Below, one piece after another: positions 1-64,000 of a stretch of 64,000 nucleotides of DNA. The notes under the pieces are model-generated. The model ran no database searches. It was given only the letters and a program-made list of their open reading frames with translations, and had not been told where the DNA came from. This DNA is from a virus (taxonomy: Duplodnaviria; Caudoviricetes): positions 160,001 to 224,000 of IMG/VR virus record IMGVR_UViG_3300028735_000004. One strand, 5' to 3'. Each line of letters starts with the position of its first letter. The stretch's first letter is position 1. Position numbers and translations under genes: made by a program.

Positions 1-209
1 ATTGCTTGAGCAAGAGCAAGTTTGCCTTCTTGGGTCATGATTGCACGTGCAATTAATTCATCGCGTTTAGCTTCTGGAAGACCTGAAGCAAGACCTGCGT
101 TTGAAGGTAAATTATCTTGCATTACTGAAGCAAGTTTGGCTAAAGTTTGCATTGCATCTCTTACTGATGAGGCGTTTAATTCGCCTTTTGAGTTAAAAAT
201 TTCAGACAT
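1..209 (-). CDS. Major capsid protein, N-terminal part (runs off the left edge; not in ORF track)
   Basis: ATG at 209 with GGAG SD. Manual translation gives MSEIFNSKGELNASSVRDAMQTLAKLASVMQDNLPSNAGLASGLPEAKRDELIARAIMTQEGKLALAQA(M). Codon usage looks highly expressed (cgt/gct/gca). It lies downstream of the protease-scaffold and decoration genes, and EGKLALAQAM resembles N-termini I recall from large-phage capsid proteins. Confidence 0.7.
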   Translation of the reverse strand, partial: MSEIFNSKGELNASSVRDAMQTLAKLASVMQDNLPSNAGLASGLPEAKRDELIARAIMTQEGKLALAQA

Positions 210-237
210 ATATGTTCTCCGTTAATTGAATTTATTT

Positions 238-265
238 GCCAGTTTCCCAGCGGTATAAAAATACC
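238..265 (-). promoter_or_regulatory. Two tandem hairpins in the capsid gene leader
   Basis: Minus strand GGTAT-TTTT-ATACC is followed directly by GCTGG-GAAA-CTGGC (GNRA loop, two G-U pairs), about 30 nt upstream of the MCP start. Confidence 0.5.
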
Positions 266-294
266 TACTTTAATATTATATTATTACTATATGT

Positions 295-1719
295 TTAAAT
301 ATTTTTTTCAATTTGTTTTTTAAATTCATGTTTTAATGTATTTAGAACTTCTTCAAAATATTCATTTATTTCTTTATCACTAAGATCCTTTTGATTTAAT
401 TTGATTTTACCAAATATTAGATCTTTACTTTTATTCATATAGGAAATTATTTTAAATAATACCATCTTCATTAATGCATTATAATCTTTAATATGATTAT
501 AATTTATATCATACTTAATACTATTAATTACATGCGGTTCAATAAATCTACGATAAAAAATATAATTATCAGTTTTCATTAGATAATAAATTCTTCTACT
601 TACCTCATTAAATCTTTCATTTTTTGTTAAGTGAGAAAAATCTTCTATGCGTTTTTCTTCGTAGCCTCTGGTTTGAACCGGATTGTCTTGATACGGTAAT
701 TCTTCTGGCTCGATATCTAATTTTTCCGGAGGTATTCTATAATTGTCTATATTTATTTCATCAATATAATAAACTGGTAAAGAAGTGTGTTTAGATAATT
801 TTTCTCTAAAAATCTCTAAAATATCATTATTTTCTTCTGGATACATCCTGTTAATTACAATTATAGGCTTTTTGTTTTTCAATCCAGTGATAAACCTAAC
901 AATTGAACGATAAACCATTTTAGGACCTTTGCCTTTAAAGTCCTTACCGGAAGTTAAATAAATAATACCAACATACTTACTTAATATACTTCCTATTAAA
1001 CTTTTATTATATTCTTCATCTTCCCATTTTTGGCAACTGCTAATTCCTCTCTCTGACATAGTACAAAGATCCCAGGCTCCCTCTTTATCTGCACTGAATA
1101 CAACTTCCATTTTAGAAATAGGTACATTGATTGAACTAAAATTTTTAAACGCTTCTAATTTTTCTATTTGTGGTAAATTGAACATACCAAAACTTTTATA
1201 CAGCATTTCACTTATTTTATTATATACTTTTATTAAACTTTGATCTTTATGGAACACTAATTTTTGATTTATATTATCATATATAGTATCACCTAAAATT
1301 AAGCTCACAGTTCCATCTTCATTTTTTACAATTTGATTCAATGGATTACTTAAAATTACATTGAACTTAAGTAATAAATTATACACTGTTTCTTGTTCAG
1401 GAGAAAATACACGATCCCAAGGTTCAAGATCTTGTTTTTCAACATAAAGTGTTTCCTGATACCTATCAAGATCTTTGCATTTTTCACTAACAATACTTTT
1501 AATTTTAGAAACTAAAGATCTTGCTGATTCTAAAGCATCTAAATTTTCTATATTAGAATCTACCTTTTCTCTAAAATTTTTTAAACCGAAATGTTTGAAT
1601 ACCTTATCTACTTCTTTAATATTTTCAAACGCCTTATGTTCTTTAATCCATTCTGGCATTTCTTTATCTTTGAAAACATCTAATGTTGCCAAAGAATATA
1701 ATAAATAAACATAATTCAT
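295..1719 (-). CDS. Hypothetical protein (474 aa)
   Basis: Long ORF with a conserved-looking core DLCTMSERGISSCQKW...VGIIYLTS...RSIVRF...IVINRMYP. Function not recognised. Confidence 0.75.
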   Translation of the reverse strand: MNYVYLLYSLATLDVFKDKEMPEWIKEHKAFENIKEVDKVFKHFGLKNFREKVDSNIENLDALESARSLVSKIKSIVSEKCKDLDRYQETLYVEKQDLEPWDRVFSPEQETVYNLLLKFNVILSNPLNQIVKNEDGTVSLILGDTIYDNINQKLVFHKDQSLIKVYNKISEMLYKSFGMFNLPQIEKLEAFKNFSSINVPISKMEVVFSADKEGAWDLCTMSERGISSCQKWEDEEYNKSLIGSILSKYVGIIYLTSGKDFKGKGPKMVYRSIVRFITGLKNKKPIIVINRMYPEENNDILEIFREKLSKHTSLPVYYIDEINIDNYRIPPEKLDIEPEELPYQDNPVQTRGYEEKRIEDFSHLTKNERFNEVSRRIYYLMKTDNYIFYRRFIEPHVINSIKYDINYNHIKDYNALMKMVLFKIISYMNKSKDLIFGKIKLNQKDLSDKEINEYFEEVLNTLKHEFKKQIEKNI

Positions 1720-2065
1720 ATTTATATGCTTAAATATGTAATGCTGGTATTAAGCACGAGATAGCTAAAAGAATAATGTATAGCATTATTCCAAGTTTAG
1801 CAACAACTACCGAAATGTACTTTATCTCTGGAATTGTAGATTATAAAGCGTTAAGAGCTGTGAATTAATTAAATACGGCATTAGAGCAATTTCTAACGAA
1901 TTAGAACATTTTGTTATAACTAAACAATTTAAAGAACCTAAAAATAAAAATTTATATAATGAAACCCAATTATACAAAGAAACAAATATTTTAAAATTTT
2001 TAGAAAATGCTATCAAAATTTTTAATATAAATTGGACCGGTGAAAGAGGTGGTGCCAATTATTCA

Positions 2066-2989
2066 ATGGATATGTTTGGTGGAGAACCTTGGGCAGAAAT
2101 TAGTAAAAGTTTATTTAAAATAGCCAAATTGAATATTGAAGCTAAAAAAATTAAAAAACAACAAAATATGAAACAAGAAATGAACATCTTGCAACAATTA
2201 GTTGTAGAATTAAATATCTTTGATGGTTTAAGTCATAATACTGATAGTATATTAAAAAATATTCTTAATGAAGAATATAAAGATAAAAAAGAATATCCGG
2301 CACCAAATGATTATAAATTACTAAATGAACAAGGATTACATCAATCAAATGAATTTAAAGATTTAAAATATTTGGATTTAAAATATTTGATGGATTTAAA
2401 AGAAATAATGGATCCAGTCGATGTTTATAAAGAAATAGAAAAAACTCTCACTGAAAGTGGAGATATTCATCGTTTTAAAGATTGGACTACTAAAATAAGA
2501 CAACATCCAAAATATCGCGAAAAATCTGATATTGGATATGAATTATTTCTTATTAAGTATCGTAAAGAATTTTTATATTATATTAAGCAGATTAATATGG
2601 CGATAGACTATATAGATGATGTTATTAATTTAATTAAAGATACTGATGAAATTCAAAGTAATGAAAAAGCAATTAATTTAGCAATTCAAAAAGCATCTGT
2701 AATATTTTATCCAACAATTTTTAGATATAGAAAAGATATTGTAGATGAAGTTATACCAAGAACATCAAATCCTAATAAAATTTATGATTTGTTAAAAAAG
2801 ATGGATTTACTTGCTTACGATGAAATGAAAAATAAAGACTCAATTATAAATCAAATATTTAGAAGCCATTCTTTAAGTCCATTTGAATTTAAAACAAAAC
2901 CAAATATTTTAATCCAAGGTCTGATTAATGATTTGGAAAAATTAAAGAGACATTTACAAAAAGTGTCAAATTATTTACAATCTGTGTAA
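2066..2989 (+). CDS. Hypothetical protein, probably 5'-truncated or frameshifted (frame open from 1847)
   Basis: 307-aa ORF. The same frame is stop-free back to 1847 (AISNELEH...NWTGERGGANYSMDMFGGEPWAEI) but has no ATG/GTG/TTG. A short ATG ORF at 1776..1868 in another frame overlaps it. Confidence 0.7.
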   Translation: MDMFGGEPWAEISKSLFKIAKLNIEAKKIKKQQNMKQEMNILQQLVVELNIFDGLSHNTDSILKNILNEEYKDKKEYPAPNDYKLLNEQGLHQSNEFKDLKYLDLKYLMDLKEIMDPVDVYKEIEKTLTESGDIHRFKDWTTKIRQHPKYREKSDIGYELFLIKYRKEFLYYIKQINMAIDYIDDVINLIKDTDEIQSNEKAINLAIQKASVIFYPTIFRYRKDIVDEVIPRTSNPNKIYDLLKKMDLLAYDEMKNKDSIINQIFRSHSLSPFEFKTKPNILIQGLINDLEKLKRHLQKVSNYLQSV

Positions 2990-3870
2990 TCGTTTTCCCA
3001 TATCGTAATTAAATTATATCCAGACTTTTTAAGCACAGATTCCTTTTCTAAAGTTTCTTGATATAATTCTCCAAAAGTTTTTTTACTATGCGGATTAATT
3101 TTTTCTGCAGAATATTTTTTAGGATTTCCGTGCCAATAATCTCCATAAAATTCATAAATCGTATTAGTCTCTGGAACATAGGCATCTACTTTAAAAGTTT
3201 TATTATTAATTTTAATTATTTTTTGACGACAATTTTCCGGAATATTTAATGAATTAAGCCAAATTTGTTCTATTTTAGATACATTATATGAACATTTACT
3301 GCAGCCCTGTCCATTAAGATGCTTAATCGCCGATTGTTTAAATTCACCGTGTTTTGGACAAATTATTATTAAATAATCACGAGTATTTTTATATTTAACT
3401 ATTTTATATTCATAATAATTATTATGTATTAATTTACATTTATCTATAACATCTTTTAAAGTAAATGCATATATATTTGATAATTTTTCAAATTTGCAAG
3501 CTGGACATCCTTGTCCTTTTAAATGAGATATTGGGCTTTGTTTAAATTCTCCGTGATTTTTACAAAAAATAATTAATTTATACTTATTATGTTTGTAATC
3601 TGATTTTGAATAATCATATTTATAATTATGAATATTATTAGCCTGATCTATAAATTCTTTTAGTGTTTTTTGCTTATTATTGCTGCAAGCGCTACATCCA
3701 AAGCCACTTAAATGATGATCTGGTCTTTGATAAAAACTTCCGTGAATTAAGCATATTATTTCTATATTAGTTTTTGCATTAATATAATTACATTTAGAAT
3801 AATCATATCTATTATTATGAGCTTGTTTTGCTCTATATATAAACTCATCTGTGGTTAGTTTGTGGCTCAT
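2971..3870 (-). CDS. Free-standing homing-endonuclease-like protein: 3 Zn-binding (DUF723-like) repeats plus a PD-(D/E)xK/Vsr-like nuclease domain
   Basis: Three repeats of YDYS/YEYK..Y....IxIxCxxHGxFxQ...HLxGxGCxxC. C-terminal VDAY..IYEFYGDYWHG...GYNLITIWE. Confidence 0.8.
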   Translation of the reverse strand: MSHKLTTDEFIYRAKQAHNNRYDYSKCNYINAKTNIEIICLIHGSFYQRPDHHLSGFGCSACSNNKQKTLKEFIDQANNIHNYKYDYSKSDYKHNKYKLIIFCKNHGEFKQSPISHLKGQGCPACKFEKLSNIYAFTLKDVIDKCKLIHNNYYEYKIVKYKNTRDYLIIICPKHGEFKQSAIKHLNGQGCSKCSYNVSKIEQIWLNSLNIPENCRQKIIKINNKTFKVDAYVPETNTIYEFYGDYWHGNPKKYSAEKINPHSKKTFGELYQETLEKESVLKKSGYNLITIWENDYTDCK

Positions 3871-3885
3871 AAAATAATATATAAC

Positions 3886-3915
3886 AAAAAAGGAGCCGAT
3901 TTCTCGGCTCCTTTT
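3886..3915 (-). terminator. Rho-independent terminator (possibly bidirectional)
   Basis: Perfect stem AGGAGCCGA-TTTC-TCGGCTCCT flanked by A- and T-tracts, 20 nt downstream of the 3936..4601 stop. Confidence 0.85.
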
Positions 3916-3935
3916 ACAACCTAATTAATTAAATT

Positions 3936-4601
3936 TTAGGCTAATTTACCGGCCCAAGTGATGACTGCATGTTGAAACTGGCGTTGAAGAGGACCGCCGC
4001 CAGAATTAAGAGCAGCAACGAGGCTGTTTGGTGTACGAACTAAAGAGCCGTTTGTTGCAAATTCTACGAAGCGACCTACTACTGGAGCGCCACCAACTGC
4101 TGCACCAGAGCCAACTGCTGTTAATTTACCAGTAGCTGTATATGTAAGTGATGTACCTACTGCTAATGATGCATTGGTTGGAACAATTGATGCGGTATCA
4201 ACTGCATCGAGCGTAACGCCATAGAGACCTGGTTTGTCCCAGAGCGTAATCTTACCGCTACCGACTGCTGTGTGCGGGCCAAGAGCTGCACCAGTGCTAA
4301 CTACTTGACCTGCAGTGCCACCAACTACTGCACCGAAAAGTGTACCGTAGTAAGCTGTACCATCATCCGCAAGGAATAATGGGGCGCTTGAAGAAGTTAA
4401 GGTGAATGTTACAGCTGGACGAGTTTTACTTGATGTACCAACATAACCGTCAAATGAATCAGCTGACGCTAAATCAGTGCCAGTTGTTGAAACTCCAACA
4501 AAAGTACATACTTCACCGCCTAAAAAGGAGGAAAGTTGTGAATCATAACCGTCAAATTGACCGAGAGGTTGTGTACCTGGATTTAAAAGAATTAATGCCA
4601 T
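3936..4601 (-). CDS. Putative head decoration/cement protein
   Basis: Small G/A/T/V-rich beta-type protein with optimised codons. Motif GPHTAVGSGKITLW is shared with 10485..11177. Located in the head cluster. Confidence 0.6.
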   Translation of the reverse strand: MALILLNPGTQPLGQFDGYDSQLSSFLGGEVCTFVGVSTTGTDLASADSFDGYVGTSSKTRPAVTFTLTSSSAPLFLADDGTAYYGTLFGAVVGGTAGQVVSTGAALGPHTAVGSGKITLWDKPGLYGVTLDAVDTASIVPTNASLAVGTSLTYTATGKLTAVGSGAAVGGAPVVGRFVEFATNGSLVRTPNSLVAALNSGGGPLQRQFQHAVITWAGKLA

Positions 4602-4653
4602 TGTATTTTCCTTAAAATTTTAAACTTACATCTTGAACTTACTAAAATCTATT

Positions 4654-4672
4654 TTTATATCTTTTTATTGAT
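4654..4672 (-). promoter_or_regulatory. Candidate late promoter ATCAATA-N5-ATATAAA
   Basis: Same spaced motif recurs upstream of several head-module genes. Confidence 0.5.
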
Positions 4673-4682
4673 ATAAATATTA

Positions 4683-5891
4683 TTATTTTTTAAATTTTTC
4701 TAATATATCTTTAACACTTGGATCTAAATCTAAATCTTCATCTTCTTCACTATCGATAGTAGCTGTTTCTGTAGATAGTGTGCTTTTTGGCCCTTTAGAT
4801 GGAGCGGATGGGGCCTTAGCAACTTGTTCGACTTGACTTTCTGCGTGATCTACATAATCAATTAAAGTTTTAATGTGAGATACCATTTCTTTTAAACTAT
4901 CTTTTAGTGTTAAAAGAGCATTATCTACATCTTCAAAATCATCTGAAACCACAGTTCTATATACTTTATATAAATATTGAAGCCAATTTGGAGATCTTTC
5001 GTCAACAGACCTTTTGATGTGATCTATTTGATAAATCCAAACTTGAATAGAACTTTCTATTTTTTCAACTAATTCATTGTGTTTTTTAATAAACTCAATA
5101 TCTGATTGAAATTTTTTATTTTCTTCTGGACTTAATTTTTGAATTTCAGAAATATTAACAAAGTTGATGCTTAATTTGTTAAAAATTCTTGTAGAGTTTA
5201 TTAACTCAGATAAAACCTTTTTAATTGAACTAAGCATAGATCTTGCGTTTGGTTCTTGTTGCACACTATCTTTACTTAATAAATCATCTATTTCCGCATT
5301 AACTTTTTCGGCATCATTCTTGACGCCTTGAGATAATGGCCTGGCGTGATTGATCCAAGCGGCAGCCCCAATAACAGCGGCTACTCCAGCTGCAGCATAC
5401 CAAAACCAAGCTTTTTTCTGAATTTTATATTGATCTAATTCATCGATGCAGCTATCCGCTAATACTCTTAATTCATCATTATCAATCGCATCCATATGAT
5501 TTGCTGTTTTAATTAAATCTAATAACAATTCTTGTTTTGCATACTTATAATGATCTAAATATCCTTTATTTGGTTTTAATGCAACATAAGTCATTACATT
5601 GTGTCGTTCATTATTATTTTCAACCAAACCGTTCATCTTGTCATATGATGGAGCGATAATGACCGCATTAGGATGAGCTTCTTCTATAATATTATATTCG
5701 TATTCTTGACCTTCTGGTTTAACTCCATATAAAGCTTCAATAGTTGAAATATCATCTGAACCAACTCTTGGGTATGGTTCTTGCTTTTTATATTTTTCTA
5801 AATCTTTAGGTTCTGCTTTTTTAATGATACCTTTTTCAACCATTAAATCTGCATAATTTTCAAATATTTCGCTTTTGGGTAATTTTGGCAT
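4683..5891 (-). CDS. Putative internal head/ejection protein with EAHP module, helical-hairpin motif and hydrophobic segment
   Basis: NIIEEAHP...GLVE...RH; LIKTANHMD...LAD; KKA directly before WFWYAAAGVAAVIGAAAWI; acidic C-terminus. Confidence 0.55.
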   Translation of the reverse strand: MPKLPKSEIFENYADLMVEKGIIKKAEPKDLEKYKKQEPYPRVGSDDISTIEALYGVKPEGQEYEYNIIEEAHPNAVIIAPSYDKMNGLVENNNERHNVMTYVALKPNKGYLDHYKYAKQELLLDLIKTANHMDAIDNDELRVLADSCIDELDQYKIQKKAWFWYAAAGVAAVIGAAAWINHARPLSQGVKNDAEKVNAEIDDLLSKDSVQQEPNARSMLSSIKKVLSELINSTRIFNKLSINFVNISEIQKLSPEENKKFQSDIEFIKKHNELVEKIESSIQVWIYQIDHIKRSVDERSPNWLQYLYKVYRTVVSDDFEDVDNALLTLKDSLKEMVSHIKTLIDYVDHAESQVEQVAKAPSAPSKGPKSTLSTETATIDSEEDEDLDLDPSVKDILEKFKK

Positions 5892-5914
5892 TGTTTCCTC
5901 AAATATAATACATT

Positions 5915-6883
5915 TTAAGTGATATTTTTTGCCGCATCATAAGCAAAACTATCAATAATATCTAAAATTGACTCAAATGGTTGCGGTATAACAAGAAAAG
6001 ACGACGATGATTTGTTTGATGATTTTATTAAACTAATTGTATTTCTAAATTTTGAAGATTTATTAATTGCATCATTAGTTAAAAATGGGTAAATGATTTT
6101 TGCCCATTTAATCAACTGTTCCTCTAAATTAGATAAAGTTAATCCTTGTTGTATCCAAATATTACTGTCATCATTTTTGTGATAAGCTGTTAATTCAGAT
6201 GGTATATTAGGAGATTTAACTAATTTTTGAGCAACATTTGGATCTACTTCAATTTTGGTATCTTTATCTTTACCAACTGTTTTAGATATTGCTGCACCTA
6301 CAGCTGAAAATCCTAATGCTTTAAATGCTGTTTTAATAATCCAAGAAAGAGAACTCATTAAGAATTTAAATATTTTATCTTTAAAAGGTCTAATTACACT
6401 TAGTCCAGCTTTACCTAAAGCTCCAGAATTTTTAACAAAAGATGACATTAAATAAACATCCCTGCTGCTTACTTTAACTTGCTCTAATTTTTCTTCGTCT
6501 TCTGCACCAGAAATATTTTGATTAAATGACTGGCTAACAGCATTATCAACTTTGCTAAAATCTACCTGTTTTTCATCTGTATCTACGGCAGATGTTAAAG
6601 AACTTCCTATAGACGCGATAAAACCTTGTGAATCCCACCCTAATGCTTCAGCAATTGTCCAAATTGCTGATAAAGGGAATGGCAGCATTCCTTTTAAAAA
6701 AAAATCTATAATAGTTGCAACTGGATGTTTATGAAAATCTTCCTTGATTTCATTAAAATAATTCATAACAAAATCTTTAATAATAGAAGATAAGCTCGCA
6801 TCAGCTTTTTTATGCAAACAATACTGATTTAATAAAGATACTAATTTTTCTTGATGATAATATTTTACAAGACCTTTACTCAT
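5915..6883 (-). CDS. Hypothetical head-cluster protein with hydrophobic/amphipathic segments
   Basis: FFLKGMLPFPLSAIWTIAEALGW and FKFLMSSLSWIIKTAFKALGFSAVGAAI. The 4-nt overlap with the neighbour suggests translational coupling. Confidence 0.55.
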   Translation of the reverse strand: MSKGLVKYYHQEKLVSLLNQYCLHKKADASLSSIIKDFVMNYFNEIKEDFHKHPVATIIDFFLKGMLPFPLSAIWTIAEALGWDSQGFIASIGSSLTSAVDTDEKQVDFSKVDNAVSQSFNQNISGAEDEEKLEQVKVSSRDVYLMSSFVKNSGALGKAGLSVIRPFKDKIFKFLMSSLSWIIKTAFKALGFSAVGAAISKTVGKDKDTKIEVDPNVAQKLVKSPNIPSELTAYHKNDDSNIWIQQGLTLSNLEEQLIKWAKIIYPFLTNDAINKSSKFRNTISLIKSSNKSSSSFLVIPQPFESILDIIDSFAYDAAKNIT

Positions 6884-8259
6884 CTATACTTCGAGGCAGC
6901 CATTTGAGCTCTGTTCCTCGCTCCAGTTTCCATATCATTAGCAAATCTCATATATTTTTGATATAATGATAATTGACCATCTATTAATTGGCTAATTCTT
7001 GGATTATCCATTCTTTCTTTATATTCTTGAAGATAATAAGAAGTTGTATTTAAAATTTGTTTTAAAATATTTGCTAAAGCTTGAGCATTATCAAAATTCT
7101 TAATATCATAATTTGCTAACAAATTATCAACCGAATCAGAGCTAAAAGATAATTGCGGAATACCATCATCTAATGAATTGCCGACTCTATCAGTCCATTC
7201 TCCACTATATTTTATAAAATTATTATATAATGTGTTTAAAACAGGATTATCTCCCTTTGTTTTTTTCATAAAATCATTTATTCTACTAAACCGCAAACTA
7301 TTAGGTACAAATGGTAAAGATGTAGAGAGAGATTGTAGTTGTTGAACTTCCGCTGAATCCTGAGAACTATCAATTGTTGTTGTAGATGTATCACTATAAG
7401 ATTTTAATAAATCTCTAATTATCTTTAAATAATAATTTTTAATTGCTTCATCTAATTTTGCCAAAGCTCTTTTTTCTAAATATTTTAGGAAATACACAAT
7501 ATTTGGCACTGTATCTAATTTTATCTGATTATCACCTTGTTTTATAGTAATTTGTTTATATAAATTACCTATATTAGATGAACTAAGTGTTTCTGGAGTA
7601 ATTGGTATATTACCTTCTTGTGTGTAATTTACGGTTCCATCCGCAATTATTACTGATGGAATTTTATCTAAAATAGTCTTTGCGTCTAGAGCTGTTTTAC
7701 CAGATATTTCTTGTGGTGTTTTATCGCCATCCAATTCGATAGTTGCTGGTTCTATATTAATATCGTAATCTTTTAGATCTTGATTTGCTTTATTAATTAA
7801 TTTATTCAAAACATCTTGAGTTAATGGATTATTTTTAAATTCTGTTTTTAATTTTTCAATAAAATCAATCAAACCTTCTTTATAAATTCTACAAATGGGC
7901 ATATCATTAATAAATTCAGAAGATCTTTTATATATAAAATATAAATCTTTAGGAAAATTCTTTAATTCTTCGTAGGTTTCTCCGACAGGACCGCTAAGCA
8001 CTATTGGTAAATTATTATATTTTATTTTATTTTGTTCCAAAAATGTTATTAAACTATCTAATGAAGTTAGATCTTTTAAATACATTTCAGCAGAAGTATC
8101 AGAAGAAACATCAACTTGATTTAATAAATTATCAATTAATCTTAGAGCAAGTTGTTGCGTTTCAACTTCTCTTGTTTGAGCTGATTTATACAAAGAATCA
8201 AATAAACCTGATTCAATTATTAATTTACCTAAAACTTCTAGTTCAAAAAGAAAAGACAT
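6880..8259 (-). CDS. Hypothetical head-cluster protein (459 aa)
   Basis: Long ORF in a coupled operon; KSAQ near the N-terminus. Confidence 0.7.
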   Translation of the reverse strand: MSFLFELEVLGKLIIESGLFDSLYKSAQTREVETQQLALRLIDNLLNQVDVSSDTSAEMYLKDLTSLDSLITFLEQNKIKYNNLPIVLSGPVGETYEELKNFPKDLYFIYKRSSEFINDMPICRIYKEGLIDFIEKLKTEFKNNPLTQDVLNKLINKANQDLKDYDINIEPATIELDGDKTPQEISGKTALDAKTILDKIPSVIIADGTVNYTQEGNIPITPETLSSSNIGNLYKQITIKQGDNQIKLDTVPNIVYFLKYLEKRALAKLDEAIKNYYLKIIRDLLKSYSDTSTTTIDSSQDSAEVQQLQSLSTSLPFVPNSLRFSRINDFMKKTKGDNPVLNTLYNNFIKYSGEWTDRVGNSLDDGIPQLSFSSDSVDNLLANYDIKNFDNAQALANILKQILNTTSYYLQEYKERMDNPRISQLIDGQLSLYQKYMRFANDMETGARNRAQMAASKYR

Positions 8260-8261
8260 TA

Positions 8262-9269
8262 TTAAAATCCTGGTTCAGATTGAAGAACTGTTTGTGTAGC
8301 ACTTAACTGTTGTTTCATATTTTCTAAAACTTTTTTAATGTTGGCAGGGCTCGTATCTTGCCCTAATACTGCTAAAAATTCTTTAAAATTCTTTAAACTC
8401 ATTAAGTGCTTTATTCTTGGTTGTTCTGGCTTGCCTCCAGATTCTAATCTAACATTTTCAACTATTGCGTTTTGATGTTGTTGGGCATTTGTGAAATCTT
8501 GTTTAGATATTTGATTTTTACCTATAGATAATAATGGTTTTTCTTGACTTATAAGATCTTTGAATTGAGGGTTCTCTAATACATTTTGTTCAAATTCTTT
8601 ATATAAACCTTCTATTTTTTTAATAAATTGTGTTGCTTTAACAATATCACCTAATTTAGAAAAAGATAATGATTGAAATTGAGCTAAGTCAGCATCAGTA
8701 AAAGACTTTGATTCAAGACCCATTGTTTTATTGAAATTAATTATTCCGGATGCAAATCTTAATGCATTAATTAACGCCGTTGCTGTTCTTGCTCCAAATA
8801 ATCCGTCCGGTTTTCTTTCAATTCCTCTTTCACCAGATCCTTTGCCTACGAAACTAATTGCATTAATTAAAGATCTAATATCTAACGCCGGTGTTTCGCT
8901 AACTTGTTTTCTTAAAGGTTGTAATAATGGTTCTTTGGTTTCTAAATGAGTAAAAGTCAAATCTTTTTGAATAAAATTATTTAATAAATAATTATTAAAA
9001 GCATTATGACCATAACTTGTTGGTGTCATAGATGCAAATGTATGACTTGAAATAGTTTTTGCTAAATCAATTAACGCTTGTTGCATATCCATTACGGCCT
9101 GATTAGCTCGCTGTGATACTATGGGAGCCACCTGTTTAGTTGTAGCCGGGACTTCTTGTTTTTGTATGGACGGAGGCGCTTTTTGTTCTACTAAAGTAGA
9201 TTTTATTTTTCCTCCCTGTAATGAAGGAGGTAAATCAAAATAATCTATACTTTGAGATATTTTTTTCAA
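8262..9269 (-). CDS. Hypothetical head-cluster protein with a peptidoglycan-binding-like motif
   Basis: TTG start with GGTG SD. PDGLFGARTATAL resembles the DGxxGxxT motif of PG-binding domains. Confidence 0.55.
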   Translation of the reverse strand: MKKISQSIDYFDLPPSLQGGKIKSTLVEQKAPPSIQKQEVPATTKQVAPIVSQRANQAVMDMQQALIDLAKTISSHTFASMTPTSYGHNAFNNYLLNNFIQKDLTFTHLETKEPLLQPLRKQVSETPALDIRSLINAISFVGKGSGERGIERKPDGLFGARTATALINALRFASGIINFNKTMGLESKSFTDADLAQFQSLSFSKLGDIVKATQFIKKIEGLYKEFEQNVLENPQFKDLISQEKPLLSIGKNQISKQDFTNAQQHQNAIVENVRLESGGKPEQPRIKHLMSLKNFKEFLAVLGQDTSPANIKKVLENMKQQLSATQTVLQSEPGF

Positions 9270-10426
9270 ACTTCACCTTCTTCAAACCAAGATTTTTTAA
9301 TATTATTTAATATAGATAAAAATCGACTATTTACATCATTATATTGTTTTTCCAATTCTTCCGCTCTATCAAATCCAAAAAGTTCTTTAAATTTTAATTT
9401 ATTAAATCTTAATAATTCTACTTTGTTAGATAGTAAATTTTTAATTATTTCATTAGTATTAATGTAGCTGTTTAATTTTTTATTTAAATCATTTCTTATT
9501 TTAGAAATATAACTTAACGCATCTTTTTCGTTTGATGGTAATTTATTTTCTATATCTGCAAATTCCGTATCATATTTTGATAAATTAGAAATTTGCTTTT
9601 CTACATTAAATTTTACTTTTTTAATCTCATTCAAATAATCCTCTGGAGAAATGGTTTGCGTAGTTATTTGAAAATTTTCAATTATTTTTATAGATTCAAT
9701 ACAGGTTGATTGTAAATTATTAATTTGTGTAGATATCATTTCATAAGATGATGAATTAAGATATTTTTTATTTGATTCTATTTTATTATTATATAATTTA
9801 ATAAAAGCAAGAATATCACTAATATCGGCGGCGACGCCCTCTGCCGATTTAAATTTTTCAACAGCATTACTTAACTGATTAAAAATCTTATTTAAATTAT
9901 AAGTCCATCTATTTAAAATATCGGTTATATTTGGTCCAATAGATAATGTTTGCCCCTTAAACCTAAATCTTTCTATATTTAAAAATTCTCTATGTTCTCT
10001 GGCAGATTTAAGTAATGCTGAATGGGCCGTTTTAAAATCTTCAAATGATGCACTAATATCACCCCTTGCTTGTTGCAAAGCATCATTTATAGTATATGCA
10101 TTAGATGTTTTAAATGATGCAGTTTTATTTACCTTTTTTTTTGGATCTGTTGATACTACATCAACAATTTTTTCGTGTTGAGATAAAATAGTTTCAACAT
10201 CACCGTGATTATCTTTAGCATCAAATAATTTAACATCACCTTTTGGATGCGCCTCATTAATTAAATCTTCACCGGTTTCGTCGATAACATTATATAAAGA
10301 TGTTTCGGCTAATTTAAATGCAGCCAATTTTTGTTCAAGATTGTCAGCATATTTGTCAAAACCTGATTTTCTTAATTTTGAACATAAAACTAATAAATTT
10401 TGATATAACATATTATCTTTAGCCAT
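9266..10426 (-). CDS. Putative internal head protein (helical-hairpin plus EAHP modules, coiled-coil C-terminus)
   Basis: LCSKLRKSGFDKYAD; LINEAHPKG...GDVE...QH. Confidence 0.6.
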   Translation of the reverse strand: MAKDNMLYQNLLVLCSKLRKSGFDKYADNLEQKLAAFKLAETSLYNVIDETGEDLINEAHPKGDVKLFDAKDNHGDVETILSQHEKIVDVVSTDPKKKVNKTASFKTSNAYTINDALQQARGDISASFEDFKTAHSALLKSAREHREFLNIERFRFKGQTLSIGPNITDILNRWTYNLNKIFNQLSNAVEKFKSAEGVAADISDILAFIKLYNNKIESNKKYLNSSSYEMISTQINNLQSTCIESIKIIENFQITTQTISPEDYLNEIKKVKFNVEKQISNLSKYDTEFADIENKLPSNEKDALSYISKIRNDLNKKLNSYINTNEIIKNLLSNKVELLRFNKLKFKELFGFDRAEELEKQYNDVNSRFLSILNNIKKSWFEEGEV

Positions 10427-10484
10427 AATAACCTTTTAAATATAATTCAATATAATGCCAAATTAATAGCATCTGTAGATAAAA

Positions 10485-11177
10485 TTATCGCCAAAGAAAC
10501 TGTAATGATGACATTAATGCATTTGGAGGAGCTACAACAGTTGCTACTGCTGGATAATTTTCTGCAATTTGTCTCGTTGTTAATAGTCCTTCTTCACTGA
10601 CAAATAAGTTGGCATTTAAAGGATAATATTGATTGACTTCAAATTTAGTTGTTTCTCCAATAAATCTTCCATACCATACAGTCATACGACCAGATCCCAT
10701 AGTGCTATCATCACCAATGATATTAGGAACTTGATAAGTATATCTAACAGTGGTTCTTATTGCATTTGGTGTTCCGGTTCCAAGAGTGTCATAATTTAAT
10801 TGTGTGCCAGCTGGAATAATAATTACGCCATTTCTTGGAATTAAGCTAACTTTAATTGGATCGGAAACAAAACTATCTGGAACTATATTTGGATTTTCTA
10901 ATTCGGTTTTAATATCAACTGGAGTAATAATTGTGTTATTTGGGCCAGCAACTCCGGCCGCATTAACAATAATTACTTCATCCCAAGAATTAGCGTGAAT
11001 TGCTTTTGTTCTTATATCATCAATAATTCCTATAGGAGCGGTACCATTGCTAACAGTTGCTACAATTTGATTACCTAAAGATGTTAATTGAGCAACCATT
11101 CCTGGCTCAAATTCAGCTGCCGGATCTACTGGCCAATAATATGGTCTTGCGCTTAATGAATTAATTATTCTTAACAT
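10485..11177 (-). CDS. Putative head decoration/cement protein, paralogue of 3936..4601
   Basis: FEPGMV and GDDSTMGSGRMTVW...EGLLTT align with FLGGEV and GPHTAVGSGKITLW...GKLTA. Confidence 0.55.
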   Translation of the reverse strand: MLRIINSLSARPYYWPVDPAAEFEPGMVAQLTSLGNQIVATVSNGTAPIGIIDDIRTKAIHANSWDEVIIVNAAGVAGPNNTIITPVDIKTELENPNIVPDSFVSDPIKVSLIPRNGVIIIPAGTQLNYDTLGTGTPNAIRTTVRYTYQVPNIIGDDSTMGSGRMTVWYGRFIGETTKFEVNQYYPLNANLFVSEEGLLTTRQIAENYPAVATVVAPPNALMSSLQFLWR

Positions 11178-11203
11178 TTAAACCTCTTAATATAATATAT
11201 CAC

Positions 11204-11232
11204 AAAAAAATAAAGCCACATAAAGTGGCTTA
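11204..11232 (-). terminator. Rho-independent terminator
   Basis: Stem AAGCCAC-ATAAA-GTGGCTT followed by a T-tract on the minus strand, downstream of the 11256 stop. Confidence 0.7.
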
Positions 11233-11255
11233 TATTTCGTATATTAATTTTTTTA

Positions 11256-12083
11256 TTATTCTTCATCTTCCCAATCTTTAGTATCTTTTACAAGTTTTTT
11301 TAATAAATCATCAAACTCTTTATCTTGTGCCCAATTATCATCGGCATCATTATCATCAAAGAGATTATCATTATCCTCATCATCACCAAATGGATCATCG
11401 CCTTTGTAAAACATAGCTTTTTCCCATTGTTCTGGCAAATGTTTATCATCTGCACTTACATCTTCTTCAGATAATTGATCTACGCTTTTGTCAAAAATTT
11501 CTACATCTGTATCAAATTTACCATCACTGGCATCATTAGTGTCGTTAAAAACCCAACCTTTTTCTTTAAGGTTTTTTACCATTTTTTCGCTTGTTAATTT
11601 ATCTGTTTTAGATTTGTCTTTTTTGACTACTTTTTTAAGATCTTTTTTGGTTTTAGATTTATCTTCTTTTTTATCTTTTGCTTTTTTCTTTGCCTCAACT
11701 ATTAAAGTATCAGCTAATGTTATTGCGTATGCAGATAATTTATCGAAACCAGCAATATCTAATTCTTCAGAAGCTTTCAATAAAGAATTAAGAGCTACTG
11801 ATACCATATCCGCTTCGGCATTTAAGCCAGGATTACAATCACATCCTTTTTCGCAATCTCCTGGCTGACAAGAACAAGGACCCTCGCTCATTTTAGCAAA
11901 TTTACCATCACAACCTTTACAAACATCGGCTGCAGAGGAGGTTAATTCTTGTTCTACTTCAGATACATTTTCTTCCGATACTTTATTGAAAGCAAGTTTT
12001 TGCAACATTGCTGATTTGGAAAACATATCTTTATTTGCTTCAAAGGCATCTACCATTAAAGAAGCTATATCATATTTTTTCAT
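11256..12083 (-). CDS. Hypothetical head protein, possibly scaffold/internal (Cys cluster, basic patch, acidic tail)
   Basis: CKGC..CSC..C..GCDC, LLKASEELDIAGFDKLSA, a K-rich segment and a D/E-rich C-terminus. Directly downstream of the protease gene. Confidence 0.6.
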   Translation of the reverse strand: MKKYDIASLMVDAFEANKDMFSKSAMLQKLAFNKVSEENVSEVEQELTSSAADVCKGCDGKFAKMSEGPCSCQPGDCEKGCDCNPGLNAEADMVSVALNSLLKASEELDIAGFDKLSAYAITLADTLIVEAKKKAKDKKEDKSKTKKDLKKVVKKDKSKTDKLTSEKMVKNLKEKGWVFNDTNDASDGKFDTDVEIFDKSVDQLSEEDVSADDKHLPEQWEKAMFYKGDDPFGDDEDNDNLFDDNDADDNWAQDKEFDDLLKKLVKDTKDWEDEE

Positions 12084-12092
12084 TAAATCCTC

Positions 12093-15000
12093 TTAATATT
12101 TTTTGCTAGAGAAGGCTTTTTCGAGTTGTGAACGAAGGTCTTCTTTTTCTACTGCCGCTGCAAAAGGATCTTCTGAACCTAATTGACCGACTAATGGAAT
12201 TCCTGCTTTTTTGGTCATAGCAGCTTTTGCTGCTATTACTCTTTTGAAACTATCAAAAGCTTCGTCATTCCATTTCATAATATCATCAACTTGTGCAGAG
12301 ATAGCTGAACGATCATTTGCTAATAATCCTTTTGAAACCATATCATACGCTGTTTCATAAGCGCGAGCAATTTTAACACGGTATACTTTCATTTGCTCAT
12401 CAAGTTCGGCTTTAGCGTGTTCTTTAATTAATTCTGTCGCAAATTGAGAACTTTCTTTATCTGCTTCTGCAAAATATTGTTTCCAATATTTGACTGCATC
12501 TGCATCTACGCCGTGTGCAACTAATTCGTCAACACGAGCTGGATCAAGTTTTCCTTCTGATACAAGTTTTTGAATTCTCTCAGCATCTTTACGAACTTTC
12601 ACTGGTGCTTGAGCAACTTCAACTGATTTATCGTGTTGTTCTTTAAGATCTTCTACTTTGCCAAGTTCATCAGATGGTTTTACATCTAATTCGGTTTGTG
12701 TTCCGCCTTTTGGATGAGCTTCATCAAGAACCTGGCTCATTTCAACAGATTTTTGCGCTAATTTAGCACGAGCGGCTGCACGAGCTTCTTTAGAGTCTAA
12801 TGATGCTAATTTAGCTTTTTCCATTACCATTTTTGAAATGTCTGCATCTGGAACTTCTATTTCTAATTTAACATCATTCATATCTTTTTCGGCTACTTCA
12901 TCTTCTACCATATCGCAATCATCTGCTTCTTTTGTATCTTCAACATCTGCCATATCAGCCGCATCTGCCATTTGGGCTTGTTTGAGTAATAAAGCTTCTG
13001 TGCCACGAGCGTATTTAACAAATGCTTTTTTGAGATTACGAGCATCTGCTAATGCTGATTTGGCGTCAGAAATTGCATCTTGAACAACAAAATTAGCATA
13101 TTCTTCGTTAAGATCTAAGGTTTCGTCATCTAACATACTTGCAATTAATTCTAATTCTTTTGTATGTTCTGATAATTCATCAACTGATTTTGATAAACCG
13201 TCAATTAAGCCTTGATTTAAATCTTGGCGCATTTGATGTAATGAAGCTAATTCATCAGAAGCGGTTGCTCCTAAATTAGCCATATCACCCATTTCCGCTT
13301 GTTCTCCAACTAAGGATTTAACAGCTTCATCTAAATCAGATATATCTTCTTTTAATTTTGAAACTAAATCTAATACAGTTTCTTTTACATCACCTGATTT
13401 ATCAGTTGCTTCTGGTTCTTCCGCTGGAGCTTCCATTTGAGGCATTTCTGGCATTTCTGGAGCTGGCATTGCTGCTGCTTCATCACCTACTGATGGAGGA
13501 ACTGGAGCTGCTCCGCCGGCTTCTGCTGGAGCTGCGGGTTGCGCACCCATACCAGAAACTGCTTGTGATTTTTTGTAAAGACTTGCAGCTTTTGCTAAAC
13601 CAACTTCTTTTACTTTAGCTAAAATTTTGCTACCAAATTCTTTAGTTGCAATTGTATCATAGAGAACTTCTGTATTTCCACCAGAAATTTCTTTTACTGT
13701 TGCTGATAATGCTAATTTATCATCAACAAATACCTGCCAGGCGCTATTATCTTTATCTTCTGAACCATCTATATTAGCCGCTTTAACGAAGCGAGCTTTT
13801 AATGGTGTTGCGCGGCTTAACATTTGTTTACGTTTTAATTCATCTTTTTCATCAGCTGATTCTGGACTTGGGTGTAATCCATCTACATCACCAACTTCAG
13901 GAAATGGTTTTTGTCCAACCATTGTTTTATCTTCTTTGCGCGCTTTTTCGGCAAGAGGATCTTTTTCGTATTTTGGTTTACCTGGTGTTGGTTCATTGAC
14001 GCCACCGCCACCTTGGAAATATGCTTGTTTACCTTTCATTACGGTCTCCTTGGCTTTTTCTAAAGCAGCAGCGCGACGAAGTGATCTTTCTTCAGCTTCG
14101 GCACGAGCCAACATTTTTTTACGCTCTAAATCTGATACGCCAGCACTGCCAGGATGCATACCGTCAACTGGGCCTGTATCAAGGTTATTTTGACCTACCA
14201 TCTGTTTGTCTTCAAATCTTGCTTTTTCAGCAAGAGGGTCTTTTTCGTATTTAACTTGACCCGGAGTAGGTTCATTAACGCCGCCGCCACCTTGAAAGTA
14301 TGCTTTTTTATCCATTTTTTCCTTTGTATCAGACATAATTTCCTCTTTTATTTTATATGATAAAACTTTGATATGTTGTTCCATATTATTTAATTTACTT
14401 TCCACAACATCTTTTAAATCAGTAAGTGCTTTAGAAACATTAGAAGCAATTACTTTCTCTGGAAAATCTAAATTAAAACCTTCATTTGGTAAAATTGTTT
14501 CTGACATTTCTTTATCGCCAGTCATACCATATGGAGCTGTTGAAGATTCTTCGGATTCAAGAGAATTTTTAATTTCTGATATTTGATCTGCTATTTTTTG
14601 CACTTCTAATTCTAAATCTTCTAATTTAGAAACATTTTCGTCATTGTCAGCCAAACTAACAAATTCAGATTCTTTTCTTTCAATGTATTTGTTTAAGTTG
14701 TTAGCAGCTGCAAGAATTGTTCTAATTTTTGCTTTAGGATCCGCTCCATTAACAACAATAGATAATTCGATAGGATTTAAATCTACATTTATTTCGCCAT
14801 AACATGATTTAGTTCGCATATGATTACAGAAATCAGCTTCGGAGCGTGCTACCTGACCACAATCAGAACATATGGCTCTACCTACTGCGGTGCCCATAGA
14901 AACACAAGTTGCATAACCAGCCGCTACTTTTTTAGCCAAATCTGGATATGTAATTTTGTCTAAAGCACATAAAGCAACTACTCTTTTAAGAGATCTATCA

Positions 15001-15455
15001 TAGTAAGTATCTAAAATAACACCACGAATAGCATCTACTGAACTTGATTTATGATCAACACAAAGTGGTTTTCCAATCCATTTTTTATGAGCTTTTATTA
15101 ACTCTTCTTCTGGAAAGATATCACCATTAGAGTTCTTATATGGTTTTAAAGAAGGATCGTTTGATTCCCACTTCCAAGTACCACCTTCTTTATTCCAAGA
15201 TGCTTTTACAATTGTGCCATCTGATAATTTCTTAGGAGTTCCATCAGGATTAACTGTGGAAGCTTCAGCAGCGTGCATCATTACTGCCGAAAAATAAAGA
15301 AAATCATTAGCTTTGGGAGCAATTCTTTTAAGCTCACCAGCGAATTTTTGAAATTTTTCGGTAATTTCCTGATCTGACAACACAGATAATACAGATTCTT
15401 GTGTTTGTACATCTGCCGGGGTTAATTCTATTAGTTCGCCAAGTTTAATAAACAT
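12093..15455 (-). CDS. Prohead protease-scaffold fusion protein (1120 aa)
   Basis: N-terminal protease-type motifs NxNGDIFPEEEL, GKPLCVDH, SMG, CSDCG..CNHM, GEIN..IELSIV..ADP. These are followed by coiled coils, two tandem repeats, an Ala/Pro linker, acidic helices and an EAHP module. Located between portal and capsid genes. Confidence 0.75.
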   Translation of the reverse strand: MFIKLGELIELTPADVQTQESVLSVLSDQEITEKFQKFAGELKRIAPKANDFLYFSAVMMHAAEASTVNPDGTPKKLSDGTIVKASWNKEGGTWKWESNDPSLKPYKNSNGDIFPEEELIKAHKKWIGKPLCVDHKSSSVDAIRGVILDTYYDRSLKRVVALCALDKITYPDLAKKVAAGYATCVSMGTAVGRAICSDCGQVARSEADFCNHMRTKSCYGEINVDLNPIELSIVVNGADPKAKIRTILAAANNLNKYIERKESEFVSLADNDENVSKLEDLELEVQKIADQISEIKNSLESEESSTAPYGMTGDKEMSETILPNEGFNLDFPEKVIASNVSKALTDLKDVVESKLNNMEQHIKVLSYKIKEEIMSDTKEKMDKKAYFQGGGGVNEPTPGQVKYEKDPLAEKARFEDKQMVGQNNLDTGPVDGMHPGSAGVSDLERKKMLARAEAEERSLRRAAALEKAKETVMKGKQAYFQGGGGVNEPTPGKPKYEKDPLAEKARKEDKTMVGQKPFPEVGDVDGLHPSPESADEKDELKRKQMLSRATPLKARFVKAANIDGSEDKDNSAWQVFVDDKLALSATVKEISGGNTEVLYDTIATKEFGSKILAKVKEVGLAKAASLYKKSQAVSGMGAQPAAPAEAGGAAPVPPSVGDEAAAMPAPEMPEMPQMEAPAEEPEATDKSGDVKETVLDLVSKLKEDISDLDEAVKSLVGEQAEMGDMANLGATASDELASLHQMRQDLNQGLIDGLSKSVDELSEHTKELELIASMLDDETLDLNEEYANFVVQDAISDAKSALADARNLKKAFVKYARGTEALLLKQAQMADAADMADVEDTKEADDCDMVEDEVAEKDMNDVKLEIEVPDADISKMVMEKAKLASLDSKEARAAARAKLAQKSVEMSQVLDEAHPKGGTQTELDVKPSDELGKVEDLKEQHDKSVEVAQAPVKVRKDAERIQKLVSEGKLDPARVDELVAHGVDADAVKYWKQYFAEADKESSQFATELIKEHAKAELDEQMKVYRVKIARAYETAYDMVSKGLLANDRSAISAQVDDIMKWNDEAFDSFKRVIAAKAAMTKKAGIPLVGQLGSEDPFAAAVEKEDLRSQLEKAFSSKKY
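13809..14309 (-). repeat. Two tandem 70-74 aa repeats inside the protease-scaffold gene (14100..14309 and 13809..14030)
   Basis: K[KQ]AYFQGGGGVNEPTPG..KYEKDPLAEKAR.EDK.MVGQ......VDG.HP...RK.ML[AS]RA occurs twice. Confidence 0.9.
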
Positions 15456-15496
15456 TTTTTACCAATTATCTATTATTATGTTCTAATAGTAGTAAT

Positions 15497-15658
15497 TTAT
15501 TTAATATCTTTTTTATTTTTATTATTTTTTTTATCTTCTTGCAATTCATCAGAAATATTTTTTTTAACTTTATCTAAAGCTTTTTTAGTTGATTTTGTAT
15601 CAACATCTACGGGTTCAATAACTGTTATTGGTTGAAGATCGCCTCTTTTAATAAACAT
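15497..15658 (-). CDS. Unannotated 53-aa protein MFIKRGDLQPITVIEPVDVDTKSTKKALDKVKKNISDELQEDKKNNKNKKDIK
   Basis: ATG 15658 with AAGG SD, TAA at 15497, and a late-promoter-like motif just upstream. The N-terminus resembles that of the adjacent protease (MFIKLGEL). Confidence 0.65.
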   Translation of the reverse strand: MFIKRGDLQPITVIEPVDVDTKSTKKALDKVKKNISDELQEDKKNNKNKKDIK

Positions 15659-15670
15659 ATTTACCTTATC

Positions 15671-15689
15671 ATTATATCTAATTATTGAT
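15671..15689 (-). promoter_or_regulatory. Candidate late promoter ATCAATA-N5-ATATAAT
   Basis: Exact match to the recurrent spaced motif, 12 nt before the ATG. Confidence 0.5.
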
Positions 15690-16308
15690 TTTTATTTAAT
15701 ACTTTATTTTTATACTCTAATAATTGTTGCATTAATGGAGTTTTTTCCTTGATTTTTTCTTGCATCTCATTACCAACTGTATCTACCCAAGTTTTAGCAA
15801 GAATATTATCCTGAAAATATGGAGAAACTCGATTTTCAATTACTTCTTCTATTTGGGCACATTCTTTTTTAATTAATTCAATGCCTTTTAATACAGATGG
15901 AACAAATTCTTTGGAATCTAATTGTGAAAAAAGTTCAGCAAATCTATTTACTTGTTTTTCTAAATCATTAATAGATGAAACAAAAGATTTAACTATCTTT
16001 ACTAATTGAGTATCTGAAACAAATGATTGCATTAATGAGTATGAAATAAATGCTTGTTTTTTAAATAAATTAAATTTTTCTATAATTGTATCTCTATATT
16101 CTCTTAAAGAAACTCTTATTTTAAATATTTCTTCTGGAGTAATATCTGATTTATTTTTAAATGGATTATACATTAAATCTAATGTTTTTTCCGCAGTTTT
16201 TAAATCTTTTAGTAATTTCGAAAATGATTTTAAAATTTTTTCTGCCTGAAGTTTTTCACCTTCAGTAATCTCATAACTCATTTGCATTAAATATGATTTC
16301 TTTTTCAT
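15682..16308 (-). CDS. Hypothetical helical protein
   Basis: Likely start is ATG 16308 (ATGA overlap with the phosphatase stop) rather than 16314. Confidence 0.7.
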   Translation of the reverse strand: MKKKSYLMQMSYEITEGEKLQAEKILKSFSKLLKDLKTAEKTLDLMYNPFKNKSDITPEEIFKIRVSLREYRDTIIEKFNLFKKQAFISYSLMQSFVSDTQLVKIVKSFVSSINDLEKQVNRFAELFSQLDSKEFVPSVLKGIELIKKECAQIEEVIENRVSPYFQDNILAKTWVDTVGNEMQEKIKEKTPLMQQLLEYKNKVLNKNQ

Positions 16309-17063
16309 ACACACCCTGTACCAACCGATGATGGAGCTAAGCCATTAATACCTTGGTTTTGATCCCAAACTCCAATATTAGGAATTGTATTTTCACTTAT
16401 ATCTATATCCATATTTATTGCATCATCTAATTTATAATTTAATCTATTTTGATATTGATTTGAATAATAATTTTCAGTATTACCATCTGGCCATCTAATT
16501 ATTCTTGCATCTTCAAATGGTGCCCAAGATGGATTCATATTGGTTGGAATGAAATCCCCATACATACCTACTTCATCTTTTACATTGTTAACAATATCAT
16601 ACGCTTCATTTATATCTTCTGAATTACAAAATAATTTGATAAAATTTGTATATAATTTTATTATCTTAGGATCTACTCCTATACCAAAACCTAATTTTTT
16701 AGCTTCTTTAATTGCCTTATCATATGACCAATTTTGATATTTGCATCTATAAATAGCGGATAATAATCCTGTTCTATCTTTTCCGTGCAAACAATGAATG
16801 AAGGTTTTTTTACCCAAAAATAAATCATTTAAATTATATTTTAATAAATTTAATAAGGTAGATTTACGATGAGTACTAAGATCTATTATTATATGCTCTA
16901 ATCCTAAAAGTTTGCAAATTCTATCTATGGCTTTACCTATTTTGGCATCTAAACTTATTATTCTTTCTATCCCAAATTTTTCTTTGAGCAAACGCAAATC
17001 TTTTACAGAGGGTTTTCCGCCTCTATATAGATTTTTATCAATTTTTTTAAATCTACTAATCAT
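16305..17063 (-). CDS. Cys-based tyrosine/dual-specificity-family phosphatase with C-terminal extension
   Basis: HCLHGKDRTG matches the CX5R signature; the N-terminal LYRGG motif is typical of the family. Confidence 0.85.
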   Translation of the reverse strand: MISRFKKIDKNLYRGGKPSVKDLRLLKEKFGIERIISLDAKIGKAIDRICKLLGLEHIIIDLSTHRKSTLLNLLKYNLNDLFLGKKTFIHCLHGKDRTGLLSAIYRCKYQNWSYDKAIKEAKKLGFGIGVDPKIIKLYTNFIKLFCNSEDINEAYDIVNNVKDEVGMYGDFIPTNMNPSWAPFEDARIIRWPDGNTENYYSNQYQNRLNYKLDDAINMDIDISENTIPNIGVWDQNQGINGLAPSSVGTGCV

Positions 17064-17722
17064 AAAAATTTCACAACATTATTCAATACTTGTCTAATGT
17101 ATTGAGGATGCTGTTCTAATAAAATATTTTTTAATAATGTGATACTTTGTCCTAATGATGAAGATACTGGCATTTTTTTATTGGCTATCTCATATTCATT
17201 TAAATAGTAAATTTTTCTTTTTAAGTTGTTTAGAGATTTTTGTCTATTTTCTGGTGAAATTCTACTTGTAATAAATTTGATTAAATCTGCCAAATATTTC
17301 CCAGCATATTCTGGATTACCCATCTCAATGGCGGATGCGGTTTTTATTTTTAATATCTTCAAACATTCATCGAGAGCAATATCTTCAGGATGTTCTTCGT
17401 TATTTAAATAAGCCTTATCAAACTCTTCTTTATATTTTTCTTTAAATTTTTCTAAAGTATTAATATCGTGATTTTTAAATAATTCTCTAACTATCGAAGA
17501 ATAAGTAATTCCAGATGCTTTTTTATGCTTAAAATATTCTATTTGCTTTAATCTTTTGACAGCCTCATTTTTGGTGTCATAAGATCCGAGCTCTTTACCT
17601 TTTTCTGAAAAAATTTTCCACTTATTTTTTATTTTTTTAATCACAGAAACTTTAGTAAAACCACACACTTCATCATATGCCGATGTTAGAATATTTAAAT
17701 TATTTATTATATTTTTATCCAT
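17060..17722 (-). CDS. Hypothetical head-cluster protein
   Basis: Coupled ORF containing WKIFSEKGKELGSYDTKNEAVKRLKQIEYFKH. Confidence 0.7.
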   Translation of the reverse strand: MDKNIINNLNILTSAYDEVCGFTKVSVIKKIKNKWKIFSEKGKELGSYDTKNEAVKRLKQIEYFKHKKASGITYSSIVRELFKNHDINTLEKFKEKYKEEFDKAYLNNEEHPEDIALDECLKILKIKTASAIEMGNPEYAGKYLADLIKFITSRISPENRQKSLNNLKRKIYYLNEYEIANKKMPVSSSLGQSITLLKNILLEQHPQYIRQVLNNVVKFL

Positions 17723-18101
17723 TTAATTTTCTAATTTTGGCAGAGGTGATTGTATTCATAAATACATCTTTTAATTGACCCGTTCCATCTAACTCTGTAA
17801 TAGCCTTTATATTAAAACCATTAACAATTACCATATTATCTTGCATTTTAGTTTCACCATTATCATCAATAAATGCGCAATCTAATATAAGCATATCACC
17901 ATAAGCATCTATTACTTTACCGCATACAACATTATAAATATTTCTAGAGAAGTCAGCTAAAGTTAATTGTTCTGAAACATCTCCAAAATAAATTTCAACA
18001 TATTTATCTTTATATAATAATGAGATGGTTTCAGCAAATGTTTTATGCTTTGGTTCATTTTTTAACTTTTCGATAAGTTTAATAACATCTTTTTTTAACA
18101 T
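17715..18101 (-). CDS. Hypothetical protein (small beta-rich, possibly Sm-like)
   Basis: Coupled ORF; GKVIDAYGDMLIL..VIVNGFNIKAI. Confidence 0.6.
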   Translation of the reverse strand: MLKKDVIKLIEKLKNEPKHKTFAETISLLYKDKYVEIYFGDVSEQLTLADFSRNIYNVVCGKVIDAYGDMLILDCAFIDDNGETKMQDNMVIVNGFNIKAITELDGTGQLKDVFMNTITSAKIRKLNG

Positions 18102-18952
18102 TTGGCCGCCATTTTATACATTATAATTCTTCTATTTGTATTAAGTTTAGTATCGCTTACTTTTTTAAGTGTAGAATTTTTATCACTTAATACTAAAATA
18201 TTTATTTTATTTCCATATTTTTTTAAATTATTTTTAAACTCTAATGCAAGAACATTAGAAAATTCTTTTAATGCTTTTTCAGATAAATCTTTTGGTCCTT
18301 CAAAAGAACATTCTAACTCTATATTGGTACCATCAGAACATATATTAGTTGTTGCGCCCAATTCTTCTTGCAAACCTAAAGATAAAATTCTTGAAAATTC
18401 TAAAGAATTAGAATAATCAGTAGAATTAACTACTATTAAAAAATTATTCATATTATCATTTGCTCCCAAGAAACTTTTTAATTGATTTAAAAAAGCCATC
18501 AATTTATCATATTTTGATACTTGTTTTTGTGGTTCATTTATTTTTTTTCTTTGATCAACATCTTGGGTATCAGCGTATCCCAATAAACTTTCAACTTTAC
18601 CTTTGAAATTTTTAGTGCCCCAAGGACTATCATTAATATATTTTAATGTTAAATTAGGATTTAAAGATTTTTGTAAAGCGTCTCTAATTTTGCTATACAT
18701 TGGATATTTTAATGTTTTAATTGTAGCATCTATTCCTTGTTGCCAATCTTTATATGCCTGTACTCCAGCCTTAAATCCAGGATTATATGATCCTGGCATT
18801 TTTTGTGTTGTATTTAACGGATTAAATTTAGCCGCATTATAGTAATGACCACCTTCAAGTGCTTGCCAAGCGACCAAAGCATTAATATTATTATCCGAAG
18901 TTGGATAACCCATAGTTGTTAGAATTTTTTTGGCAAAATCTCTTGGTGTCAT
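18095..18952 (-). CDS. Putative virion-associated lysozyme-like muralytic protein
   Basis: ALVAWQALEGG..FNPLNTT..GVQAY..GIDATIKTL..SPWGT resembles lysozyme-fold domains of phage virion lysins; unknown C-terminal domain. Confidence 0.6.
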   Translation of the reverse strand: MTPRDFAKKILTTMGYPTSDNNINALVAWQALEGGHYYNAAKFNPLNTTQKMPGSYNPGFKAGVQAYKDWQQGIDATIKTLKYPMYSKIRDALQKSLNPNLTLKYINDSPWGTKNFKGKVESLLGYADTQDVDQRKKINEPQKQVSKYDKLMAFLNQLKSFLGANDNMNNFLIVVNSTDYSNSLEFSRILSLGLQEELGATTNICSDGTNIELECSFEGPKDLSEKALKEFSNVLALEFKNNLKKYGNKINILVLSDKNSTLKKVSDTKLNTNRRIIMYKMAAKC

Positions 18953-20556
18953 CAGTTCCCTATTCTAAAATTCTTTTGCATTGTTTTAACAGTTAATGTT
19001 TTTTGATACGCAGAAAATCTACATACTACTCTAAATGTCGCTTTCTGATTAGGTAATTCTAAATTTATAGATTGTAAATCTAATGATGTTAAAATATCTA
19101 CATATCGATCTTTAGGATTACTATCATCATCAACAGGAGATATTTGTATTACTAAACCTTTTAAAATTGAATTTTTGATAGCAGGAATTAATTTGTTTTT
19201 AAATTCATATGGTAAATCAGATATTTCTATATTAAAATCATCTAATCTTTTGATAAAAATTTGTGCTAAATGATCTTCTGCCGCAGAAGTTATACGAATA
19301 TTTTTAATATCCTTTAAAATTTCAACATCAGATAAAAATTGATTAACTGGACCTATTGGTAATTCAGTTTTTGTCTTTAATTTAGTTTTCGGTTTTTCTT
19401 CAATTACCTCTATGTCCTCAGGATCAATTTCTTGTGGTTTATCTTGATTTTCTACTTTTTTTTTAAGAAAATCAAAAATACCAGCTGTCTTGTTTCTTTC
19501 TTCTAATTTTTTAAGAGCTTCTTCATTAGCTTTTTGATCAGAAACTTCTTCTTGTTTTGAATAATCTTCTAATTGCTCTTGTGTTTCCAAATTTTCCAAA
19601 ACTTGTTTAGATTGTTCAACTAGGCTTTGTTCAGATTTAGGTTGTCTGACAGATAATTCTTTTTCTAATTGTCGTTCCTGAGATAATTTTTGTTCTTTAT
19701 ATTTCTGAGCAGCTTCTTGTTGTTGCCGCTGAATCATTTTTTGATATTCTTCTTCTCGTTTTTTTGCTTCTTCCTGTTTTTGTTTAAATTCTAATTCTTG
19801 TTTTTTAATTTCTTCTTCTAATTTAGCCTGATGTTCTTTTAATGGTATAATATTTTTATTGTAGTATTTTGTAAAACTTTTATTAAAACCACCACATTCT
19901 TTAGATAAATCCATCGATGTTTTCAAATAATTATCAACCTTACGAGTTGCAACATATCTTCCAAGATCTTTTAAATTATCAATTAATGATTTATTTAAAG
20001 ATTTTGCTTGGCTTACCAAATCAATAGTATCTTGTCGTAATTTGCCAATAAAAGAAGATGGAAACCTTTTTTCTAAGGCCTTAATTGCTAAATTATGTGG
20101 AGAGAAAAATCCGGCAAACATATCGCTTAAAGAAGAGAAGAATCCGGCATTTTTAACTAATTCAATTGATAATTCTGATTTTTTAGCTACAGGTTGATAT
20201 TTAAATAGTTCTTCTAAATGCTCTTTTTTTGGTCTGCTTAATAAAATATCATAATTTTTAAAATTTACAATATTTTTTAAAGTATCAAATTTTTCTTTAA
20301 TTGAAGAAACAGCATCATTATATTTAGTTAAATAATAAGCAGTAGTTATGTAATCTCTAAGCCTGCTTGCAGAGACAGCTTTATCTAAATTGATTTCATT
20401 TTTTTCTACAATTTTTCTAATTTCATTATCAGTAGATCTAATAATCTTCATTATTTCTCTAAATTCCGAATCTCTTAATTCTAAGAATTTACCAGAAATA
20501 TTAGATTTTTCTCTAACTTTACTTAAGAAACTTCTTCTTTGAGCGATTTTTTTCAT
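18952..20556 (-). CDS. Hypothetical head-cluster protein (coiled coil, E/Q/K-rich linker)
   Basis: 534-aa ORF directly after the portal gene, with KIAQ, KNAGFF and KTAGIF motifs. Confidence 0.7.
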   Translation of the reverse strand: MKKIAQRRSFLSKVREKSNISGKFLELRDSEFREIMKIIRSTDNEIRKIVEKNEINLDKAVSASRLRDYITTAYYLTKYNDAVSSIKEKFDTLKNIVNFKNYDILLSRPKKEHLEELFKYQPVAKKSELSIELVKNAGFFSSLSDMFAGFFSPHNLAIKALEKRFPSSFIGKLRQDTIDLVSQAKSLNKSLIDNLKDLGRYVATRKVDNYLKTSMDLSKECGGFNKSFTKYYNKNIIPLKEHQAKLEEEIKKQELEFKQKQEEAKKREEEYQKMIQRQQQEAAQKYKEQKLSQERQLEKELSVRQPKSEQSLVEQSKQVLENLETQEQLEDYSKQEEVSDQKANEEALKKLEERNKTAGIFDFLKKKVENQDKPQEIDPEDIEVIEEKPKTKLKTKTELPIGPVNQFLSDVEILKDIKNIRITSAAEDHLAQIFIKRLDDFNIEISDLPYEFKNKLIPAIKNSILKGLVIQISPVDDDSNPKDRYVDILTSLDLQSINLELPNQKATFRVVCRFSAYQKTLTVKTMQKNFRIGN

Positions 20557-20570
20557 AACACTCCCTATTA

Positions 20571-20589
20571 ATTATATAAAAATATTGAT
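20571..20589 (-). promoter_or_regulatory. Candidate late promoter ATCAATA-N5-ATATAAT
   Basis: Exact match, upstream of the GGAG SD of 18952..20556. Confidence 0.5.
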
Positions 20590-20592
20590 TAA

Positions 20593-22308
20593 TTAAGGAG
20601 CTTTAGGTGATGGAGGTGGAGTTAAATCTGGTGGAATGCCAGAAGTATCAGGAATGCCGGAAGGTTCTCCCCCACCAGATGGACCAGCTTCATAAGGTGA
20701 TTGTCCAGGTAAAGGCGGTTCTAATATTTCTGGAATATCAGCATCATCAGTTAAAGACCTTAATTCATTGAGAGGCATTTGTTTAAGAGATTCTTTCTCT
20801 TTTTCTCTAATTGCTTCTGCAATATCTTCTTTTCTAATCTTTCTTCTTTCTTCTTCCCATTCCAATCCTAAAGATCTATATAAAGTTTGTTGTGAAACTC
20901 GTTTTGGATCTCCGGTTAATTGAATTAAAAAGTTAATATAATCAGCCGCATCAAATAAGCTCATATGATTCCAGTCAATATCTGGAACTATAAGAACTTT
21001 TTTCTTATCTTTAAATTCGTAAAATTCATTGAGTTTAGAAATGGGAGCAAAAATACGACGACGAAGCCAGGTTGTCATCATATTTCTAAACTGCATATAA
21101 CGCTGTCTTAATACATCAAGAGATATACCACCGTTAGCATATGTAATATCTCCACCACCTTCCATAACTACTTGTGGTACCATTAATCCAATATAAATTT
21201 CTTTAATTAATTGCGTAATATCTCCTGAAATATCATAAATACCTTGACCAGAACCTATTCTTTCTATAGATACCTGATCGTGAGTAATGATTTTAAAATC
21301 TTTATCATATTGTGCTTGTTCTATCAATTCTCTCCAAGCTTCAAGATCTGCCGGAGTTGGCTTATATTCAGTACCTGCCCCTCCAACTTTAACAAGAGTT
21401 AAAGGATTAATCATATTAGCGGCTTGTGCAAATTTAGATTCTCTTAATAAATCGAATAACATTAATTGTCTAAATACAGAAACTGGAAGCCCAGTGCCTC
21501 TATGTGCATATGGGCTTATTTTTCTTGCCAAATGTGAAACATAAAAATTATCAAGAGGTATATTTTCGCCTCTTCTTACTCTTTCAATTATTGCCGGATT
21601 TAACTGATTTCTTTGTTCTATGTCGGATGGATTATTTGACATTACTATCTTGCGTAAATTTTCATCCGGTCTTAACATAATTAACGGCTCATTTGCTATA
21701 ACCGTTTTTTTAACAACTATATAATCTGGATTTTGTATTGCTAATCTACTCCATTTTAATGATTTTGAGTCTAACTCCGCATATACAAAAGCTTCACCTA
21801 ACAACCAATATTCTTGAGCAACTTGAACACAAATATTCATTAAATCTATTTCTTCAATCATTTCATTAAAGAAATCTTCTACTTTTTTATTTGGACATTT
21901 AATGTTTAATTTACTAATAGGATATGTGCTATGCAAATTAATAGCGTTTTGTACTATGGGATTTAAGGCATAAAATGATCTGCACCAGGCATTTATTGTA
22001 GCCTGGTCTCTTGGTAAATTAAGATTTGAATTAAGCCATAATGGAGAATAAACTTCAGGCGTTTGTCTTACAGTTCCACCTGAACCTTGCCAAGAAGTTC
22101 CAGAACTACTGCTGGCTAATTGAGCATTTTTAACAATAGTTGAATATGATGCTTGTGTTAATTCATTTTTGTTTTTAAGATTACCAGATCCATCCTTAAA
22201 TAAACCGGCCTCTACCTCTTCTCCAAGTGTTTCTCGCCTATATTGGGAAACGGATTTATACATTAATGGAGTAATTGATGGTACATATTTTTTAGTATTA
22301 TCTGACAA
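20593..22308 (-). CDS. Portal protein
   Basis: Follows the large terminase. Motifs RSFYALNPIVQNAINLH, AQEYWLLGEAF, YAHRGTG and TLVKVG; Pro-rich C-terminal tail; TTG start with GGTG SD. Confidence 0.8.
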   Translation of the reverse strand: MSDNTKKYVPSITPLMYKSVSQYRRETLGEEVEAGLFKDGSGNLKNKNELTQASYSTIVKNAQLASSSSGTSWQGSGGTVRQTPEVYSPLWLNSNLNLPRDQATINAWCRSFYALNPIVQNAINLHSTYPISKLNIKCPNKKVEDFFNEMIEEIDLMNICVQVAQEYWLLGEAFVYAELDSKSLKWSRLAIQNPDYIVVKKTVIANEPLIMLRPDENLRKIVMSNNPSDIEQRNQLNPAIIERVRRGENIPLDNFYVSHLARKISPYAHRGTGLPVSVFRQLMLFDLLRESKFAQAANMINPLTLVKVGGAGTEYKPTPADLEAWRELIEQAQYDKDFKIITHDQVSIERIGSGQGIYDISGDITQLIKEIYIGLMVPQVVMEGGGDITYANGGISLDVLRQRYMQFRNMMTTWLRRRIFAPISKLNEFYEFKDKKKVLIVPDIDWNHMSLFDAADYINFLIQLTGDPKRVSQQTLYRSLGLEWEEERRKIRKEDIAEAIREKEKESLKQMPLNELRSLTDDADIPEILEPPLPGQSPYEAGPSGGGEPSGIPDTSGIPPDLTPPPSPKAP

Positions 22309-22373
22309 AATTCACCTATATGAATATATATAACTTTATTACTGATTATTTATTAGACAATATTTAGTTAATG

Positions 22374-24215
22374 TTATCTAATTTTAGGAGCATATGCTAA
22401 AACTGCAGGAAGTGTTTTCTTTTCTTCTGTGAAAGAAGTTGGAAGCCCTTGGTTAGTAAAACCTTGAGTTATATAAAATTTATAAGCAATATATGCGTTT
22501 AATAAAGCAACAAAACCATCATTAACCCCAGATTTAATATAGTGAGGTGTAACATCTCCTACTCGCGATATAGAAGGTTTTATTTCCATATTAGTGCAAT
22601 GCTGAATTAACCAGGCAATATGCTCATATGAGCCAAGAGGAAATCTTACCATACCTTTTTTCATTTTTTCATATAAATCAGCAATCCAATAATCTTTTTC
22701 AAACATAATTACTTTAGGAAAAATATCTGAATTATATTTTACTTTATTATTTAACTTACCAGTAGCTTGAGCGCACAAAAATTTTTCACCTAATTCATTT
22801 TGTAATATTTCACTCAAATCGTGCGTGTATCCAAAATCCATCATCGCAAGATTAATAGAATATTTTTGAATAAGCTCTTTGATAAAGGACTTCTTATATT
22901 CAACATTATTTTTTTTAAATTTAGCCGCAAATTCAATTGACATTATACCAGCATTTTTAATAGATATAATTACCGCGGTGCTATAGCTCTGCCCCTGTAT
23001 TTTAAACCTTGGATTATCAACCATTTGTTCGGTGTCTTGTCTGGCGCCTATATCTATTCCTAAGAATTTTAAAGTTTGATCTTCTGGATGAAAATTAGCC
23101 CTAAATTTTCTCTCGTGATCTCCACAAATTTCTCGTATCTGATCTTGAGTAATAATAGAAGTTTCTCCGTGGAAAAATTCTCCAAGAACTTCGTTTTGAT
23201 ATGCTCTTTCACTATTAATTGGACTATTTTCAGGTTTTTCTGCAAGAATTTTTTCTTTAGTAAATTCTGGCATATACAACTGATTAATATGAAATCCTAT
23301 ATATTGACATTCATCTGGATTTCGTAAAGGTACCCATTTACCTCTTTCCGCTGCTTTTCTTTTGTCTTGATCGTGGCCGCAATGAGTACATCTAACAACG
23401 AAGTCATAAATCCAAATATTTTCCCATTCATTGCTTCCAGGAGTATATAATGGAAAATGCTCTCCACATTTTTCACAACCTAAATAAAAATATTGTTGAG
23501 AAGAAGCGTTCCATAATTTATGAAAATTAGAGCCTTTTTGAAGAGGAGTTCCAAAATAAACTTGAACTCCAGAACCAATAGAACCATATCTTGCTTTATT
23601 TAGAATTTTTAAAGTATTAGAAATGGCAGCTGGGCTCATTAATTGACATTCATCAAAAAATATAACATCCGCAGTTTTTCCTCTTAATCTTGAACCATCA
23701 AGGCCAACTGATTCTATCCATAAATGATTACCGCCAACAAATTGCTTAAATTGTAAGCTGTCATTAGTGGCGGTTGTTGCATCAATTAAAGATTGCATAT
23801 GTGATTTAGATTTGCCTTTTTTATCAGGACCGTCCGTTAATACAGAGTTAGATATCATTTCACTTAATTTAGTTTTAGAATACGAAAAGACGTGATCTAA
23901 TTGAGGAAATGCGTGCACAACTCTAATTGGAGGCCTATCTCCAGATCCAAATAATCCAGATCCCATAAAAAACATTTCAAGTACAGAAGCCATAGTAGTG
24001 CCACCGACTTGGCGTGATTTAAGTAATACAATTGGTTTAGAATTATTTTCTAAAGCTTTAACGCCAATGTATCGATAAATTTCAATAAATGGCCTATATC
24101 CATTACTTGTTAAATTAAAAGGCTTACCATCAAGATTTAAATAATTTTCCGCAAAATATACAGGATCTATATTTAATAGTGTTTTCTTTATTTTTTCTAA
24201 AATTTCATCTGACAT
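22374..24215 (-). CDS. Large terminase subunit (lambda gpA-like)
   Basis: Deviant Walker A KSRQVGGT, Walker B VIFFDE, GTP coupling motif, CxxC..CxxC, and RNase H-type nuclease FLGIDIG...NDGFVAL. Confidence 0.9.
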   Translation of the reverse strand: MSDEILEKIKKTLLNIDPVYFAENYLNLDGKPFNLTSNGYRPFIEIYRYIGVKALENNSKPIVLLKSRQVGGTTMASVLEMFFMGSGLFGSGDRPPIRVVHAFPQLDHVFSYSKTKLSEMISNSVLTDGPDKKGKSKSHMQSLIDATTATNDSLQFKQFVGGNHLWIESVGLDGSRLRGKTADVIFFDECQLMSPAAISNTLKILNKARYGSIGSGVQVYFGTPLQKGSNFHKLWNASSQQYFYLGCEKCGEHFPLYTPGSNEWENIWIYDFVVRCTHCGHDQDKRKAAERGKWVPLRNPDECQYIGFHINQLYMPEFTKEKILAEKPENSPINSERAYQNEVLGEFFHGETSIITQDQIREICGDHERKFRANFHPEDQTLKFLGIDIGARQDTEQMVDNPRFKIQGQSYSTAVIISIKNAGIMSIEFAAKFKKNNVEYKKSFIKELIQKYSINLAMMDFGYTHDLSEILQNELGEKFLCAQATGKLNNKVKYNSDIFPKVIMFEKDYWIADLYEKMKKGMVRFPLGSYEHIAWLIQHCTNMEIKPSISRVGDVTPHYIKSGVNDGFVALLNAYIAYKFYITQGFTNQGLPTSFTEEKKTLPAVLAYAPKIR

Positions 24216-24252
24216 ATATTAAATATATATCAATAAATAAATTAAAAATTAC

Positions 24253-24846
24253 TTATTTAGTTGATGGTTCTAATAATTCAAACGGATCGTAATTTTCATC
24301 ACCGTCAGTAGAGGTATCAATTTTTCCTAAATTTAAATTTACTTCTTTATTTTGAGGATTATTTTTTTCTACTTCTATAATTTTATTATTAATATAAACT
24401 CTAACATCATTGGGAACATCAAATTTATTATCTAATTTTTCTTGAATAGATTTGATTTTTAATAAATCTTCAACAACTGCTTCTGGAAATGCGGTTGGTC
24501 TGCTTTCAACATAATTATCTATAAAGATTTTCATTTCAGGTATTCTGCTGAATATTTCTGGCTCTTTATGAGTTAATGATGAAGATGCTTGTTTTTTATT
24601 TAAGAATTCTAATAAACCAGTTCTTTTTTGCATATCTAATACTGCTTCTTCAACACTGGAATATTTTGATTTACGATTACCTAATATTTGATTAATTTCA
24701 TCAAATATGACGGCATCTTGCACTTTTGATTTTACTGCACTTTTCTCTAATTCAGAAATAAAATCATCTAACCATTCTGGCTCGTATTTATTGCCTTCAA
24801 AAGTTATATCATCTCTTGAAAAAATAGAATTATTATATCTGCTCAT
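24253..24846 (-). CDS. Hypothetical head-cluster protein
   Basis: 197-aa ORF in the operon upstream of the terminase. Confidence 0.7.
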   Translation of the reverse strand: MSRYNNSIFSRDDITFEGNKYEPEWLDDFISELEKSAVKSKVQDAVIFDEINQILGNRKSKYSSVEEAVLDMQKRTGLLEFLNKKQASSSLTHKEPEIFSRIPEMKIFIDNYVESRPTAFPEAVVEDLLKIKSIQEKLDNKFDVPNDVRVYINNKIIEVEKNNPQNKEVNLNLGKIDTSTDGDENYDPFELLEPSTK

Positions 24847-24854
24847 AATTAATA

Positions 24855-25766
24855 TTAGGCCTGATAATTACTTGCCCAATCTCCTTTACCATCACGAGTA
24901 TCTACTTCTTCATCGCGTTTATATAAACGATCAGTTCTTACTGGATAGCCCATATCTTCAAGAAATTGTGATAATTCGGCCTGTTCTCTTTCGTTTAAGG
25001 CATATTTTTTCACTTGGTCTTCGTAAAGATGTTCAATTGAATGACCTGCGGAAACCATTCCGTTTATACAAACTCTTGCAATTCTTGATATTAATAACGG
25101 GACTGTAACTATTATCCCACCAACATATGGGGCTCTACCTTCTTTAACTAAAGATGATTTTTCCTCGGCTTTTTTCTTTTTACCATATTTGCTATCTAAA
25201 ATTTCTTCTCTTCTTTTATCTAATCTAACGATACCTTCATTTATTTCATCTTTAGCTTTTGCGACTTCATCAGCATCAATTACGCCTTCAAAATCTTGTT
25301 GCATCGCTCTGGAAATTTCACTATCTAATCTTTTAAGATAAGCAATAGCTCTTTCTAAACCAGGAATATCTTTACCCGAATGATTAGGAATTTTCTTAAG
25401 CATTTCATCCAACCAAGAAGAAAAATTAGCACAATCTTCCCAATCCCAAATATTTTTAGATTTATCTTTAACTACTTTTTCTTCTTTTTTATCTTCTAAA
25501 TCTTTATCAGAAATCTCTAATACTTGAGCATCATCGGGTGCTCCCGGTATATTGGGGAGTTTAAATTTAAGCTCAACTTCTACTGGAGCCACTTCCTGAG
25601 CTAAATCTTGATGCAATTCAACAACATCTTCCATTTCTGGTTTTTCATCATAAATGACTATTTCTTCATTTGATGGAGCTAATTCTACTTCGACTGGCTC
25701 ATCTACCATATCAATAACTAAATCTTTATTTTCCATTAAATCCTGTGCGCTTTTTAAAAGTGGCAT
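24855..25766 (-). CDS. Hypothetical head-cluster protein (acidic N-terminal half)
   Basis: GAGG SD; KSAQ at the N-terminus; conserved-looking GLERAIAYL and VPLLISRIARVCING. Confidence 0.7.
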   Translation of the reverse strand: MPLLKSAQDLMENKDLVIDMVDEPVEVELAPSNEEIVIYDEKPEMEDVVELHQDLAQEVAPVEVELKFKLPNIPGAPDDAQVLEISDKDLEDKKEEKVVKDKSKNIWDWEDCANFSSWLDEMLKKIPNHSGKDIPGLERAIAYLKRLDSEISRAMQQDFEGVIDADEVAKAKDEINEGIVRLDKRREEILDSKYGKKKKAEEKSSLVKEGRAPYVGGIIVTVPLLISRIARVCINGMVSAGHSIEHLYEDQVKKYALNEREQAELSQFLEDMGYPVRTDRLYKRDEEVDTRDGKGDWASNYQA

Positions 25767-25792
25767 AGTTCCCTCGATAAATATTCTTCAAT

Positions 25793-25811
25793 ATTATATA
25801 ATAATATACAT
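25793..25811 (-). promoter_or_regulatory. Candidate late promoter variant ATGTATA-N5-ATATAAT
   Basis: Matches ATA-N5-ATATAAT upstream of 24855..25766. Confidence 0.4.
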
Positions 25812-25812
25812 A

Positions 25813-26250
25813 TTAAAGTTTTTTTGATAATATTTTATTTAATATTTCTGCTCTTTTTTGTAATTTATACATTCTATCTGCGTTTTGAGTAAAACCATAA
25901 TAAAGATTATGATAATAAGTGCTTGTTTGATCGTCCATTGGGACGGTAAATAATCCATTCATTCCGGTATTATCCATAGTATTTGTATAATAATCAGATG
26001 GTTTTAATGTAGGTAATTTACACGTTTCTATAACTTTATTATACAAACAATTAACTTGATGATCAAAAATTTCTCCAGCATACTTACATTGTGTATTTGG
26101 TGATTTTTCTAATAATAATTGTTTATTTTTAGACACATCTGTGGTATCCATTAAATCAACTAAATCACCAGCTTTTTTACAATCTTTTGTAATATCTAAG
26201 CCAAATGGACATTTATTTGCCTGATCTCTTAAAACCGATAATTTTTTCAT
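25813..26250 (-). CDS. Hypothetical Cys-containing protein
   Basis: CPFGL..C, C..C motifs; 4-nt overlap with the nucleotidyltransferase gene. Confidence 0.65.
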   Translation of the reverse strand: MKKLSVLRDQANKCPFGLDITKDCKKAGDLVDLMDTTDVSKNKQLLLEKSPNTQCKYAGEIFDHQVNCLYNKVIETCKLPTLKPSDYYTNTMDNTGMNGLFTVPMDDQTSTYYHNLYYGFTQNADRMYKLQKRAEILNKILSKKL

Positions 26251-27182
26251 TGTGGTTTATTTTTTCTAATTTTATCGATTAATTGTTTTCTTTTGTTTTT
26301 TCTTTTTTTTCTAAATTCAGATAAGCTTTTATTTTTCTTCATATCAGAATATAAACCTAATCCAGGACCTTCTTTATCTTCTATCCCATAATCAAAATTA
26401 CTAAAAAATTGAGCATTTTTAACTGAATTATAAATTACTTTTTTATTATAAAATGGCTGCAAATCTTCATTAATTGGTATATAATTCCAAATATCCATTT
26501 CATTTAATAAATAAACCAATCTATCGGGATTATGATTTAATGCTTTATTTATATTTTTAACTTTATATTGCAATTTGATTTGATTTAAATATTGTTTATT
26601 ATTTTTAATCCAATTAATAATTTTAGGATCTACATCAAAATCTAACTTAGAAGATAAATACAATACCCTAATTATTCTATTTACATTATATTTAAATGTT
26701 AATTCTGGATCCAGGCATGTGCGTATGAATTTATTTTCGATATCATCTATACCTAATTCAGTTAAATCTAATGTTGTTTTTAAATCAAAATTTAATAATA
26801 AAGAATTACAAGTAAAATCTCTACTATAAATTTCTTTTTCAAGTTCAGTTGGTTTTTCTATACCTTTATAATGTAAAATTTTTTCTATATTAGGTATTTT
26901 AAAATTAGAAGAAAAATCTATTTTTAAAGAACCCGTATAAACCGATGTATGACCGTCATCCATTTTTTTAGAAGCAGACGGTAATATTTTTGCTAATTCA
27001 ATAGAAAACTCTTTAGCCAAATAATGTATAGTTTTATCACCATTTGTAATATCTAAATCAGAAATATTATCTAATTTGTCAAGATATTTATCGCGAGGCA
27101 CACCACCACATATAAAAGGTTTAGAAAAACCTTTATTTTCTGCAATATTTTCTATTAGATTTAATAAATCCTTTAGTTTCAT
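26247..27182 (-). CDS. CCA-adding enzyme/poly(A) polymerase family nucleotidyltransferase (class II), no HD domain
   Basis: FICGGVPRD, DLD catalytic motif, RDFTCN, RIIR. The templating EDxxRRD motif reads KEIYSRD. Confidence 0.85.
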   Translation of the reverse strand: MKLKDLLNLIENIAENKGFSKPFICGGVPRDKYLDKLDNISDLDITNGDKTIHYLAKEFSIELAKILPSASKKMDDGHTSVYTGSLKIDFSSNFKIPNIEKILHYKGIEKPTELEKEIYSRDFTCNSLLLNFDLKTTLDLTELGIDDIENKFIRTCLDPELTFKYNVNRIIRVLYLSSKLDFDVDPKIINWIKNNKQYLNQIKLQYKVKNINKALNHNPDRLVYLLNEMDIWNYIPINEDLQPFYNKKVIYNSVKNAQFFSNFDYGIEDKEGPGLGLYSDMKKNKSLSEFRKKRKNKRKQLIDKIRKNKPQ

Positions 27183-27185
27183 TCA

Positions 27186-28781
27186 TTAAACTGCTTTTGT
27201 TGGTACTGGTGCCGAGGTAGGAGGAGCTGGAGCTGGTGTAGGTGTAGGAGCGACTACTTCGGTAGGCTGTTCTGCTAATTCCTGTTGAACATTTTCTACA
27301 GCAGGTTTTTCGCCATCTAATTTATCTACTAACTCTTTATCTCTAACTTTTTTCTTCATATCTTTTAACTTAACTTCTTGTTCTCTTTGTTGTTTGATTT
27401 TATCTCTTAAAGCTTTTTGTTCTGGAGTTAAGTTTAATTCAGTTTTTTCTCCAAGTAAATCAATTTCAGATACACCTATGGAGCCTCTAAGAGAGGATAA
27501 AATACCTTCGATACGACTATTAACATAAGTAGAAGCTTCTAACATTTTATGTTGAGCTTCGGGTAATGACGGGAAGAATGAAGCTAAACCTAATTTATTT
27601 AACATAGCATCAATTATTGCTAATTGTCTGCTTATTTCTCTATTTTTAAATAAAACATTAACTTCTTCTAATTTATCAATTACATCTTGAATTGTAATAT
27701 CAGAGAAAGCGGCATCAATCAATTCATCAAATTTTGACTTAGGTTCCCTTATCCAGCCTTTTTGTTGCTCTTGTTTTTCAGGAGCTACGGCCGGTTCTAA
27801 ATTCTCTTGTGATTTTACCGGAGCACTTTCATTTAATTGTGCTTCTACAAATAATTCATCATCTTTTTCTAAAGGCAATATTTCTTGTTCTAAAATTATT
27901 TCATCTTCTACTGAATTAAGATCGGTAATACCAGATGTTTCTAAATTATCTATAAAACCAGCAATACCTTCAAAAGATTTTTCTTTTTTATCTTTATCTA
28001 AACCTGGTTCAGTTAAATCAGGGGTATTATTTGGTAATGTTCCTTTACCATCTATTTTACTATCTAACGGTAATGGGCCTTGATTTGCGTTAAAATTGCC
28101 GGGGGTATTTTGTGATAATTTATAAACAAAATCTGCAGATTTTATAAATCCTTGATTTTTTAAAATATTTGATTGTCTTATAATTAAATCATTATAAATG
28201 GAATTGGCAAAACTATTTTTATTTACTATTTGTATTTGTTTTTTTAATTCATAAATAGAATTTAATAATTTTTCAAACTCTGAACCAGCAAAAATTTGAC
28301 CATCTTGAGAAGATAATAATTTTTCAGCAGAATGTAATCTTCCTAAAATTTTTCTGCGCTGCTCTTCTATAATTCTTCTTTTTTCTTCTTTATTTAATGC
28401 TTGTTCTTTATTTGAGATTACCGCATTTTTAGCTTCAGTAGAAACATTATTAATATCTTTTAATGGGCTGGGTGGAATAAAAGAAGAAGGTGCAGGATTA
28501 GGTATAAAATAATTAGGTATATCTTCACTTACATAATAATTATTTTGGGCCGTTTTATATTTTAAGTGTTCTTTGCCTTCATAAAATTTCATCCAATTTA
28601 GAAATGCAATTTTCTCTAATTTATCCCAATTTATAGTACATTCATTAACGGCATCATTTTTGGAAGATCCCATATGAATGCGCATATAAACTTGTTTCAT
28701 AACATCTACCCACTTACTTATGTCATAAGCTGGTTTAGATGTTCCTGGATCACTATAGTTTGGATAAGATATTTTATGCAT
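27186..28781 (-). CDS. Hypothetical head-cluster protein (531 aa)
   Basis: KTAQ, LKNQGFIKSAD hairpin motif, acidic linkers and a Pro/Ala tail. Confidence 0.7.
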   Translation of the reverse strand: MHKISYPNYSDPGTSKPAYDISKWVDVMKQVYMRIHMGSSKNDAVNECTINWDKLEKIAFLNWMKFYEGKEHLKYKTAQNNYYVSEDIPNYFIPNPAPSSFIPPSPLKDINNVSTEAKNAVISNKEQALNKEEKRRIIEEQRRKILGRLHSAEKLLSSQDGQIFAGSEFEKLLNSIYELKKQIQIVNKNSFANSIYNDLIIRQSNILKNQGFIKSADFVYKLSQNTPGNFNANQGPLPLDSKIDGKGTLPNNTPDLTEPGLDKDKKEKSFEGIAGFIDNLETSGITDLNSVEDEIILEQEILPLEKDDELFVEAQLNESAPVKSQENLEPAVAPEKQEQQKGWIREPKSKFDELIDAAFSDITIQDVIDKLEEVNVLFKNREISRQLAIIDAMLNKLGLASFFPSLPEAQHKMLEASTYVNSRIEGILSSLRGSIGVSEIDLLGEKTELNLTPEQKALRDKIKQQREQEVKLKDMKKKVRDKELVDKLDGEKPAVENVQQELAEQPTEVVAPTPTPAPAPPTSAPVPTKAV

Positions 28782-28790
28782 AGCCTTATA

Positions 28791-28809
28791 AATATACTAT
28801 AATATTGTA
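28791..28809 (-). promoter_or_regulatory. Candidate late promoter TACAATA-N5-GTATATT
   Basis: Near match to the recurrent spaced motif, upstream of 27186..28781. Confidence 0.45.
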
Positions 28810-29571
28810 TTAATTATCAGTTTTTTCTAAATTACTTAAAATTTGAGTTTCTAACTGTTTAACTTGCTCTAATCTTTCTTCTACTGGTAAGATATTAATT
28901 GGCGTAGATTTAATTTTTTTAATTTTTTCATTAAATAAATCAATAAATAACATAGATGTATTATAATCTAATTTAGCCAAAATTTCTTTAATTATTTCAT
29001 ATACTACACCTATATGCTGGTCTAATATTTGTATGTTAATATTATTATTTTGCTGTTGTAAAATTTGTTCTTGCGGCTTATTAATAATTTTATCATATTT
29101 TTCAAATACATCAGATAAAGTATTAAACCATTCAATTAAGGTTCTATCCATTTTGGTGTTTCTTGGATTTTCTTGAATAGTATCAAACACTTGTTCGGCA
29201 CGATATTGAATGTTAAATATCATTCTTTTTAATCTGGTATGAATATCAATCTCTTGATTTAAATACTCGGTTAATTTATCTTGATAGTCAGAGTTAGATT
29301 TTATTACTTCTTTTATTTCTTGATCTGGAGTATTTTGTTTTTCATATAATTTTATTATATCTTCTTTAATTTGAGTATAGATATCTAAGTACTCATCTTT
29401 AAATATTTCTAAAGATTTTTCAGAAAACACATATTTTTGTTCTTTATCGTATTTGACCGATAGCCATTCATTAATATCAGATAGCGGAAAACCAAGTAAT
29501 AATTTAGAAATAATCTCATCCCTATCAGGATGAGATAACATATTTTGTACTAACTCTTTATTTTTACTCAT
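28810..29571 (-). CDS. Hypothetical helical protein (small-terminase candidate, weak)
   Basis: N-terminal helical domain HPDRDEIISKLLLG plus coiled coil; no direct homology recognised. Confidence 0.55.
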   Translation of the reverse strand: MSKNKELVQNMLSHPDRDEIISKLLLGFPLSDINEWLSVKYDKEQKYVFSEKSLEIFKDEYLDIYTQIKEDIIKLYEKQNTPDQEIKEVIKSNSDYQDKLTEYLNQEIDIHTRLKRMIFNIQYRAEQVFDTIQENPRNTKMDRTLIEWFNTLSDVFEKYDKIINKPQEQILQQQNNNINIQILDQHIGVVYEIIKEILAKLDYNTSMLFIDLFNEKIKKIKSTPINILPVEERLEQVKQLETQILSNLEKTDN

Positions 29572-29584
29572 AGTACAATATATA

Positions 29585-30283
29585 TCATTTATTCATTCTT
29601 GATTCACGGGTGCTAAAAGTCATTTCTGATGGAGTTCTTTTATCCAAAAGACTTTGATTTTCTGTTGCGCCACCTGGTACTTTATTACCTTTTAAAGTGG
29701 TAAATCCAGTTCTAAAATTATAAACTTTATTATCTAAACTGCAACGCCAAACATCTTCCCCTATTCTTTCTACTTGCAATCCTGGGTGATCTGGGCAGGT
29801 TCTTGTAGATAGTGGGGCCTCAAGAGTAATATATTGTTTCCCAGCTTCGCTTTTCTCTATGGCTTCAACGGCTTCAGAAACTTTACTGTCTTGGTGTTGT
29901 CTATCTAAAGTTTGATTATACTTTTTTTTTAATTCTTCTATTTTATCTTCTTCTGCTTTTTTAAATTGAGCAACGGCATCTTTAGGCGCACCTATTGTTA
30001 ATAATATTTCATCTAAAACTGATGCTATTTTTAATAAATCAGGATCTCCACTATTATCAAAAGCGGTGGCAAGTTGAGCAACTTCATCTAAATCTGATGG
30101 AGCAAGCCCTTGTTCCATTTGCTCTAATTCAGAGGCGCCTTTTCTTAATTCTTCAGCCGCTAAAACTAAACTTTCTGCAACTTTATTTAAAACCTGATCA
30201 TTATCTTCAACACTATTTAAAATTTCATTATCAGGATTTTCTAACCAGCTGGCTAATGCTAATAGTTTTTTATAAGATTTCAT
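29585..30283 (-). CDS. Hypothetical protein with helical-hairpin motif and C/H cluster
   Basis: LATAFDNSGDPDLLKIASVLD; RTCPDHPG...WRCSLD. Confidence 0.7.
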   Translation of the reverse strand: MKSYKKLLALASWLENPDNEILNSVEDNDQVLNKVAESLVLAAEELRKGASELEQMEQGLAPSDLDEVAQLATAFDNSGDPDLLKIASVLDEILLTIGAPKDAVAQFKKAEEDKIEELKKKYNQTLDRQHQDSKVSEAVEAIEKSEAGKQYITLEAPLSTRTCPDHPGLQVERIGEDVWRCSLDNKVYNFRTGFTTLKGNKVPGGATENQSLLDKRTPSEMTFSTRESRMNK

Positions 30284-30642
30284 TTTTTACCTAACTGCAA
30301 AGTTGATTTAATAAAAGTGGTATAAGCATCTTGTATTAACTTAATGTCATTTATTAATTGAGATTTTGTATTTAAATATACGCTATTAAAATCAGGACCA
30401 GGAGGAACATCTTTTTGTTTTCTAATGGTGTTAATAAAATTAGTAATAGATTCTTTATCGTTTTGAAGTTGGCTTAATGAATTATAAAAATTATACAATA
30501 TATATGCCATCTCTAATAATTCATTTCTTTTATCTTTTGTATCCTGAAGTATTGCAATTGGAGGAGGACCGCCTTTAACAGGACTCCATTCTTGTTTTTG
30601 AGCAAGTTTTTTTAAAAATATAACTCTATCTTTAATATTCAA
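30280..30642 (-). CDS. Hypothetical protein
   Basis: 120-aa coupled ORF with KLAQ near the N-terminus. Confidence 0.6.
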   Translation of the reverse strand: MNIKDRVIFLKKLAQKQEWSPVKGGPPPIAILQDTKDKRNELLEMAYILYNFYNSLSQLQNDKESITNFINTIRKQKDVPPGPDFNSVYLNTKSQLINDIKLIQDAYTTFIKSTLQLGKK

Positions 30643-30649
30643 TTGATCC

Positions 30650-32284
30650 TCAAAAAAGAATTTTGCTTGTCATACTTAATGCGCTTCCAGCATCCTCTAT
30701 ATTCTTTCTGTATAATGGAACACAATTACCATTCTTATCTTGATAAACTTTATTTATAGGTAATCCTGTATGACCACAGATTGTTTGTGTGCTATGCGCG
30801 TGTTTAACTTTCATATTACAAGTATTTTGCGGTTTTTCTTTTTGATTTAAACAATCAATATAAGTAGCAAACGCTGATTTATAAGCGTTTTCATATGCAA
30901 ATTTATCCGGAGTATCTTCTGAGGATTTTGCTAAAATAACATTAAGAGCATCTTCTGCTTTCTTTAAATTACCTTCGGCCATTGATTTTTCAACAATATC
31001 AACTAAAGCCCCAGGGTGTAAGGGATATAATGATGATATCGATGATGCCGCTTTATAATCAAACGATAATGAAGTTGATAATCTTGTTAAACCTTCTTTA
31101 TCAAAAGTTTCAATAGATCCGTTTGATACGATAAATGGAGATAATTCAACATTATTTCCACTTATTTTAACAGGAGTAGTAAAAACAACATTATTTGCTT
31201 TTACTGTAAAAGAAACATCATCATCTCCTACATCTGATAATGACATTTGATAATCTTTTATACCTAATTCATTAAGAGCTGATTTTAGAATTTGAGATGC
31301 TTTATTTAAAGCTTGTTTTCCAAATTTAAATTCTGCTATTCCTGCTTTACTATCAAAATGTTTTGCAAAATTTAATATTTCAGTATCTTCATATTTTGGC
31401 AAATCTAAATCTTTTTGTTCTAATTCCGGGATAGAATTATAAACTACATTATTATCAAATAAACTGCCCGATGTTTCAGCTTGGGCATTTAATTTTGAAA
31501 CCGCTAAATCAACACCACTAATAGTATCTTCTTCAAGTGAAGCTAAAGCGTTTAATACTTTTTGTTCATTTACTTTTAATGATGAACCAGCATTAGATAA
31601 TATATAATTTTTAATACTATCTTCTGTTAGTTCTACCGGACCCTCATTTCCTATAAAAACTGAAGGAAATAATGGAGTTTTACCATTCATTTCTACTGGC
31701 AATAATACATTAGTTAAACCTTTAGGAGTTTCAAAAGAAGCTTTGCATAAAATGAAATGATCTTCTTTTCCTCCAACAATCGATACTTCTTTTGGTGATA
31801 TAAGTAATGAATTTAATGAATTAAAACAAACATCAGCGGCTTTTTTAGCCGTAATTGATGAATAAGCTTCTTTTTTAACGCCAAATGCTAAATTTAAAGA
31901 AGATAATAATACCGGGTCTATTACTTTATCATAAATAGAATCTAATGAAGCATCAGCCGAATCATCACTTCTATCATAGATTTTAACTTGATTTTTATTT
32001 TCAACTTGACCTAATTCTTCTGCAAATAATTGAGCAAATTTAGTATTTCTTGAATATAATTTACTATATAAATCTTTAATTTCTGCTCTAGAAATTAGAA
32101 TTTTATTTGAGTTTAACATCATTTTTTTGGTAATTTCTGACATCATACCAATACAATGATCTTCCGGATACTGTTTTGAAGCTCTGGAGAGTTTTTCAAC
32201 AAAAAGCGGCAAAGCTATTTTTTCATTATCTTCTATCATTTTTGATAATGATTCAGCTATTTTTTTAATTTCATTAAAACTCAT
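30650..32284 (-). CDS. Hypothetical head-cluster protein (544 aa)
   Basis: Long ORF with GGTG SD and a C-terminal C/H cluster. Confidence 0.7.
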   Translation of the reverse strand: MSFNEIKKIAESLSKMIEDNEKIALPLFVEKLSRASKQYPEDHCIGMMSEITKKMMLNSNKILISRAEIKDLYSKLYSRNTKFAQLFAEELGQVENKNQVKIYDRSDDSADASLDSIYDKVIDPVLLSSLNLAFGVKKEAYSSITAKKAADVCFNSLNSLLISPKEVSIVGGKEDHFILCKASFETPKGLTNVLLPVEMNGKTPLFPSVFIGNEGPVELTEDSIKNYILSNAGSSLKVNEQKVLNALASLEEDTISGVDLAVSKLNAQAETSGSLFDNNVVYNSIPELEQKDLDLPKYEDTEILNFAKHFDSKAGIAEFKFGKQALNKASQILKSALNELGIKDYQMSLSDVGDDDVSFTVKANNVVFTTPVKISGNNVELSPFIVSNGSIETFDKEGLTRLSTSLSFDYKAASSISSLYPLHPGALVDIVEKSMAEGNLKKAEDALNVILAKSSEDTPDKFAYENAYKSAFATYIDCLNQKEKPQNTCNMKVKHAHSTQTICGHTGLPINKVYQDKNGNCVPLYRKNIEDAGSALSMTSKILF

Positions 32285-32294
32285 TTAATCACCT

Positions 32295-32753
32295 TTAAAG
32301 TAGCTCCGGATATTTTTTACATATTTCTTGTCTTTTATCTTCATTTAATTCTTGAAGTAAAGCTTGAACTAATTTTTTATTTTCTGCTAATTTTTTAGGT
32401 AAATAAGAAATTGTTTTATTAAGCTCTTCTTTAGAAAGGCCTAATTTAGAAGAAGCCATTTTTGTTAAAAACTCCCCTTTATAATTAAATACTAAATCCT
32501 GTGATATTTTGCTTATACCAACCTGCCAATCAGATGCTTCTGATTTCTTTTCTTCAGTATCTTGATATAAGGCAACTATGTAATCGCCATCTTCGGCATT
32601 TTGAATTTGCCATAATTCTTCAAGATTACCATCTTTAAATCTAACTACATCAAATGCTACTTTTTCGATACGATCTTGAACATCAGATAATTTATATCTT
32701 TTTTTATCAACGGCATCTGATAATGTTTGATAATCTAAAGAAAATTTGTTCAT
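32295..32753 (-). CDS. Hypothetical protein, first gene of the structural module
   Basis: GAGG SD; AFDVVRF..LWQI..YIVALY. Confidence 0.7.
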   Translation of the reverse strand: MNKFSLDYQTLSDAVDKKRYKLSDVQDRIEKVAFDVVRFKDGNLEELWQIQNAEDGDYIVALYQDTEEKKSEASDWQVGISKISQDLVFNYKGEFLTKMASSKLGLSKEELNKTISYLPKKLAENKKLVQALLQELNEDKRQEICKKYPELL

Positions 32754-32834
32754 ATAAACCTCAAATATAATTCTTCTAATAAGAAATACAATAATATGTA
32801 TATATTTTATATATTTAATTTAGTTAGATTTTAA

Positions 32835-33281
32835 TTATAACCAGTTTTCATCCCTTAGTTCTGCTATCTTTTTTAAGATTTCTTGAATTTTAGGATCATT
32901 TTGAATTAATTTTTGAATTTTTCGTTTTGCGCCACCATAACTTCTACGACCGTTCTTATAATCAACATTTCCATTTAAACACTTAGTAATAGAGCTTTGA
33001 TTAACGCCTAATTTTTTAGCAATCTCTTGTTGAGTATATCCATTTGAATATAACTTTAAAACTTCTTTCTGTCTTGTAGTTAATTGTGTCTCAACTATTC
33101 TCCAGAACTCCTGTCTTAACTGTTCCTCTAATTCAGATACCTGTTCGTTATAAGAAAATGGATTTAACCTCTTATATATACTATCCTCATTAGAAAATGC
33201 TTCCAACATTTCGTGTGGGCAAGAAGTTTCTACAATTAAATGTTGATATTTTTCACTTCTATTTGGGCGACGATCTGACAC
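32835..33281 (-). CDS. Stand-alone sigma70 region-4/LuxR-like HTH regulator
   Basis: LTTRQKEVLKLYSNGYTQQEIAKKLGVNQSSI; no region 2 visible; GTG start with GGAG SD. Confidence 0.75.
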   Translation of the reverse strand: MSDRRPNRSEKYQHLIVETSCPHEMLEAFSNEDSIYKRLNPFSYNEQVSELEEQLRQEFWRIVETQLTTRQKEVLKLYSNGYTQQEIAKKLGVNQSSITKCLNGNVDYKNGRRSYGGAKRKIQKLIQNDPKIQEILKKIAELRDENWL

Positions 33282-33368
33282 ATTAACTCCTAATATATAA
33301 AATTATATAATGTTATATATCTGATATAATTTAAAATTGCTATAAATTATAGATAAATATAAATTATA

Positions 33369-34127
33369 TTAGGAGATAAAATCCAATTTGCCACCATCTT
33401 TTAAAAATTCATCAATATCTTTATAGCCGTCTGGAATAAATATTTGTTTTATATTAAAAATATTTTTATATCTTTTAATAATCTTATCCCTTCCTTTTAT
33501 CCCAGCAGGATCATTATCTAACATTATTTTTATATTATCGGTATATCTCAATAAAAGAGCGGCCTGGCTTTCGGTAAATGACGCTGAACCCAAAGCAACT
33601 ACATTTTTTATACCATAATCAACACAGGTAATACAATCAAATTGTCCTTCAACTATAATAGCGCAATTTTCTTTTATTATATCGTATTTATTGTCAAATA
33701 AACCAAATAAATGCTTTCCTTTATCAAAGAAAGTATTTTTGTATTTAGAAATATTTAAATCTTCTCTTTCTGAATCAGATAATAAAGTTCTACCAACCAT
33801 AGCAATTATTTCACCATATACATCTTTATATGGCATAACCAAATTGTGGTACTGTAAGATAGGCTGAATTACCTCAAAAGATTGTCCTGCATCAAATATT
33901 TTTTTATTATAGACTAACTCTGTATCAAATAAAATTTTATTATCGATGATGCCATCTAAAACATTTAAGTTATTTAAATCTGGAAAATATCCTAATTGAA
34001 ATTTTAATTGAGCTTCTTTAGATATTCTATGATCTACATAATCTAAGAATTGTTTGGCTGGCAAAAAATTGTTTAATAAATTAGAGCAAATATTAATAAT
34101 TTGATCAAATTTCTGAGTTCTTAACAT
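33369..34127 (-). CDS. dnaG: DnaG-type primase catalytic core (Toprim), lacking the Zn-binding domain
   Basis: VGRTL..KYKNT..LFGL, IIVEGQFD, VVALGS, MLDNDPAG, KDIDE. Confidence 0.85.
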   Translation of the reverse strand: MLRTQKFDQIINICSNLLNNFLPAKQFLDYVDHRISKEAQLKFQLGYFPDLNNLNVLDGIIDNKILFDTELVYNKKIFDAGQSFEVIQPILQYHNLVMPYKDVYGEIIAMVGRTLLSDSEREDLNISKYKNTFFDKGKHLFGLFDNKYDIIKENCAIIVEGQFDCITCVDYGIKNVVALGSASFTESQAALLLRYTDNIKIMLDNDPAGIKGRDKIIKRYKNIFNIKQIFIPDGYKDIDEFLKDGGKLDFIS

Positions 34128-34437
34128 TTTGTTTTAACATATTTAAATATATCTTACTTACATTTAAATCTTTTTTACAATATTTACAAACGCACTTATC
34201 GTTATCAATAATTGGAGTTCCACTTTTATTACAAGAATTACATTTTATAGCAAAACTTTCTTTAGAAGAACTTTTGATTATTTCTCCCATACTTTTCATT
34301 TGTCTTTTTGTAAAGTCAGAAACTCCGGATATTGGATTACCGCATTCACCACAAATTACTTCATTTGTTTCTGGATTTAATAATGAATTTTGTATTTTAA
34401 AACATCCTTTATTTGTACAATTTAATAAAAATGGCAT
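34105..34437 (-). CDS. Double Zn-ribbon protein
   Basis: C..C, CxxC, CxxC and CxxC pairs. Confidence 0.65.
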   Translation of the reverse strand: MPFLLNCTNKGCFKIQNSLLNPETNEVICGECGNPISGVSDFTKRQMKSMGEIIKSSSKESFAIKCNSCNKSGTPIIDNDKCVCKYCKKDLNVSKIYLNMLKQNVKNSEI

Positions 34438-35417
34438 TATTGTTCCTGTTGTGATAAAAATGTTATTAACTTATTAAGATCAGATGGATATTCTACATTT
34501 AATATAAATCTATGACAACCTTTGGTATTCTTTACTCCACATCCAGGTATAGTAACTTCATCCTTGTTCTTGACGCCCGCTTTAATTTCTAAAGTTTTTT
34601 TACCATAAACTGTATCTACTTCCCTGACGGTTCCTCTTAAAGCGTCTAATAAATTTATAGATAGTTCTGATACGACATCTTGATTTACCAAAGTCATATT
34701 TTTATATGGATCTACTTTTATATTAACAAACAAATCAGTATATGAAGATTGATTAAAGAAATTTGACTTACCTGCAAAATTACCTCCTCCGGCTATCCTT
34801 AAAGTAGAATTATCGCTAATTCCAGGAGGAATGTTAATTTTACCATTAACATTCATTTCTTGTGTACCAATCCCATCACATTTTTTACATATCTCTTTTT
34901 TTACCGATCTACCAAAACATTTATTACAGGTCATAACGGAAACCATCCCTCCCATTTGTCTTGTTATTCGACCAAAACCATTACACTCAGTACATCCATT
35001 ACTTATTAATTTATGACCCTCTCCATTGCAAACTTCACATTCAACTTCTCTATTATATGAAATATTTTTTTCACATCCTAAAATGGATTCCTGAAAAGAA
35101 ATTCTTATACTTAAAGAAGGTATTGATACATTTCTTCTAACATCACTATGAAAAAATGGATTTTGATTTCCAAAAAAATCAGAAAAAATATCATTATAAT
35201 TAATATGCTGATTGTAATCGTGGCTGAATATATTGGGATTTTTTCTATATTCCTGAACATATTGGTAGGCTTCATTAATTAATTTTAATTTATTTGGATC
35301 TTCTTTATAAACATCTGGATGATATTTTTTAACATATTCTTTATGTTTTTTCTTTAAATCCTCATCTGAAATATCAGCTGATACTCCAAGTATTTTATAA
35401 GCTTCATTTATATTCAT
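34437..35417 (-). CDS. dnaJ: DnaJ chaperone
   Basis: J-domain with HPD, four CxxCxGx[G/S] repeats and a C-terminal IPPG...GCG domain. Confidence 0.92.
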   Translation of the reverse strand: MNINEAYKILGVSADISDEDLKKKHKEYVKKYHPDVYKEDPNKLKLINEAYQYVQEYRKNPNIFSHDYNQHINYNDIFSDFFGNQNPFFHSDVRRNVSIPSLSIRISFQESILGCEKNISYNREVECEVCNGEGHKLISNGCTECNGFGRITRQMGGMVSVMTCNKCFGRSVKKEICKKCDGIGTQEMNVNGKINIPPGISDNSTLRIAGGGNFAGKSNFFNQSSYTDLFVNIKVDPYKNMTLVNQDVVSELSINLLDALRGTVREVDTVYGKKTLEIKAGVKNKDEVTIPGCGVKNTKGCHRFILNVEYPSDLNKLITFLSQQEQ

Positions 35418-35944
35418 TTCTTACCCTCAATTAATTTCAAAGCAAAAGCTAAACCGCACGCTATTCCATCAGCAGTATCATAATTCTCTTCTCGCTCTTT
35501 GCCATTTTTATTTAATTCTTTTTTTAAAGTAATTTTTAATCTTTCTTCAATTATGCTCGGAATTTCTGATTTATCTGGTAATTTTTTAGATAATTTTATT
35601 TTATGTCTAATTGATAATACATTTAACATATTAGGGTTTCTTCCAGTATAATCATAACAATATTGTCCAACAAAACGATTAAATATTGCCAACTGTATTA
35701 TGGTGTTTGCTGAGCTTTTACCTGGCATATACTTACTAATTTCTTCAATAGCAATATGATCTGGATTATACTTATCTAATATTTTTGATAAATCTAATCT
35801 CATTTTAGATAATCTTTCAAAAACAGAGCCTTTTTTAGAAGGTTTAAAATAACCATAATCTAACAATTTTATCTTATCATTAATTACTTCTAATACTCCC
35901 CAGCCAACTGTTGTTGAAGAAGCATCTATACCTAATATAATCAT
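35414..35944 (-). CDS. RuvC-like Holliday junction resolvase
   Basis: ILGIDAS, IAIEE, DTADGIA. Confidence 0.8.
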   Translation of the reverse strand: MIILGIDASSTTVGWGVLEVINDKIKLLDYGYFKPSKKGSVFERLSKMRLDLSKILDKYNPDHIAIEEISKYMPGKSSANTIIQLAIFNRFVGQYCYDYTGRNPNMLNVLSIRHKIKLSKKLPDKSEIPSIIEERLKITLKKELNKNGKEREENYDTADGIACGLAFALKLIEGKK

Positions 35945-35978
35945 AATAAGAAATATAACTTAATATATTTTTTATTAC

Positions 35979-36007
35979 AAAAACAAAAGCCCTCCGATCT
36001 GGAGGGC
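35979..36007 (-). terminator. Rho-independent terminator
   Basis: Stem GCCCTCC-AGATC-GGAGGGC followed by TTTTGTTTTT on the minus strand. Confidence 0.85.
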
Positions 36008-36039
36008 CTCTGCCTAATTACTATAATAATTATGTAGCG

Positions 36040-36150
36040 AATATTCCGAAAATCTGATCCGCGCAGTTTGTTAGTTATTTATAAGCCGATTATAATTAAT
36101 ATAATCTATAATTGCTAACAACAATTACTTATAAATATTTCGGATTAACC
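36040..36150 (-). ncRNA. Candidate structured RNA / 3' element downstream of the SSB gene
   Basis: Nested complementary segments: TCCGAAA/TTTCGGA (36045-51/36138-44), TTGTTAG/CTAACAA (36068-74/36115-21), TTATA/TATAA and GATTATA/TATAATC. No ORF. Confidence 0.35.
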
Positions 36151-36831
36151 TCAAAACGATGATGAAGATGCGTCAAAATCAGCAAATTCATCATCATCTT
36201 CAAGAGATGCCGCTGATGAAGCGGTTAAGCCGGAAGATTTTTCACCTCCTTGTCCGGCTGATTTAGTGGTTAATCTTTCAAGTTTTTCGGCAACTTGAGA
36301 GAAAGATGGCGGTACTGTTCTCCTAACTAACTCTTCTGCATCAAAAGCATCTTTTAATTGTAATTCTGATGCATTAAGAGGTTTTTTAGGTTTGGCTACT
36401 ACGGTGTAATATCCAGTAGCACCACCGTTCGGATCTACCACTATATCTATATCATAGTTTAGTGGAGACCCCCAATCTTCATCATTAGCATACGCTTGAA
36501 TACCTTTTAAGACAGCAAAACTGAAATCTAAAATTTTTGAAGTTCCTGTTTTTTTGTCTATTACGCCAACATACCAGCGTTTTTTAGGTTTATCGCCTTT
36601 ATCACAAATAGGGCATCCTGTTCCAGATGGAGTTGAACAAGTAATTCTCTGTCCAAATTTATCTGTTGGATTAACCTTATATTTATGTTGATAGTATTGA
36701 TGAGGCATCGTTATTAATCTTACTACATTTGAACCTGGGCTCAATCTTAAAAACGCATCTCTATTATTTTTTTGGCTACTCTCTGTTGCACTATCCCAAC
36801 TTATTTCGCCTGTTTTTAATCCCATATGCAT
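36151..36831 (-). CDS. T4 gp32-like single-stranded DNA-binding protein
   Basis: FLRL..NVVRLI, C..CPIC Zn site, RWYVGVID and an acidic C-terminal tail EDDDEFADFD. Confidence 0.75.
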   Translation of the reverse strand: MHMGLKTGEISWDSATESSQKNNRDAFLRLSPGSNVVRLITMPHQYYQHKYKVNPTDKFGQRITCSTPSGTGCPICDKGDKPKKRWYVGVIDKKTGTSKILDFSFAVLKGIQAYANDEDWGSPLNYDIDIVVDPNGGATGYYTVVAKPKKPLNASELQLKDAFDAEELVRRTVPPSFSQVAEKLERLTTKSAGQGGEKSSGLTASSAASLEDDDEFADFDASSSSF

Positions 36832-36868
36832 AACTCCTTGAGCTTTATTTATAATTTATAATTATTTA

Positions 36869-37144
36869 TTATGATCGTTTAACAAATGATACTAAACGAT
36901 TTCTTGCGTGATCTGAGGTTCTTCTAAATTGAACTCTAACTCCTTCTTTACGAAGAGATGATAAAGTACGATTTACAACTCTGCGTAAATGACTTGGTGA
37001 GCCAGGCCATCCCGCAGGAACTGAACGACGGAGACCTTTTGTAATAGCTCTATCTAAATCAGTCATTGTACCTTCCCAAGTACCATTTCTGCGATCTAAA
37101 AGTGTTAAAATTCTTGTTTTTACTTCTTGTACTAATGTTTTCAT
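36869..37144 (-). CDS. Small basic winged-helix-like DNA/RNA-binding protein
   Basis: Arg-rich 91 aa, WEGTMTDL..WPGSPSHLRRVVNR; cgt-rich codons; GGAG SD. Confidence 0.6.
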   Translation of the reverse strand: MKTLVQEVKTRILTLLDRRNGTWEGTMTDLDRAITKGLRRSVPAGWPGSPSHLRRVVNRTLSSLRKEGVRVQFRRTSDHARNRLVSFVKRS

Positions 37145-37163
37145 TATTTTCTCCTATTATTAT

Positions 37164-37481
37164 TTATTTCGATTTGTAAATCAAATTTTTGATTTTGATT
37201 ACTCTCACCACAGGTACGAGCACTTCTATATATAACTCTCGTCCGACATCTTTGACAAGATCTAAATATTTTTTATTTATCTCATCCTCTGTTAAATCAC
37301 AATAAAATCCCACCACCTTAACAAATGATGCACCTTCGTCTAAGCGAGTGGCAATAAAATTTCTGTACTTTACTTTAACCGTTGGATCTTCAAAAACTAA
37401 TAGGTGTAAAGGTACTGTTTGTTTTTGAACATTATTTATTAATTTTGATACTGCACTAACTGCTAAATCTTTATCTGACAT
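37164..37481 (-). CDS. Hypothetical protein
   Basis: Likely start ATG 37481 (GGAG SD). Confidence 0.65.
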   Translation of the reverse strand: MSDKDLAVSAVSKLINNVQKQTVPLHLLVFEDPTVKVKYRNFIATRLDEGASFVKVVGFYCDLTEDEINKKYLDLVKDVGRELYIEVLVPVVRVIKIKNLIYKSK

Positions 37482-37499
37482 GTTAAACTCCAATTTTAT

Positions 37500-38471
37500 T
37501 TAATCTTCTTCACTGTCATTCCAACCTTGAATATCTTCCCTGCTTTTAACATCTTTGGCGGGATAAACACCATCCGCTGCAACAACGCCTTCTAATTCGT
37601 GCAAACTTTCTTCTGCATTAAATAAATGATTTTTCTTAACTTTACATCTAGTCAAAATACCATATTTATATTTATTCCCATTTTTAACTCTGGTCAAATC
37701 TTGTTTTCGAGTTAATTGAACTATAACTGATGATAAATATTCTAATTGAGATCCTCCTCGTTCAACCATACCTACGCTACCGATGTTCGCATAAGTTTGA
37801 TTAATTACTAAGGTTCCTATAGTATGTTCTCCAGTTTCTCTATTGGCATATTTATTGATTAATTTATTAAATTTCTTAACGGCCCAACCAATTTCTCGAG
37901 CATCTACGCCTGGTTGTTTCGAAAAATCTTCATCATCTTCGTGATTTTCACTTGAATTTATAGAACTTCCTACGCTATCCCAAACGATTAAAATTTTTTG
38001 TTTTGGGTATTGTTCTTTTACTGTATTTACTAAATGAGCAACTCCTTTAGCACCATCAACTATACTATTCGTATCAACAACTAATAATTGAGATGGATCT
38101 CCTCCCATTTTTTCAAATCTAAAATCGGAGAATTTACCTTCAGCATCCCAAAGCACAACTAACAAGCCTTGTTTTTGAGCATCTACCATAAATTGTAAAG
38201 CACAAGAGCTTTTACCACTATCCGGTTTTCCTGATATTTGAACAACTTTACCTAAAGGTAGTCCTTTTAAATTAGTTAAATCTTTCCAGAAAGAATTTTT
38301 AGACCAAACAACAAAATCTTCATCTGAATTTGGTCTTATAATGGAAGACCCGGTATTAAATCTGGCCGCGCCTTTTTCATTTTTGGGATAATTATCTTTT
38401 GCTAATTTTACTATTTTATCTAAATCAATCACGATTTTTTTCTTATCTTCTTTTGCAATTTCTTTATGCAT
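37500..38471 (-). CDS. recA: RecA/UvsX recombinase
   Basis: Walker A GKPDSGKS, DAE, VWDSV, INQ, GG..LEY. Likely start ATG 38471 with GGAG SD. Confidence 0.9.
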   Translation of the reverse strand: MHKEIAKEDKKKIVIDLDKIVKLAKDNYPKNEKGAARFNTGSSIIRPNSDEDFVVWSKNSFWKDLTNLKGLPLGKVVQISGKPDSGKSSCALQFMVDAQKQGLLVVLWDAEGKFSDFRFEKMGGDPSQLLVVDTNSIVDGAKGVAHLVNTVKEQYPKQKILIVWDSVGSSINSSENHEDDEDFSKQPGVDAREIGWAVKKFNKLINKYANRETGEHTIGTLVINQTYANIGSVGMVERGGSQLEYLSSVIVQLTRKQDLTRVKNGNKYKYGILTRCKVKKNHLFNAEESLHELEGVVAADGVYPAKDVKSREDIQGWNDSEED

Positions 38472-38473
38472 TT

Positions 38474-38896
38474 TTACTCCCACATATTTTTGCCTTTAGC
38501 TACATTTCTATAAAATAAATGACCATCTTTTATGGTACCTAATATATATCCCCATTTTTTCAATGATGATTCCGCCAACGCTGCTTCTTGTTCTGCTTTA
38601 ATCACATCAGGATCTTTTGCAATCATATGATTTAAAGAAGCTTCGGTCAATTTAGAACCTGCATTAGCATTCTTATAAAAAAAATATTTCTCCGCTTCAA
38701 CAACTTCTACATTTCTTCTTGCTTGTTTTGATTTTAACTCAAAATCGTGTAAAAGATCTGCCAGTTGCATTTGTACGCTAAGGAAGAGAGCAGCGGTTCG
38801 TTCAGCTTTTTCCTGATCGTATTTTGCCTCTTGTGCTGATTCCAATTCTTTTAGACACTTGTGAATTAATTCTTCTAATTCTTGTTCAGTTTTCAT
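38474..38896 (-). CDS. UvsY-like recombination mediator
   Basis: 140-aa all-helical protein adjacent to recA; AEKYFFYK...MIAKDPDVIK fits the UvsY pattern. Confidence 0.5.
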   Translation of the reverse strand: MKTEQELEELIHKCLKELESAQEAKYDQEKAERTAALFLSVQMQLADLLHDFELKSKQARRNVEVVEAEKYFFYKNANAGSKLTEASLNHMIAKDPDVIKAEQEAALAESSLKKWGYILGTIKDGHLFYRNVAKGKNMWE

Positions 38897-38914
38897 ATAT
38901 AAACCTCAAGCAAG

Positions 38915-38923
38915 AATATAACA
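38915..38923 (-). promoter_or_regulatory. Extended -10 sigma70-like promoter (TGTTATATT); related TGnTATATW/GTTATATT motifs recur
   Basis: Similar elements lie just upstream of starts near 11190, 24225, 29580, 35950, 39812, 55025, 57000 and 63975. Confidence 0.45.
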
Positions 38924-38953
38924 GGAGATATAAATAATATTTTTACTAATAAA

Positions 38954-39247
38954 TTATATTTTATTTAGCAATTTGCGCTCTAAATCATCTACTCTTTTAT
39001 ATAATACTCTCATATGTTGGTGCTGATAAATAGCAACAACGAACAAAAATACTTCCATACTTATATATTTATGAGAAGGTGGTTTAATAAATATTATTAA
39101 ACCATCATCATTTGTAATAAATAAATCTTTGAAAAGATCTTCACCCTTAAAATTTGCACGATCATAATTTTTACAAATATCAAGAAACATCTGATATTCA
39201 TCTTCAGTCATATCTACTTTTTGATTATTTATTATTTTGATAGACAT
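38954..39247 (-). CDS. Hypothetical protein
   Basis: 97-aa coupled ORF. Confidence 0.65.
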   Translation of the reverse strand: MSIKIINNQKVDMTEDEYQMFLDICKNYDRANFKGEDLFKDLFITNDDGLIIFIKPPSHKYISMEVFLFVVAIYQHQHMRVLYKRVDDLERKLLNKI

Positions 39248-39795
39248 TATTTTTTAAATTTAGGTAAGCTCATATCTCCGGGATGAAACTCTGTAAATAA
39301 ACTTTCAAGTTCAGATTTATCTACCCGAGCATCATTTATATTTAAGAAATCTTCATTCACATGATCTTCTACATTTAAATCTTCAGATTCTTGCTCAGCT
39401 ATCATTTTAGCTAAAGTTTCCATTTTATCAGGTTTAATTTTCATTTTATCTAAACCGGCTCTTTTTGCAAATGTAGTTAATTCTTTTTTAACTACTACTG
39501 GTTTTACTTTCACCTGAACATCTTCCGAAGTGTCATCTTGTTCTAACTCTTCTTTTCTGTAAAATTTAGAAACTGGCTCTGCATTACCAATTTTTAAAAC
39601 TTTAAAATTAGATAATAGCCAACAAGCAAGTCCTTCAGGATCGTTTGGCATTTTGCTCATAGCCTCTTTTAATTCCGTAAGTACTTGCCCAGTTTCTTCT
39701 GTATAAATTTTATCACCACATCCTGGACATATATTATTTCTAATTGCCGCTAAATACTGAGGCGGAATTTCTGCATTACAATTCATACATTTCAT
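39247..39795 (-). CDS. Hypothetical protein with N-terminal Zn ribbon
   Basis: CxxC...CPGC; GAGG SD. Confidence 0.7.
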   Translation of the reverse strand: MKCMNCNAEIPPQYLAAIRNNICPGCGDKIYTEETGQVLTELKEAMSKMPNDPEGLACWLLSNFKVLKIGNAEPVSKFYRKEELEQDDTSEDVQVKVKPVVVKKELTTFAKRAGLDKMKIKPDKMETLAKMIAEQESEDLNVEDHVNEDFLNINDARVDKSELESLFTEFHPGDMSLPKFKK

Positions 39796-39810
39796 AAAAA
39801 CCTCTGATGA

Positions 39811-42800
39811 TTATATATCATTATTTTCGTTATCTAAATCAATTAAACCTATATCAAATAATTCGTCTTCCAAATTTTCTATTAAATTATCTAAACTTGC
39901 ATCATCTTTTTTAATTTTAGATATTTTCATTTCTACTTGTTTAGATTTTAAATCTTTAGGTAAAGATGGTTTAGGAGAGATATCATATAATGTATCTAAA
40001 ATTAATCCGGTTTCTTCTTCATAAATATTTACCGTGGCGGAAAAATGAATAGATATACCTTCACTAAATGTATATTTATTTTTATATAAATCTCTAATTC
40101 TATTTTTAACTTCTTTTAATTTATCAGGAAAAATTGTTAAAGTAGCTACATTATTTTTTTCATCTTCAATTAAAACTTTTAACATAGGCTCTCCAAAAAA
40201 CTTACTGCCTTGTTTTTTTACTTTAAATTCAAAAATATCTTTAACTTCCGCTTTAATCGAAGGTATTTGGGTTTTGTTAGGCGCCTTATTAATAAATGAT
40301 AAATTTAAATATTTACCTGTCTTATAAAAACTGCCGAAAGCATCTGTTTTTGTATAAGAAAAACTTTCACCAAGATAATTCTTTTCCAAAGCAAAAATTT
40401 CAGATGGAGTCCATTCATTAACATCATTTGGCCAAGGATACTTAAATTCTTCAGTATCAGGATTATGAGATTTTAACCAATTTTGCATTTTTTTTCTGTA
40501 ATCAGAACAATACAAATAAATTGCTTTTCTTGATAAACCAAAGTCGTCTAAACATCCAGATGCGGCTAAAGCTTGAATAGCATTAGATCTTATTTTCGAA
40601 GAATCTATTCTATACATAAAATCAAAGAAATTTTTAAATGGTCTTTTTTCAACTAATTCCTTAACAGCATCATCTCCAACAAATTTTAAAGAATCTAATC
40701 CTGTTAATAAAGTATTATTATCTACCAATGTATAAACCATATCAGATTTATTAATGTCTGGAGGTAATATTTTTACTTTATATTTTCTTAATTCATTTTT
40801 AATGGCATCTATGTTCTTGGCAGCAACTTTTTTATTAACTGATTTAACTTCTGACATTAAATTTGCTAATAAAAACTCAATTGGATAATGAGCTTTTAAG
40901 TAGGCAGTGTGATATGAAATCATAGAATAAAGAACAGAGTGAGATAAATTAAAACCATAACCAGAAAATCCAGCGATAACATCATCCCAGATTTTTATTG
41001 CAATATTTTTTGGTATATTATTTTTAACCGCATCTTCTATAAATTCATCTCTCCACTGTAAAACTTTTTTTGGATTTTTGCCTTTTTCTTTAGTTAATTT
41101 TCTCAAACGATCTGCAGAGTGTAAATTCCATCCTGCAACATCTTGAGCCAAAAACATTAAGCTTTCTTCATATAATCCGAAACCATATGTAAAACCAAAT
41201 GCTCTTTTTAATGAAGGGTGCAACAATTCAACCGGTTTTTTACCTTCTTTAGTTTCGATAAATGATTGTCTAATATTTTTGGCTGCTGGACGAGCCAAAG
41301 AGTTAATGTGGCTTATATCATCAATAGATTTTGGTTTAACTTTTTTACAAAGATCCATTGTACCGGCGCTGGTTCCCAGCTGAAAAACGCATAAAGTTTC
41401 TCCTCTTGAAATTAAATCATATGTTGCTTTATCATCTAACGGTGGATCTAAGGGAGGAGTTTCATTTTTATATTTTTTTATTAAATCATATGTAGTGTTA
41501 ATAATATTTAATGTTTCTAAGCCAAGTGTATCAATCTTAACTAAACCATTTTCTTCTGCATCGATTTTATCAAACTGAATTGCAACAGATCCGTCCTTAT
41601 CTTTTCTAATCGGTACAATTTCGTGCAATGGTCTTTTAGAAACTATCAACCCAGCAGCGTGAGTTGCCCAAGCCCGATATTTACCATTAATTTTAGAAAA
41701 TCTCTTAATTTGAGGATATCTTTTTGCATATTCAGCGAATAAAGGAGCTTTTTCTAATAAAGATGAAATGTCATCTTCTTTCATTTCTTTAGGAATACTA
41801 TCAGCAATATCATTTCCTAATTTAACCGCATCTTGCCTGGACCCACCTAATTCACAAGCTCTTGAAACATCTCTTGCATATACTTTAGGGGTTATAGTAT
41901 TAATATTGGATACGTGAGCAACACATTCTTCACCGTATTTGTTTCTAATATAATTTTGAACCTTATCTCTTCCAACTGGATCGAAATCTAAATCGATATC
42001 GGGAAAACTTGTTTTCTCTTTATTATGAAATCTTGCGAAAATTAAATTATAAATAATGGGATCGGCTTTGTGAATTCCTAATAAATAAGCAACTAAAGAT
42101 CCTCCAACGCTATTATGAACAACTCCATTTATAGTTAAATAACTGTGATCTTTATCTACGGTAATATCGTATACAAATTGATCTTTACAAGATTTAATAT
42201 CATTAACTACACAATAATATCCATTATTAAATTGCCTATGAGCCAATTTAACTGTATTAAAATTAATAAATTTTATTGTATATGCAGGTGATGTAATCTT
42301 ACCATTTCTTTTAGGCTCTTTTTCAACATATACCGTTGCTTTAATATTCAATAAAGTTAATGCTTCTTTTATCTCTAAAGATAATCTTTGACTTGTCGTC
42401 TTAATAACAACATTATCATCAAATGCATAACCATCAGAATCAATTAGGCCTTGTAATAAAATCATTAATTGATTTTTACTTAATTTTCTAAAAAAATTAG
42501 GTAAATGTTTTGTTTGTGATGATCTTTGATAATCATTAAAAATTTTACGAAATAAATTAGATATTATTGAGCCAGAGACTGTTATTGAGGTGCAGTTATA
42601 CTTATCTGTTCTAATCCTCGGATTAAATCCCAATGACATCAAATATTTTTTGATTTTATTAATTCCATCGAGATCTTCTTTATGAAAAGCAATATTTATA
42701 CCATTGTTTCCACTTTGGTAGCTACCATCTCCAACCCATCTTCCTAATAAATAAAGAAAGTCATCATTTAATTTGATAAATCTATTTATTTCATAATTTG

Positions 42801-44646
42801 AATATTTAGGTTGTTTTCTCCATTTGGTAATAGAGATATTTTTAGTTGATAAATAACTATTTATTTTTTTATACTGTTCAGTTTTTGACGATAATTTATT
42901 ATGATATACTTTTCTTACCACCTCAAAAGATAATTGAGTATTATTGGATATTTCTCTAAAAGAAACTTGTTTATTTTTACTGGTATTAATGACAATAGTA
43001 TTTGATTTTACCTCATTTATTTTAGTAAACTTTGATAAATCAAATATTTTTTGATAATCTTTTTTACAATAATTTGGAAAAGTATGATAAATAAAATCTC
43101 CTTTACTCAAATCTTTAGCTCTTATCCAAGATGGCTCTGAATAAACAATTTTTGACAATTTAACTTTTTTAGTTTTATTACCATAATGATAATTTTTATA
43201 ATAATAGTCTTTAGTTTGCTTGCAAGCAAATACTTTATGATCGGAAGTCATTTTCAATGTTCCTAAAGAATTAGATATTTTAAACTCTAATAATTCTTCA
43301 TTAGAAACATCAAATTTAAAAGTATTTAATACTTTCTTTAGTTTTCCAGTATGTGTATATACGCTATCTCCTACTTCAATTTCCGATAGATTTTTATATC
43401 CACAAGAAGTTAATACTTGCGTATCTCCTGTTAGGCATCCTCTTCCTGGACCAACTAATACGCCATTATCTTTAGCCCAATTAACATAATCGGAAACCAT
43501 CAACATATAACTGGAAAAATCGTGATATTCTAAAACATCAAACTCTTCATCTAATCTTTCCAAATATTTTTTATGTTTATCCTTTGGTATTTTATTTACA
43601 AGTTCCTGCAAGCAAAGAAATCTTAAATAAGACTGATCTTCTGGAAGTTTTTGAATTTTATCATCTTGATTTTTCTTCCATTCTAAATATTCTGGATATT
43701 TTTTTTCATCTTTAATAGGAAAAATTGGAAGTTCTTTACCAGAAGGATTAGTAAATTTAGGATCTACCCAATCTGGATTTTCGCACATATTGGCAAAATC
43801 AACACTATTTTTACAAATTTCTTCAGCAAAATCTTCACCATAATTACGGGCAAAAAATGTTTTTACCTCTTCATAAGATTTTAAATAAAAATCTGGAACA
43901 TTATATCTTAACCTTGCATTAGAATAATATGGCTGCATAGATCCTATTGCGAGAAAAATATCGTGTACCTCAGCATCATTTTTTTCTAAATAATGAGCAT
44001 TACAAGTTGGAACAACTTTAATATTTATTTTTTTTGCCAATCTAATTGTATGATAATTAGTAAATATTTGATTTACTTGAGTGTAATAATAAGTTGCATT
44101 TCTATTCAAAGCATTAGGTTGAACCTCAGCTCCAAGGTTATCTCCGAATATAGATTTTAATCTAACTAAATCTTGTTCTGCTTGATCGAAATTTTTTAAA
44201 TTAATATTTTGACCGATTATACCTAAACCACAACCTGTTAAACAAATTAATCCTTCGCTATATTTTTCTAAAAATTCCCAATCGATTACTGGTATAATTT
44301 TTTTGGTTAATTTTATAGCGTAATCAAAACTTTGTTTAGTTAATAGCAATAAATTCTGATACCCTTTTAAATTTTTGGCTATTAAAACAATTGATCTTAA
44401 TTTTATATTATCATTAAGTAATGATATGCTTGGAACAAAATTAAATTCAGAACCTACTATAAGTTTAACTCCAGTATCTTTATATGCTTTATACGCTTCC
44501 CATACTCCCGCTAATGTTGAATGATCGGTAATTGCTATAGCGGATTGATTTAATTCTTTTGCTTTTAATAGAAGTTCTTGAGGAGTTGGTAAAGCATCAA
44601 GAATTGAAAAATGAGTTTGATTATGCAGGCTTATGAATTTATCCAT
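39811..44646 (-). CDS. dnaE: DNA polymerase III alpha subunit with intein
   Basis: PHP domain (LHNQTHFS, ITDH), GPGRG/S, FPDIDLD, KIDTLGL, GYGFNLSHS, HhH and OB domains. Confidence 0.95.
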   Translation of the reverse strand: MDKFISLHNQTHFSILDALPTPQELLLKAKELNQSAIAITDHSTLAGVWEAYKAYKDTGVKLIVGSEFNFVPSISLLNDNIKLRSIVLIAKNLKGYQNLLLLTKQSFDYAIKLTKKIIPVIDWEFLEKYSEGLICLTGCGLGIIGQNINLKNFDQAEQDLVRLKSIFGDNLGAEVQPNALNRNATYYYTQVNQIFTNYHTIRLAKKINIKVVPTCNAHYLEKNDAEVHDIFLAIGSMQPYYSNARLRYNVPDFYLKSYEEVKTFFARNYGEDFAEEICKNSVDFANMCENPDWVDPKFTNPSGKELPIFPIKDEKKYPEYLEWKKNQDDKIQKLPEDQSYLRFLCLQELVNKIPKDKHKKYLERLDEEFDVLEYHDFSSYMLMVSDYVNWAKDNGVLVGPGRGCLTGDTQVLTSCGYKNLSEIEVGDSVYTHTGKLKKVLNTFKFDVSNEELLEFKISNSLGTLKMTSDHKVFACKQTKDYYYKNYHYGNKTKKVKLSKIVYSEPSWIRAKDLSKGDFIYHTFPNYCKKDYQKIFDLSKFTKINEVKSNTIVINTSKNKQVSFREISNNTQLSFEVVRKVYHNKLSSKTEQYKKINSYLSTKNISITKWRKQPKYSNYEINRFIKLNDDFLYLLGRWVGDGSYQSGNNGINIAFHKEDLDGINKIKKYLMSLGFNPRIRTDKYNCTSITVSGSIISNLFRKIFNDYQRSSQTKHLPNFFRKLSKNQLMILLQGLIDSDGYAFDDNVVIKTTSQRLSLEIKEALTLLNIKATVYVEKEPKRNGKITSPAYTIKFINFNTVKLAHRQFNNGYYCVVNDIKSCKDQFVYDITVDKDHSYLTINGVVHNSVGGSLVAYLLGIHKADPIIYNLIFARFHNKEKTSFPDIDLDFDPVGRDKVQNYIRNKYGEECVAHVSNINTITPKVYARDVSRACELGGSRQDAVKLGNDIADSIPKEMKEDDISSLLEKAPLFAEYAKRYPQIKRFSKINGKYRAWATHAAGLIVSKRPLHEIVPIRKDKDGSVAIQFDKIDAEENGLVKIDTLGLETLNIINTTYDLIKKYKNETPPLDPPLDDKATYDLISRGETLCVFQLGTSAGTMDLCKKVKPKSIDDISHINSLARPAAKNIRQSFIETKEGKKPVELLHPSLKRAFGFTYGFGLYEESLMFLAQDVAGWNLHSADRLRKLTKEKGKNPKKVLQWRDEFIEDAVKNNIPKNIAIKIWDDVIAGFSGYGFNLSHSVLYSMISYHTAYLKAHYPIEFLLANLMSEVKSVNKKVAAKNIDAIKNELRKYKVKILPPDINKSDMVYTLVDNNTLLTGLDSLKFVGDDAVKELVEKRPFKNFFDFMYRIDSSKIRSNAIQALAASGCLDDFGLSRKAIYLYCSDYRKKMQNWLKSHNPDTEEFKYPWPNDVNEWTPSEIFALEKNYLGESFSYTKTDAFGSFYKTGKYLNLSFINKAPNKTQIPSIKAEVKDIFEFKVKKQGSKFFGEPMLKVLIEDEKNNVATLTIFPDKLKEVKNRIRDLYKNKYTFSEGISIHFSATVNIYEEETGLILDTLYDISPKPSLPKDLKSKQVEMKISKIKKDDASLDNLIENLEDELFDIGLIDLDNENNDI
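42112..43437 (-). mobile_element. Intein (442 aa) with LAGLIDADG homing endonuclease
   Basis: Begins CLTGDT after GPGRG and ends VHN before S(VGGSLVAY). Block B TSDHKV; LAGLIDADG motifs LLGRWVGDGS and LLQGLIDSDG. Confidence 0.95.
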
Positions 44647-45250
44647 TAATTTTACCGTATAAAGATTTTATTTTTTTAAACTTGTCTTTCCAAAATTCTT
44701 TTTCTTTAGATTTGTTGCACAATAAATATTTTATTTCATTATACTCTATATATTTTCTATTATAAAGAAAATGCGATAACAATTTAACCGTCTCCCAATG
44801 TTCAGTCAATATTTTTTTAGTTTCATCTTGCATTTCTTTTTTAAACGCAAATCTTTCTGGACCAGGATCTGCTAAACTGTATTTAGAAATTAAACCAGAT
44901 ATTATTTGAATATCATTAAAGGATCCTTCTTTTAAATGCATAGGAAATTTGTCAGATCCGCAAATATCTTTATAATAAATTTTCTCAGCAATTAATCCCG
45001 CATATAAAAACTGTATTTCTGATTTAACAAACTTTTTAACATTTCTGTCTTCTTTTAAATCATCTAAATCCAACAATTCATATACGGTTTCGTACCTTGT
45101 TTCGCCAAGATCACTTGCTATAGGAATAATAGAAGCGGACATTACTTTAATACAATTATGAATTGCACAAATTACATGTCCGCTTTCGTGATAACATAAC
45201 GCTATTATCCTATAATCATTTGCTTGTTTTTTATTTATACTGTTGGACAT
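44639..45250 (-). CDS. Stand-alone peptidase M41 (FtsH protease-domain-like)
   Basis: YHESGH (HExxH), YAGLIAE, SFND; no ATPase or transmembrane part. Confidence 0.75.
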   Translation of the reverse strand: MSNSINKKQANDYRIIALCYHESGHVICAIHNCIKVMSASIIPIASDLGETRYETVYELLDLDDLKEDRNVKKFVKSEIQFLYAGLIAEKIYYKDICGSDKFPMHLKEGSFNDIQIISGLISKYSLADPGPERFAFKKEMQDETKKILTEHWETVKLLSHFLYNRKYIEYNEIKYLLCNKSKEKEFWKDKFKKIKSLYGKING

Positions 45251-45515
45251 TACTAATAAATATTTTTTCTATACTATCTAACTCTTCATTACAAGAAGAA
45301 TTTTTACATTTTATTTGTAATTTATTAGATCCGAATGGGCAAATGGCAATTACTCCATTATTTTCTATATAAAAGAAACCTGATTTAATATATGAAGAAT
45401 TTGTGATATAATTATTATTAATAAAATAATCTATATATTCTTTTAATATTGGAAAATCAGTTTCTATATAGATATTTTTTTTACCGCAGCAGGCTTCTGA
45501 ACTAATTCTCTTCAC
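45231..45515 (-). CDS. Hypothetical protein
   Basis: 94-aa coupled ORF with Cys residues. Confidence 0.6.
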   Translation of the reverse strand: MKRISSEACCGKKNIYIETDFPILKEYIDYFINNNYITNSSYIKSGFFYIENNGVIAICPFGSNKLQIKCKNSSCNEELDSIEKIFISNVQQYK

Positions 45516-45799
45516 ATCTTAACTCCCCTACTTTCTAATACATACATACAATATTTAATTTTAGCATTAGCGGTAGCTTTGGCCTCTCTGTATGCTGCAC
45601 CAAGCTCTTTTAAACTTTCTCTTGCTGCTTTTAATTTTTCATCAGCTTCTTTCTCTTTATCAATTTCATAAATATGACCTTCTGATTCTAAGATTTTTTT
45701 CTTAATATCTTCGGTATCAGAGGCCATCATAGCGTCAGCAAAACCTTCTGGTAATTTTTTTAATACTTTATCACTAATCATTTTGTCCTCATTAATCAA
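45512..45799 (-). CDS. Hypothetical coiled-coil protein
   Basis: 95-aa coupled ORF. Confidence 0.65.
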   Translation of the reverse strand: MINEDKMISDKVLKKLPEGFADAMMASDTEDIKKKILESEGHIYEIDKEKEADEKLKAARESLKELGAAYREAKATANAKIKYCMYVLESRGVKM

Positions 45800-47045
45800 T
45801 AATTGTTGAATTTTTTCTTATAAAATCAAATACATATTCATCTTTTACTCGTGAAAGTAAAATCATAAGTTGATTATTTTTATGCAATTGCTCTAAAATT
45901 TGATCTGGATTTTGATCTGGAACTTGTTTTTGAAAATTAGTTTTAGCTAAATTAATAGTTTCTTCATCAGTTAATTGTGCTTCTGGTTCATTTTCTCTTA
46001 TTTTAGATAAGATTAAAGAAATCTTAATATTATCAAGAATAGATTGGACTATTAAGTCTTTATTTTCTTGCTCCAAAGATTCTAAGTCTAAGTTATTTTG
46101 CTTTGCAAACATTTGTAATTGACTTGAAACTATCCAAGATGGCAATTCAAATGAATGATTCTCTAATAATTTAGAAGTAATTTGTTTTGTGTAGGCATCA
46201 AATTCATTTTTTTGATATCTATTTGATGCGTATGTAAATATTTGATTATGTAAATCCTGATATGTATCAAATCCAAATAATTTAGCAAAATCATCATCTA
46301 ATGCCGATAGAATTATTTTACTTCCATTGACAAATTTAACTTTAAATTCTAAAGTCTTACCGGCATATTTAAAATTATCATTTTCTTCGAAAGATAAAAC
46401 AAATTCTCTTTCTTCTCCTAATTTCATACCAAATAAATTAGAATCTAAACCTTTAATTTGAGATTTACCAACTGTAATCAAATCTCCTTGAACATTTAAA
46501 TCTTCAAGTAAAGATCCATCAAGATAAGCCTGATAATCAATTATTACTTGATCGCCTTCTTGAATAAAATCATTTTCATCAAATGCTTTTACATTTGCAT
46601 ATTTAATTCTCAGATCTTGAATTGATTTTTCAGTCATTTCCTCTGGAGTCTCTAAATATGGTTTAGATAAAGTTAAACCTTTATATTGATTTAACTCAAA
46701 ATCTGGCAAAGTAAATAAAGTAAATTTACAAGAAAAAGAAGTATCAGAAAAATTTACTTCCTTAACTAAAGGAGATCCAAAAGGTTTTATATTTTTTTCA
46801 GATATAACTATATTGTATGCTTCATTTAATAATGACTGTTCGACCTGTTTATTTACTTGTTTCTTAAAATAATTTAAATAAACTTCATCAGTTGCTTTAC
46901 CTTTTCTAAAACCAGGTATAGTAAAATTTCTTAAATTAGGTAAAATATCATTAATTATTTCTTGTTTTTTATTAAGAAAATCTTGATCTCCGATAAAAAA
47001 TACATCATATTTGCATTTTTCTAATTCATTTAATTCAATTTGCAT
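45792..47045 (-). CDS. tig: Trigger factor
   Basis: Ribosome-binding IPGFRKGK signature, FKBP-like middle domain (GDQVIIDY..LFGMKLGE) and a C-terminal chaperone domain. Confidence 0.9.
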   Translation of the reverse strand: MQIELNELEKCKYDVFFIGDQDFLNKKQEIINDILPNLRNFTIPGFRKGKATDEVYLNYFKKQVNKQVEQSLLNEAYNIVISEKNIKPFGSPLVKEVNFSDTSFSCKFTLFTLPDFELNQYKGLTLSKPYLETPEEMTEKSIQDLRIKYANVKAFDENDFIQEGDQVIIDYQAYLDGSLLEDLNVQGDLITVGKSQIKGLDSNLFGMKLGEEREFVLSFEENDNFKYAGKTLEFKVKFVNGSKIILSALDDDFAKLFGFDTYQDLHNQIFTYASNRYQKNEFDAYTKQITSKLLENHSFELPSWIVSSQLQMFAKQNNLDLESLEQENKDLIVQSILDNIKISLILSKIRENEPEAQLTDEETINLAKTNFQKQVPDQNPDQILEQLHKNNQLMILLSRVKDEYVFDFIRKNSTIID

Positions 47046-47048
47046 AAT

Positions 47049-47864
47049 TCACCACTCTATCTTTCCGTAAATCATATTTTTTTGATCTTGGTTTAAAAAC
47101 TTTTTCCCCGTCATACATACATCTAAAAAATCACAATATTTGCATAATATGGATGGATTAGGTCTCCATAACTCTTCTGTGTTTATATCAGAGGCGTATT
47201 TTATGTAAATATCACCTATATTAATAATATCTTTTCTTGTATATTCTTTAGTAAAATACTGAAAATTATGCCTCAATAAAATATAAGAGGTTCTAATATT
47301 TTGTATAGAAGGATCTTCCATCATCAAAACATAAGCGTATGTTTGTAATTGTAAAAAATCATCTTTTAGATATTTTTTATTTTTAATTGTCTTATAATCA
47401 CATACATGTACAACATTATCGTCATCTATCTGAACTTTGTCAATCATTCCGGTTAAAATAACATTATCAGCCAATTTTAATTCAAATTTTTTTTCTACTG
47501 AAATAACATTATCTACTTCTTTTCTATTTAAAGAAATTCTTTTCAAATAAGCACCGATTATATTTCGTGCTTCTTTTTTAGACTCTATGCTTAATTTATT
47601 TTTAAACTCTTGATATGCGGCTTTATAAACTTTAGCCATCGTTTTAGCAAACGGCTCTTGACTTTTATTTATATATTCCTGATGAAAATCCTCAAGTATT
47701 TTATGAACAAATTGGCCAAGTGCGTGATGTTCCCAATCTTTTTTAGGTAATTTCTCTATATAATTGTATCTATATTGAGCTTTACAGCCATCAAAAGTTT
47801 TAACTTTTGAGCAAGATAATTTTATTAATTGGTGATTATTAAATAAATTTAATTGATTGTTCAT
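47049..47864 (-). CDS. PD-(D/E)xK RecB/Cas4-like exonuclease
   Basis: LSCSK..C, GMIDKV, DYKT, QLQTY, CKYC...C (1+3 Cys iron-staple pattern). Confidence 0.85.
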   Translation of the reverse strand: MNNQLNLFNNHQLIKLSCSKVKTFDGCKAQYRYNYIEKLPKKDWEHHALGQFVHKILEDFHQEYINKSQEPFAKTMAKVYKAAYQEFKNKLSIESKKEARNIIGAYLKRISLNRKEVDNVISVEKKFELKLADNVILTGMIDKVQIDDDNVVHVCDYKTIKNKKYLKDDFLQLQTYAYVLMMEDPSIQNIRTSYILLRHNFQYFTKEYTRKDIINIGDIYIKYASDINTEELWRPNPSILCKYCDFLDVCMTGKKFLNQDQKNMIYGKIEW

Positions 47865-47909
47865 TTACTAATGAACTATAACTTCAGTTGCACTTATTTA
47901 ATTTCTTAA

Positions 47910-48905
47910 TTAAGTTAATACTCTTCGCATAAATGGTATCCAAGGAAAAACTTTACCCTGCGATCCTTGTTGTCTTGGAAAAACCATATTGTATAATGGA
48001 CCAGGTTCTTTTCCGTTTGGTTCATATGTAGCTTTTGATATAATCCATCTACAATTTGTATTATCGTAATAATAATAAGTAATTTGATTTGTTCTGGGAT
48101 CATAGTGTTGCCTTAATAAAGAACCACCTCCGGCTCCCATTTCATCTGCTGTCGTATAATTAAATACACCATCTCTTATTAATTCTTTATTTTCTAAAGT
48201 AAAATTTTGTCTATTAATAATTGGTGGATTAGTTTTATCCTCTAAAGATGCATCTTGATAAATAACAAGGGCTTTAGGATCAAATAATTTATCAGATGTA
48301 TCAGAACTTTCTGTTCTATATTCTTCTGGATATCTGGAACCAGTTATATCTGCTTTAAAAGGTATATTTCCTATTTCTGGCTCACCTAAATTATTAGTTT
48401 GACTTGGTATTATATCGTAATTTTCTAAAGATATTGGTTTATTGGTAAATATTGCTTGATTGCCATCTGCATCAAATCCATTTGGTTCAGATGGTAAATT
48501 AGGATCTAATACCGTAATTCCTGCTTTTGAAGGATTTAGATATATTCCTTGGGGTTGAGGCGCATTTGTTCCAAATGGAAAAAGACTTATATTATTATTT
48601 ATATTAACTGGAGAAACTGGAGAGCCGGGTAATCTCGTATTATCTATAATATTTGTTTTATATTCATTAGTTATAACCGCAGAGTTGTCCGTGCCATTTG
48701 TTGCAAAAATCTTTAAAATTACTTCCAAAGGTCCTACTGGCAAATAAATTGGACCTGTATATACATCGGACATAGTTGTTGGAATACTGCCGTCTAATGT
48801 ATAGAAAATAGTTGCTGGAACATTAGCCTCAATAGAAATTGTTCTCGGTATTCCGGATATAATTTGTTCTTCAGATTCACTTATTGTTAAGCTTATTGCT
48901 GCCAT
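47910..48905 (-). CDS. Fn3-associated/chitobiase-C-like domain protein, probably virion-associated
   Basis: ATIFYTLDGSIPT...YTGPI..LKIFA; Pro/Asn-rich remainder. Confidence 0.6.
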   Translation of the reverse strand: MAAISLTISESEEQIISGIPRTISIEANVPATIFYTLDGSIPTTMSDVYTGPIYLPVGPLEVILKIFATNGTDNSAVITNEYKTNIIDNTRLPGSPVSPVNINNNISLFPFGTNAPQPQGIYLNPSKAGITVLDPNLPSEPNGFDADGNQAIFTNKPISLENYDIIPSQTNNLGEPEIGNIPFKADITGSRYPEEYRTESSDTSDKLFDPKALVIYQDASLEDKTNPPIINRQNFTLENKELIRDGVFNYTTADEMGAGGGSLLRQHYDPRTNQITYYYYDNTNCRWIISKATYEPNGKEPGPLYNMVFPRQQGSQGKVFPWIPFMRRVLT

Positions 48906-49206
48906 TTTCCACCAAATTTAAGAATTTAGTGCTCTTATCAATTAAGTCGCTTTTAAACATTAATCTATGAACTTTATGAGCCGCTCTTCTAAATTCTTTA
49001 GCTAAATCTAAATAAACGCTATCGCCTTCTCTTCTGTATAATTTTAGAAAATTATCATAGTATTCCATTAGATCTAAATCAGGTCTATACTTGTTATTTT
49101 CGACAATTTTTTCAAGAGAATGACTTATTAAAAATCTATAAAATTTATCCTTACCCATAGATGAGTATTTAGATATAAATATATTTTTAACATTATCAGG
49201 TATCAT
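48877..49206 (-). CDS. Hypothetical protein
   Basis: 109-aa ORF. Confidence 0.6.
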   Translation of the reverse strand: MIPDNVKNIFISKYSSMGKDKFYRFLISHSLEKIVENNKYRPDLDLMEYYDNFLKLYRREGDSVYLDLAKEFRRAAHKVHRLMFKSDLIDKSTKFLNLVENGSNKLNNK

Positions 49207-49237
49207 TTATTATAATTAGATGCCTTAATATGGATAA

Positions 49238-49852
49238 TTAAGTCGGTTCTATCTTAGCAACAATATTTTTAACTTTTAACCTCAATGAATCTAAATCAGA
49301 ATCATTATTAATAATAAAATCAAAAAAATCATCTTTTATAATATCTTGTGCAGTTTCGGTAGCATCATTAATTTCTATATTATCTTTCCTTTTAATTCTT
49401 ATTAAATAAAAATAATTATTCTTCAACCACTCAGCCTCATTTTCAAATCTGCAATCAGTAATTATATATGCCGATTTTTTGTGGTAATTAGATTGTCCAA
49501 GAGTTTTTATCATTTTTTGAGTTTCTGATAATACTTTTTCTTCAATTTTATTAATCCATATATTTTTATTATATGATCTTCCAAGAGTTCCAAGATCTAT
49601 TAAAAGTTGTCTATAAGTCAAAGGTTTGCCATTTTTATCAAACAAATCATTATTTACCACCTTAGATCTTAATTGGCTTGATCCATATAAGCAATTTTTA
49701 TCTACATTAGGTATCATTTGTTCTATCATTGATTTAATAGGATTTGCAAATGCATCTATGTAATAACATAACGGATCAAGCTCCTCAATTAATAAATGAG
49801 CTAAAGTATTTTTTCCAGAATTCGCTTTACCTGATATTGCTATTTTAAACAT
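49238..49852 (-). CDS. Deoxynucleoside monophosphate kinase
   Basis: IAISGKANSGKNT, FANPIK, RQLLIDLGT, IITDCRFENE. Confidence 0.85.
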   Translation of the reverse strand: MFKIAISGKANSGKNTLAHLLIEELDPLCYYIDAFANPIKSMIEQMIPNVDKNCLYGSSQLRSKVVNNDLFDKNGKPLTYRQLLIDLGTLGRSYNKNIWINKIEEKVLSETQKMIKTLGQSNYHKKSAYIITDCRFENEAEWLKNNYFYLIRIKRKDNIEINDATETAQDIIKDDFFDFIINNDSDLDSLRLKVKNIVAKIEPT

Positions 49853-49855
49853 AAA

Positions 49856-52039
49856 TCACCAATTATTAACCAATTTAGCAGTGGAAGTTAAATCATCATC
49901 TTGTTCAACAAGTATAGCGTGAGTAAATCTATCTTTTAGTTTGTTATTATGTGTAATAACTAATATCTTAAAATCTTTTTGAAGTTCTTTTATGATATCA
50001 GAAAAGATATTAACTCCATTTTCATCTAAAGCCTGATCTACCTCATCTAATAATAATATTTTTAAATCTACACCTAATCTTTTCTTTATTAAAGATGATA
50101 ATGCTAATTTAAGTGATAATGAAGCTATTAACTTTTGAGCTCCAGATAGTTGTTTATATTCTCTTGTATTTCCGTCTATAATATAATTAATATCTAAAGT
50201 ATCTTCTTGATCTGTATTAGATTTCGCTTTGATTACTGAAAATTGAAGCTGTAATCCTGGTCTAAATTTAAATAACCATTCATTTGCTTCAGTTTGATAA
50301 TCATCTAAAATATTATTAATAATTAAAGATGGAATACCTTTAGTCGAGAAAGCTTGACAGACTTGTTGAATAATTAAATAATCATTTTCTAATTTTTTAA
50401 TAGATGCTTTAATTTCTTTTATTTTTTCTATTTTATCTAAATTTTCTTCAATTTTATGCTCAATTATATTTTTTGATTTTAGCAAATCTTCATAATCTTT
50501 TTTATAAAGAGAAATTTTATTTAAATTAATTTCTTTATTTTTAATTAAAGATAATAAATCTTTTTTAAAATTCTCTACATTAGAGGTATCCATTTGTGAT
50601 AGTTTCTCTTCGACTTTACTTAATTCTATTTTTAATAATTCTAATTTTTCTTTATTTTTTTGATAAATATTGTTTAATTCAGAAAATAACTGTCTCATAT
50701 GCTCTAATTCTTTATTTTTTAGAGCTAAATTATTTTTTAAATCAATAAAAATAATGCTGTCTTTTTTTAGATTTTTTAAATTATTTTGAAGCAAATCTTT
50801 TTCTTTATTTAAAATAAGATTTTCGTTTTGAAAGAATACTATTTTTTCTTGTATATCAGATAAATCTTTTGTTATTTTTTCTTTACAAGATTGAATATGT
50901 TCTTCAGTTAATGATTGGCGACAATGATTACATACCGGACCGCTAGGTAAGGGAATTAATAATTCTTCTTTTTTATTTTTCAAAGTATTGATATTTATTT
51001 GATTATCGGAAATCTTGGATGAAATTTTATCGATATTTGATGATATGGTATTAATTTCTTCATCAAAATTTATATTATCATATTTAGATAAATTATTTTT
51101 TAACTCATCAACCAACAAAGATATTTTTTTACCATCATTTTTAATAGATTTAATTTTTAGTATATTTGAATCAACTTCTTTATTTAAAGAAAATAACTCA
51201 TTTTCTATTTTTATTTTTTCTGATAAAATAGATGACTGATTATTTTCGATTAATTTAATATTATTATTAATATCGTTAATTTGTTGATCTATAGATGAAT
51301 TATTGTTTAATAGATTATTTAAATAATCGTTATTTTTTTCTATTTTTAATTCTGTAGCAATAAGATCATCTTTATATTTTTTTATATTAACTTCAGGATC
51401 TTCAAAAGTTGATAATATTGCTTTTTGTCTATCTATTTCTTTAGAAATAATTTGTAATTTATTTTTGGCTATTTTTTCATAATTTGCATAATTACTTAAA
51501 TTAAGAACTTCTTTTAAAATTAATTTTCTTTTATCAGGAGTAGCTTGAGCAATATTATAAAATTCTCTTTGAGATGGATTTTCTGAACCAATTTGAGAAA
51601 ATAAAACAGAAGCACAAAATGTTTTATAATTTATTTTGAGTAGTTTATTAATTTCTTTTTCATTATCATTAATTCGTCTCTGAGTAATATCATCCCATTC
51701 TTCATTTATTTTTTTATAAAGTCTTAAATCTGACCCTGATTTTTTACTTATAGATCTTACAATTTTATACACCTCATTATCGTGAGGTGAAACAAATTCA
51801 AAACTAACTCTCGCTATATCTTTACCATCTTTAATAATTCTATCTAATGTTGAAAACTTAATTTCATTAAATAATACATATTCTATCGCATTAAAAATAG
51901 TGCTTTTACCAGCGCCGTTAGATATATGATCATTTCCTTTAACTTTACCAACTACTAAGGCGCTGGAAAAATTATTAAAATCTATTTCTGTATAAGAATG
52001 GCTTGCAAAATCATTTAATGTTAATTTAATAGGTATCAT
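49856..52039 (-). CDS. SbcC/Rad50/gp46-like SMC ATPase
   Basis: NGAGKS, coiled coils with CNHC Zn hook, LSGAQ signature, LLDE. Confidence 0.92.
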   Translation of the reverse strand: MIPIKLTLNDFASHSYTEIDFNNFSSALVVGKVKGNDHISNGAGKSTIFNAIEYVLFNEIKFSTLDRIIKDGKDIARVSFEFVSPHDNEVYKIVRSISKKSGSDLRLYKKINEEWDDITQRRINDNEKEINKLLKINYKTFCASVLFSQIGSENPSQREFYNIAQATPDKRKLILKEVLNLSNYANYEKIAKNKLQIISKEIDRQKAILSTFEDPEVNIKKYKDDLIATELKIEKNNDYLNNLLNNNSSIDQQINDINNNIKLIENNQSSILSEKIKIENELFSLNKEVDSNILKIKSIKNDGKKISLLVDELKNNLSKYDNINFDEEINTISSNIDKISSKISDNQININTLKNKKEELLIPLPSGPVCNHCRQSLTEEHIQSCKEKITKDLSDIQEKIVFFQNENLILNKEKDLLQNNLKNLKKDSIIFIDLKNNLALKNKELEHMRQLFSELNNIYQKNKEKLELLKIELSKVEEKLSQMDTSNVENFKKDLLSLIKNKEINLNKISLYKKDYEDLLKSKNIIEHKIEENLDKIEKIKEIKASIKKLENDYLIIQQVCQAFSTKGIPSLIINNILDDYQTEANEWLFKFRPGLQLQFSVIKAKSNTDQEDTLDINYIIDGNTREYKQLSGAQKLIASLSLKLALSSLIKKRLGVDLKILLLDEVDQALDENGVNIFSDIIKELQKDFKILVITHNNKLKDRFTHAILVEQDDDLTSTAKLVNNW

Positions 52040-53232
52040 TAATTATCCTTCGAATTATTAAATTCTTCAATTATTTCTAAAGAATATTTAATAAAATCAT
52101 TTTTAATAGAATTATCTACATTGAGATCTGCATACATTTTTAATGCAGTTAATGGATTAATTGTGTTATCTATATCTACATTTTGTTTTTTCTTTATGGG
52201 AGATATTTTTCTTTCTTCGGAAATTCTGTTTACATAAAAAACTCCGCTATCAGTCAAAAATTTTTCTATTAAATGTCTATCTATAGATTTTATTTCTGGA
52301 TTTTCTAAAATAATATTTAATCTAACTATAGATTTTTTAAGATTTTTATTTTTACTTAATTCTGATAAAATAAATTCATTTACATCCTCAACATCCTGAG
52401 GTATATTTATATTAATATGATATAAAGGTCTATTAGGAACATCAATATATTCAAAATGATGCTGTGTTTTTGGATTAATCAAAACTATTTTTTTAGTATG
52501 ACTTGCTTCATAAAAAGTAGCGAAATCCATACTGCCTATATGAGATATGTATGGTTTTTCAGATAATACTTGTGGCTTATGGACATGTCCCATCCAAACA
52601 TAATCGTATTTGCTAAACATACTTAATGGACAAAATAACTCATTAGACATGTCATCGAATTCATCGCCTATGGGTATAGATTTTTCTATCGCCAGATGCC
52701 CTACAATAATTTTTAAATTTTCTAAAGGTATTTCTGGTACCTGGAAATCTAATTTATCTGACAATTTTTGAATTGCTTCTAAGTTTGAATCAGTATTAAA
52801 AGATCTTCGATCTCTAAAAGGCATTAAAGTAAAAGAAGCACCATCGGTATGAACCGTTGATATGTTTTTATAAACATAAATATTGGGTATTTCGGCAGAA
52901 ACTATTACATCTAATGCTGAAATATAATATTGACCACTTCTTAAAACATCGTGATTACCAGAAATTATATGTACATTTATGTCGTGAATTGAACATTTTT
53001 TAAGCCAATCCAAAAATAACGATATTAACGCTGGATGAGGCTTTGGATCTTCAAAAATATCTCCAGTTAAAAATATATTATCAATATATTTATTTACTGA
53101 AGTATCTAATATCCAATCTAAAGTCTGTAATTGATCTATAATTCTACTGTTTAAATTAGATCCTATTCCAGGTTTTCCAATATTTAACCCACCGCCTAAA
53201 TGAACATCACCCACTATTAAACTTGCTGACAT
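52039..53232 (-). CDS. SbcD/Mre11/gp47-like nuclease
   Basis: GDVHLG, GDIFE, GNHD, GHL, GHVH. Confidence 0.9.
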   Translation of the reverse strand: MSASLIVGDVHLGGGLNIGKPGIGSNLNSRIIDQLQTLDWILDTSVNKYIDNIFLTGDIFEDPKPHPALISLFLDWLKKCSIHDINVHIISGNHDVLRSGQYYISALDVIVSAEIPNIYVYKNISTVHTDGASFTLMPFRDRRSFNTDSNLEAIQKLSDKLDFQVPEIPLENLKIIVGHLAIEKSIPIGDEFDDMSNELFCPLSMFSKYDYVWMGHVHKPQVLSEKPYISHIGSMDFATFYEASHTKKIVLINPKTQHHFEYIDVPNRPLYHININIPQDVEDVNEFILSELSKNKNLKKSIVRLNIILENPEIKSIDRHLIEKFLTDSGVFYVNRISEERKISPIKKKQNVDIDNTINPLTALKMYADLNVDNSIKNDFIKYSLEIIEEFNNSKDN

Positions 53233-53818
53233 AATATTGTTCCAATTTGGATTTTAAATTTGAATGTAGAACCTCTAAGCCTTCTGGTTTAACTGAATGT
53301 TTTTTTAGAATTAAATCATAGGCTCTACATAAGTTTTCAGCATATAATATAGCATCTGTTTCATAGTTATTTTTAATAAGAAAATTTCTAATCATATTGG
53401 AAAATTTTATAGAATGATCAAAGACATTATGATTTTCTGGTATTTCTATTTCAGAAGAGTATTCATCAAATATATTTAATATATGAATGGCGGCATCATT
53501 TTTAGATATATTTAAAAAACTTGAAATAAAATCTACCGATGATCCTCCAGTTTGACAACCGAAACAATAAAAACTATTTGTGTCCGGATAGTAATATAAT
53601 GACGGAGTTCTTTCCTGTCCATTCTTATGACTTAGGAATGGACATTTTGTTTTATTAGTGTAATGATCTATATTTATATTATAGTGTTTAAATATCTCAT
53701 ATAAATCTATTTTATTTGCTTTTAAGATAAATGTTTTATTACTTGCTCTAGAACTTCTATCCTCGAAGTGTGTTTCGCCACAATGATAGGATCCGTTTGA
53801 GTTTGATAATAACCGCAT
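53207..53818 (-). CDS. CHC2 zinc-finger protein (DnaG Zn-binding domain as a separate gene)
   Basis: CPFLSH...ERTPSL...FYCFGCQTGGSSVDF. Confidence 0.8.
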   Translation of the reverse strand: MRLLSNSNGSYHCGETHFEDRSSRASNKTFILKANKIDLYEIFKHYNINIDHYTNKTKCPFLSHKNGQERTPSLYYYPDTNSFYCFGCQTGGSSVDFISSFLNISKNDAAIHILNIFDEYSSEIEIPENHNVFDHSIKFSNMIRNFLIKNNYETDAILYAENLCRAYDLILKKHSVKPEGLEVLHSNLKSKLEQYYVSKFNSG

Positions 53819-53919
53819 AATTGTATATATAAAGTATATTTTTCTTTCTCTTCAGAAATCATTTGTAATAGATATTCTTTTATCGAATTATCATTTTGAA
53901 TTATTTTTTTGAAAATCAT
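53722..53919 (-). CDS. Possible small overlapping protein
   Basis: 65-aa ORF with natural-looking composition that covers the 53819-53890 gap and overlaps both neighbours. Confidence 0.35.
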   Translation of the reverse strand: MIFKKIIQNDNSIKEYLLQMISEEKEKYTLYIQLCGYYQTQTDPIIVAKHTSRIEVLEQVIKHLS

Positions 53920-54337
53920 CTAATTGTTTTTTTAATGTTAGTAAATCAAAAGATAATTTATTTATCTTATCTCTTTGAAGTAAAACAGTTTTTAAAAGCA
54001 AAGTAGATAATACTATTGAACCAGCTCCTTCCGGCTGATTTTCATCTGCATTAATTTTATAGGATAAATCAATTAATTTATTAATTAAATCAGTTTCAAC
54101 ATTTTTAACTAATGGTGTTTTATTAATATCTAATGTTTGATCATTTATGATTTTAACAAACTGTGAAGAAAATTCCCATACACTATGCTTATAGTCTTGA
54201 TCTTTTTCAAAAGCTTCATCGGCTTTTTTATCAAAAGATTGTTTTTCTACCACTTTAGAATGAACCGAAGAATTAGTATTACTTACCTTTAAACCTTTAG
54301 TTTTTACATTAACTTCATCTTCTTCATCAAATGGCAT
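53891..54337 (-). CDS. Hypothetical protein
   Basis: 148-aa ORF; TAATG coupling with the upstream gene. Confidence 0.65.
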   Translation of the reverse strand: MPFDEEDEVNVKTKGLKVSNTNSSVHSKVVEKQSFDKKADEAFEKDQDYKHSVWEFSSQFVKIINDQTLDINKTPLVKNVETDLINKLIDLSYKINADENQPEGAGSIVLSTLLLKTVLLQRDKINKLSFDLLTLKKQLDDFQKNNSK

Positions 54338-54591
54338 TAAACTAATCCTTTATCTTTTACAACTATAAATCTTCCTGACATTTCACATTCATATTTATCT
54401 TCGGCTTTTAAAGCTTCCTCTAAAGCTGGAAGTAATGCAGATATACTGTAAGATAAATAACATTCTTTATCACTTATTGGCATTGGTTCACATAATTCAC
54501 TTAATTTTTTAGGTGGCAAAGCAAATAATGATACTTCTAATCCAGATACATCTTTCCATATTTTTTCAGCTTTTCCAATTAATTTACTCAT
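54337..54591 (-). CDS. Hypothetical protein
   Basis: 84-aa ORF with GGAG SD. Confidence 0.65.
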   Translation of the reverse strand: MSKLIGKAEKIWKDVSGLEVSLFALPPKKLSELCEPMPISDKECYLSYSISALLPALEEALKAEDKYECEMSGRFIVVKDKGLV

Positions 54592-54619
54592 TTTTTACTC
54601 CTTCAATAGGATATAACAT

Positions 54620-54796
54620 TTAATTATTTTCTGTATTCATAGAAACTATATTTTTTTTAATTTCTTCTGATATAATTTGAACTTCATTATTAATTTCTTC
54701 AAGATTTAAAATACCTTTATTTATAAGTAATTTTTGAATCGCAAGATATTTCAAAAACATTTCAAAAAATAATATATCTTTATTTGTAAAATCCAT
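54620..54796 (-). CDS. Unannotated 58-aa hypothetical protein (MDFTNKDILFFEMFLKYLAIQKLLINKG...)
   Basis: ATG 54796 with GAGG SD, TAA at 54620; fills the intergenic gap. Confidence 0.6.
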   Translation of the reverse strand: MDFTNKDILFFEMFLKYLAIQKLLINKGILNLEEINNEVQIISEEIKKNIVSMNTENN

Positions 54797-54803
54797 TTAT
54801 TCC

Positions 54804-55016
54804 TCATTTCTTACCACAAGAATTACATCCATTAAATTTAAAATTTTTTGTTATATTAGTATTAATAATTTTTTTCAAACAAATAGCGCATATTTTTTCG
54901 GTATCAGAACAATTATTACATATATGAGATAATTGATTGTTTATTACATTATTGCATCTAACACATTTTTTATTTGATAGAACTAAATTTAATTTTTGAC
55001 AATTTAAACAAAGCAT
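54804..55016 (-). CDS. Small Cys-rich Zn-binding protein
   Basis: Five CxxC pairs in 70 aa. Confidence 0.65.
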   Translation of the reverse strand: MLCLNCQKLNLVLSNKKCVRCNNVINNQLSHICNNCSDTEKICAICLKKIINTNITKNFKFNGCNSCGKK

Positions 55017-55068
55017 CTTATACTATATATCAGTATTATTGTATAATAATATAATTATTGAGGTAGTA

Positions 55069-55215
55069 ATGTTTTATCCATTTATTTACAAAAAACAAGA
55101 AAAAAAACAAAAAATATTACCTTTGTATATAAATATAGAAAAACCTTTAAAAATTAAAAAAGAAGAGGAAATTAAGAAGCAAGATAAAGAGCCTATTATT
55201 ATTCAACTTATTTAA
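55069..55215 (+). CDS. Unannotated 48-aa Lys-rich protein (MFYPFIYKKQEKKQKILPLYINIEKP...)
   Basis: GAGG SD; upstream ATCAGTA-N5-GTATAAT (55029..55047); converges on the HNH gene. Confidence 0.5.
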   Translation: MFYPFIYKKQEKKQKILPLYINIEKPLKIKKEEEIKKQDKEPIIIQLI

Positions 55216-55714
55216 AAAATATCTCCCAATCTTCGTGCCAAACTTCTTTGTCTGGATAAATATATAATTGTGGTTTAGGCTCGTATGGTTGATATAAAAG
55301 TTTCATTGAAGCTTGTTCTGGAGTTTTATTTCCTTTTCTGGAATTACAAGGAAAACAAGCTGTAATACAATTTAAAAATGAATTTTTACCACCAAAACTT
55401 TTTGGAACAATATGATCTAAAGTAATTTGATTTGGTTTAAATTTAATACCGCAATAACAACAAGTATAATTGTCTCTTCTGAAAACAACACTTCTTGAGA
55501 AGTTTAATTTATTATTAAAATTTCTTGAAACATAATATCTCATTCTTACTATTGATGGGACATATATTTCTTTGTCGATAAATTTAACTTTATCTTTCCA
55601 ATGAGAAATTATATCAACTTTACCAGCAAAAAGCATTTTGAATAATCTTTTTTCTGAGATAAAATTTAATATTTCGTATGTAGAATTTAATAATAAAACT
55701 CTTCTTTTTGACAT
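55208..55714 (-). CDS. HNH endonuclease
   Basis: RDNYTCCYCG, TLDHIVPKSFGG, NCITACFPCNSRKG. Confidence 0.9.
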   Translation of the reverse strand: MSKRRVLLLNSTYEILNFISEKRLFKMLFAGKVDIISHWKDKVKFIDKEIYVPSIVRMRYYVSRNFNNKLNFSRSVVFRRDNYTCCYCGIKFKPNQITLDHIVPKSFGGKNSFLNCITACFPCNSRKGNKTPEQASMKLLYQPYEPKPQLYIYPDKEVWHEDWEIFFK

Positions 55715-56278
55715 TTAATTTCTTTTTACAATAACAGTATTTAACTTTAAATCTTCATCTTTTTCTGATACAGAAATATTTTGAGATACTTCTATTTTAT
55801 TTTTAGAACTATCTATCTTAGATATCAAAACATTATAAGATCCAACCGGCAAATGAGCTTGCCATTTACCAACAGCATTTGTTTTTGTTTTAAGTATTTC
55901 ATTATTATTTTCATCAGTAATCAAAACATCTGCCATAAATAAATCTCTACCTTTATCATCAGTTATTCTTTGAGATATTGGAACTTTTTTACCAGAGGCA
56001 GTTTTCTTCTCTTGAGTAACAACTGCGGATGGTTTTGTATTTATTATTGGGGAATTACTTATATTAATTGGATTTTGACTAAATTCTTGGACTACTTGTT
56101 TATTTTTAACCTCTACTGGATTTTTTTCTAAAATTTTAGAAATTTTATTTATTTTATCTAAAATTAATTTAGTATTAAAATCATATAAACTTATTATCTT
56201 TAATAAAGAATTAACTTTCTCTTCTAAAGATAAAAGAATTTCCGTTGCTTTTCTTTCTTGATTTTCTTGATCTGACAT
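55715..56278 (-). CDS. Hypothetical protein with C-terminal prealbumin/Ig-like domain
   Basis: ADVLITD..TKTNAVGKW..LPVGSYNVLISK. Confidence 0.6.
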   Translation of the reverse strand: MSDQENQERKATEILLSLEEKVNSLLKIISLYDFNTKLILDKINKISKILEKNPVEVKNKQVVQEFSQNPINISNSPIINTKPSAVVTQEKKTASGKKVPISQRITDDKGRDLFMADVLITDENNNEILKTKTNAVGKWQAHLPVGSYNVLISKIDSSKNKIEVSQNISVSEKDEDLKLNTVIVKRN

Positions 56279-56280
56279 TT

Positions 56281-56724
56281 TTACTCTAATACAATATCAT
56301 ATCTAATATCTATTTGTTTTAAAACAACTATTTCATTTGCGAAAATCTTGTATTTCAAATTTTCTATATATTTTAGAGAATTTAATACTTCTTGTTTAGA
56401 TCCGCTTGTTATTATTTTACCACAATCTAATAATATATATAATGGATCTTTTGATTTATTTTCCTGTTTAAATGCGGCTACAGAAAAATTTGCATTCTTA
56501 TCATTATCTATAGATCCATTATTTATAATAACATTATTATGTTTAAGATCTTCTGGAAGATCTTCATATAATGGATCTTGTGCAAAATTAGGATTAACCT
56601 CAAAAATTGGATCTGGCTCTATACCCATCTCTAAATGAGCGGGAGGAGCATAATTAAATACCTTTTTGCCTCGATTTGGATTTTTAATTATTTCATCTGA
56701 CATTTGGATCTTTTTCACTTTCAA
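56281..56724 (-). CDS. Hypothetical protein
   Basis: 147-aa ORF; alternative ATG at 56703. Confidence 0.6.
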   Translation of the reverse strand: MKVKKIQMSDEIIKNPNRGKKVFNYAPPAHLEMGIEPDPIFEVNPNFAQDPLYEDLPEDLKHNNVIINNGSIDNDKNANFSVAAFKQENKSKDPLYILLDCGKIITSGSKQEVLNSLKYIENLKYKIFANEIVVLKQIDIRYDIVLE

Positions 56725-56980
56725 ATTTTGATTCTAATTCCATTATTCGTTTTCTATTTTCATTTAGTTTTCTTCTTTTTTTATCAGAAGGTTTTTCATA
56801 ATGTTGTTTTTCTTTATAAATAGAAAGAACTCTTTCTTTTTGAACAATTGCTTTAAAAATCTTAAAAGCTTTATCAAAATTACCGTCATATACTTCTACT
56901 TGAAGTGGGGAAAATTTTAATTCATCATAGCCTTTTAAAGAGATGCTTGAAATTGTTGGTGTTTTTTTATTTTTTCTCAT
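56693..56980 (-). CDS. rpsU: Ribosomal protein bS21
   Basis: VEVYDGNFDKAFKIFKAIVQKERVLSIYKEKQHYEKPSDKKRRK matches the bS21 pattern (V...AL..FKR......YEKPS.KR); GAGG SD. Confidence 0.8.
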   Translation of the reverse strand: MRKNKKTPTISSISLKGYDELKFSPLQVEVYDGNFDKAFKIFKAIVQKERVLSIYKEKQHYEKPSDKKRRKLNENRKRIMELESKFESEKDPNVR

Positions 56981-57033
56981 ATAAATACCTCTGTTAAGAA
57001 TATAACTGCCTTTATAGTAAAATATTTTTTTAT

Positions 57034-58815
57034 TTAGTGATTTAATTCTTCTTTTTCAGAACATTCAATAATATTTCGACAAGATGGGTAATTACTGCAT
57101 CCAAAGAACAATTGACCATATCTTGACATTTTCTTTGCCATTGGAGATCCACATTCATTACACATAAGAGCTCCATTTTTTTCATAAGCTTTATTTAGTT
57201 GTTTTTTAAATGGTAAATAAAAATTATTTAATACAGATAGATAATTACTTTTACCTTCTTCTATTTTATCTAATTCTTTTTCCATATTTGCGGTAAATTT
57301 ATAATCCATAAAAATAAAATTATCAACCAAAGTTCTAGTAATTCTTTCACCCAATTCAGTTAAATAAAAAGTATTACCTCTTTTCTCTACATAATTTCTA
57401 TTTTGAATTTTTTTCAAAATATCAGCGTAGGTAGCTGGACGACCAATATGTTTTTTATCTAACTCTTTAATTAAAGATGCTTCCGTAAATCTTGGCGGAG
57501 GTTGAGTGAATTTTTGTTCATAAGTTATTGGATTTTTGTCTGATAAAATAATTTTTTCACCCTCTTGTAAAGATGGTATTTCTATCTTTAAATCTTCATT
57601 TGCTGAAAATAATGCCAAATAACCCTTTTCTGATAAAGATTTGCCTGAACACTTAAATACTAAATCTTTATCGTCAAAATGAGATATTTTAACTTCAAGA
57701 GTATCCCATACAGCATCATTCATTTGACTAGCTACAAAAAATCTCCAAATTACTTCATATAATTTTTTTTCATCATCACCTAATAAAATTTGAGAAGATT
57801 TTACAGAAACATCAGTTGGTCTAATACATTCGTGAGCATTTTGTGCGGCATTATTACTTTTATACAAATTTGGCTTTTTGGGAATAGGTATATTTTTACT
57901 ACTTAAATAATCTCTTACACTATTTAAAGCTTCATCTGATATGTTTGTTGAATCAGTTCTAATATATGTGCAATATCCATATTCGTATAGTGTTTGGGCT
58001 AATGACATGGTATAATCGGCACTAAAACCAAATTTAGATGACATAACTTGTTGCATTTTAGATGTAATTAATGGTGGTTGAGGTTTTTCTTTTTTTACTT
58101 TAGATAAAACCTTAATTACTTTGAAATTATTATTTTTTAAGCAAAAGTCTTTAATACCATCTGCTTCTGCTTTATTTTTGATCTTTTTTTCTAATTTTGC
58201 AGTAAAAACATTATTATCTTTAGATAAAGATATGATAAAATTCCAATATTCTTCTGGAGTAAAATTTTTAATTTCACTCTCTCTATCAGCAATCATTCTG
58301 ATAACAACACTCTGAACTCTACCTGCGCTTAATTTAGAATTATATGTATTAATTAAAAATGGCGAAACTGTAAAACCCACTATTCTATCCAGTGCTCTTC
58401 TTGCCTGTTGAGCGGCAACTACATTCATATCAACATCTCTTGGATTAGAAATGGCATTTTCTATACCTTTCTTTGTAATCTCTGATGAAACAATTCTTTT
58501 TATAGGTTTTCCTGTCGATAATAATATTTCTTTGAGATGATAAGAAATAGCTTCTCCTTCTCTATCTAAGTCTGAGAATAAATATATTTCATCACATCTC
58601 TCTGACGCTGTTATTAAATCATCAATAACATTAATTTTATCTGGTATTAAAGCGTAATTCAATTTAAAATTATTATTAATATCTATACCCATTTTATTTT
58701 TATGAGATAAATCTCTAATATGACCATAACTTGATTTAACTATGTAATCATTTCCAAGATATTCTTGTATCTTTTTTGCTTTTGTTGGCGATTCCACAAT
58801 AATTAATTTTTTCAT
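57034..58815 (-). CDS. topA: DNA topoisomerase I (type IA)
   Basis: LIIVESPTK, DLDREGE, SAGRVQS, TYIRTD active-site Tyr, GIGRP-like HIGRPATY, C-terminal Zn ribbon. Confidence 0.95.
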   Translation of the reverse strand: MKKLIIVESPTKAKKIQEYLGNDYIVKSSYGHIRDLSHKNKMGIDINNNFKLNYALIPDKINVIDDLITASERCDEIYLFSDLDREGEAISYHLKEILLSTGKPIKRIVSSEITKKGIENAISNPRDVDMNVVAAQQARRALDRIVGFTVSPFLINTYNSKLSAGRVQSVVIRMIADRESEIKNFTPEEYWNFIISLSKDNNVFTAKLEKKIKNKAEADGIKDFCLKNNNFKVIKVLSKVKKEKPQPPLITSKMQQVMSSKFGFSADYTMSLAQTLYEYGYCTYIRTDSTNISDEALNSVRDYLSSKNIPIPKKPNLYKSNNAAQNAHECIRPTDVSVKSSQILLGDDEKKLYEVIWRFFVASQMNDAVWDTLEVKISHFDDKDLVFKCSGKSLSEKGYLALFSANEDLKIEIPSLQEGEKIILSDKNPITYEQKFTQPPPRFTEASLIKELDKKHIGRPATYADILKKIQNRNYVEKRGNTFYLTELGERITRTLVDNFIFMDYKFTANMEKELDKIEEGKSNYLSVLNNFYLPFKKQLNKAYEKNGALMCNECGSPMAKKMSRYGQLFFGCSNYPSCRNIIECSEKEELNH

Positions 58816-58852
58816 TTTTACCTTAAATATGCTAATTTTAATTTATTTTAAT

Positions 58853-59236
58853 ATGATGTTTATAGATTTTTTGGACACAAGTCTAAAACAATTGAAATGT
58901 AATCAACTAACAAAATCATACATTATAAATGTATTAAATAAATACCAAAAGCAGCATAATGATTTGTCTAACGATAGTATAACCATACTATATCAGAAAG
59001 CAACAGAAGATAATAACTTTGTTTTATTTCAAAATATAGCAGATTGGATCTTTTTTATTGAAAGTATTTTTCCAGATTTTCATAAAGATTATAAATCATA
59101 CGCTCAAACTATAGGACAATTATCGTATTACAAATGTTATAAACTTATAAATAAACAAATATATGTATATGAGAATATGGCAGATGAATTTAAAACATTA
59201 ACAAGACAAATTAATTTTCTCATTCATAATAATTAA
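58853..59236 (+). CDS. Hypothetical protein, divergent from topA
   Basis: FQNIADWIFF..IFP..Y..IGQLSY..F pattern; likely start ATG 58853. Confidence 0.6.
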   Translation: MMFIDFLDTSLKQLKCNQLTKSYIINVLNKYQKQHNDLSNDSITILYQKATEDNNFVLFQNIADWIFFIESIFPDFHKDYKSYAQTIGQLSYYKCYKLINKQIYVYENMADEFKTLTRQINFLIHNN

Positions 59237-60005
59237 AATTATATTTATAAATATTATTCTTTCCGCTTTTGATTGAACAAGCACTCATAGAATTTAACTC
59301 AAATAAAAATAATCTTTTAGGAGCTCCCCCTCCTAACATAAAATATTTAGAATAGATAAATGGTTTTTTAGATTTATAGTTGTGTGCACCTACATATATA
59401 TATTTATTATTCTGAAGGGGTTTTTCGCCTCGTTTTAAGAGCGTTTTCACATATCTTGAACCGCTATAATCAAAAATAAAATTATTAATATCATTTTCAT
59501 TTATATCTTTTAGGGGATTAAAACTACCATGAAAAAATAAATAATTATCTATATTTACAACATTAGATAAATTAGATAAAAAATCAATATGATTTGATGG
59601 CATTATATTTAATAATCTATTTTTTGATAATGAATAGGGATTCTCTAACAAATTTATACTATTTAAATATGATTTTACCGTTTCAGATCCTATTGAATTT
59701 ACCCAATCAATATAATCATCATTTCGATCAGAAAGAATTGATCTTAAAAACATTTCTTCGTGATTGCCTTTTAAGAAAAAGGTTCTATCAGGATATTCTG
59801 ATTTAATATTAAATAATATATCTATTACTTTATTAGAAGATGGTCCTACATCAATATAATCTCCCATAAAAACTATAATGTCTTCTTGATTTTTAAATTT
59901 TCTAAGCGGTAGAATTCTATCTAACATTATAGATAAACTATCTGCATTTCCGTGTATTTCGGAAACTACATATAAACATTTATGTGTTGGTCTCCATTTT
60001 CTCAT
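59220..60005 (-). CDS. Calcineurin-like metallophosphoesterase (PPP/lambda-phosphatase-like)
   Basis: SEIHG, GDYID, GNHE, HG. Confidence 0.85.
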   Translation of the reverse strand: MRKWRPTHKCLYVVSEIHGNADSLSIMLDRILPLRKFKNQEDIIVFMGDYIDVGPSSNKVIDILFNIKSEYPDRTFFLKGNHEEMFLRSILSDRNDDYIDWVNSIGSETVKSYLNSINLLENPYSLSKNRLLNIMPSNHIDFLSNLSNVVNIDNYLFFHGSFNPLKDINENDINNFIFDYSGSRYVKTLLKRGEKPLQNNKYIYVGAHNYKSKKPFIYSKYFMLGGGAPKRLFLFELNSMSACSIKSGKNNIYKYNFNYYE

Positions 60006-61060
60006 TTCTTTAAATATTCTATATTTGTAGATTGATTGGTAAATGCTGTCTGAAATCTAACAAAATTAAAAATATAATTTTTTATAATTGCATCTCCATA
60101 CCCATATAAACATTCTGCGCCAACGGCATCTAATATTACTTTAGAGTCAGTATGAGATGCTACTTTACAAGCTATTCTTGCTGGAAAATTTGCTTTTATT
60201 GCTCCATTTAATATATCAGCAGATGGTCTTTGAGTAGCGACGACTAAATGTATTCCTGCTGCTCTGGATTTTTGAGCTAATTTTGTTATTTTTTTCTGCA
60301 ATTCTTTACTATCATCGTGTAAAATTAAATCAGCAAATTCATCTATTACAAGTAATATATGTGGAACATAAGGTTTTTGTTGTTTAAAATAAGAAGATGG
60401 TAATTTTTTCTTTGCTAAAAAATCATATCTTCTTTCCATAGTAGATATTAAATAATCAAATAATTCTAAACTATCTTCATATGATGATATTACTTCAATA
60501 TTTTTAAAAACTCCATATTCATTAAATTCAATATTTTTAGTATCAATTAAAAATAATTTATTATCATTTATAATTGAATTGGCTATTATGTTATGTAGGA
60601 GAGTGCTCTTACCCGATCCGGTTGTTCCAGCAATTAATAAATGCGGATTTTCAGCCATATCCATCCATATTTTTTGACCATCAGTAGCATCACCTAAATA
60701 CATAGGCATCGTATAATCTGGTATTTTCTGATCTATAATTTCATCAAAAAATAATATTTTTGAAGGATCATTGTCCATTAACTCTAATCTAACTAAGCCT
60801 TGTTCAGAACAAATTTTAATTAAAGGTTTATTTTTTGTTTTTAAATAAATAGAAATTTCATTAATATATTTTTGAATATCTTTGATTCTTGATCCTGGTA
60901 AAAGATTCAAATCATATATAGAAAAATTTCTAATTTTTTGATAGTTGGTGCAATTTGCATTTATATTTAAAGCATCTAAAATGTGATTTAATTTAACTAT
61001 TTTTTGTTGTCCGGATTCAATCATACCATACAATGTAATGACGGCACCTACATCCGGCAA
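60002..61060 (-). CDS. FtsK/SpoIIIE-family ATPase (minimal)
   Basis: PHLLIAGTTGSGKS, LLVIDEFAD, AQKSRAAGIHLVVATQRPS, ANFPARI. Confidence 0.9.
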   Translation of the reverse strand: MPDVGAVITLYGMIESGQQKIVKLNHILDALNINANCTNYQKIRNFSIYDLNLLPGSRIKDIQKYINEISIYLKTKNKPLIKICSEQGLVRLELMDNDPSKILFFDEIIDQKIPDYTMPMYLGDATDGQKIWMDMAENPHLLIAGTTGSGKSTLLHNIIANSIINDNKLFLIDTKNIEFNEYGVFKNIEVISSYEDSLELFDYLISTMERRYDFLAKKKLPSSYFKQQKPYVPHILLVIDEFADLILHDDSKELQKKITKLAQKSRAAGIHLVVATQRPSADILNGAIKANFPARIACKVASHTDSKVILDAVGAECLYGYGDAIIKNYIFNFVRFQTAFTNQSTNIEYLKK

Positions 61061-61091
61061 GGCAGCAATATTAACTACTTACAAGAATATA

Positions 61092-61448
61092 TTATTTTAA
61101 TATGATTTCATCACCAATGGAAATGCAATGTGTTTTACAAAAACCATATGGAGCTTCAACTATTAAATCGGTGGGATGGTTTGGTCCAATAGCCTCTTCT
61201 GAATGAGGCTCTCCTTTTTTAATATCTATTACTTTACCTTTATAACAAAAAATCATATCTATTGGTAAAGAACAATTTTTCATCCAAAATTTATTATATC
61301 TTGGAGAAGAAAAAACAAAAGACATTATGGGAACCGGATCCATAAACATAACGCCTTTTTGTTTTTCTTCTTCAGTTAAAGCAAGAAGTGTATTAAATGC
61401 CTTGGTTCCTAATAAAATAATACCATTCTTCATAGCAAAATTATTCAT
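61092..61448 (-). CDS. DUF192-family protein
   Basis: KGVMF..MSFVF..FWMKN..PIDMIF..VEAPYG. Confidence 0.8.
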   Translation of the reverse strand: MNNFAMKNGIILLGTKAFNTLLALTEEEKQKGVMFMDPVPIMSFVFSSPRYNKFWMKNCSLPIDMIFCYKGKVIDIKKGEPHSEEAIGPNHPTDLIVEAPYGFCKTHCISIGDEIILK

Positions 61449-62775
61449 CTATATAAAATCTATCCATATCTCTTCTAATAGATTTGAATAAACTCATATC
61501 TGTTAAATCTCTTTTATCTTTTTTATCTTTATGTTTTTTCTTACTTTCTTTTTCTTTTTCTTTCAAATAATAATCTTTATAGACATTAATTAATATATTA
61601 ATTGGTTTTTTAACCTCAGATAAATTATGATTTATTTTATTAACTAACTCAGATATTTTTGATAAATCTGATTTTTCTTCTAATTCATCCATTAAAATAT
61701 TAAGATCTTTTTTAATTGTTTCAAGCTGATTATGCGCATCTAATCTGGCCGCAGAAGTTGATTCAAAAGGAGTTAGTTGGTGTAAATTTTTTAAAATCCA
61801 TCTGGTTAAAACATTCCCTGATTTTTTAACTAAATAAAATTCTAAACCTAAATCAGATTTTGATAATAAAGCTTGGCTTACATCATCAGAAATATCTTCT
61901 AAACTCAATTGTTCTGATACTTCTATATCATATTTTTCTTTTACAAAAGATCTGACTTTTTTAAGTATAGATTCATATTCATTATAAATTGCTTCAGTTA
62001 ATATTTGTTTTTTAATATCGTCATTCTCTTTGCTATAATTTTTAAATAAATTATTAATATTAGATAAAATTGATGTTGGAAGACCTATTTCGATTATATT
62101 ACCTAAATCTTTTTTTATCTCATTAATATCAAGATTATGATCATTATCTTTAGATTCTACTTCATTTACTTTGAGTTTAGATAATTCTTGATTTTTATAT
62201 AGTCGCAAAAATCTATTAAAAGTTATTTTTAATGAATCAAAACTATATATTACCGACATATATAGATCCATCACTTCAGATATATTTTTATATGATCTTG
62301 ATAAAATTACATCTTCTAATTTAGATATTTTATGATATACATCAGTAGCACTCTTTAATAATGACAATCTATAATGTTTGCCTTGTTCTCCGGAAAAAAC
62401 AGAAGATATATATGTCCAAAATCTTGAAACTTTAGATGAAGCTTGTTTAATTGGTTTTTTTCTACTAACAGAATATTCTGATTGTTCCTTAATAATATCT
62501 GAACTTTTTTGAACTAAATTTTCAAAATCAGAAGAAAGTAAAACTAAAAAAGAAGATACTTCCTGAGGTAATGGATTTTTGATATTAGAAACTGGTAAAT
62601 TAAATTTCGGATCCCCTCTTCCATTAAGGGCTCTTTTAAATGCTATTAATTTTGCGATAAATTGACTTGCTAATTTGTTCCAATTATCTTTATTTATCCT
62701 TAACTGTTCCTGTTTTGGATCTGAGGATTTTTTTCTTGCAGTAATAATTTTGTCCATATCATAATAATACCACAT
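61441..62775 (-). CDS. Hypothetical helical protein with an internal repeat
   Basis: KQASSKVSRFW..RL and KKSGNVLTRW..RL segments. Confidence 0.7.
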   Translation of the reverse strand: MWYYYDMDKIITARKKSSDPKQEQLRINKDNWNKLASQFIAKLIAFKRALNGRGDPKFNLPVSNIKNPLPQEVSSFLVLLSSDFENLVQKSSDIIKEQSEYSVSRKKPIKQASSKVSRFWTYISSVFSGEQGKHYRLSLLKSATDVYHKISKLEDVILSRSYKNISEVMDLYMSVIYSFDSLKITFNRFLRLYKNQELSKLKVNEVESKDNDHNLDINEIKKDLGNIIEIGLPTSILSNINNLFKNYSKENDDIKKQILTEAIYNEYESILKKVRSFVKEKYDIEVSEQLSLEDISDDVSQALLSKSDLGLEFYLVKKSGNVLTRWILKNLHQLTPFESTSAARLDAHNQLETIKKDLNILMDELEEKSDLSKISELVNKINHNLSEVKKPINILINVYKDYYLKEKEKESKKKHKDKKDKRDLTDMSLFKSIRRDMDRFYIDE

Positions 62776-62777
62776 TA

Positions 62778-63395
62778 TTAGATAATTTTATCTATAATAC
62801 CATATTTTAAACAATCTTTAGCATCTAAAAACAAATCCCTTTCACAATCTTTTTTAATTTTAGATACTGATTTGCCAGTGTGTTTTGCCAAAATTTTAAT
62901 AATTTTTTCATTATATTTATATAAATATTTTAAATATTTATCAGAATATTCAATATCTGCAAACGGAGTGTTTGGAAAAGATGATTGTATCCCGTGTATC
63001 ATAACTAAAGAATTTTTAGTCATAAATCTTTTACCACTTGCTCCAGAAGCCAAAATAACAGCACCTGCAGAATATGCTTTTCCTATACAAATTGTATTAA
63101 CCGGCGCAGTAATCATATGCATTATATCATAAATATTAAATAATGCCGGAACATCTCCACCAACAGTATTTATAAATAAAGTAATATCATCAGATGGGCT
63201 TGTTAAATTGTGATAAATTAACATAGATGTCAAAGAAGATGCCGTTTCATCTAAAGTAATTTCTTCTGATAAAAATAATACTCTATCAGATGCTAAATGA
63301 GCATATACCGGAGATATATTATCGTTTTGGTTTTTTTGCTGATTTTGACTTTTGTTTAGATTTGGTTTTTGTGGTTCTTTTTTTTCTGACTGCAT
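62778..63395 (-). CDS. clpP: ClpP protease, catalytic triad intact
   Basis: INTVGG, AYSAG (Ser), MIH (His), ERDLF (Asp). Likely start ATG 63395. Confidence 0.9.
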   Translation of the reverse strand: MQSEKKEPQKPNLNKSQNQQKNQNDNISPVYAHLASDRVLFLSEEITLDETASSLTSMLIYHNLTSPSDDITLFINTVGGDVPALFNIYDIMHMITAPVNTICIGKAYSAGAVILASGASGKRFMTKNSLVMIHGIQSSFPNTPFADIEYSDKYLKYLYKYNEKIIKILAKHTGKSVSKIKKDCERDLFLDAKDCLKYGIIDKII

Positions 63396-63966
63396 TATTT
63401 TTTTCCAAAGTAATAATATGATCAATTAAATTATATCTTTTAGATTCCAATGGAACCAAAAATAAAGTGTTAGATGTATCTTTAACTAAAACTGACTCAG
63501 ATATTCCGGTTGATTCAGATAAGGCTTTTACAAATATAGAATGTTCTTTTTTAAATAAATCATTTGATATTTTAGCATTAGATAAATCCGAATACATTAT
63601 GTCATTTACTTTTAATGATGATATCGCTAATATAGAATTAGGGGTACAATATCTCATACCTTTTGTGCCGGCTGCAAGCAATAAAATACTTTCGTGCATC
63701 GCAACTCCAACGCATATTGTTTCAATTGGAGATTGTAATAAATTCATAGCATCATAAATCATCATAATGCTTCGTATATCTCCACCATCAGAATTAATAA
63801 ATAATGTTATTTTTTCCTGATTGATTTTATCCAAAAAAAATAATGTTGCTACTATATCAGAAGCAACATTATCATTAATAAAACCGTGAGCAAAGATTAC
63901 TCGTCTTTGCATTAAATTTTCATAAACATCAATTATATTACCATCATTCAATATTAGTGTATTCAT
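63319..63966 (-). CDS. ClpP paralogue lacking catalytic residues (ClpR-like)
   Basis: INSDGG is conserved, but AMHES replaces the Ser motif, LAISS replaces MIH and SNTLF replaces RDxF. Confidence 0.8.
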   Translation of the reverse strand: MNTLILNDGNIIDVYENLMQRRVIFAHGFINDNVASDIVATLFFLDKINQEKITLFINSDGGDIRSIMMIYDAMNLLQSPIETICVGVAMHESILLLAAGTKGMRYCTPNSILAISSLKVNDIMYSDLSNAKISNDLFKKEHSIFVKALSESTGISESVLVKDTSNTLFLVPLESKRYNLIDHIITLEKNNAVRKKRTTKTKSKQKSKSAKKPKR

Positions 63967-64000
63967 TCAATATAGATATATCATCTTATTGATGATTTAT

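Follow-up and report, generated by a model that had tools for sequence, protein, structure and literature searches.

Proteins of a phage head-assembly module share short sequence motifs, the commonest of which, K-x-A, is most likely the cut site of a prohead protease, judging from its distribution and placement. The module, 32 kb long, occupies positions 1-32,753 of the window, the 64,000-nt stretch of the uncultured 244-kb phage IMGVR_UViG_3300028735_000004, which belongs to a clade of huge, uncultured, myophage-like phages. The motifs are conserved across the clade, specific to head proteins and situated in disordered or linker positions, and about 90 related head modules carry those that were confirmed. 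The overall reading to which we incline, with slightly better than even confidence, is that K-x-A sites are cut sites of a scaffold-fused prohead protease, that an AHP module is shared, and that a FIKxG[D/E] tag is maintained at the protein level. Cleavage, the exact bond and any targeting role we infer from sequence. If the K-x-A reading is true, the head proteins that are trimmed can be predicted from sequence.

In raw counts over the window, head proteins contain 97 K.A against 64 expected (z=4.6) and 11 K.AQ against 2.5 expected (z=5.4), whereas replication proteins contain 38 K.A against 47 expected and 2 K.AQ against 1.5 expected; the same counts show no enrichment of the reverse, A.K. 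When conserved patterns were counted across 19 families, each aligned with 20-86 members, K.A was the top conserved tripeptide (37 sites in 12 families) and K.AQ the top conserved gapped tetrapeptide, present in 5 families, with any other in at most 3. The commonest conserved short pattern, enriched in head proteins only, is K-x-A and not K-x-S, so that the alanine half of the K-x-[AS] motif in the original prediction stands and the serine half does not. No fewer than 14 families of head proteins have conserved sites of its extended form, hydrophobic-x-K-x-A-[Q/S/G/Y]. The comparison of head with replication proteins that the original prediction had proposed was made on conserved sites, using one set of five relatives for head and replication genes alike and a permutation test (n=1000) that leaves composition, and the way conserved columns cluster, unchanged. 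Conserved K.A numbered 22 in head families versus 8.0±2.7 expected, a count reached by 0/1000 permutations, and 1 versus 2.9 expected in replication families, while conserved K.A[QSGY] numbered 8 versus 0.8 expected. The same test gave no enrichment of conserved K.S or A.K, nor, in head families, of conserved [ILV].E (19 versus 16.0 expected, p=0.26) or [SAG].E (18 versus 15.9 expected, p=0.32). With head families alone enriched in conserved K-x-A, and with no enrichment of motifs ending in Glu, these data support the proposal, already made in the original prediction, that this lineage would use a head-specific short code unlike the (I/L)xE of T4 and the (S/A/G)xE of phiKZ.

The K-x-A sites are conserved islands with variable flanks, and most are found near N-termini, in the major capsid protein (MCP) leader and in the linkers of a 1120-aa protease-scaffold polyprotein (Table 1); the first 90 aa hold 10 of the 15 conserved sites (p=0.0017). 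The MCP gene starts at 209 and extends beyond the left window edge, and its leader carries [ILM]-x-K-x-A-[SQA] in 11/11 orthologues. The portal was assigned by phrog_16240 (E=4.7e-55), and in the 275-aa protein the motif is followed by S in 44/82 orthologues. If these are protease sites, Ala would be at P1 as in herpesvirus assemblin, and cuts would fall at the ends of short N-terminal leaders in the 322-, 459-, 335-, 534- and 275-aa proteins, the portal and the MCP, as well as at the polyprotein linkers and 36 aa before the polyprotein C-terminus. Not every K-x-A can be a cut site, since some conserved sites are within predicted helices or well-conserved folded regions (portal aa 292, scaffold aa 814-824 and 898). 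Shared N-terminal motifs on capsid and scaffold protein are also the hallmark of staphylococcal phage 80alpha, whose capsid and scaffold proteins mimic ribosomal protein L27 and are trimmed by the host protease Prp. That a host protease trims the leaders here is nevertheless very improbable: a conserved prohead protease is encoded by the phage itself, as a scaffold fusion with sites at its own linkers, the distance of the sites from the N-terminus varies, some sites are internal, and the motif is unlike the L27 leader.

Table 1. Motif-bearing features of the head module, in order of window position.
Feature	Position	Strand	Remarks
MCP leader, K25-L-A27-S28	126..137	-	tblastn with MCP of relative
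402-aa head protein (P0001)	4683..5891	-	193 homologues
402-aa protein, K159-K-A161, then hydrophobic helix	5406-5423 onward	-	
402-aa protein, module aa 49-112	5556-5747	-	pLDDT <50 (AF2 model)
402-aa protein, leader aa 5-27	5811-5879	-	
322-aa protein, LHKKADA, K-x-A(Q) at aa 25	6797..6817	-	K 0.89, A 0.94, flanking conservation 0.41
459-aa protein, LYKSAQT, K-x-A-Q at aa 25	8173..8193	-	Q next in 43/45 orthologues
386-aa head protein (P0122), paralogue of 402-aa protein	9266..10426	-	
386-aa protein, module aa 36-98	10133-10321	-	
275-aa protein, LQKLAFNKV, K-x-A(S) at aa 29	11964..12005	-	K 0.90, A 0.96
1120-aa protease-scaffold polyprotein (P0121)	12093..15455	-	phrog_18299 head maturation protease, E=4.4e-15, aa 110-216
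Polyprotein KKAG, aa 1082-1085, 36 aa from C-terminus	12201..12212	-	K 0.98, A 0.93, 86 orthologues
Scaffold module aa 896-955, flanked by K898-L-A900 and K956-D-A958	12591..12770	-	E935 invariant
Polyprotein KKSQ (family consensus K-x-A-Q), aa 628-631, directly before Pro/Ala-rich linker	13563..13574	-	
Tandem repeat 2 start, KQA-YFQGGGGVNEPTPG, aa 476-492	13980..14030	-	
Tandem repeat 1 start, KKA-YFQGGGGVNEPTPG, aa 383-399	14259..14309	-	K383, Y386, Q388 invariant
Protease domain aa about 40-262, Cys/His insertion C196, C199, C210, H212	14670..15338	-	invariant columns
Protease N-terminal tag MFIKLGELIELT	15420..15455	-	in 78/86 orthologues
Conserved 53-aa ORF directly upstream of protease, start MFIKRGDLQPIT	15497..15658	-	tag in 38/39 orthologues
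534-aa protein, second site LVKNAG, aa 135	20137-20160	-	K 0.93, A 0.98, flanks 0.35
534-aa protein, MKKIAQRR, K-x-A-Q at aa 3	20533..20556	-	Q next in 53/53 orthologues
Portal protein, IVKNAQLA, K-x-A-Q at aa 60, variable N-terminal part	22114..22137	-	
197-aa protein, NKKQASSS, K-x-A-S at aa 85	24577..24600	-	K 6/6, A 5/6
531-aa protein, HLKYKTAQNN, K-x-A-Q at aa 76	28539..28568	-	conserved 6/6, five-genome comparison
232-aa protein, PDLLKIASVL, K-x-A-S at aa 85	30014..30043	-	conserved 6/6
544-aa protein, NMKVKHAHST, K-x-A at aa 494	30788..30817	-	conserved 6/6

The polyprotein, central to the head region, consists of an N-terminal prohead serine protease, two repeats of about 93 aa, a Pro/Ala linker and a C-terminal scaffold part that is helical in the AF2 model. 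This fusion is a single ORF, full length in more than 100 homologues (127 full-length homologues were found), and its tblastn relatives include Rhodococcus phage E3 gp77 'prohead protease', Bacillus phage G gp19 and a Gordonia phage 'capsid maturation protease'. H135 (DHKSS) and S186 (VSMGT), 51 residues apart, are invariant in 29 diverse homologues and are presumably catalytic. Proteins with look-alike features in the atlas belong mainly to S77, S78 and S80 prohead protease clusters, and comparison of the 1120-aa protein with Pfam gave no family at E <= 0.1 (PF03420, PF04586 and PF20034 included). As it has no Pfam protease match, the enzyme is filed at clan level only, as a prohead serine protease that appears related to the assemblin-like clan (S21/S77/S78/S80). 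Conserved K-x-A motifs are present in the polyprotein at aa 383, 476, 628 and 1082. The repeat-start motif KKA-YFQGGGGVNEPTPG occurs 89 times, in this protease-scaffold family only; the KKSQ site is a conserved island in variable context, with K628 invariant and Q631 at least 90%; and KKAG is followed by predicted disorder at aa 1087-1104 and then a predicted terminal amphipathic helix. The phage's own protease would cut such sites within its polyprotein, leaving Ala at P1.

The second shared element was described in the original prediction as an EAHP module on three proteins including the protease. Six-frame translation contains exactly three EAHP, all in head genes, at aa 71 (402-aa protein), aa 58 (386-aa protein) and aa 912 (1120-aa protein). 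The homology is real, although the name does not hold: the E before AHP is variable and incidental, and more than half of the scaffold orthologues have AD.LAD in place of AHP itself. What is conserved is a module of about 55 aa, predicted to be disordered, that has G-x-V-E at its core and K-x-A sites on its flanks; the scaffold module core has pLDDT <50 in the AF2 model, and the 402 family has A72, H73, E91 and K159 as invariant residues. An HMM made from orthologues of the 1120 family, leaving out the 1120-aa protein of the window itself, matches the 386-aa protein (E=4e-9), and hhalign aligns the 386 and 1120 families over 53 columns (P=3.9e-6). The carriers had been called otherwise unrelated, but hhalign identifies the 402 and 386 families as full-length paralogues (P=1.2e-11). 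Since two of the three carriers are such paralogues, only two independent lineages carry the module, and no fourth family with it was found among 2745 ORFs. The scaffold shares the module with the 386/402 families and is otherwise not their paralogue. This sharing, the sole basis for a targeting role, suggests, less firmly than the K-x-A data suggest cleavage, that the module probably helps the 386- and 402-aa proteins to co-assemble with the scaffold, or to be handled like it, before the module is removed. A fuller scenario, which we regard as unlikely, is that the paralogues copy the co-assembly segment of the scaffold to enter the prohead and that the protease would then cut K-x-A on both sides of the module. 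If so, the conserved peptides of about 55 aa and the two YFQGGGG peptides of about 93 aa would be internal head peptides, and in the 402 family cleavage at K159-x-A161 would give a new N-terminus, hydrophobic and rich in Gly and Ala, so that a membrane-active ejection protein would become armed only within the mature capsid.

The module also bears on whether the protease cuts after Glu. The characterised proteases of this clan, T4 gp21 and phiKZ gp175, do so, and the look-alikes of the phage enzyme include S77 and S80 proteases. SPN3US gp245 likewise cuts after Glu (PMC10052503). Cleavage at the module G-x-V-E or at another x-x-E, with K-x-A as a docking or assembly motif, would agree with the module glutamate being invariant in the scaffold (E935) and in the 402 family (E91), with VE reaching at least 80% in the 386 family, and with the disorder predicted for the surrounding loop. 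We nonetheless judge it distinctly unlikely, as conserved G.VE is confined to the three module families and found in neither MCP nor portal nor any leader, the [ILV].E and [SAG].E counts show no head enrichment, and it is K-x-A that stands where leader removal and polyprotein release are expected.

The third element, MFIKxG[DE], is an N-terminal tag borne clade-wide by the protease and by a conserved protein of about 50 aa. As had been predicted for two proteins, the tag is conserved in both families (Table 1), and 0/17 other families carry it in conserved sequence; the MCP has a shifted variant. Relatives have a 48-52 aa ORF called at the same place upstream of the protease, and hhalign aligns the protease tag with the small-protein family over aa 1-22 (P=7.3e-5). 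Since the tag is kept in 38/39 genomes despite divergent codons and upstream DNA, the small ORF is under selection at the protein level, not conserved at the DNA level. Three of the four motifs originally proposed are therefore real and conserved, and the helical hairpin said to occur in five proteins was not reproduced: an HMM of the 402 leader has no match beyond the paralogous 386 family, the alignment of the 322 and 459 N-termini is weak (P about 0.02), and no ungapped 16-mer pair within this one genome rises above shuffled controls. Nor do the modules extend over many unrelated proteins, the AHP module being in three families, two of them paralogous, and the tag in two plus the MCP variant. 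Enzymes had apparently been included among the carriers; the Tyr phosphatase, the lysozyme-like protein and the CCA-type nucleotidyltransferase carry no conserved tag, and the KNAQ of the last is not conserved. Recruitment of head proteins by the modules, the proposed addressing, is plausible from sequence.

The elements might instead play no part in processing or targeting and reflect paralogy and a helical, Lys/Ala-rich, scaffold-like composition, with the MFIK ORF a leftover of a 5' duplication of the protease gene. The full-length paralogy of the 402 and 386 families, the 16-mer result and the several K-x-A sites in helices all fit this explanation. We hold it to be doubtful because the enrichment is directional (K.A but not A.K) and survives a permutation that preserves composition and column clustering, the sites are islands concentrated near N-termini, the module recurs in a scaffold that is not otherwise a paralogue, and the small ORF keeps its tag.

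Herpesviruses encode a protease-scaffold polyprotein, assemblin/pUL26 (MEROPS S21), with sites for release (R) and maturation (M) whose consensus is (V/L/I)-x-A|S, and cutting at the M-site separates the scaffold and capsid proteins. The phage polyprotein resembles pUL26 in fusing an N-terminal serine protease to a C-terminal scaffold, in its invariant His and Ser, in candidate sites with Ala at P1 and often Ser or Gln at P1', and in having one candidate site after the protease part and another located 36 aa short of the C-terminal end and followed by a terminal helix, so that KKAG appears placed like the M-site. However, no sequence similarity to S21 was detected, the phage motif has Lys at P3 and a hydrophobic P5 where the herpesvirus P3 is hydrophobic, candidate substrates are many more (at least 14 families), and the linker has two conserved repeats of about 93 aa starting with K-x-A-YFQGGGG. 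In T4, the prohead protease gp21 cuts (L/I)-x-E sites, a capsid-targeting sequence (CTS) is present on IPI-III and Alt, leaders are removed in the prohead and the scaffold is cut into peptides. A phage-wide short code on head proteins is common to both, and so, if the cleavage reading is right, would be leader removal and scaffold cutting; the motif here ends in Ala rather than Glu, T4-type motifs are not enriched, and no common 10-residue CTS is found, leaders of different families being at best weakly alike. The phiKZ gp175 and SPN3US gp245 proteases cut (S/A/G)-x-E sites, with long N-terminal propeptides on many head proteins that partly belong to paralogue families (PMC10052503, PMC7411985). 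Our phage is similarly a giant whose candidate substrates are numerous and for the most part have putative N-terminal propeptides; it too has paralogue families among its head proteins, and its portal and its protease both contain candidate sites, but its motif is different, [SAG].E is not enriched, its protease is fused to the scaffold and it belongs to a different clade. Bacillus phage G is the nearest cultured relative for MCP and protease. Unlike in our phage, the phage G protease is not scaffold-fused, the corresponding part being the separate gp21, its MCP is without the 45-aa K-x-A-bearing leader, and gp18 and gp19 are without the FIKxG tag. The two phages nevertheless share a homologous protease (gp19, 34% identity, E=7e-22) and MCP core (gp27), and phage G has K-x-A-S in the portal (gp14) N-terminus (KMAS at aa 55) and two copies of L-x-K-x-A-S in the protease's C-terminal tail.

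The window (GC about 28%, almost every gene on the minus strand) lies on a 243,941-bp contig from an uncultured huge phage. Megablast with 20 kb of sequence found no match among cultured phages, and an IMG/VR scan with a single protein recovered no relative, whereas an alignment-based IMG/VR scan did, giving 80 loci that contain the protease plus 10-kb flanks. Together with seven loci from other sources, these were assembled into 19 orthologue families of 20–86 members each. Homologues numbered 193 for the 402-aa protein, 127 for the 1120-aa protein and six for the 386-aa protein. The clade comprises hundreds of metagenomic genomes of 240–490 kb, with Bacillus phage G as a cultured relative. 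The order of the genes from the terminase to the major capsid protein (MCP) was syntenic in relatives on 250–490-kb contigs, as were the genes upstream of the terminase, to about 34 kb, and the region is therefore fairly described as a head module. Pfam and PHROGs matches on the head proteins were TerL, portal, protease, HNH endonuclease, Tyr phosphatase, nucleotidyltransferase and a weak glucosaminidase; the remaining head proteins gave almost nothing further in these two collections. The 221-aa and 230-aa head proteins, which match no Pfam or PHROG family, are well conserved and beta-rich and might decorate the capsid or serve as auxiliary capsid proteins; they may be distant paralogues sharing a GSGK.T.W motif (hhalign P=1.3e-3, non-significant once corrected). 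Homing endonucleases lie at differing spots among the conserved head genes, an HNH enzyme in the window and GIY-YIG or LAGLIDADG enzymes in relatives L002 and L004–L007.

Across the 19 families, K.A (any residue in the second position) was the commonest gapped tripeptide (37 sites spread over 12 families), and K.AQ was the commonest conserved gapped tetrapeptide, found in five families against at most three for any other pattern. In raw counts, the head proteins of the window contained 97 K.A where 64 were expected (z=4.6) and 11 K.AQ where 2.5 were expected (z=5.4), whereas the replication proteins contained 38 K.A against 47 and 2 K.AQ against 1.5. At the family level, head and replication modules were both taken from the same five complete relatives and compared by a permutation (1000 runs) that preserves the composition and clustering of conserved columns. 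Conserved K.A occurred 22 times in head families against 8.0±2.7, a value reached by 0/1000 permutations, and once in replication families against 2.9; conserved K.A[QSGY] occurred 8 times against 0.8. K-x-A is thus head-specific after composition correction, as the original prediction required of its motifs. Its broader K-x-[AS] has to be narrowed, since K.S was not enriched in raw window counts; nor was reversed A.K. In its extended form the consensus reads [LIVMY]-x-K-x-A-[Q/S/G/Y], typically a conserved island amid variable sequence. Polyprotein sites aside, 10 of 15 conserved sites fall within the first 90 residues (p=0.0017).

Genes, candidate K-x-A sites and other features of the window; rows from the large terminase to the MCP follow the minus-strand gene order
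Feature	Position (nt)	Strand	K-x-A (aa)	Remark
Large terminase	22374-24215	minus		first in the order listed
Portal	20593-22308	minus	60	
534-aa protein			3 and 135	
Lysozyme-like protein				
128-aa protein				
220-aa protein				
Tyr-phosphatase-like protein				
210-aa protein				
53-aa ORF	15497-15658			
1120-aa protein (P0121)		minus		protease-scaffold polyprotein; N-terminal part is prohead protease (phrog_18299)
Cys/His insertion	14820-14870	minus		aa 196-212
tandem repeats	13809-14309	minus	383 and 476	site opens each repeat, K-x-A-YFQGGGGVNEPTPG
linker site			628	precedes Pro/Ala linker
AHP module sites			898 and 956	flank the module on both sides
C-terminal site			1082	36 aa before C-terminus; then disordered stretch and terminal helix
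275-aa protein			29	
230-aa protein	10485-11177	minus		
386-aa protein				
335-aa protein			3	
459-aa protein			25	
322-aa protein			25	
402-aa protein, site and helix	5340-5423	minus	159-161	
221-aa protein	3936-4601	minus		
HNH endonuclease	2971-3870	minus		
MCP	start at 209		25-28	site in leader, 11/11 orthologues; gene leaves left edge
197-aa protein			85	
531-aa protein			76	
232-aa protein			85	
544-aa protein			494	
Nucleotidyltransferase, CCA-type	26247-27182	minus		
DNA polymerase III alpha	39811-44646	minus		1611 aa

The most likely reading, which we consider mildly probable, is that hydrophobic-x-K-x-A is the target of the fused protease, with the cut falling behind the Ala. N-terminal leaders would thereby be clipped off, protease and scaffold would be separated, and the scaffold would itself be broken up and lose its C-terminal tail. 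On this model the polyprotein would be cut at aa 385, 478, 630, 900, 958 and 1084. That the cut instead follows a Glu, and that K-x-A acts as a docking motif, is distinctly improbable; neither T4-type [ILV].E nor phiKZ-type [SAG].E was enriched, while a Glu is invariant in the AHP module described below. That a host protease does the trimming would come as a considerable surprise, the phage having its own protease, with K-x-A sites in the polyprotein to which that protease belongs. No published account of a K-x-A phage protease specificity was found in the literature, and no PDB entry matched the protease region by sequence.

Several other features of the polyprotein were observed. Its two ~93-aa tandem repeats (K-x-A-YFQGGGGVNEPTPG...KDPL...DKQMVGQ...VDG.HP...ELERKKMLARA) are very well conserved across the clade in one or two copies and occur in no other family. 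Within the protease domain, past the putative catalytic Ser and ahead of the C-terminal strand, lies a Cys-x2-Cys...Cys-x-His insertion, in which C196, C199, C210 and H212 are all invariant and which may be a zinc site, uncommon for prohead proteases. In some relatives the protease-scaffold gene contains inteins (Pfam Hint/LAGLIDADG matches in 1450–1620-aa homologues). The window's DNA polymerase III alpha (PHP, NTPase, finger and HHH domains) likewise contains an intein, at aa ~404–845, that includes a LAGLIDADG homing endonuclease; this intein is absent from four relatives (~1184 aa), and the gene of a fifth is interrupted elsewhere.

EAHP was found three times, as originally noted, and profiles demonstrated that the surrounding module is homologous. 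An HMM of the module, trained on 1120-family orthologues other than that of the window, matched the 386-aa protein (E=4e-9), the 402-aa protein ranking next (E=0.1). In profile-profile comparison the best local alignment of each pair fell on the same segment (386 versus 1120 families, P=3.9e-6), and the 386 and 402 families aligned over ~340 columns (P=1.2e-11), indicating that these two carriers are full-length paralogues. No fourth module-bearing family was detected among 2745 ORFs with a combined module HMM. The elements of the joint alignment are, in order, K-x-A, LY, ϕϕ-x-x-A-H-P-x-G, a loop, (PS)-x-D, G-x-V-E, x-ϕ-x-E-x-H and P-x-G-K-x-A. The E of EAHP did not hold up: AHP itself gives way to AD.LAD in over 50% of scaffold orthologues, in contrast to the invariant Glu of G-x-V-E, and the residue preceding AHP is variable without co-variation between the three families. 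For this last reason E-AHP was rejected as a T4-like (I/L)-x-E↓A site. The module core is the best-conserved stretch yet has pLDDT <50 when the 402-aa protein and the scaffold C-terminus are modelled with AF2; this combination typifies linear segments for interaction or processing as opposed to folded domains. The module may serve scaffold co-assembly or end up as a free internal peptide. When the 402-aa model was compared with the folds in BFVD, solely an uncharacterised homologue matched. In the 402 family, the invariant K159-x-A161 is directly followed by a 20-residue Gly/Ala/Trp-rich hydrophobic helix (WFWYAAAGVAAVIGAAAWINH), which would become a new N-terminus if the site were cut, as expected of a membrane-active ejection protein.

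The MFIKxG start noted in two proteins proved to be clade-wide. The 53-aa ORF starts MFIKRGDLQPIT and the protease starts MFIKLGELIELT, and all across the clade the protease is preceded by a 48–52-aa ORF that begins likewise. The tag was present in 78/86 proteases and 38/39 small proteins but in 0/17 other families, and residues 1–22 of the protease and small-protein families aligned by hhalign (P=7.3e-5). Since codons, upstream DNA and distance from the initiator Met all differ between the two genes, selection operates at the peptide level; a DNA- or RNA-level feature was rejected because the peptide is kept while codons and upstream DNA diverge. The MCP N-terminus is a shifted variant, F-x-x-K-G-E. 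Bacillus phage G is without the MFIKxG tag; it shares the protease family, and K-x-A-S occurs both in its portal and in the tail of its protease.

A helical hairpin shared by five proteins, by comparison, found no statistical support. The 402-aa leader, SEIFxxxxKIAxEKGLIK, a predicted helix-turn-helix, recurred only in the N-terminal extension of orthologues of its 386-family paralogue, and the leader HMM matched no other family. Weak alignments (P ~0.02), with K-x-A-Q in register, linked the 322- and 459-family N-termini to each other and to the 386-family extension. Ungapped 16-mer comparison within a single genome gave a maximum of 43 against 42–45 in shuffled controls; the real modules are visible only in comparative profiles. 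Given such profiles and the permutation excess of conserved K.A, it is unlikely that the shared elements have no processing role whatever, as the within-genome null alone might suggest. The proposed code was not found on three enzymes of the region. The Tyr phosphatase and lysozyme-like protein are syntenic members of the head module with no conserved K-x-A island, module or tag, and the nucleotidyltransferase KNAQ is not conserved; packaging of enzymes is thus suggested by gene position only. The nucleotidyltransferase is ~55 aa longer than in 4/5 relatives. Its additional C-terminal sequence, behind KNAQ, corresponds in one relative to the N-terminus of an independent ORF lying downstream, so the window's gene may be a fusion.

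The window newly contributes the paralogy behind the AHP module, the module's disorder and K-x-A flanks, the clade-wide N-terminal tag on the protease and its 50-aa neighbour, and the head-versus-replication control at the family level. Should the protease indeed cut at K-x-A, sequence would suffice to predict which head proteins of uncultured phages are processed and where their mature N-termini lie, and leaders or modules would become candidates for loading foreign proteins into capsids. To our knowledge, every characterised large myovirus uses a Glu-P1 code, unlike K-x-A if that is the cut site. In herpesvirus pUL26, the protease cleaves (V/L/I)-x-A↓S both at a release site and at a C-terminal maturation site, and the layout of the K-x-A sites in the polyprotein mirrors that of pUL26. 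With K-x-A as the cut site, a large, widespread clade of huge phages would resemble herpesviruses both in its Ala-P1 specificity and in its protease-scaffold layout, tightening the link between phages and herpesviruses in capsid maturation.

Follow-up and report, generated by a model that had tools for sequence, protein, structure and literature searches.

The capsid protease of herpesviruses forms the N-terminal part of a fusion with the scaffold (pUL26/pUL26.5; MEROPS S21), and cleavage after an Ala residue near the C-terminus of pUL26 frees the scaffold from its shell-binding tail. The coat-binding element of P22 and the cargo-loading peptides of encapsulins are short segments that hold a protein against the inside of an HK97-fold shell and stay disordered until they bind. 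In the P22 scaffolding protein, the coat-binding element is a C-terminal helix-turn-helix (PMC11565965). In T4, the internal proteins IPI-III and Alt share a conserved N-terminal address, the capsid-targeting sequence (CTS; Mullaney and Black 1996, reviewed in PMC3012670 and PMC5694885), which brings otherwise unrelated head proteins into the scaffolding core before the prohead protease cuts it off. The ejection proteins gp47, gp53, and gp54 of SPN3US, as well as their phiKZ and 201phi2-1 homologues, carry N-terminal propeptides of more than 100 residues that are cut at several places and from which prohead targeting has been inferred; in SPN3US it is again the prohead protease that takes them off, and gp47 in its mature form starts with a transmembrane segment (PMC5694885, PMC10052503). 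Little has been learned about the construction of the very large heads of huge phages or about how they select the inner proteins they package, and the clade considered here has no cultured member.

The locus described below encodes a fusion in which, as in pUL26, a maturation protease lies N-terminal to a scaffold. A module of about 50 residues recurs in this scaffold and in two further head proteins, and we know of no equivalent in herpesviruses common to other capsid-internal proteins. The Lys-x-Ala sites of the fusion (aa 898-900, 956-958, and 1082-1084) are near-invariant, and the parallel with herpesviruses would be a cut after Ala. Sequence and profile searches with the protease domain of the fusion gave no relevant match to any solved structure. 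The P22 and encapsulin elements differ from the module in being C-terminal, non-homologous, and not excised by a protease; moreover, the P22 element is basic, whereas the module is acidic (net charge -4 to -6). Like the T4 CTS, the module is N-terminal in the non-scaffold head proteins (table 1), but the CTS has 10-20 residues and ends L/I-x-E (PMC5694885), whereas the module ends K-x-A. The CTS is no copy of a scaffold segment and serves a diverse, variable cargo set, whereas the module also lies inside the scaffold and is limited to two core partner genes. In analogy to SPN3US gp47, the predicted mature form of the 402-aa partner would have a membrane-span-like segment near its N-terminus. 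SPN3US nevertheless belongs to another phage lineage with an A-x-E protease code, its propeptide proteins have no sequence likeness to the partners, which match no PHROG family, and the two studies report no scaffold-shared cassette, a scaffold counterpart there being unconfirmed (PMC5694885, PMC10052503).

Three copies of a shared module in the window

The window, i.e., the whole 64-kb stretch of DNA that was analyzed, was searched for EAHP and the looser E[AS]HP in its reading frames. Real reading frames contain three EAHP sites, all on the minus strand, at aa 71-74, 58-61, and 912-915 of the 402-, 386-, and 1120-aa ORFs, respectively (table 1). The sole extra match to E[AS]HP is a plus-strand ESHP in a frame antisense to a 322-aa gene. 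A profile of the scaffold copy, run against all six-frame segments, recovered the 386-aa protein (E=2e-8) and next, at the right place, the 402-aa protein (E=0.098), and profile searches gave no fourth copy in the window. Module-only profile-profile comparisons (hhalign) linked scaffold and 386 families (96.6%, E=4.7e-10), 386 and 402 families (89.9%, E=1.7e-6), and scaffold and 402 families (70.3%, E=4e-5), and a 443-aa relative from outside the training set was matched by all three family profiles. The likeness of the three copies is therefore far beyond chance, and the three segments of the preliminary description are indeed present and homologous, within the coordinate ranges given there and on the minus strand. 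The regions after the module are only weakly alike between the 386 and 402 families (15% probability, hhalign), so homology beyond the module was rejected for this pair; as judged from these comparisons, the homology among the carrier proteins is limited to the module.

No Pfam family matched the scaffold at E<=0.1, and the 386- and 402-aa proteins yielded only sub-threshold Pfam matches that miss or barely graze the module. PHROGs contained no match to these two proteins and matched the scaffold through its protease domain only. Since no family in either collection covers the copies, the module deserves the label of undescribed that it had been given; likewise, we found no description of it in the literature, and MEGABLAST of the window against known phages returned no match.

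Table 1. Features of the window that carry, flank, or accompany the module (positions in nucleotides from the first letter of the window)
Feature	Position	Strand	Basis
Major capsid protein gene, first 69 codons; runs off window start	3..209	-	tblastn
402-aa head-module gene, carrier 3	4683..5891	-	ORF; homologues
Hydrophobic, membrane-span-like segment, aa 162-180 of 402-aa protein	5352..5408	-	Kyte-Doolittle 19-residue mean 1.57
Module copy 3, aa 66-118 of 402-aa protein, ends K-Y-A	5538..5696	-	EAHP, profiles
386-aa head-module gene, carrier 2	9266..10426	-	ORF; synteny
Module copy 2, aa 53-103 of 386-aa protein, ends K-T-A	10118..10270	-	EAHP, profiles
Lys-Leu-Ala aa 38-40, upstream of module copy 2	10307..10315	-	86% in 7-member family alignment
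Protease-scaffold fusion gene, 1120 aa	12093..15455	-	ORF; phrog_18299, tblastn, homologues
Scaffold C-terminal helical domain, aa 959-1084, ends near-invariant K-K-A (aa 1082-1084)	12204..12581	-	AlphaFold2, alignment
Module copy 1, scaffold aa 907-958, ends K-D-A	12582..12737	-	EAHP, profiles
Lys-Leu-Ala aa 898-900, upstream of scaffold module, putative maturation site	12756..12764	-	column conservation
Protease domain, aa 37-250	14706..15347	-	profile and tblastn matches

Carrier genes and their distribution across the huge-phage clade

The fusion gene has the portal gene on one side and the capsid genes on the other. Its protease domain matched phrog_18299 ("head maturation protease") at aa 110-216 with E=4e-15, which bears out the earlier view that a protease-scaffold shares the module with two other proteins, both of them products of the head module, and tblastn of the fusion recovered phage G gp19 in addition to annotated prohead and capsid-maturation proteases. 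Within this domain, H135, S186, and H212 are near-invariant, and C196, C199, and C210 invariant. At least 120 homologues of the fusion, 837-1619 aa long, were found on contigs of up to 498 kb. Within the scaffold, the module separates a long coiled-coil body from the conserved C-terminal helical domain; part of this C-terminal region matches the scaffold-like gp21 of phage G, and its K-x-A, 36 residues from the scaffold C-terminus, has near-invariant Lys and Ala (K207 and A209 of the scaffold C-terminal alignment, A1).

The 402-aa protein has 193 homologues, and in relatives its gene is the final one ahead of the decoration and major capsid genes. The syntenic homologues of the 386-aa gene follow a gene for a 230-aa cement-like protein, which gave no match to solved structures. 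Together with the shared module, these gene positions suggest that the partners are internal head proteins. In both, the module is the best-conserved part: identity in the 402 family is 58-75% at aa 41-100 and ~9-30% after aa 160, with A72, H73, E91, and E95 invariant in 87 sequences, and identity in the 386 family is 55-66% over aa 1-100 and 23% from aa 101. A conserved module in a fast-evolving remainder fits a part that meets the conserved assembly machinery. Hydrophobic segments at the place equivalent to aa 162-180 of the 402-aa protein were also observed in two related proteins, P0349 and P0352.

An exhaustive search gave 829 cluster representatives that match the module at E<=1e-3, and all match architectures seen were either scaffolds or one of the two partner types, the latter carrying the module at aa 42-135 among the best 150 matches. 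A scan of viral_contigs with a single protein found no relatives; an alignment-based scan did find them. All five whole IMG/VR relatives (268-473 kb; three of the records at least 97% complete) have exactly three copies, one of them in the scaffold gene and the others in two genes that follow it ~3-5 and ~8-10 kb downstream, and the exact triad recurs in 23 of the 27 loci with full flanks, as well as in the relatives L002 and L003/L004. The three carriers are the same syntenic head genes across relatives, and the nearest cultured relative, phage G, is without the module. By its sequence, the module is thus conserved throughout a large clade of uncultured huge phages, and its fixed triad arrangement fits the co-assembly role proposed in the preliminary description.

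Residue conservation and the Lys-x-Ala sites

The module opens with a short hydrophobic helix, followed by A-H-P and an extended V-x-P-S-x-D stretch; G-x-V-E then leads into an amphipathic helix of ~12 residues, and K-x-A closes the module. The earlier consensus, EAHP[KN]...VE...[QR]H, captured a real module but counted a first Glu and a second His that are not conserved, and it missed the [VI]-x-P-S-x-D stretch, the second Glu (VE-x3-E), and the terminal K-x-A. The Glu of VE is the sole invariant residue in the 87-sequence alignment of the three families. Across 378 instances, this Glu (position 26) is conserved in 99-100%, Glu 30 in 90-94%, the Val before the VE Glu in 86-91%, and Gly/Ala two residues earlier in >90%. 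In the same instances, the residue before the Ala of AHP is Glu in 38% of the scaffold copies, and no single residue holds a majority among the partner copies; the first His (position 8) is H in 66%, D in 21%, and N in 8% of the scaffolds; and the position of the second His has H in 58% of the scaffold copies and 18% of the partners, where Gln occupies it in 72%. A T4-like cut [IL]-x-E|A at E|AHP fits the three window copies and was rejected, given how variable the residue before Ala is among orthologues; hydrophobic-x-E before AHP is kept in the 402 family (Glu ~80%) but not in scaffold copies (Asp 50%, Gln and Gly 11% each).

These columns also bear on a metal site, which had been proposed from an E, H, E, and H thought to be invariant; only the VE Glu is, and two of the four proposed ligands are not conserved. 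A corrected set (His/Asp 8, Glu 26, and Glu 30) would be better served by the alignment, position 8 being His in 99% of the partner copies and H/D/N in 95% of the scaffold copies, next to the high conservation of both Glu residues. We still consider a small metal-binding element very improbable: the Asn at position 8 in some scaffolds would make a poor ligand, the module matches neither a known metal motif nor a Pfam family, no compact fold is predicted that would hold three ligands together, and a salt-bridge interface explains the conserved acidic residues equally well.

In the alignments, the module appears as a cassette bracketed by conserved Lys-x-Ala, with a terminal site in all three families and usually another before it. 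The terminal site is conserved in 88% of scaffold modules (as K-[DE]-A), 100% of the 386 family, and 93% of the 402 family (K-Y-A). Upstream, the aa 898-900 column has K-x-A in 99% of 81 scaffold C-terminal regions, while the 402 family is patchy, reaching 79% at one column at which the window's protein lacks it. In 88% of the 378 instances, a K-x-A ends 11-16 residues past the helix, versus 28% at random positions of the same proteins. Tandem modules follow the same punctuation: in P0275 there are three units, all closing with K-[KR]-A, and P0365 contains two with K-x-A at the end of each, so what is duplicated is the cassette together with its K-x-A end. Enrichment by raw count was rejected, the excess not being specific to the head block (55 observed and 42.7 expected there; 66 and 49.6 in the other genes of the window); because of this, the sites are argued exclusively from positional conservation. 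A comparable site lies in the major capsid protein, whose gene was identified by tblastn with the Phage_capsid_4 protein of L004 (67% identity, E=1e-22): its 45-residue N-terminal extension, absent from phage G, contains L-A-K-L-A|S at aa 23-28, and this K-x-A is present in one relative too. The literature yielded no cleavage data for phage G or members of the clade, PMC12484599 included.

Alternatively, the module could be a protease recognition site cut after the invariant Glu of G-x-V-E, in which case the propeptide would take the first half of the module with it and the mature protein would start with the helix. The conservation of Gly/Ala, Val, and Glu given above agrees with such a site, and all the measured prohead proteases of large myoviruses cited here cut after Glu (T4 gp21 at L/I-x-E, phiKZ gp175 at S/A/G-x-E, and SPN3US gp245 at A-x-E; PMC10052503, PMC5694885). 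However, these codes fix P3 and leave P2 free, whereas the module fixes P2 (Val) and leaves P3 free; G-x-V-E-[TDN] does not recur at the N-termini of the window's other head proteins and is absent from the capsid extension; and the P0275 array ends on K-K-A rather than V-E. The second conserved Glu four residues on and the conserved hydrophobic spacing look like a helix surface rather than a cut site. On the whole, we regard a cut at this place as quite unlikely.

A candidate docking cassette

With deep alignments, AlphaFold2 gave pLDDT values of 61-73 for the scaffold module and 48-69 for that of the 402-aa protein, in contrast to 80-97 for the helices flanking the module. The scaffold C-terminal helical domain also reached mostly 80-97, with a dip near construct residues 121-130, and its model produced no Foldseek hit in the PDB at E<=0.001. 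As modeled, the module has no autonomous confident fold, and this combination of high conservation and low model confidence is typical of a binding motif. Position-fixed Lys-x-Ala ends, tandem units, and a best-conserved region lacking a confident fold are new here, and the bracketing sites, overlooked earlier, make the module probably a removable cassette instead of a permanent domain.

For the observed homology, fixed triad, conservation pattern, position-fixed Lys-x-Ala sites, and lack of an autonomous confident fold, we tentatively favor a scaffold-derived docking cassette that would bring two core head proteins into assembly with the scaffold before being excised. The T4 CTS and the SPN3US propeptides, both removed by prohead proteases, are precedents for such a cassette. 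Its binding, its partner, its removal, and cleavage at Lys-x-Ala are what we infer. The cassette would have arisen in the head scaffold, or be common to it, and in the partners it would occupy the N-terminal 100-120 residues. Folding only upon binding, it would dock all three proteins at one common site of the assembling prohead, which could be provided by the scaffold core, by another module, or by the inside of the shell, and both partners would be built in alongside the scaffold. After assembly, the fused prohead protease would cut the flanking Lys-x-Ala sites. The acidic peptides set free would measure about 58, 63, and 92 residues, and the mature partners left behind about 283 and 284 residues. 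Confinement of the module to three core genes, without the spread over diverse cargo that a general packaging tag might show, counts against this docking reading. Complex prediction between a scaffold C-terminal fragment (construct 14-215 of A1) and a 402-family N-terminus (1-125) scored 0.00, which, as controls were not run, is uninformative either way.

The module might instead be kept in the mature proteins and work after assembly, in ejection or in anchoring to portal, shell, or DNA, with K-x-A as a structural feature such as a helix end. SPN3US work shows that a giant phage may retain regions that a relative removes as propeptides (PMC5694885), K-x-A is common by composition, and K116-Y-A118 of the 402-aa protein is predicted to start a confident helix. 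Retention nevertheless seems unlikely to us, since the module is shared with a scaffold, normally transient in tailed phages (PMC5694885), tandem units are delimited by K-x-A, and identity in the 386 family drops sharply (57% to 23%) exactly at the terminal K-x-A.

A cassette in the scaffold and exactly two core head proteins offers a concrete, testable handle, as the docking reading predicts the set of proteins that enter the prohead, their cut sites, and the above sizes of peptides and products. Each genome would also provide three position-fixed sites for testing the proposed Lys-x-Ala cleavage code. Should the cassette work as a docking tag, it could serve to bring foreign proteins into capsids, a use to which the T4 CTS has already been put. 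A more speculative extension, which we deem improbable, is that the cassettes of the scaffold, the membrane-span-bearing 402-type protein, and the 386-type protein bind one another in a hetero-trimeric strand-plus-helix bundle that would nucleate or pattern the prohead core, possibly at the membrane, and be dissolved by the K-x-A cuts, making the cassette a portable, self-removing loading tag. In some phages, three tandem copies of the cassette occur in a single protein.

Homology and distribution of the shared module

The three EAHP segments singled out in the preliminary description lie in real reading frames at the positions it gave, corresponding to residues 907-958 of the 1120-aa protease-scaffold protein, 53-103 of the 386-aa protein and 66-118 of the 402-aa protein. 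Searching with a profile of 120 scaffold orthologues retrieved the 386-aa protein at E=2e-8, with the 402-aa protein as the next match over the right residues, and profile-profile comparison restricted to the module linked scaffold and 386-aa (E=4.7e-10), 386-aa and 402-aa (E=1.7e-6) and scaffold and 402-aa proteins (E=4e-5). Additionally, a 443-aa relative left out of all profile building was matched by all three family profiles. No relatedness of the three proteins was demonstrable when the regions outside the module were compared. Pfam and PHROG searches returned no family covering the module, and as far as could be found it is undescribed in these databases and in the literature.

When 1.84 billion cluster representatives were searched exhaustively with a profile, the module was detected in 829 proteins at E<=1e-3, 166 of them at E<=1e-10. 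The best 150 of the 829 matches fell into three architectures: protease-scaffold fusions; shorter proteins in which, as in the scaffolds, ~155-175 residues separate the module from the C-terminus, and which we read as stand-alone scaffolds or truncated gene calls; and proteins of ~350-520 residues bearing it at residues 42-135. Five whole IMG/VR records (268-473 kb; three at least 97% complete) each contain exactly three copies: the first is in the scaffold gene, and the second and third are in genes lying some 3-5 kb and 8-10 kb downstream of it. Of 27 further loci with complete flanking sequence, 23 have this triad. Phage G has no copy within the 28.6 kb of head genes examined. The feature is real and clade-wide, and its distribution shows the module to be characteristic of one constant trio of core head genes in a single large uncultured clade, not a tag for varied cargo.

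Residue conservation and predicted structure

When 87 copies of the module drawn from all three families were aligned, the Glu of 'VE' was the sole invariant residue and the Ala of 'AHP' exceeded 90%. Residue frequencies were further tabulated over 378 instances, comprising 167 scaffold-type and 211 partner-type modules (the latter from the 386-aa and 402-aa families). High levels were found, in scaffold-type and partner-type instances respectively, for Glu 26 (99% and 100%), Glu 30 (90% and 94%), Val 25 (86% and 91%), Pro 18 (94% and 93%) and Ala 7 (81% and 98%). Of the residues earlier proposed to bind a metal (E/H/E/H), the three other than the Glu of 'VE' vary: His 8 reaches 99% in partners and 66% in scaffolds (Asp 21%, Asn 8%), the residue preceding Ala is Glu in 38% of scaffolds and lacks a majority residue in partners, and the 'second His' is His in 58% of scaffolds and Gln in 72% of partners. 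Because the frequencies vary at these positions, the four-ligand site is not a conserved feature; a weaker form with His/Asp-Glu-Glu ligands gained no further support, and we regard a metal site as very unlikely.

AlphaFold2 with deep alignments did not fold the module confidently (pLDDT 61-73 in a scaffold construct, 48-69 in the 402-aa N-terminus), and both models contained a short helix at the module start and a 12-residue helix directly after V-E, with adjoining helices reaching pLDDT 80-97. Strongly conserved and, in these models, devoid of an autonomous fold, the module looks like a binding motif.

Flanking K-x-A sites and a proposed removable cassette

The module is flanked by Lys-x-Ala (K-x-A) tripeptides, putative protease cut sites. 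Across 81 scaffold sequences, K-L-A stands eight residues upstream of the module in 99%, K-[DE]-A at its end in 88%, and another K-x-A 36 residues short of the C-terminus in 91%. The 386 family has K-L-A upstream (86%) and K-T-A downstream (100%), and the 402 family K-Y-A downstream (93%). A K-x-A ends 11-16 residues past the helix in 88% of the 378 instances; for positions drawn at random within these proteins the figure is 28%. The 386-type protein P0275 (L085 7611-8978) carries three tandem modules, each ending in K-[KR]-A, in a genome whose scaffold and 402-type protein have one copy each, and P0365 carries two, each ending in K-x-A. The capsid protein also has a 45-residue N-terminal extension, absent from phage G, with its own K-x-A (L-A-K-L-A|S in the window, L-V-K-Y-A|A in a relative). 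Raw counts, at 55 observed and 42.7 expected in the head block and 66 and 49.6 in the rest of the window, are ~1.3 times expectation in head genes and other genes alike; since the head block does not exceed the remainder, the putative cleavage code is supported in the window by positional conservation, not by frequency.

The co-assembly idea of the preliminary description stands as the leading hypothesis, sharpened here to a removable, K-x-A-delimited cassette. Derived from the scaffold, the cassette would act as a docking element through which two core head proteins enter the prohead along with the scaffold; its excision at the flanking sites by the fused protease would follow, releasing predicted peptides that are acidic (net charge -4 to -6). 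We infer binding, partner and cleavage alike, and grant this reading somewhat less than an even chance. In both partner families conservation is highest over the module, and in the 386 family identity drops from 57% to 23% precisely where the terminal K-T-A lies. We consider it unlikely that the module is retained in the mature proteins for a post-assembly role. Slightly less probable still is cleavage after the invariant Glu.

The proposed excisable cassette would work similarly to the capsid-targeting sequence of T4 and to the long propeptides found on ejection proteins of SPN3US (PMC3012670, PMC5694885, PMC10052503). It falls outside both groups, being longer, without sequence kinship and with another putative end site, and unlike them it is also present in the scaffold itself and restricted to two genes. 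In SPN3US gp47, an ejection protein with a long propeptide, the mature part opens with a transmembrane segment (PMC3012670, PMC5694885, PMC10052503). A conserved hydrophobic, membrane-span-like segment rich in Ala and Gly (WFWYAAAGVAAVIGAAAWI) lies 44 residues past K-Y-A in the 402-type protein, suggesting that this head protein is active on a membrane or anchored in one. The protease-scaffold fusion with conserved Ala-ending sites is, for its part, reminiscent of herpesvirus pUL26. The module is relevant to phage-assembly work because it yields exact, cheap mass-spectrometry predictions and a possible packaging tag.

The protease-scaffold protein and its head-gene block

The 'protease-scaffold' label proved sound, because the 1120-aa protein has N-terminal matches to phrog_18299 'head maturation protease' (E=4e-15), to gp19 of phage G and to proteins annotated as prohead proteases, and a C-terminal match to gp21 of phage G. 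Two near-invariant residues of the protease domain, H135 and S186, are probably catalytic, and invariant Cys196, Cys199 and Cys210 with near-invariant His212 (CSDCG...FCNH) form a zinc-ribbon-like insert in this domain. The two tandem scaffold repeats each open with K-[KQ]-A|YFQGGGGVNEPTPG and contain a [DG]-[ML]-H-P motif; they may be additional K-x-A-delimited units. Among the long scaffold homologues, P0023, P0040, P0060, P0066 and P0082 (1526-1619 aa) have intein and LAGLIDADG Pfam matches, and inteins have therefore invaded this gene in several relatives.

With a GC content of about 27%, the window is AT-rich. At the nucleotide level none of 50,697 phage records matches it, and a 243,941-bp contig carries the proteins that it encodes. 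Its head-gene block runs on the minus strand from terminase and portal to the capsid gene.

Features of the head-gene block, in gene order
Feature	Coordinates	Strand	Remarks
Large terminase	22374-24215	-	
Portal	20593-22308	-	after large terminase
Several small genes		-	between portal and 1120-aa gene
Tyr/dual-specificity-phosphatase-like gene	16305-17063	-	one of the small genes; same place in relatives L002, L003, L085
1120-aa protease-scaffold	12093-15455	-	
Protease domain	14706-15347	-	
Two tandem ~90-residue repeats	13776-14309	-	scaffold aa 383-560
275-aa acidic Cys-rich protein	11256-12083	-	directly after scaffold gene
230-aa protein		-	weak cement/decoration-like leads; precedes 386-aa gene
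386-aa protein	9266-10426	-	
Three ORFans		-	between 386-aa and 402-aa genes
402-aa protein	4683-5891	-	
Start of 402-aa protein with SEIF and K-x-A	5814-5891	-	
Hydrophobic segment of 402-aa protein	5352-5408	-	
221-aa protein		-	after 402-aa gene; probable decoration protein
HNH endonuclease	2971-3870		between 221-aa and capsid genes
ORFan	2066-2989	+	between 221-aa and capsid genes
ORFan	295-1719	-	between 221-aa and capsid genes
Major capsid gene start	3-209	-	start at 209; continues beyond window edge

The assignment of the 221-aa product draws on a weak phage G gp26 match and on its position in relatives, where it directly precedes the capsid gene; the two genes are neighbours in the related loci L004 and L085, whereas the HNH gene and two ORFans intervene in the window. 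The very acidic 275-aa protein, with a Cys cluster (CKGCDG...CSCQPGDCEKGCDC), matched no Pfam or PHROG family. The capsid and 402-aa proteins both open with ...SEIF... and have a K-x-A ~25 residues in, which may represent a second, shorter common N-terminal element.
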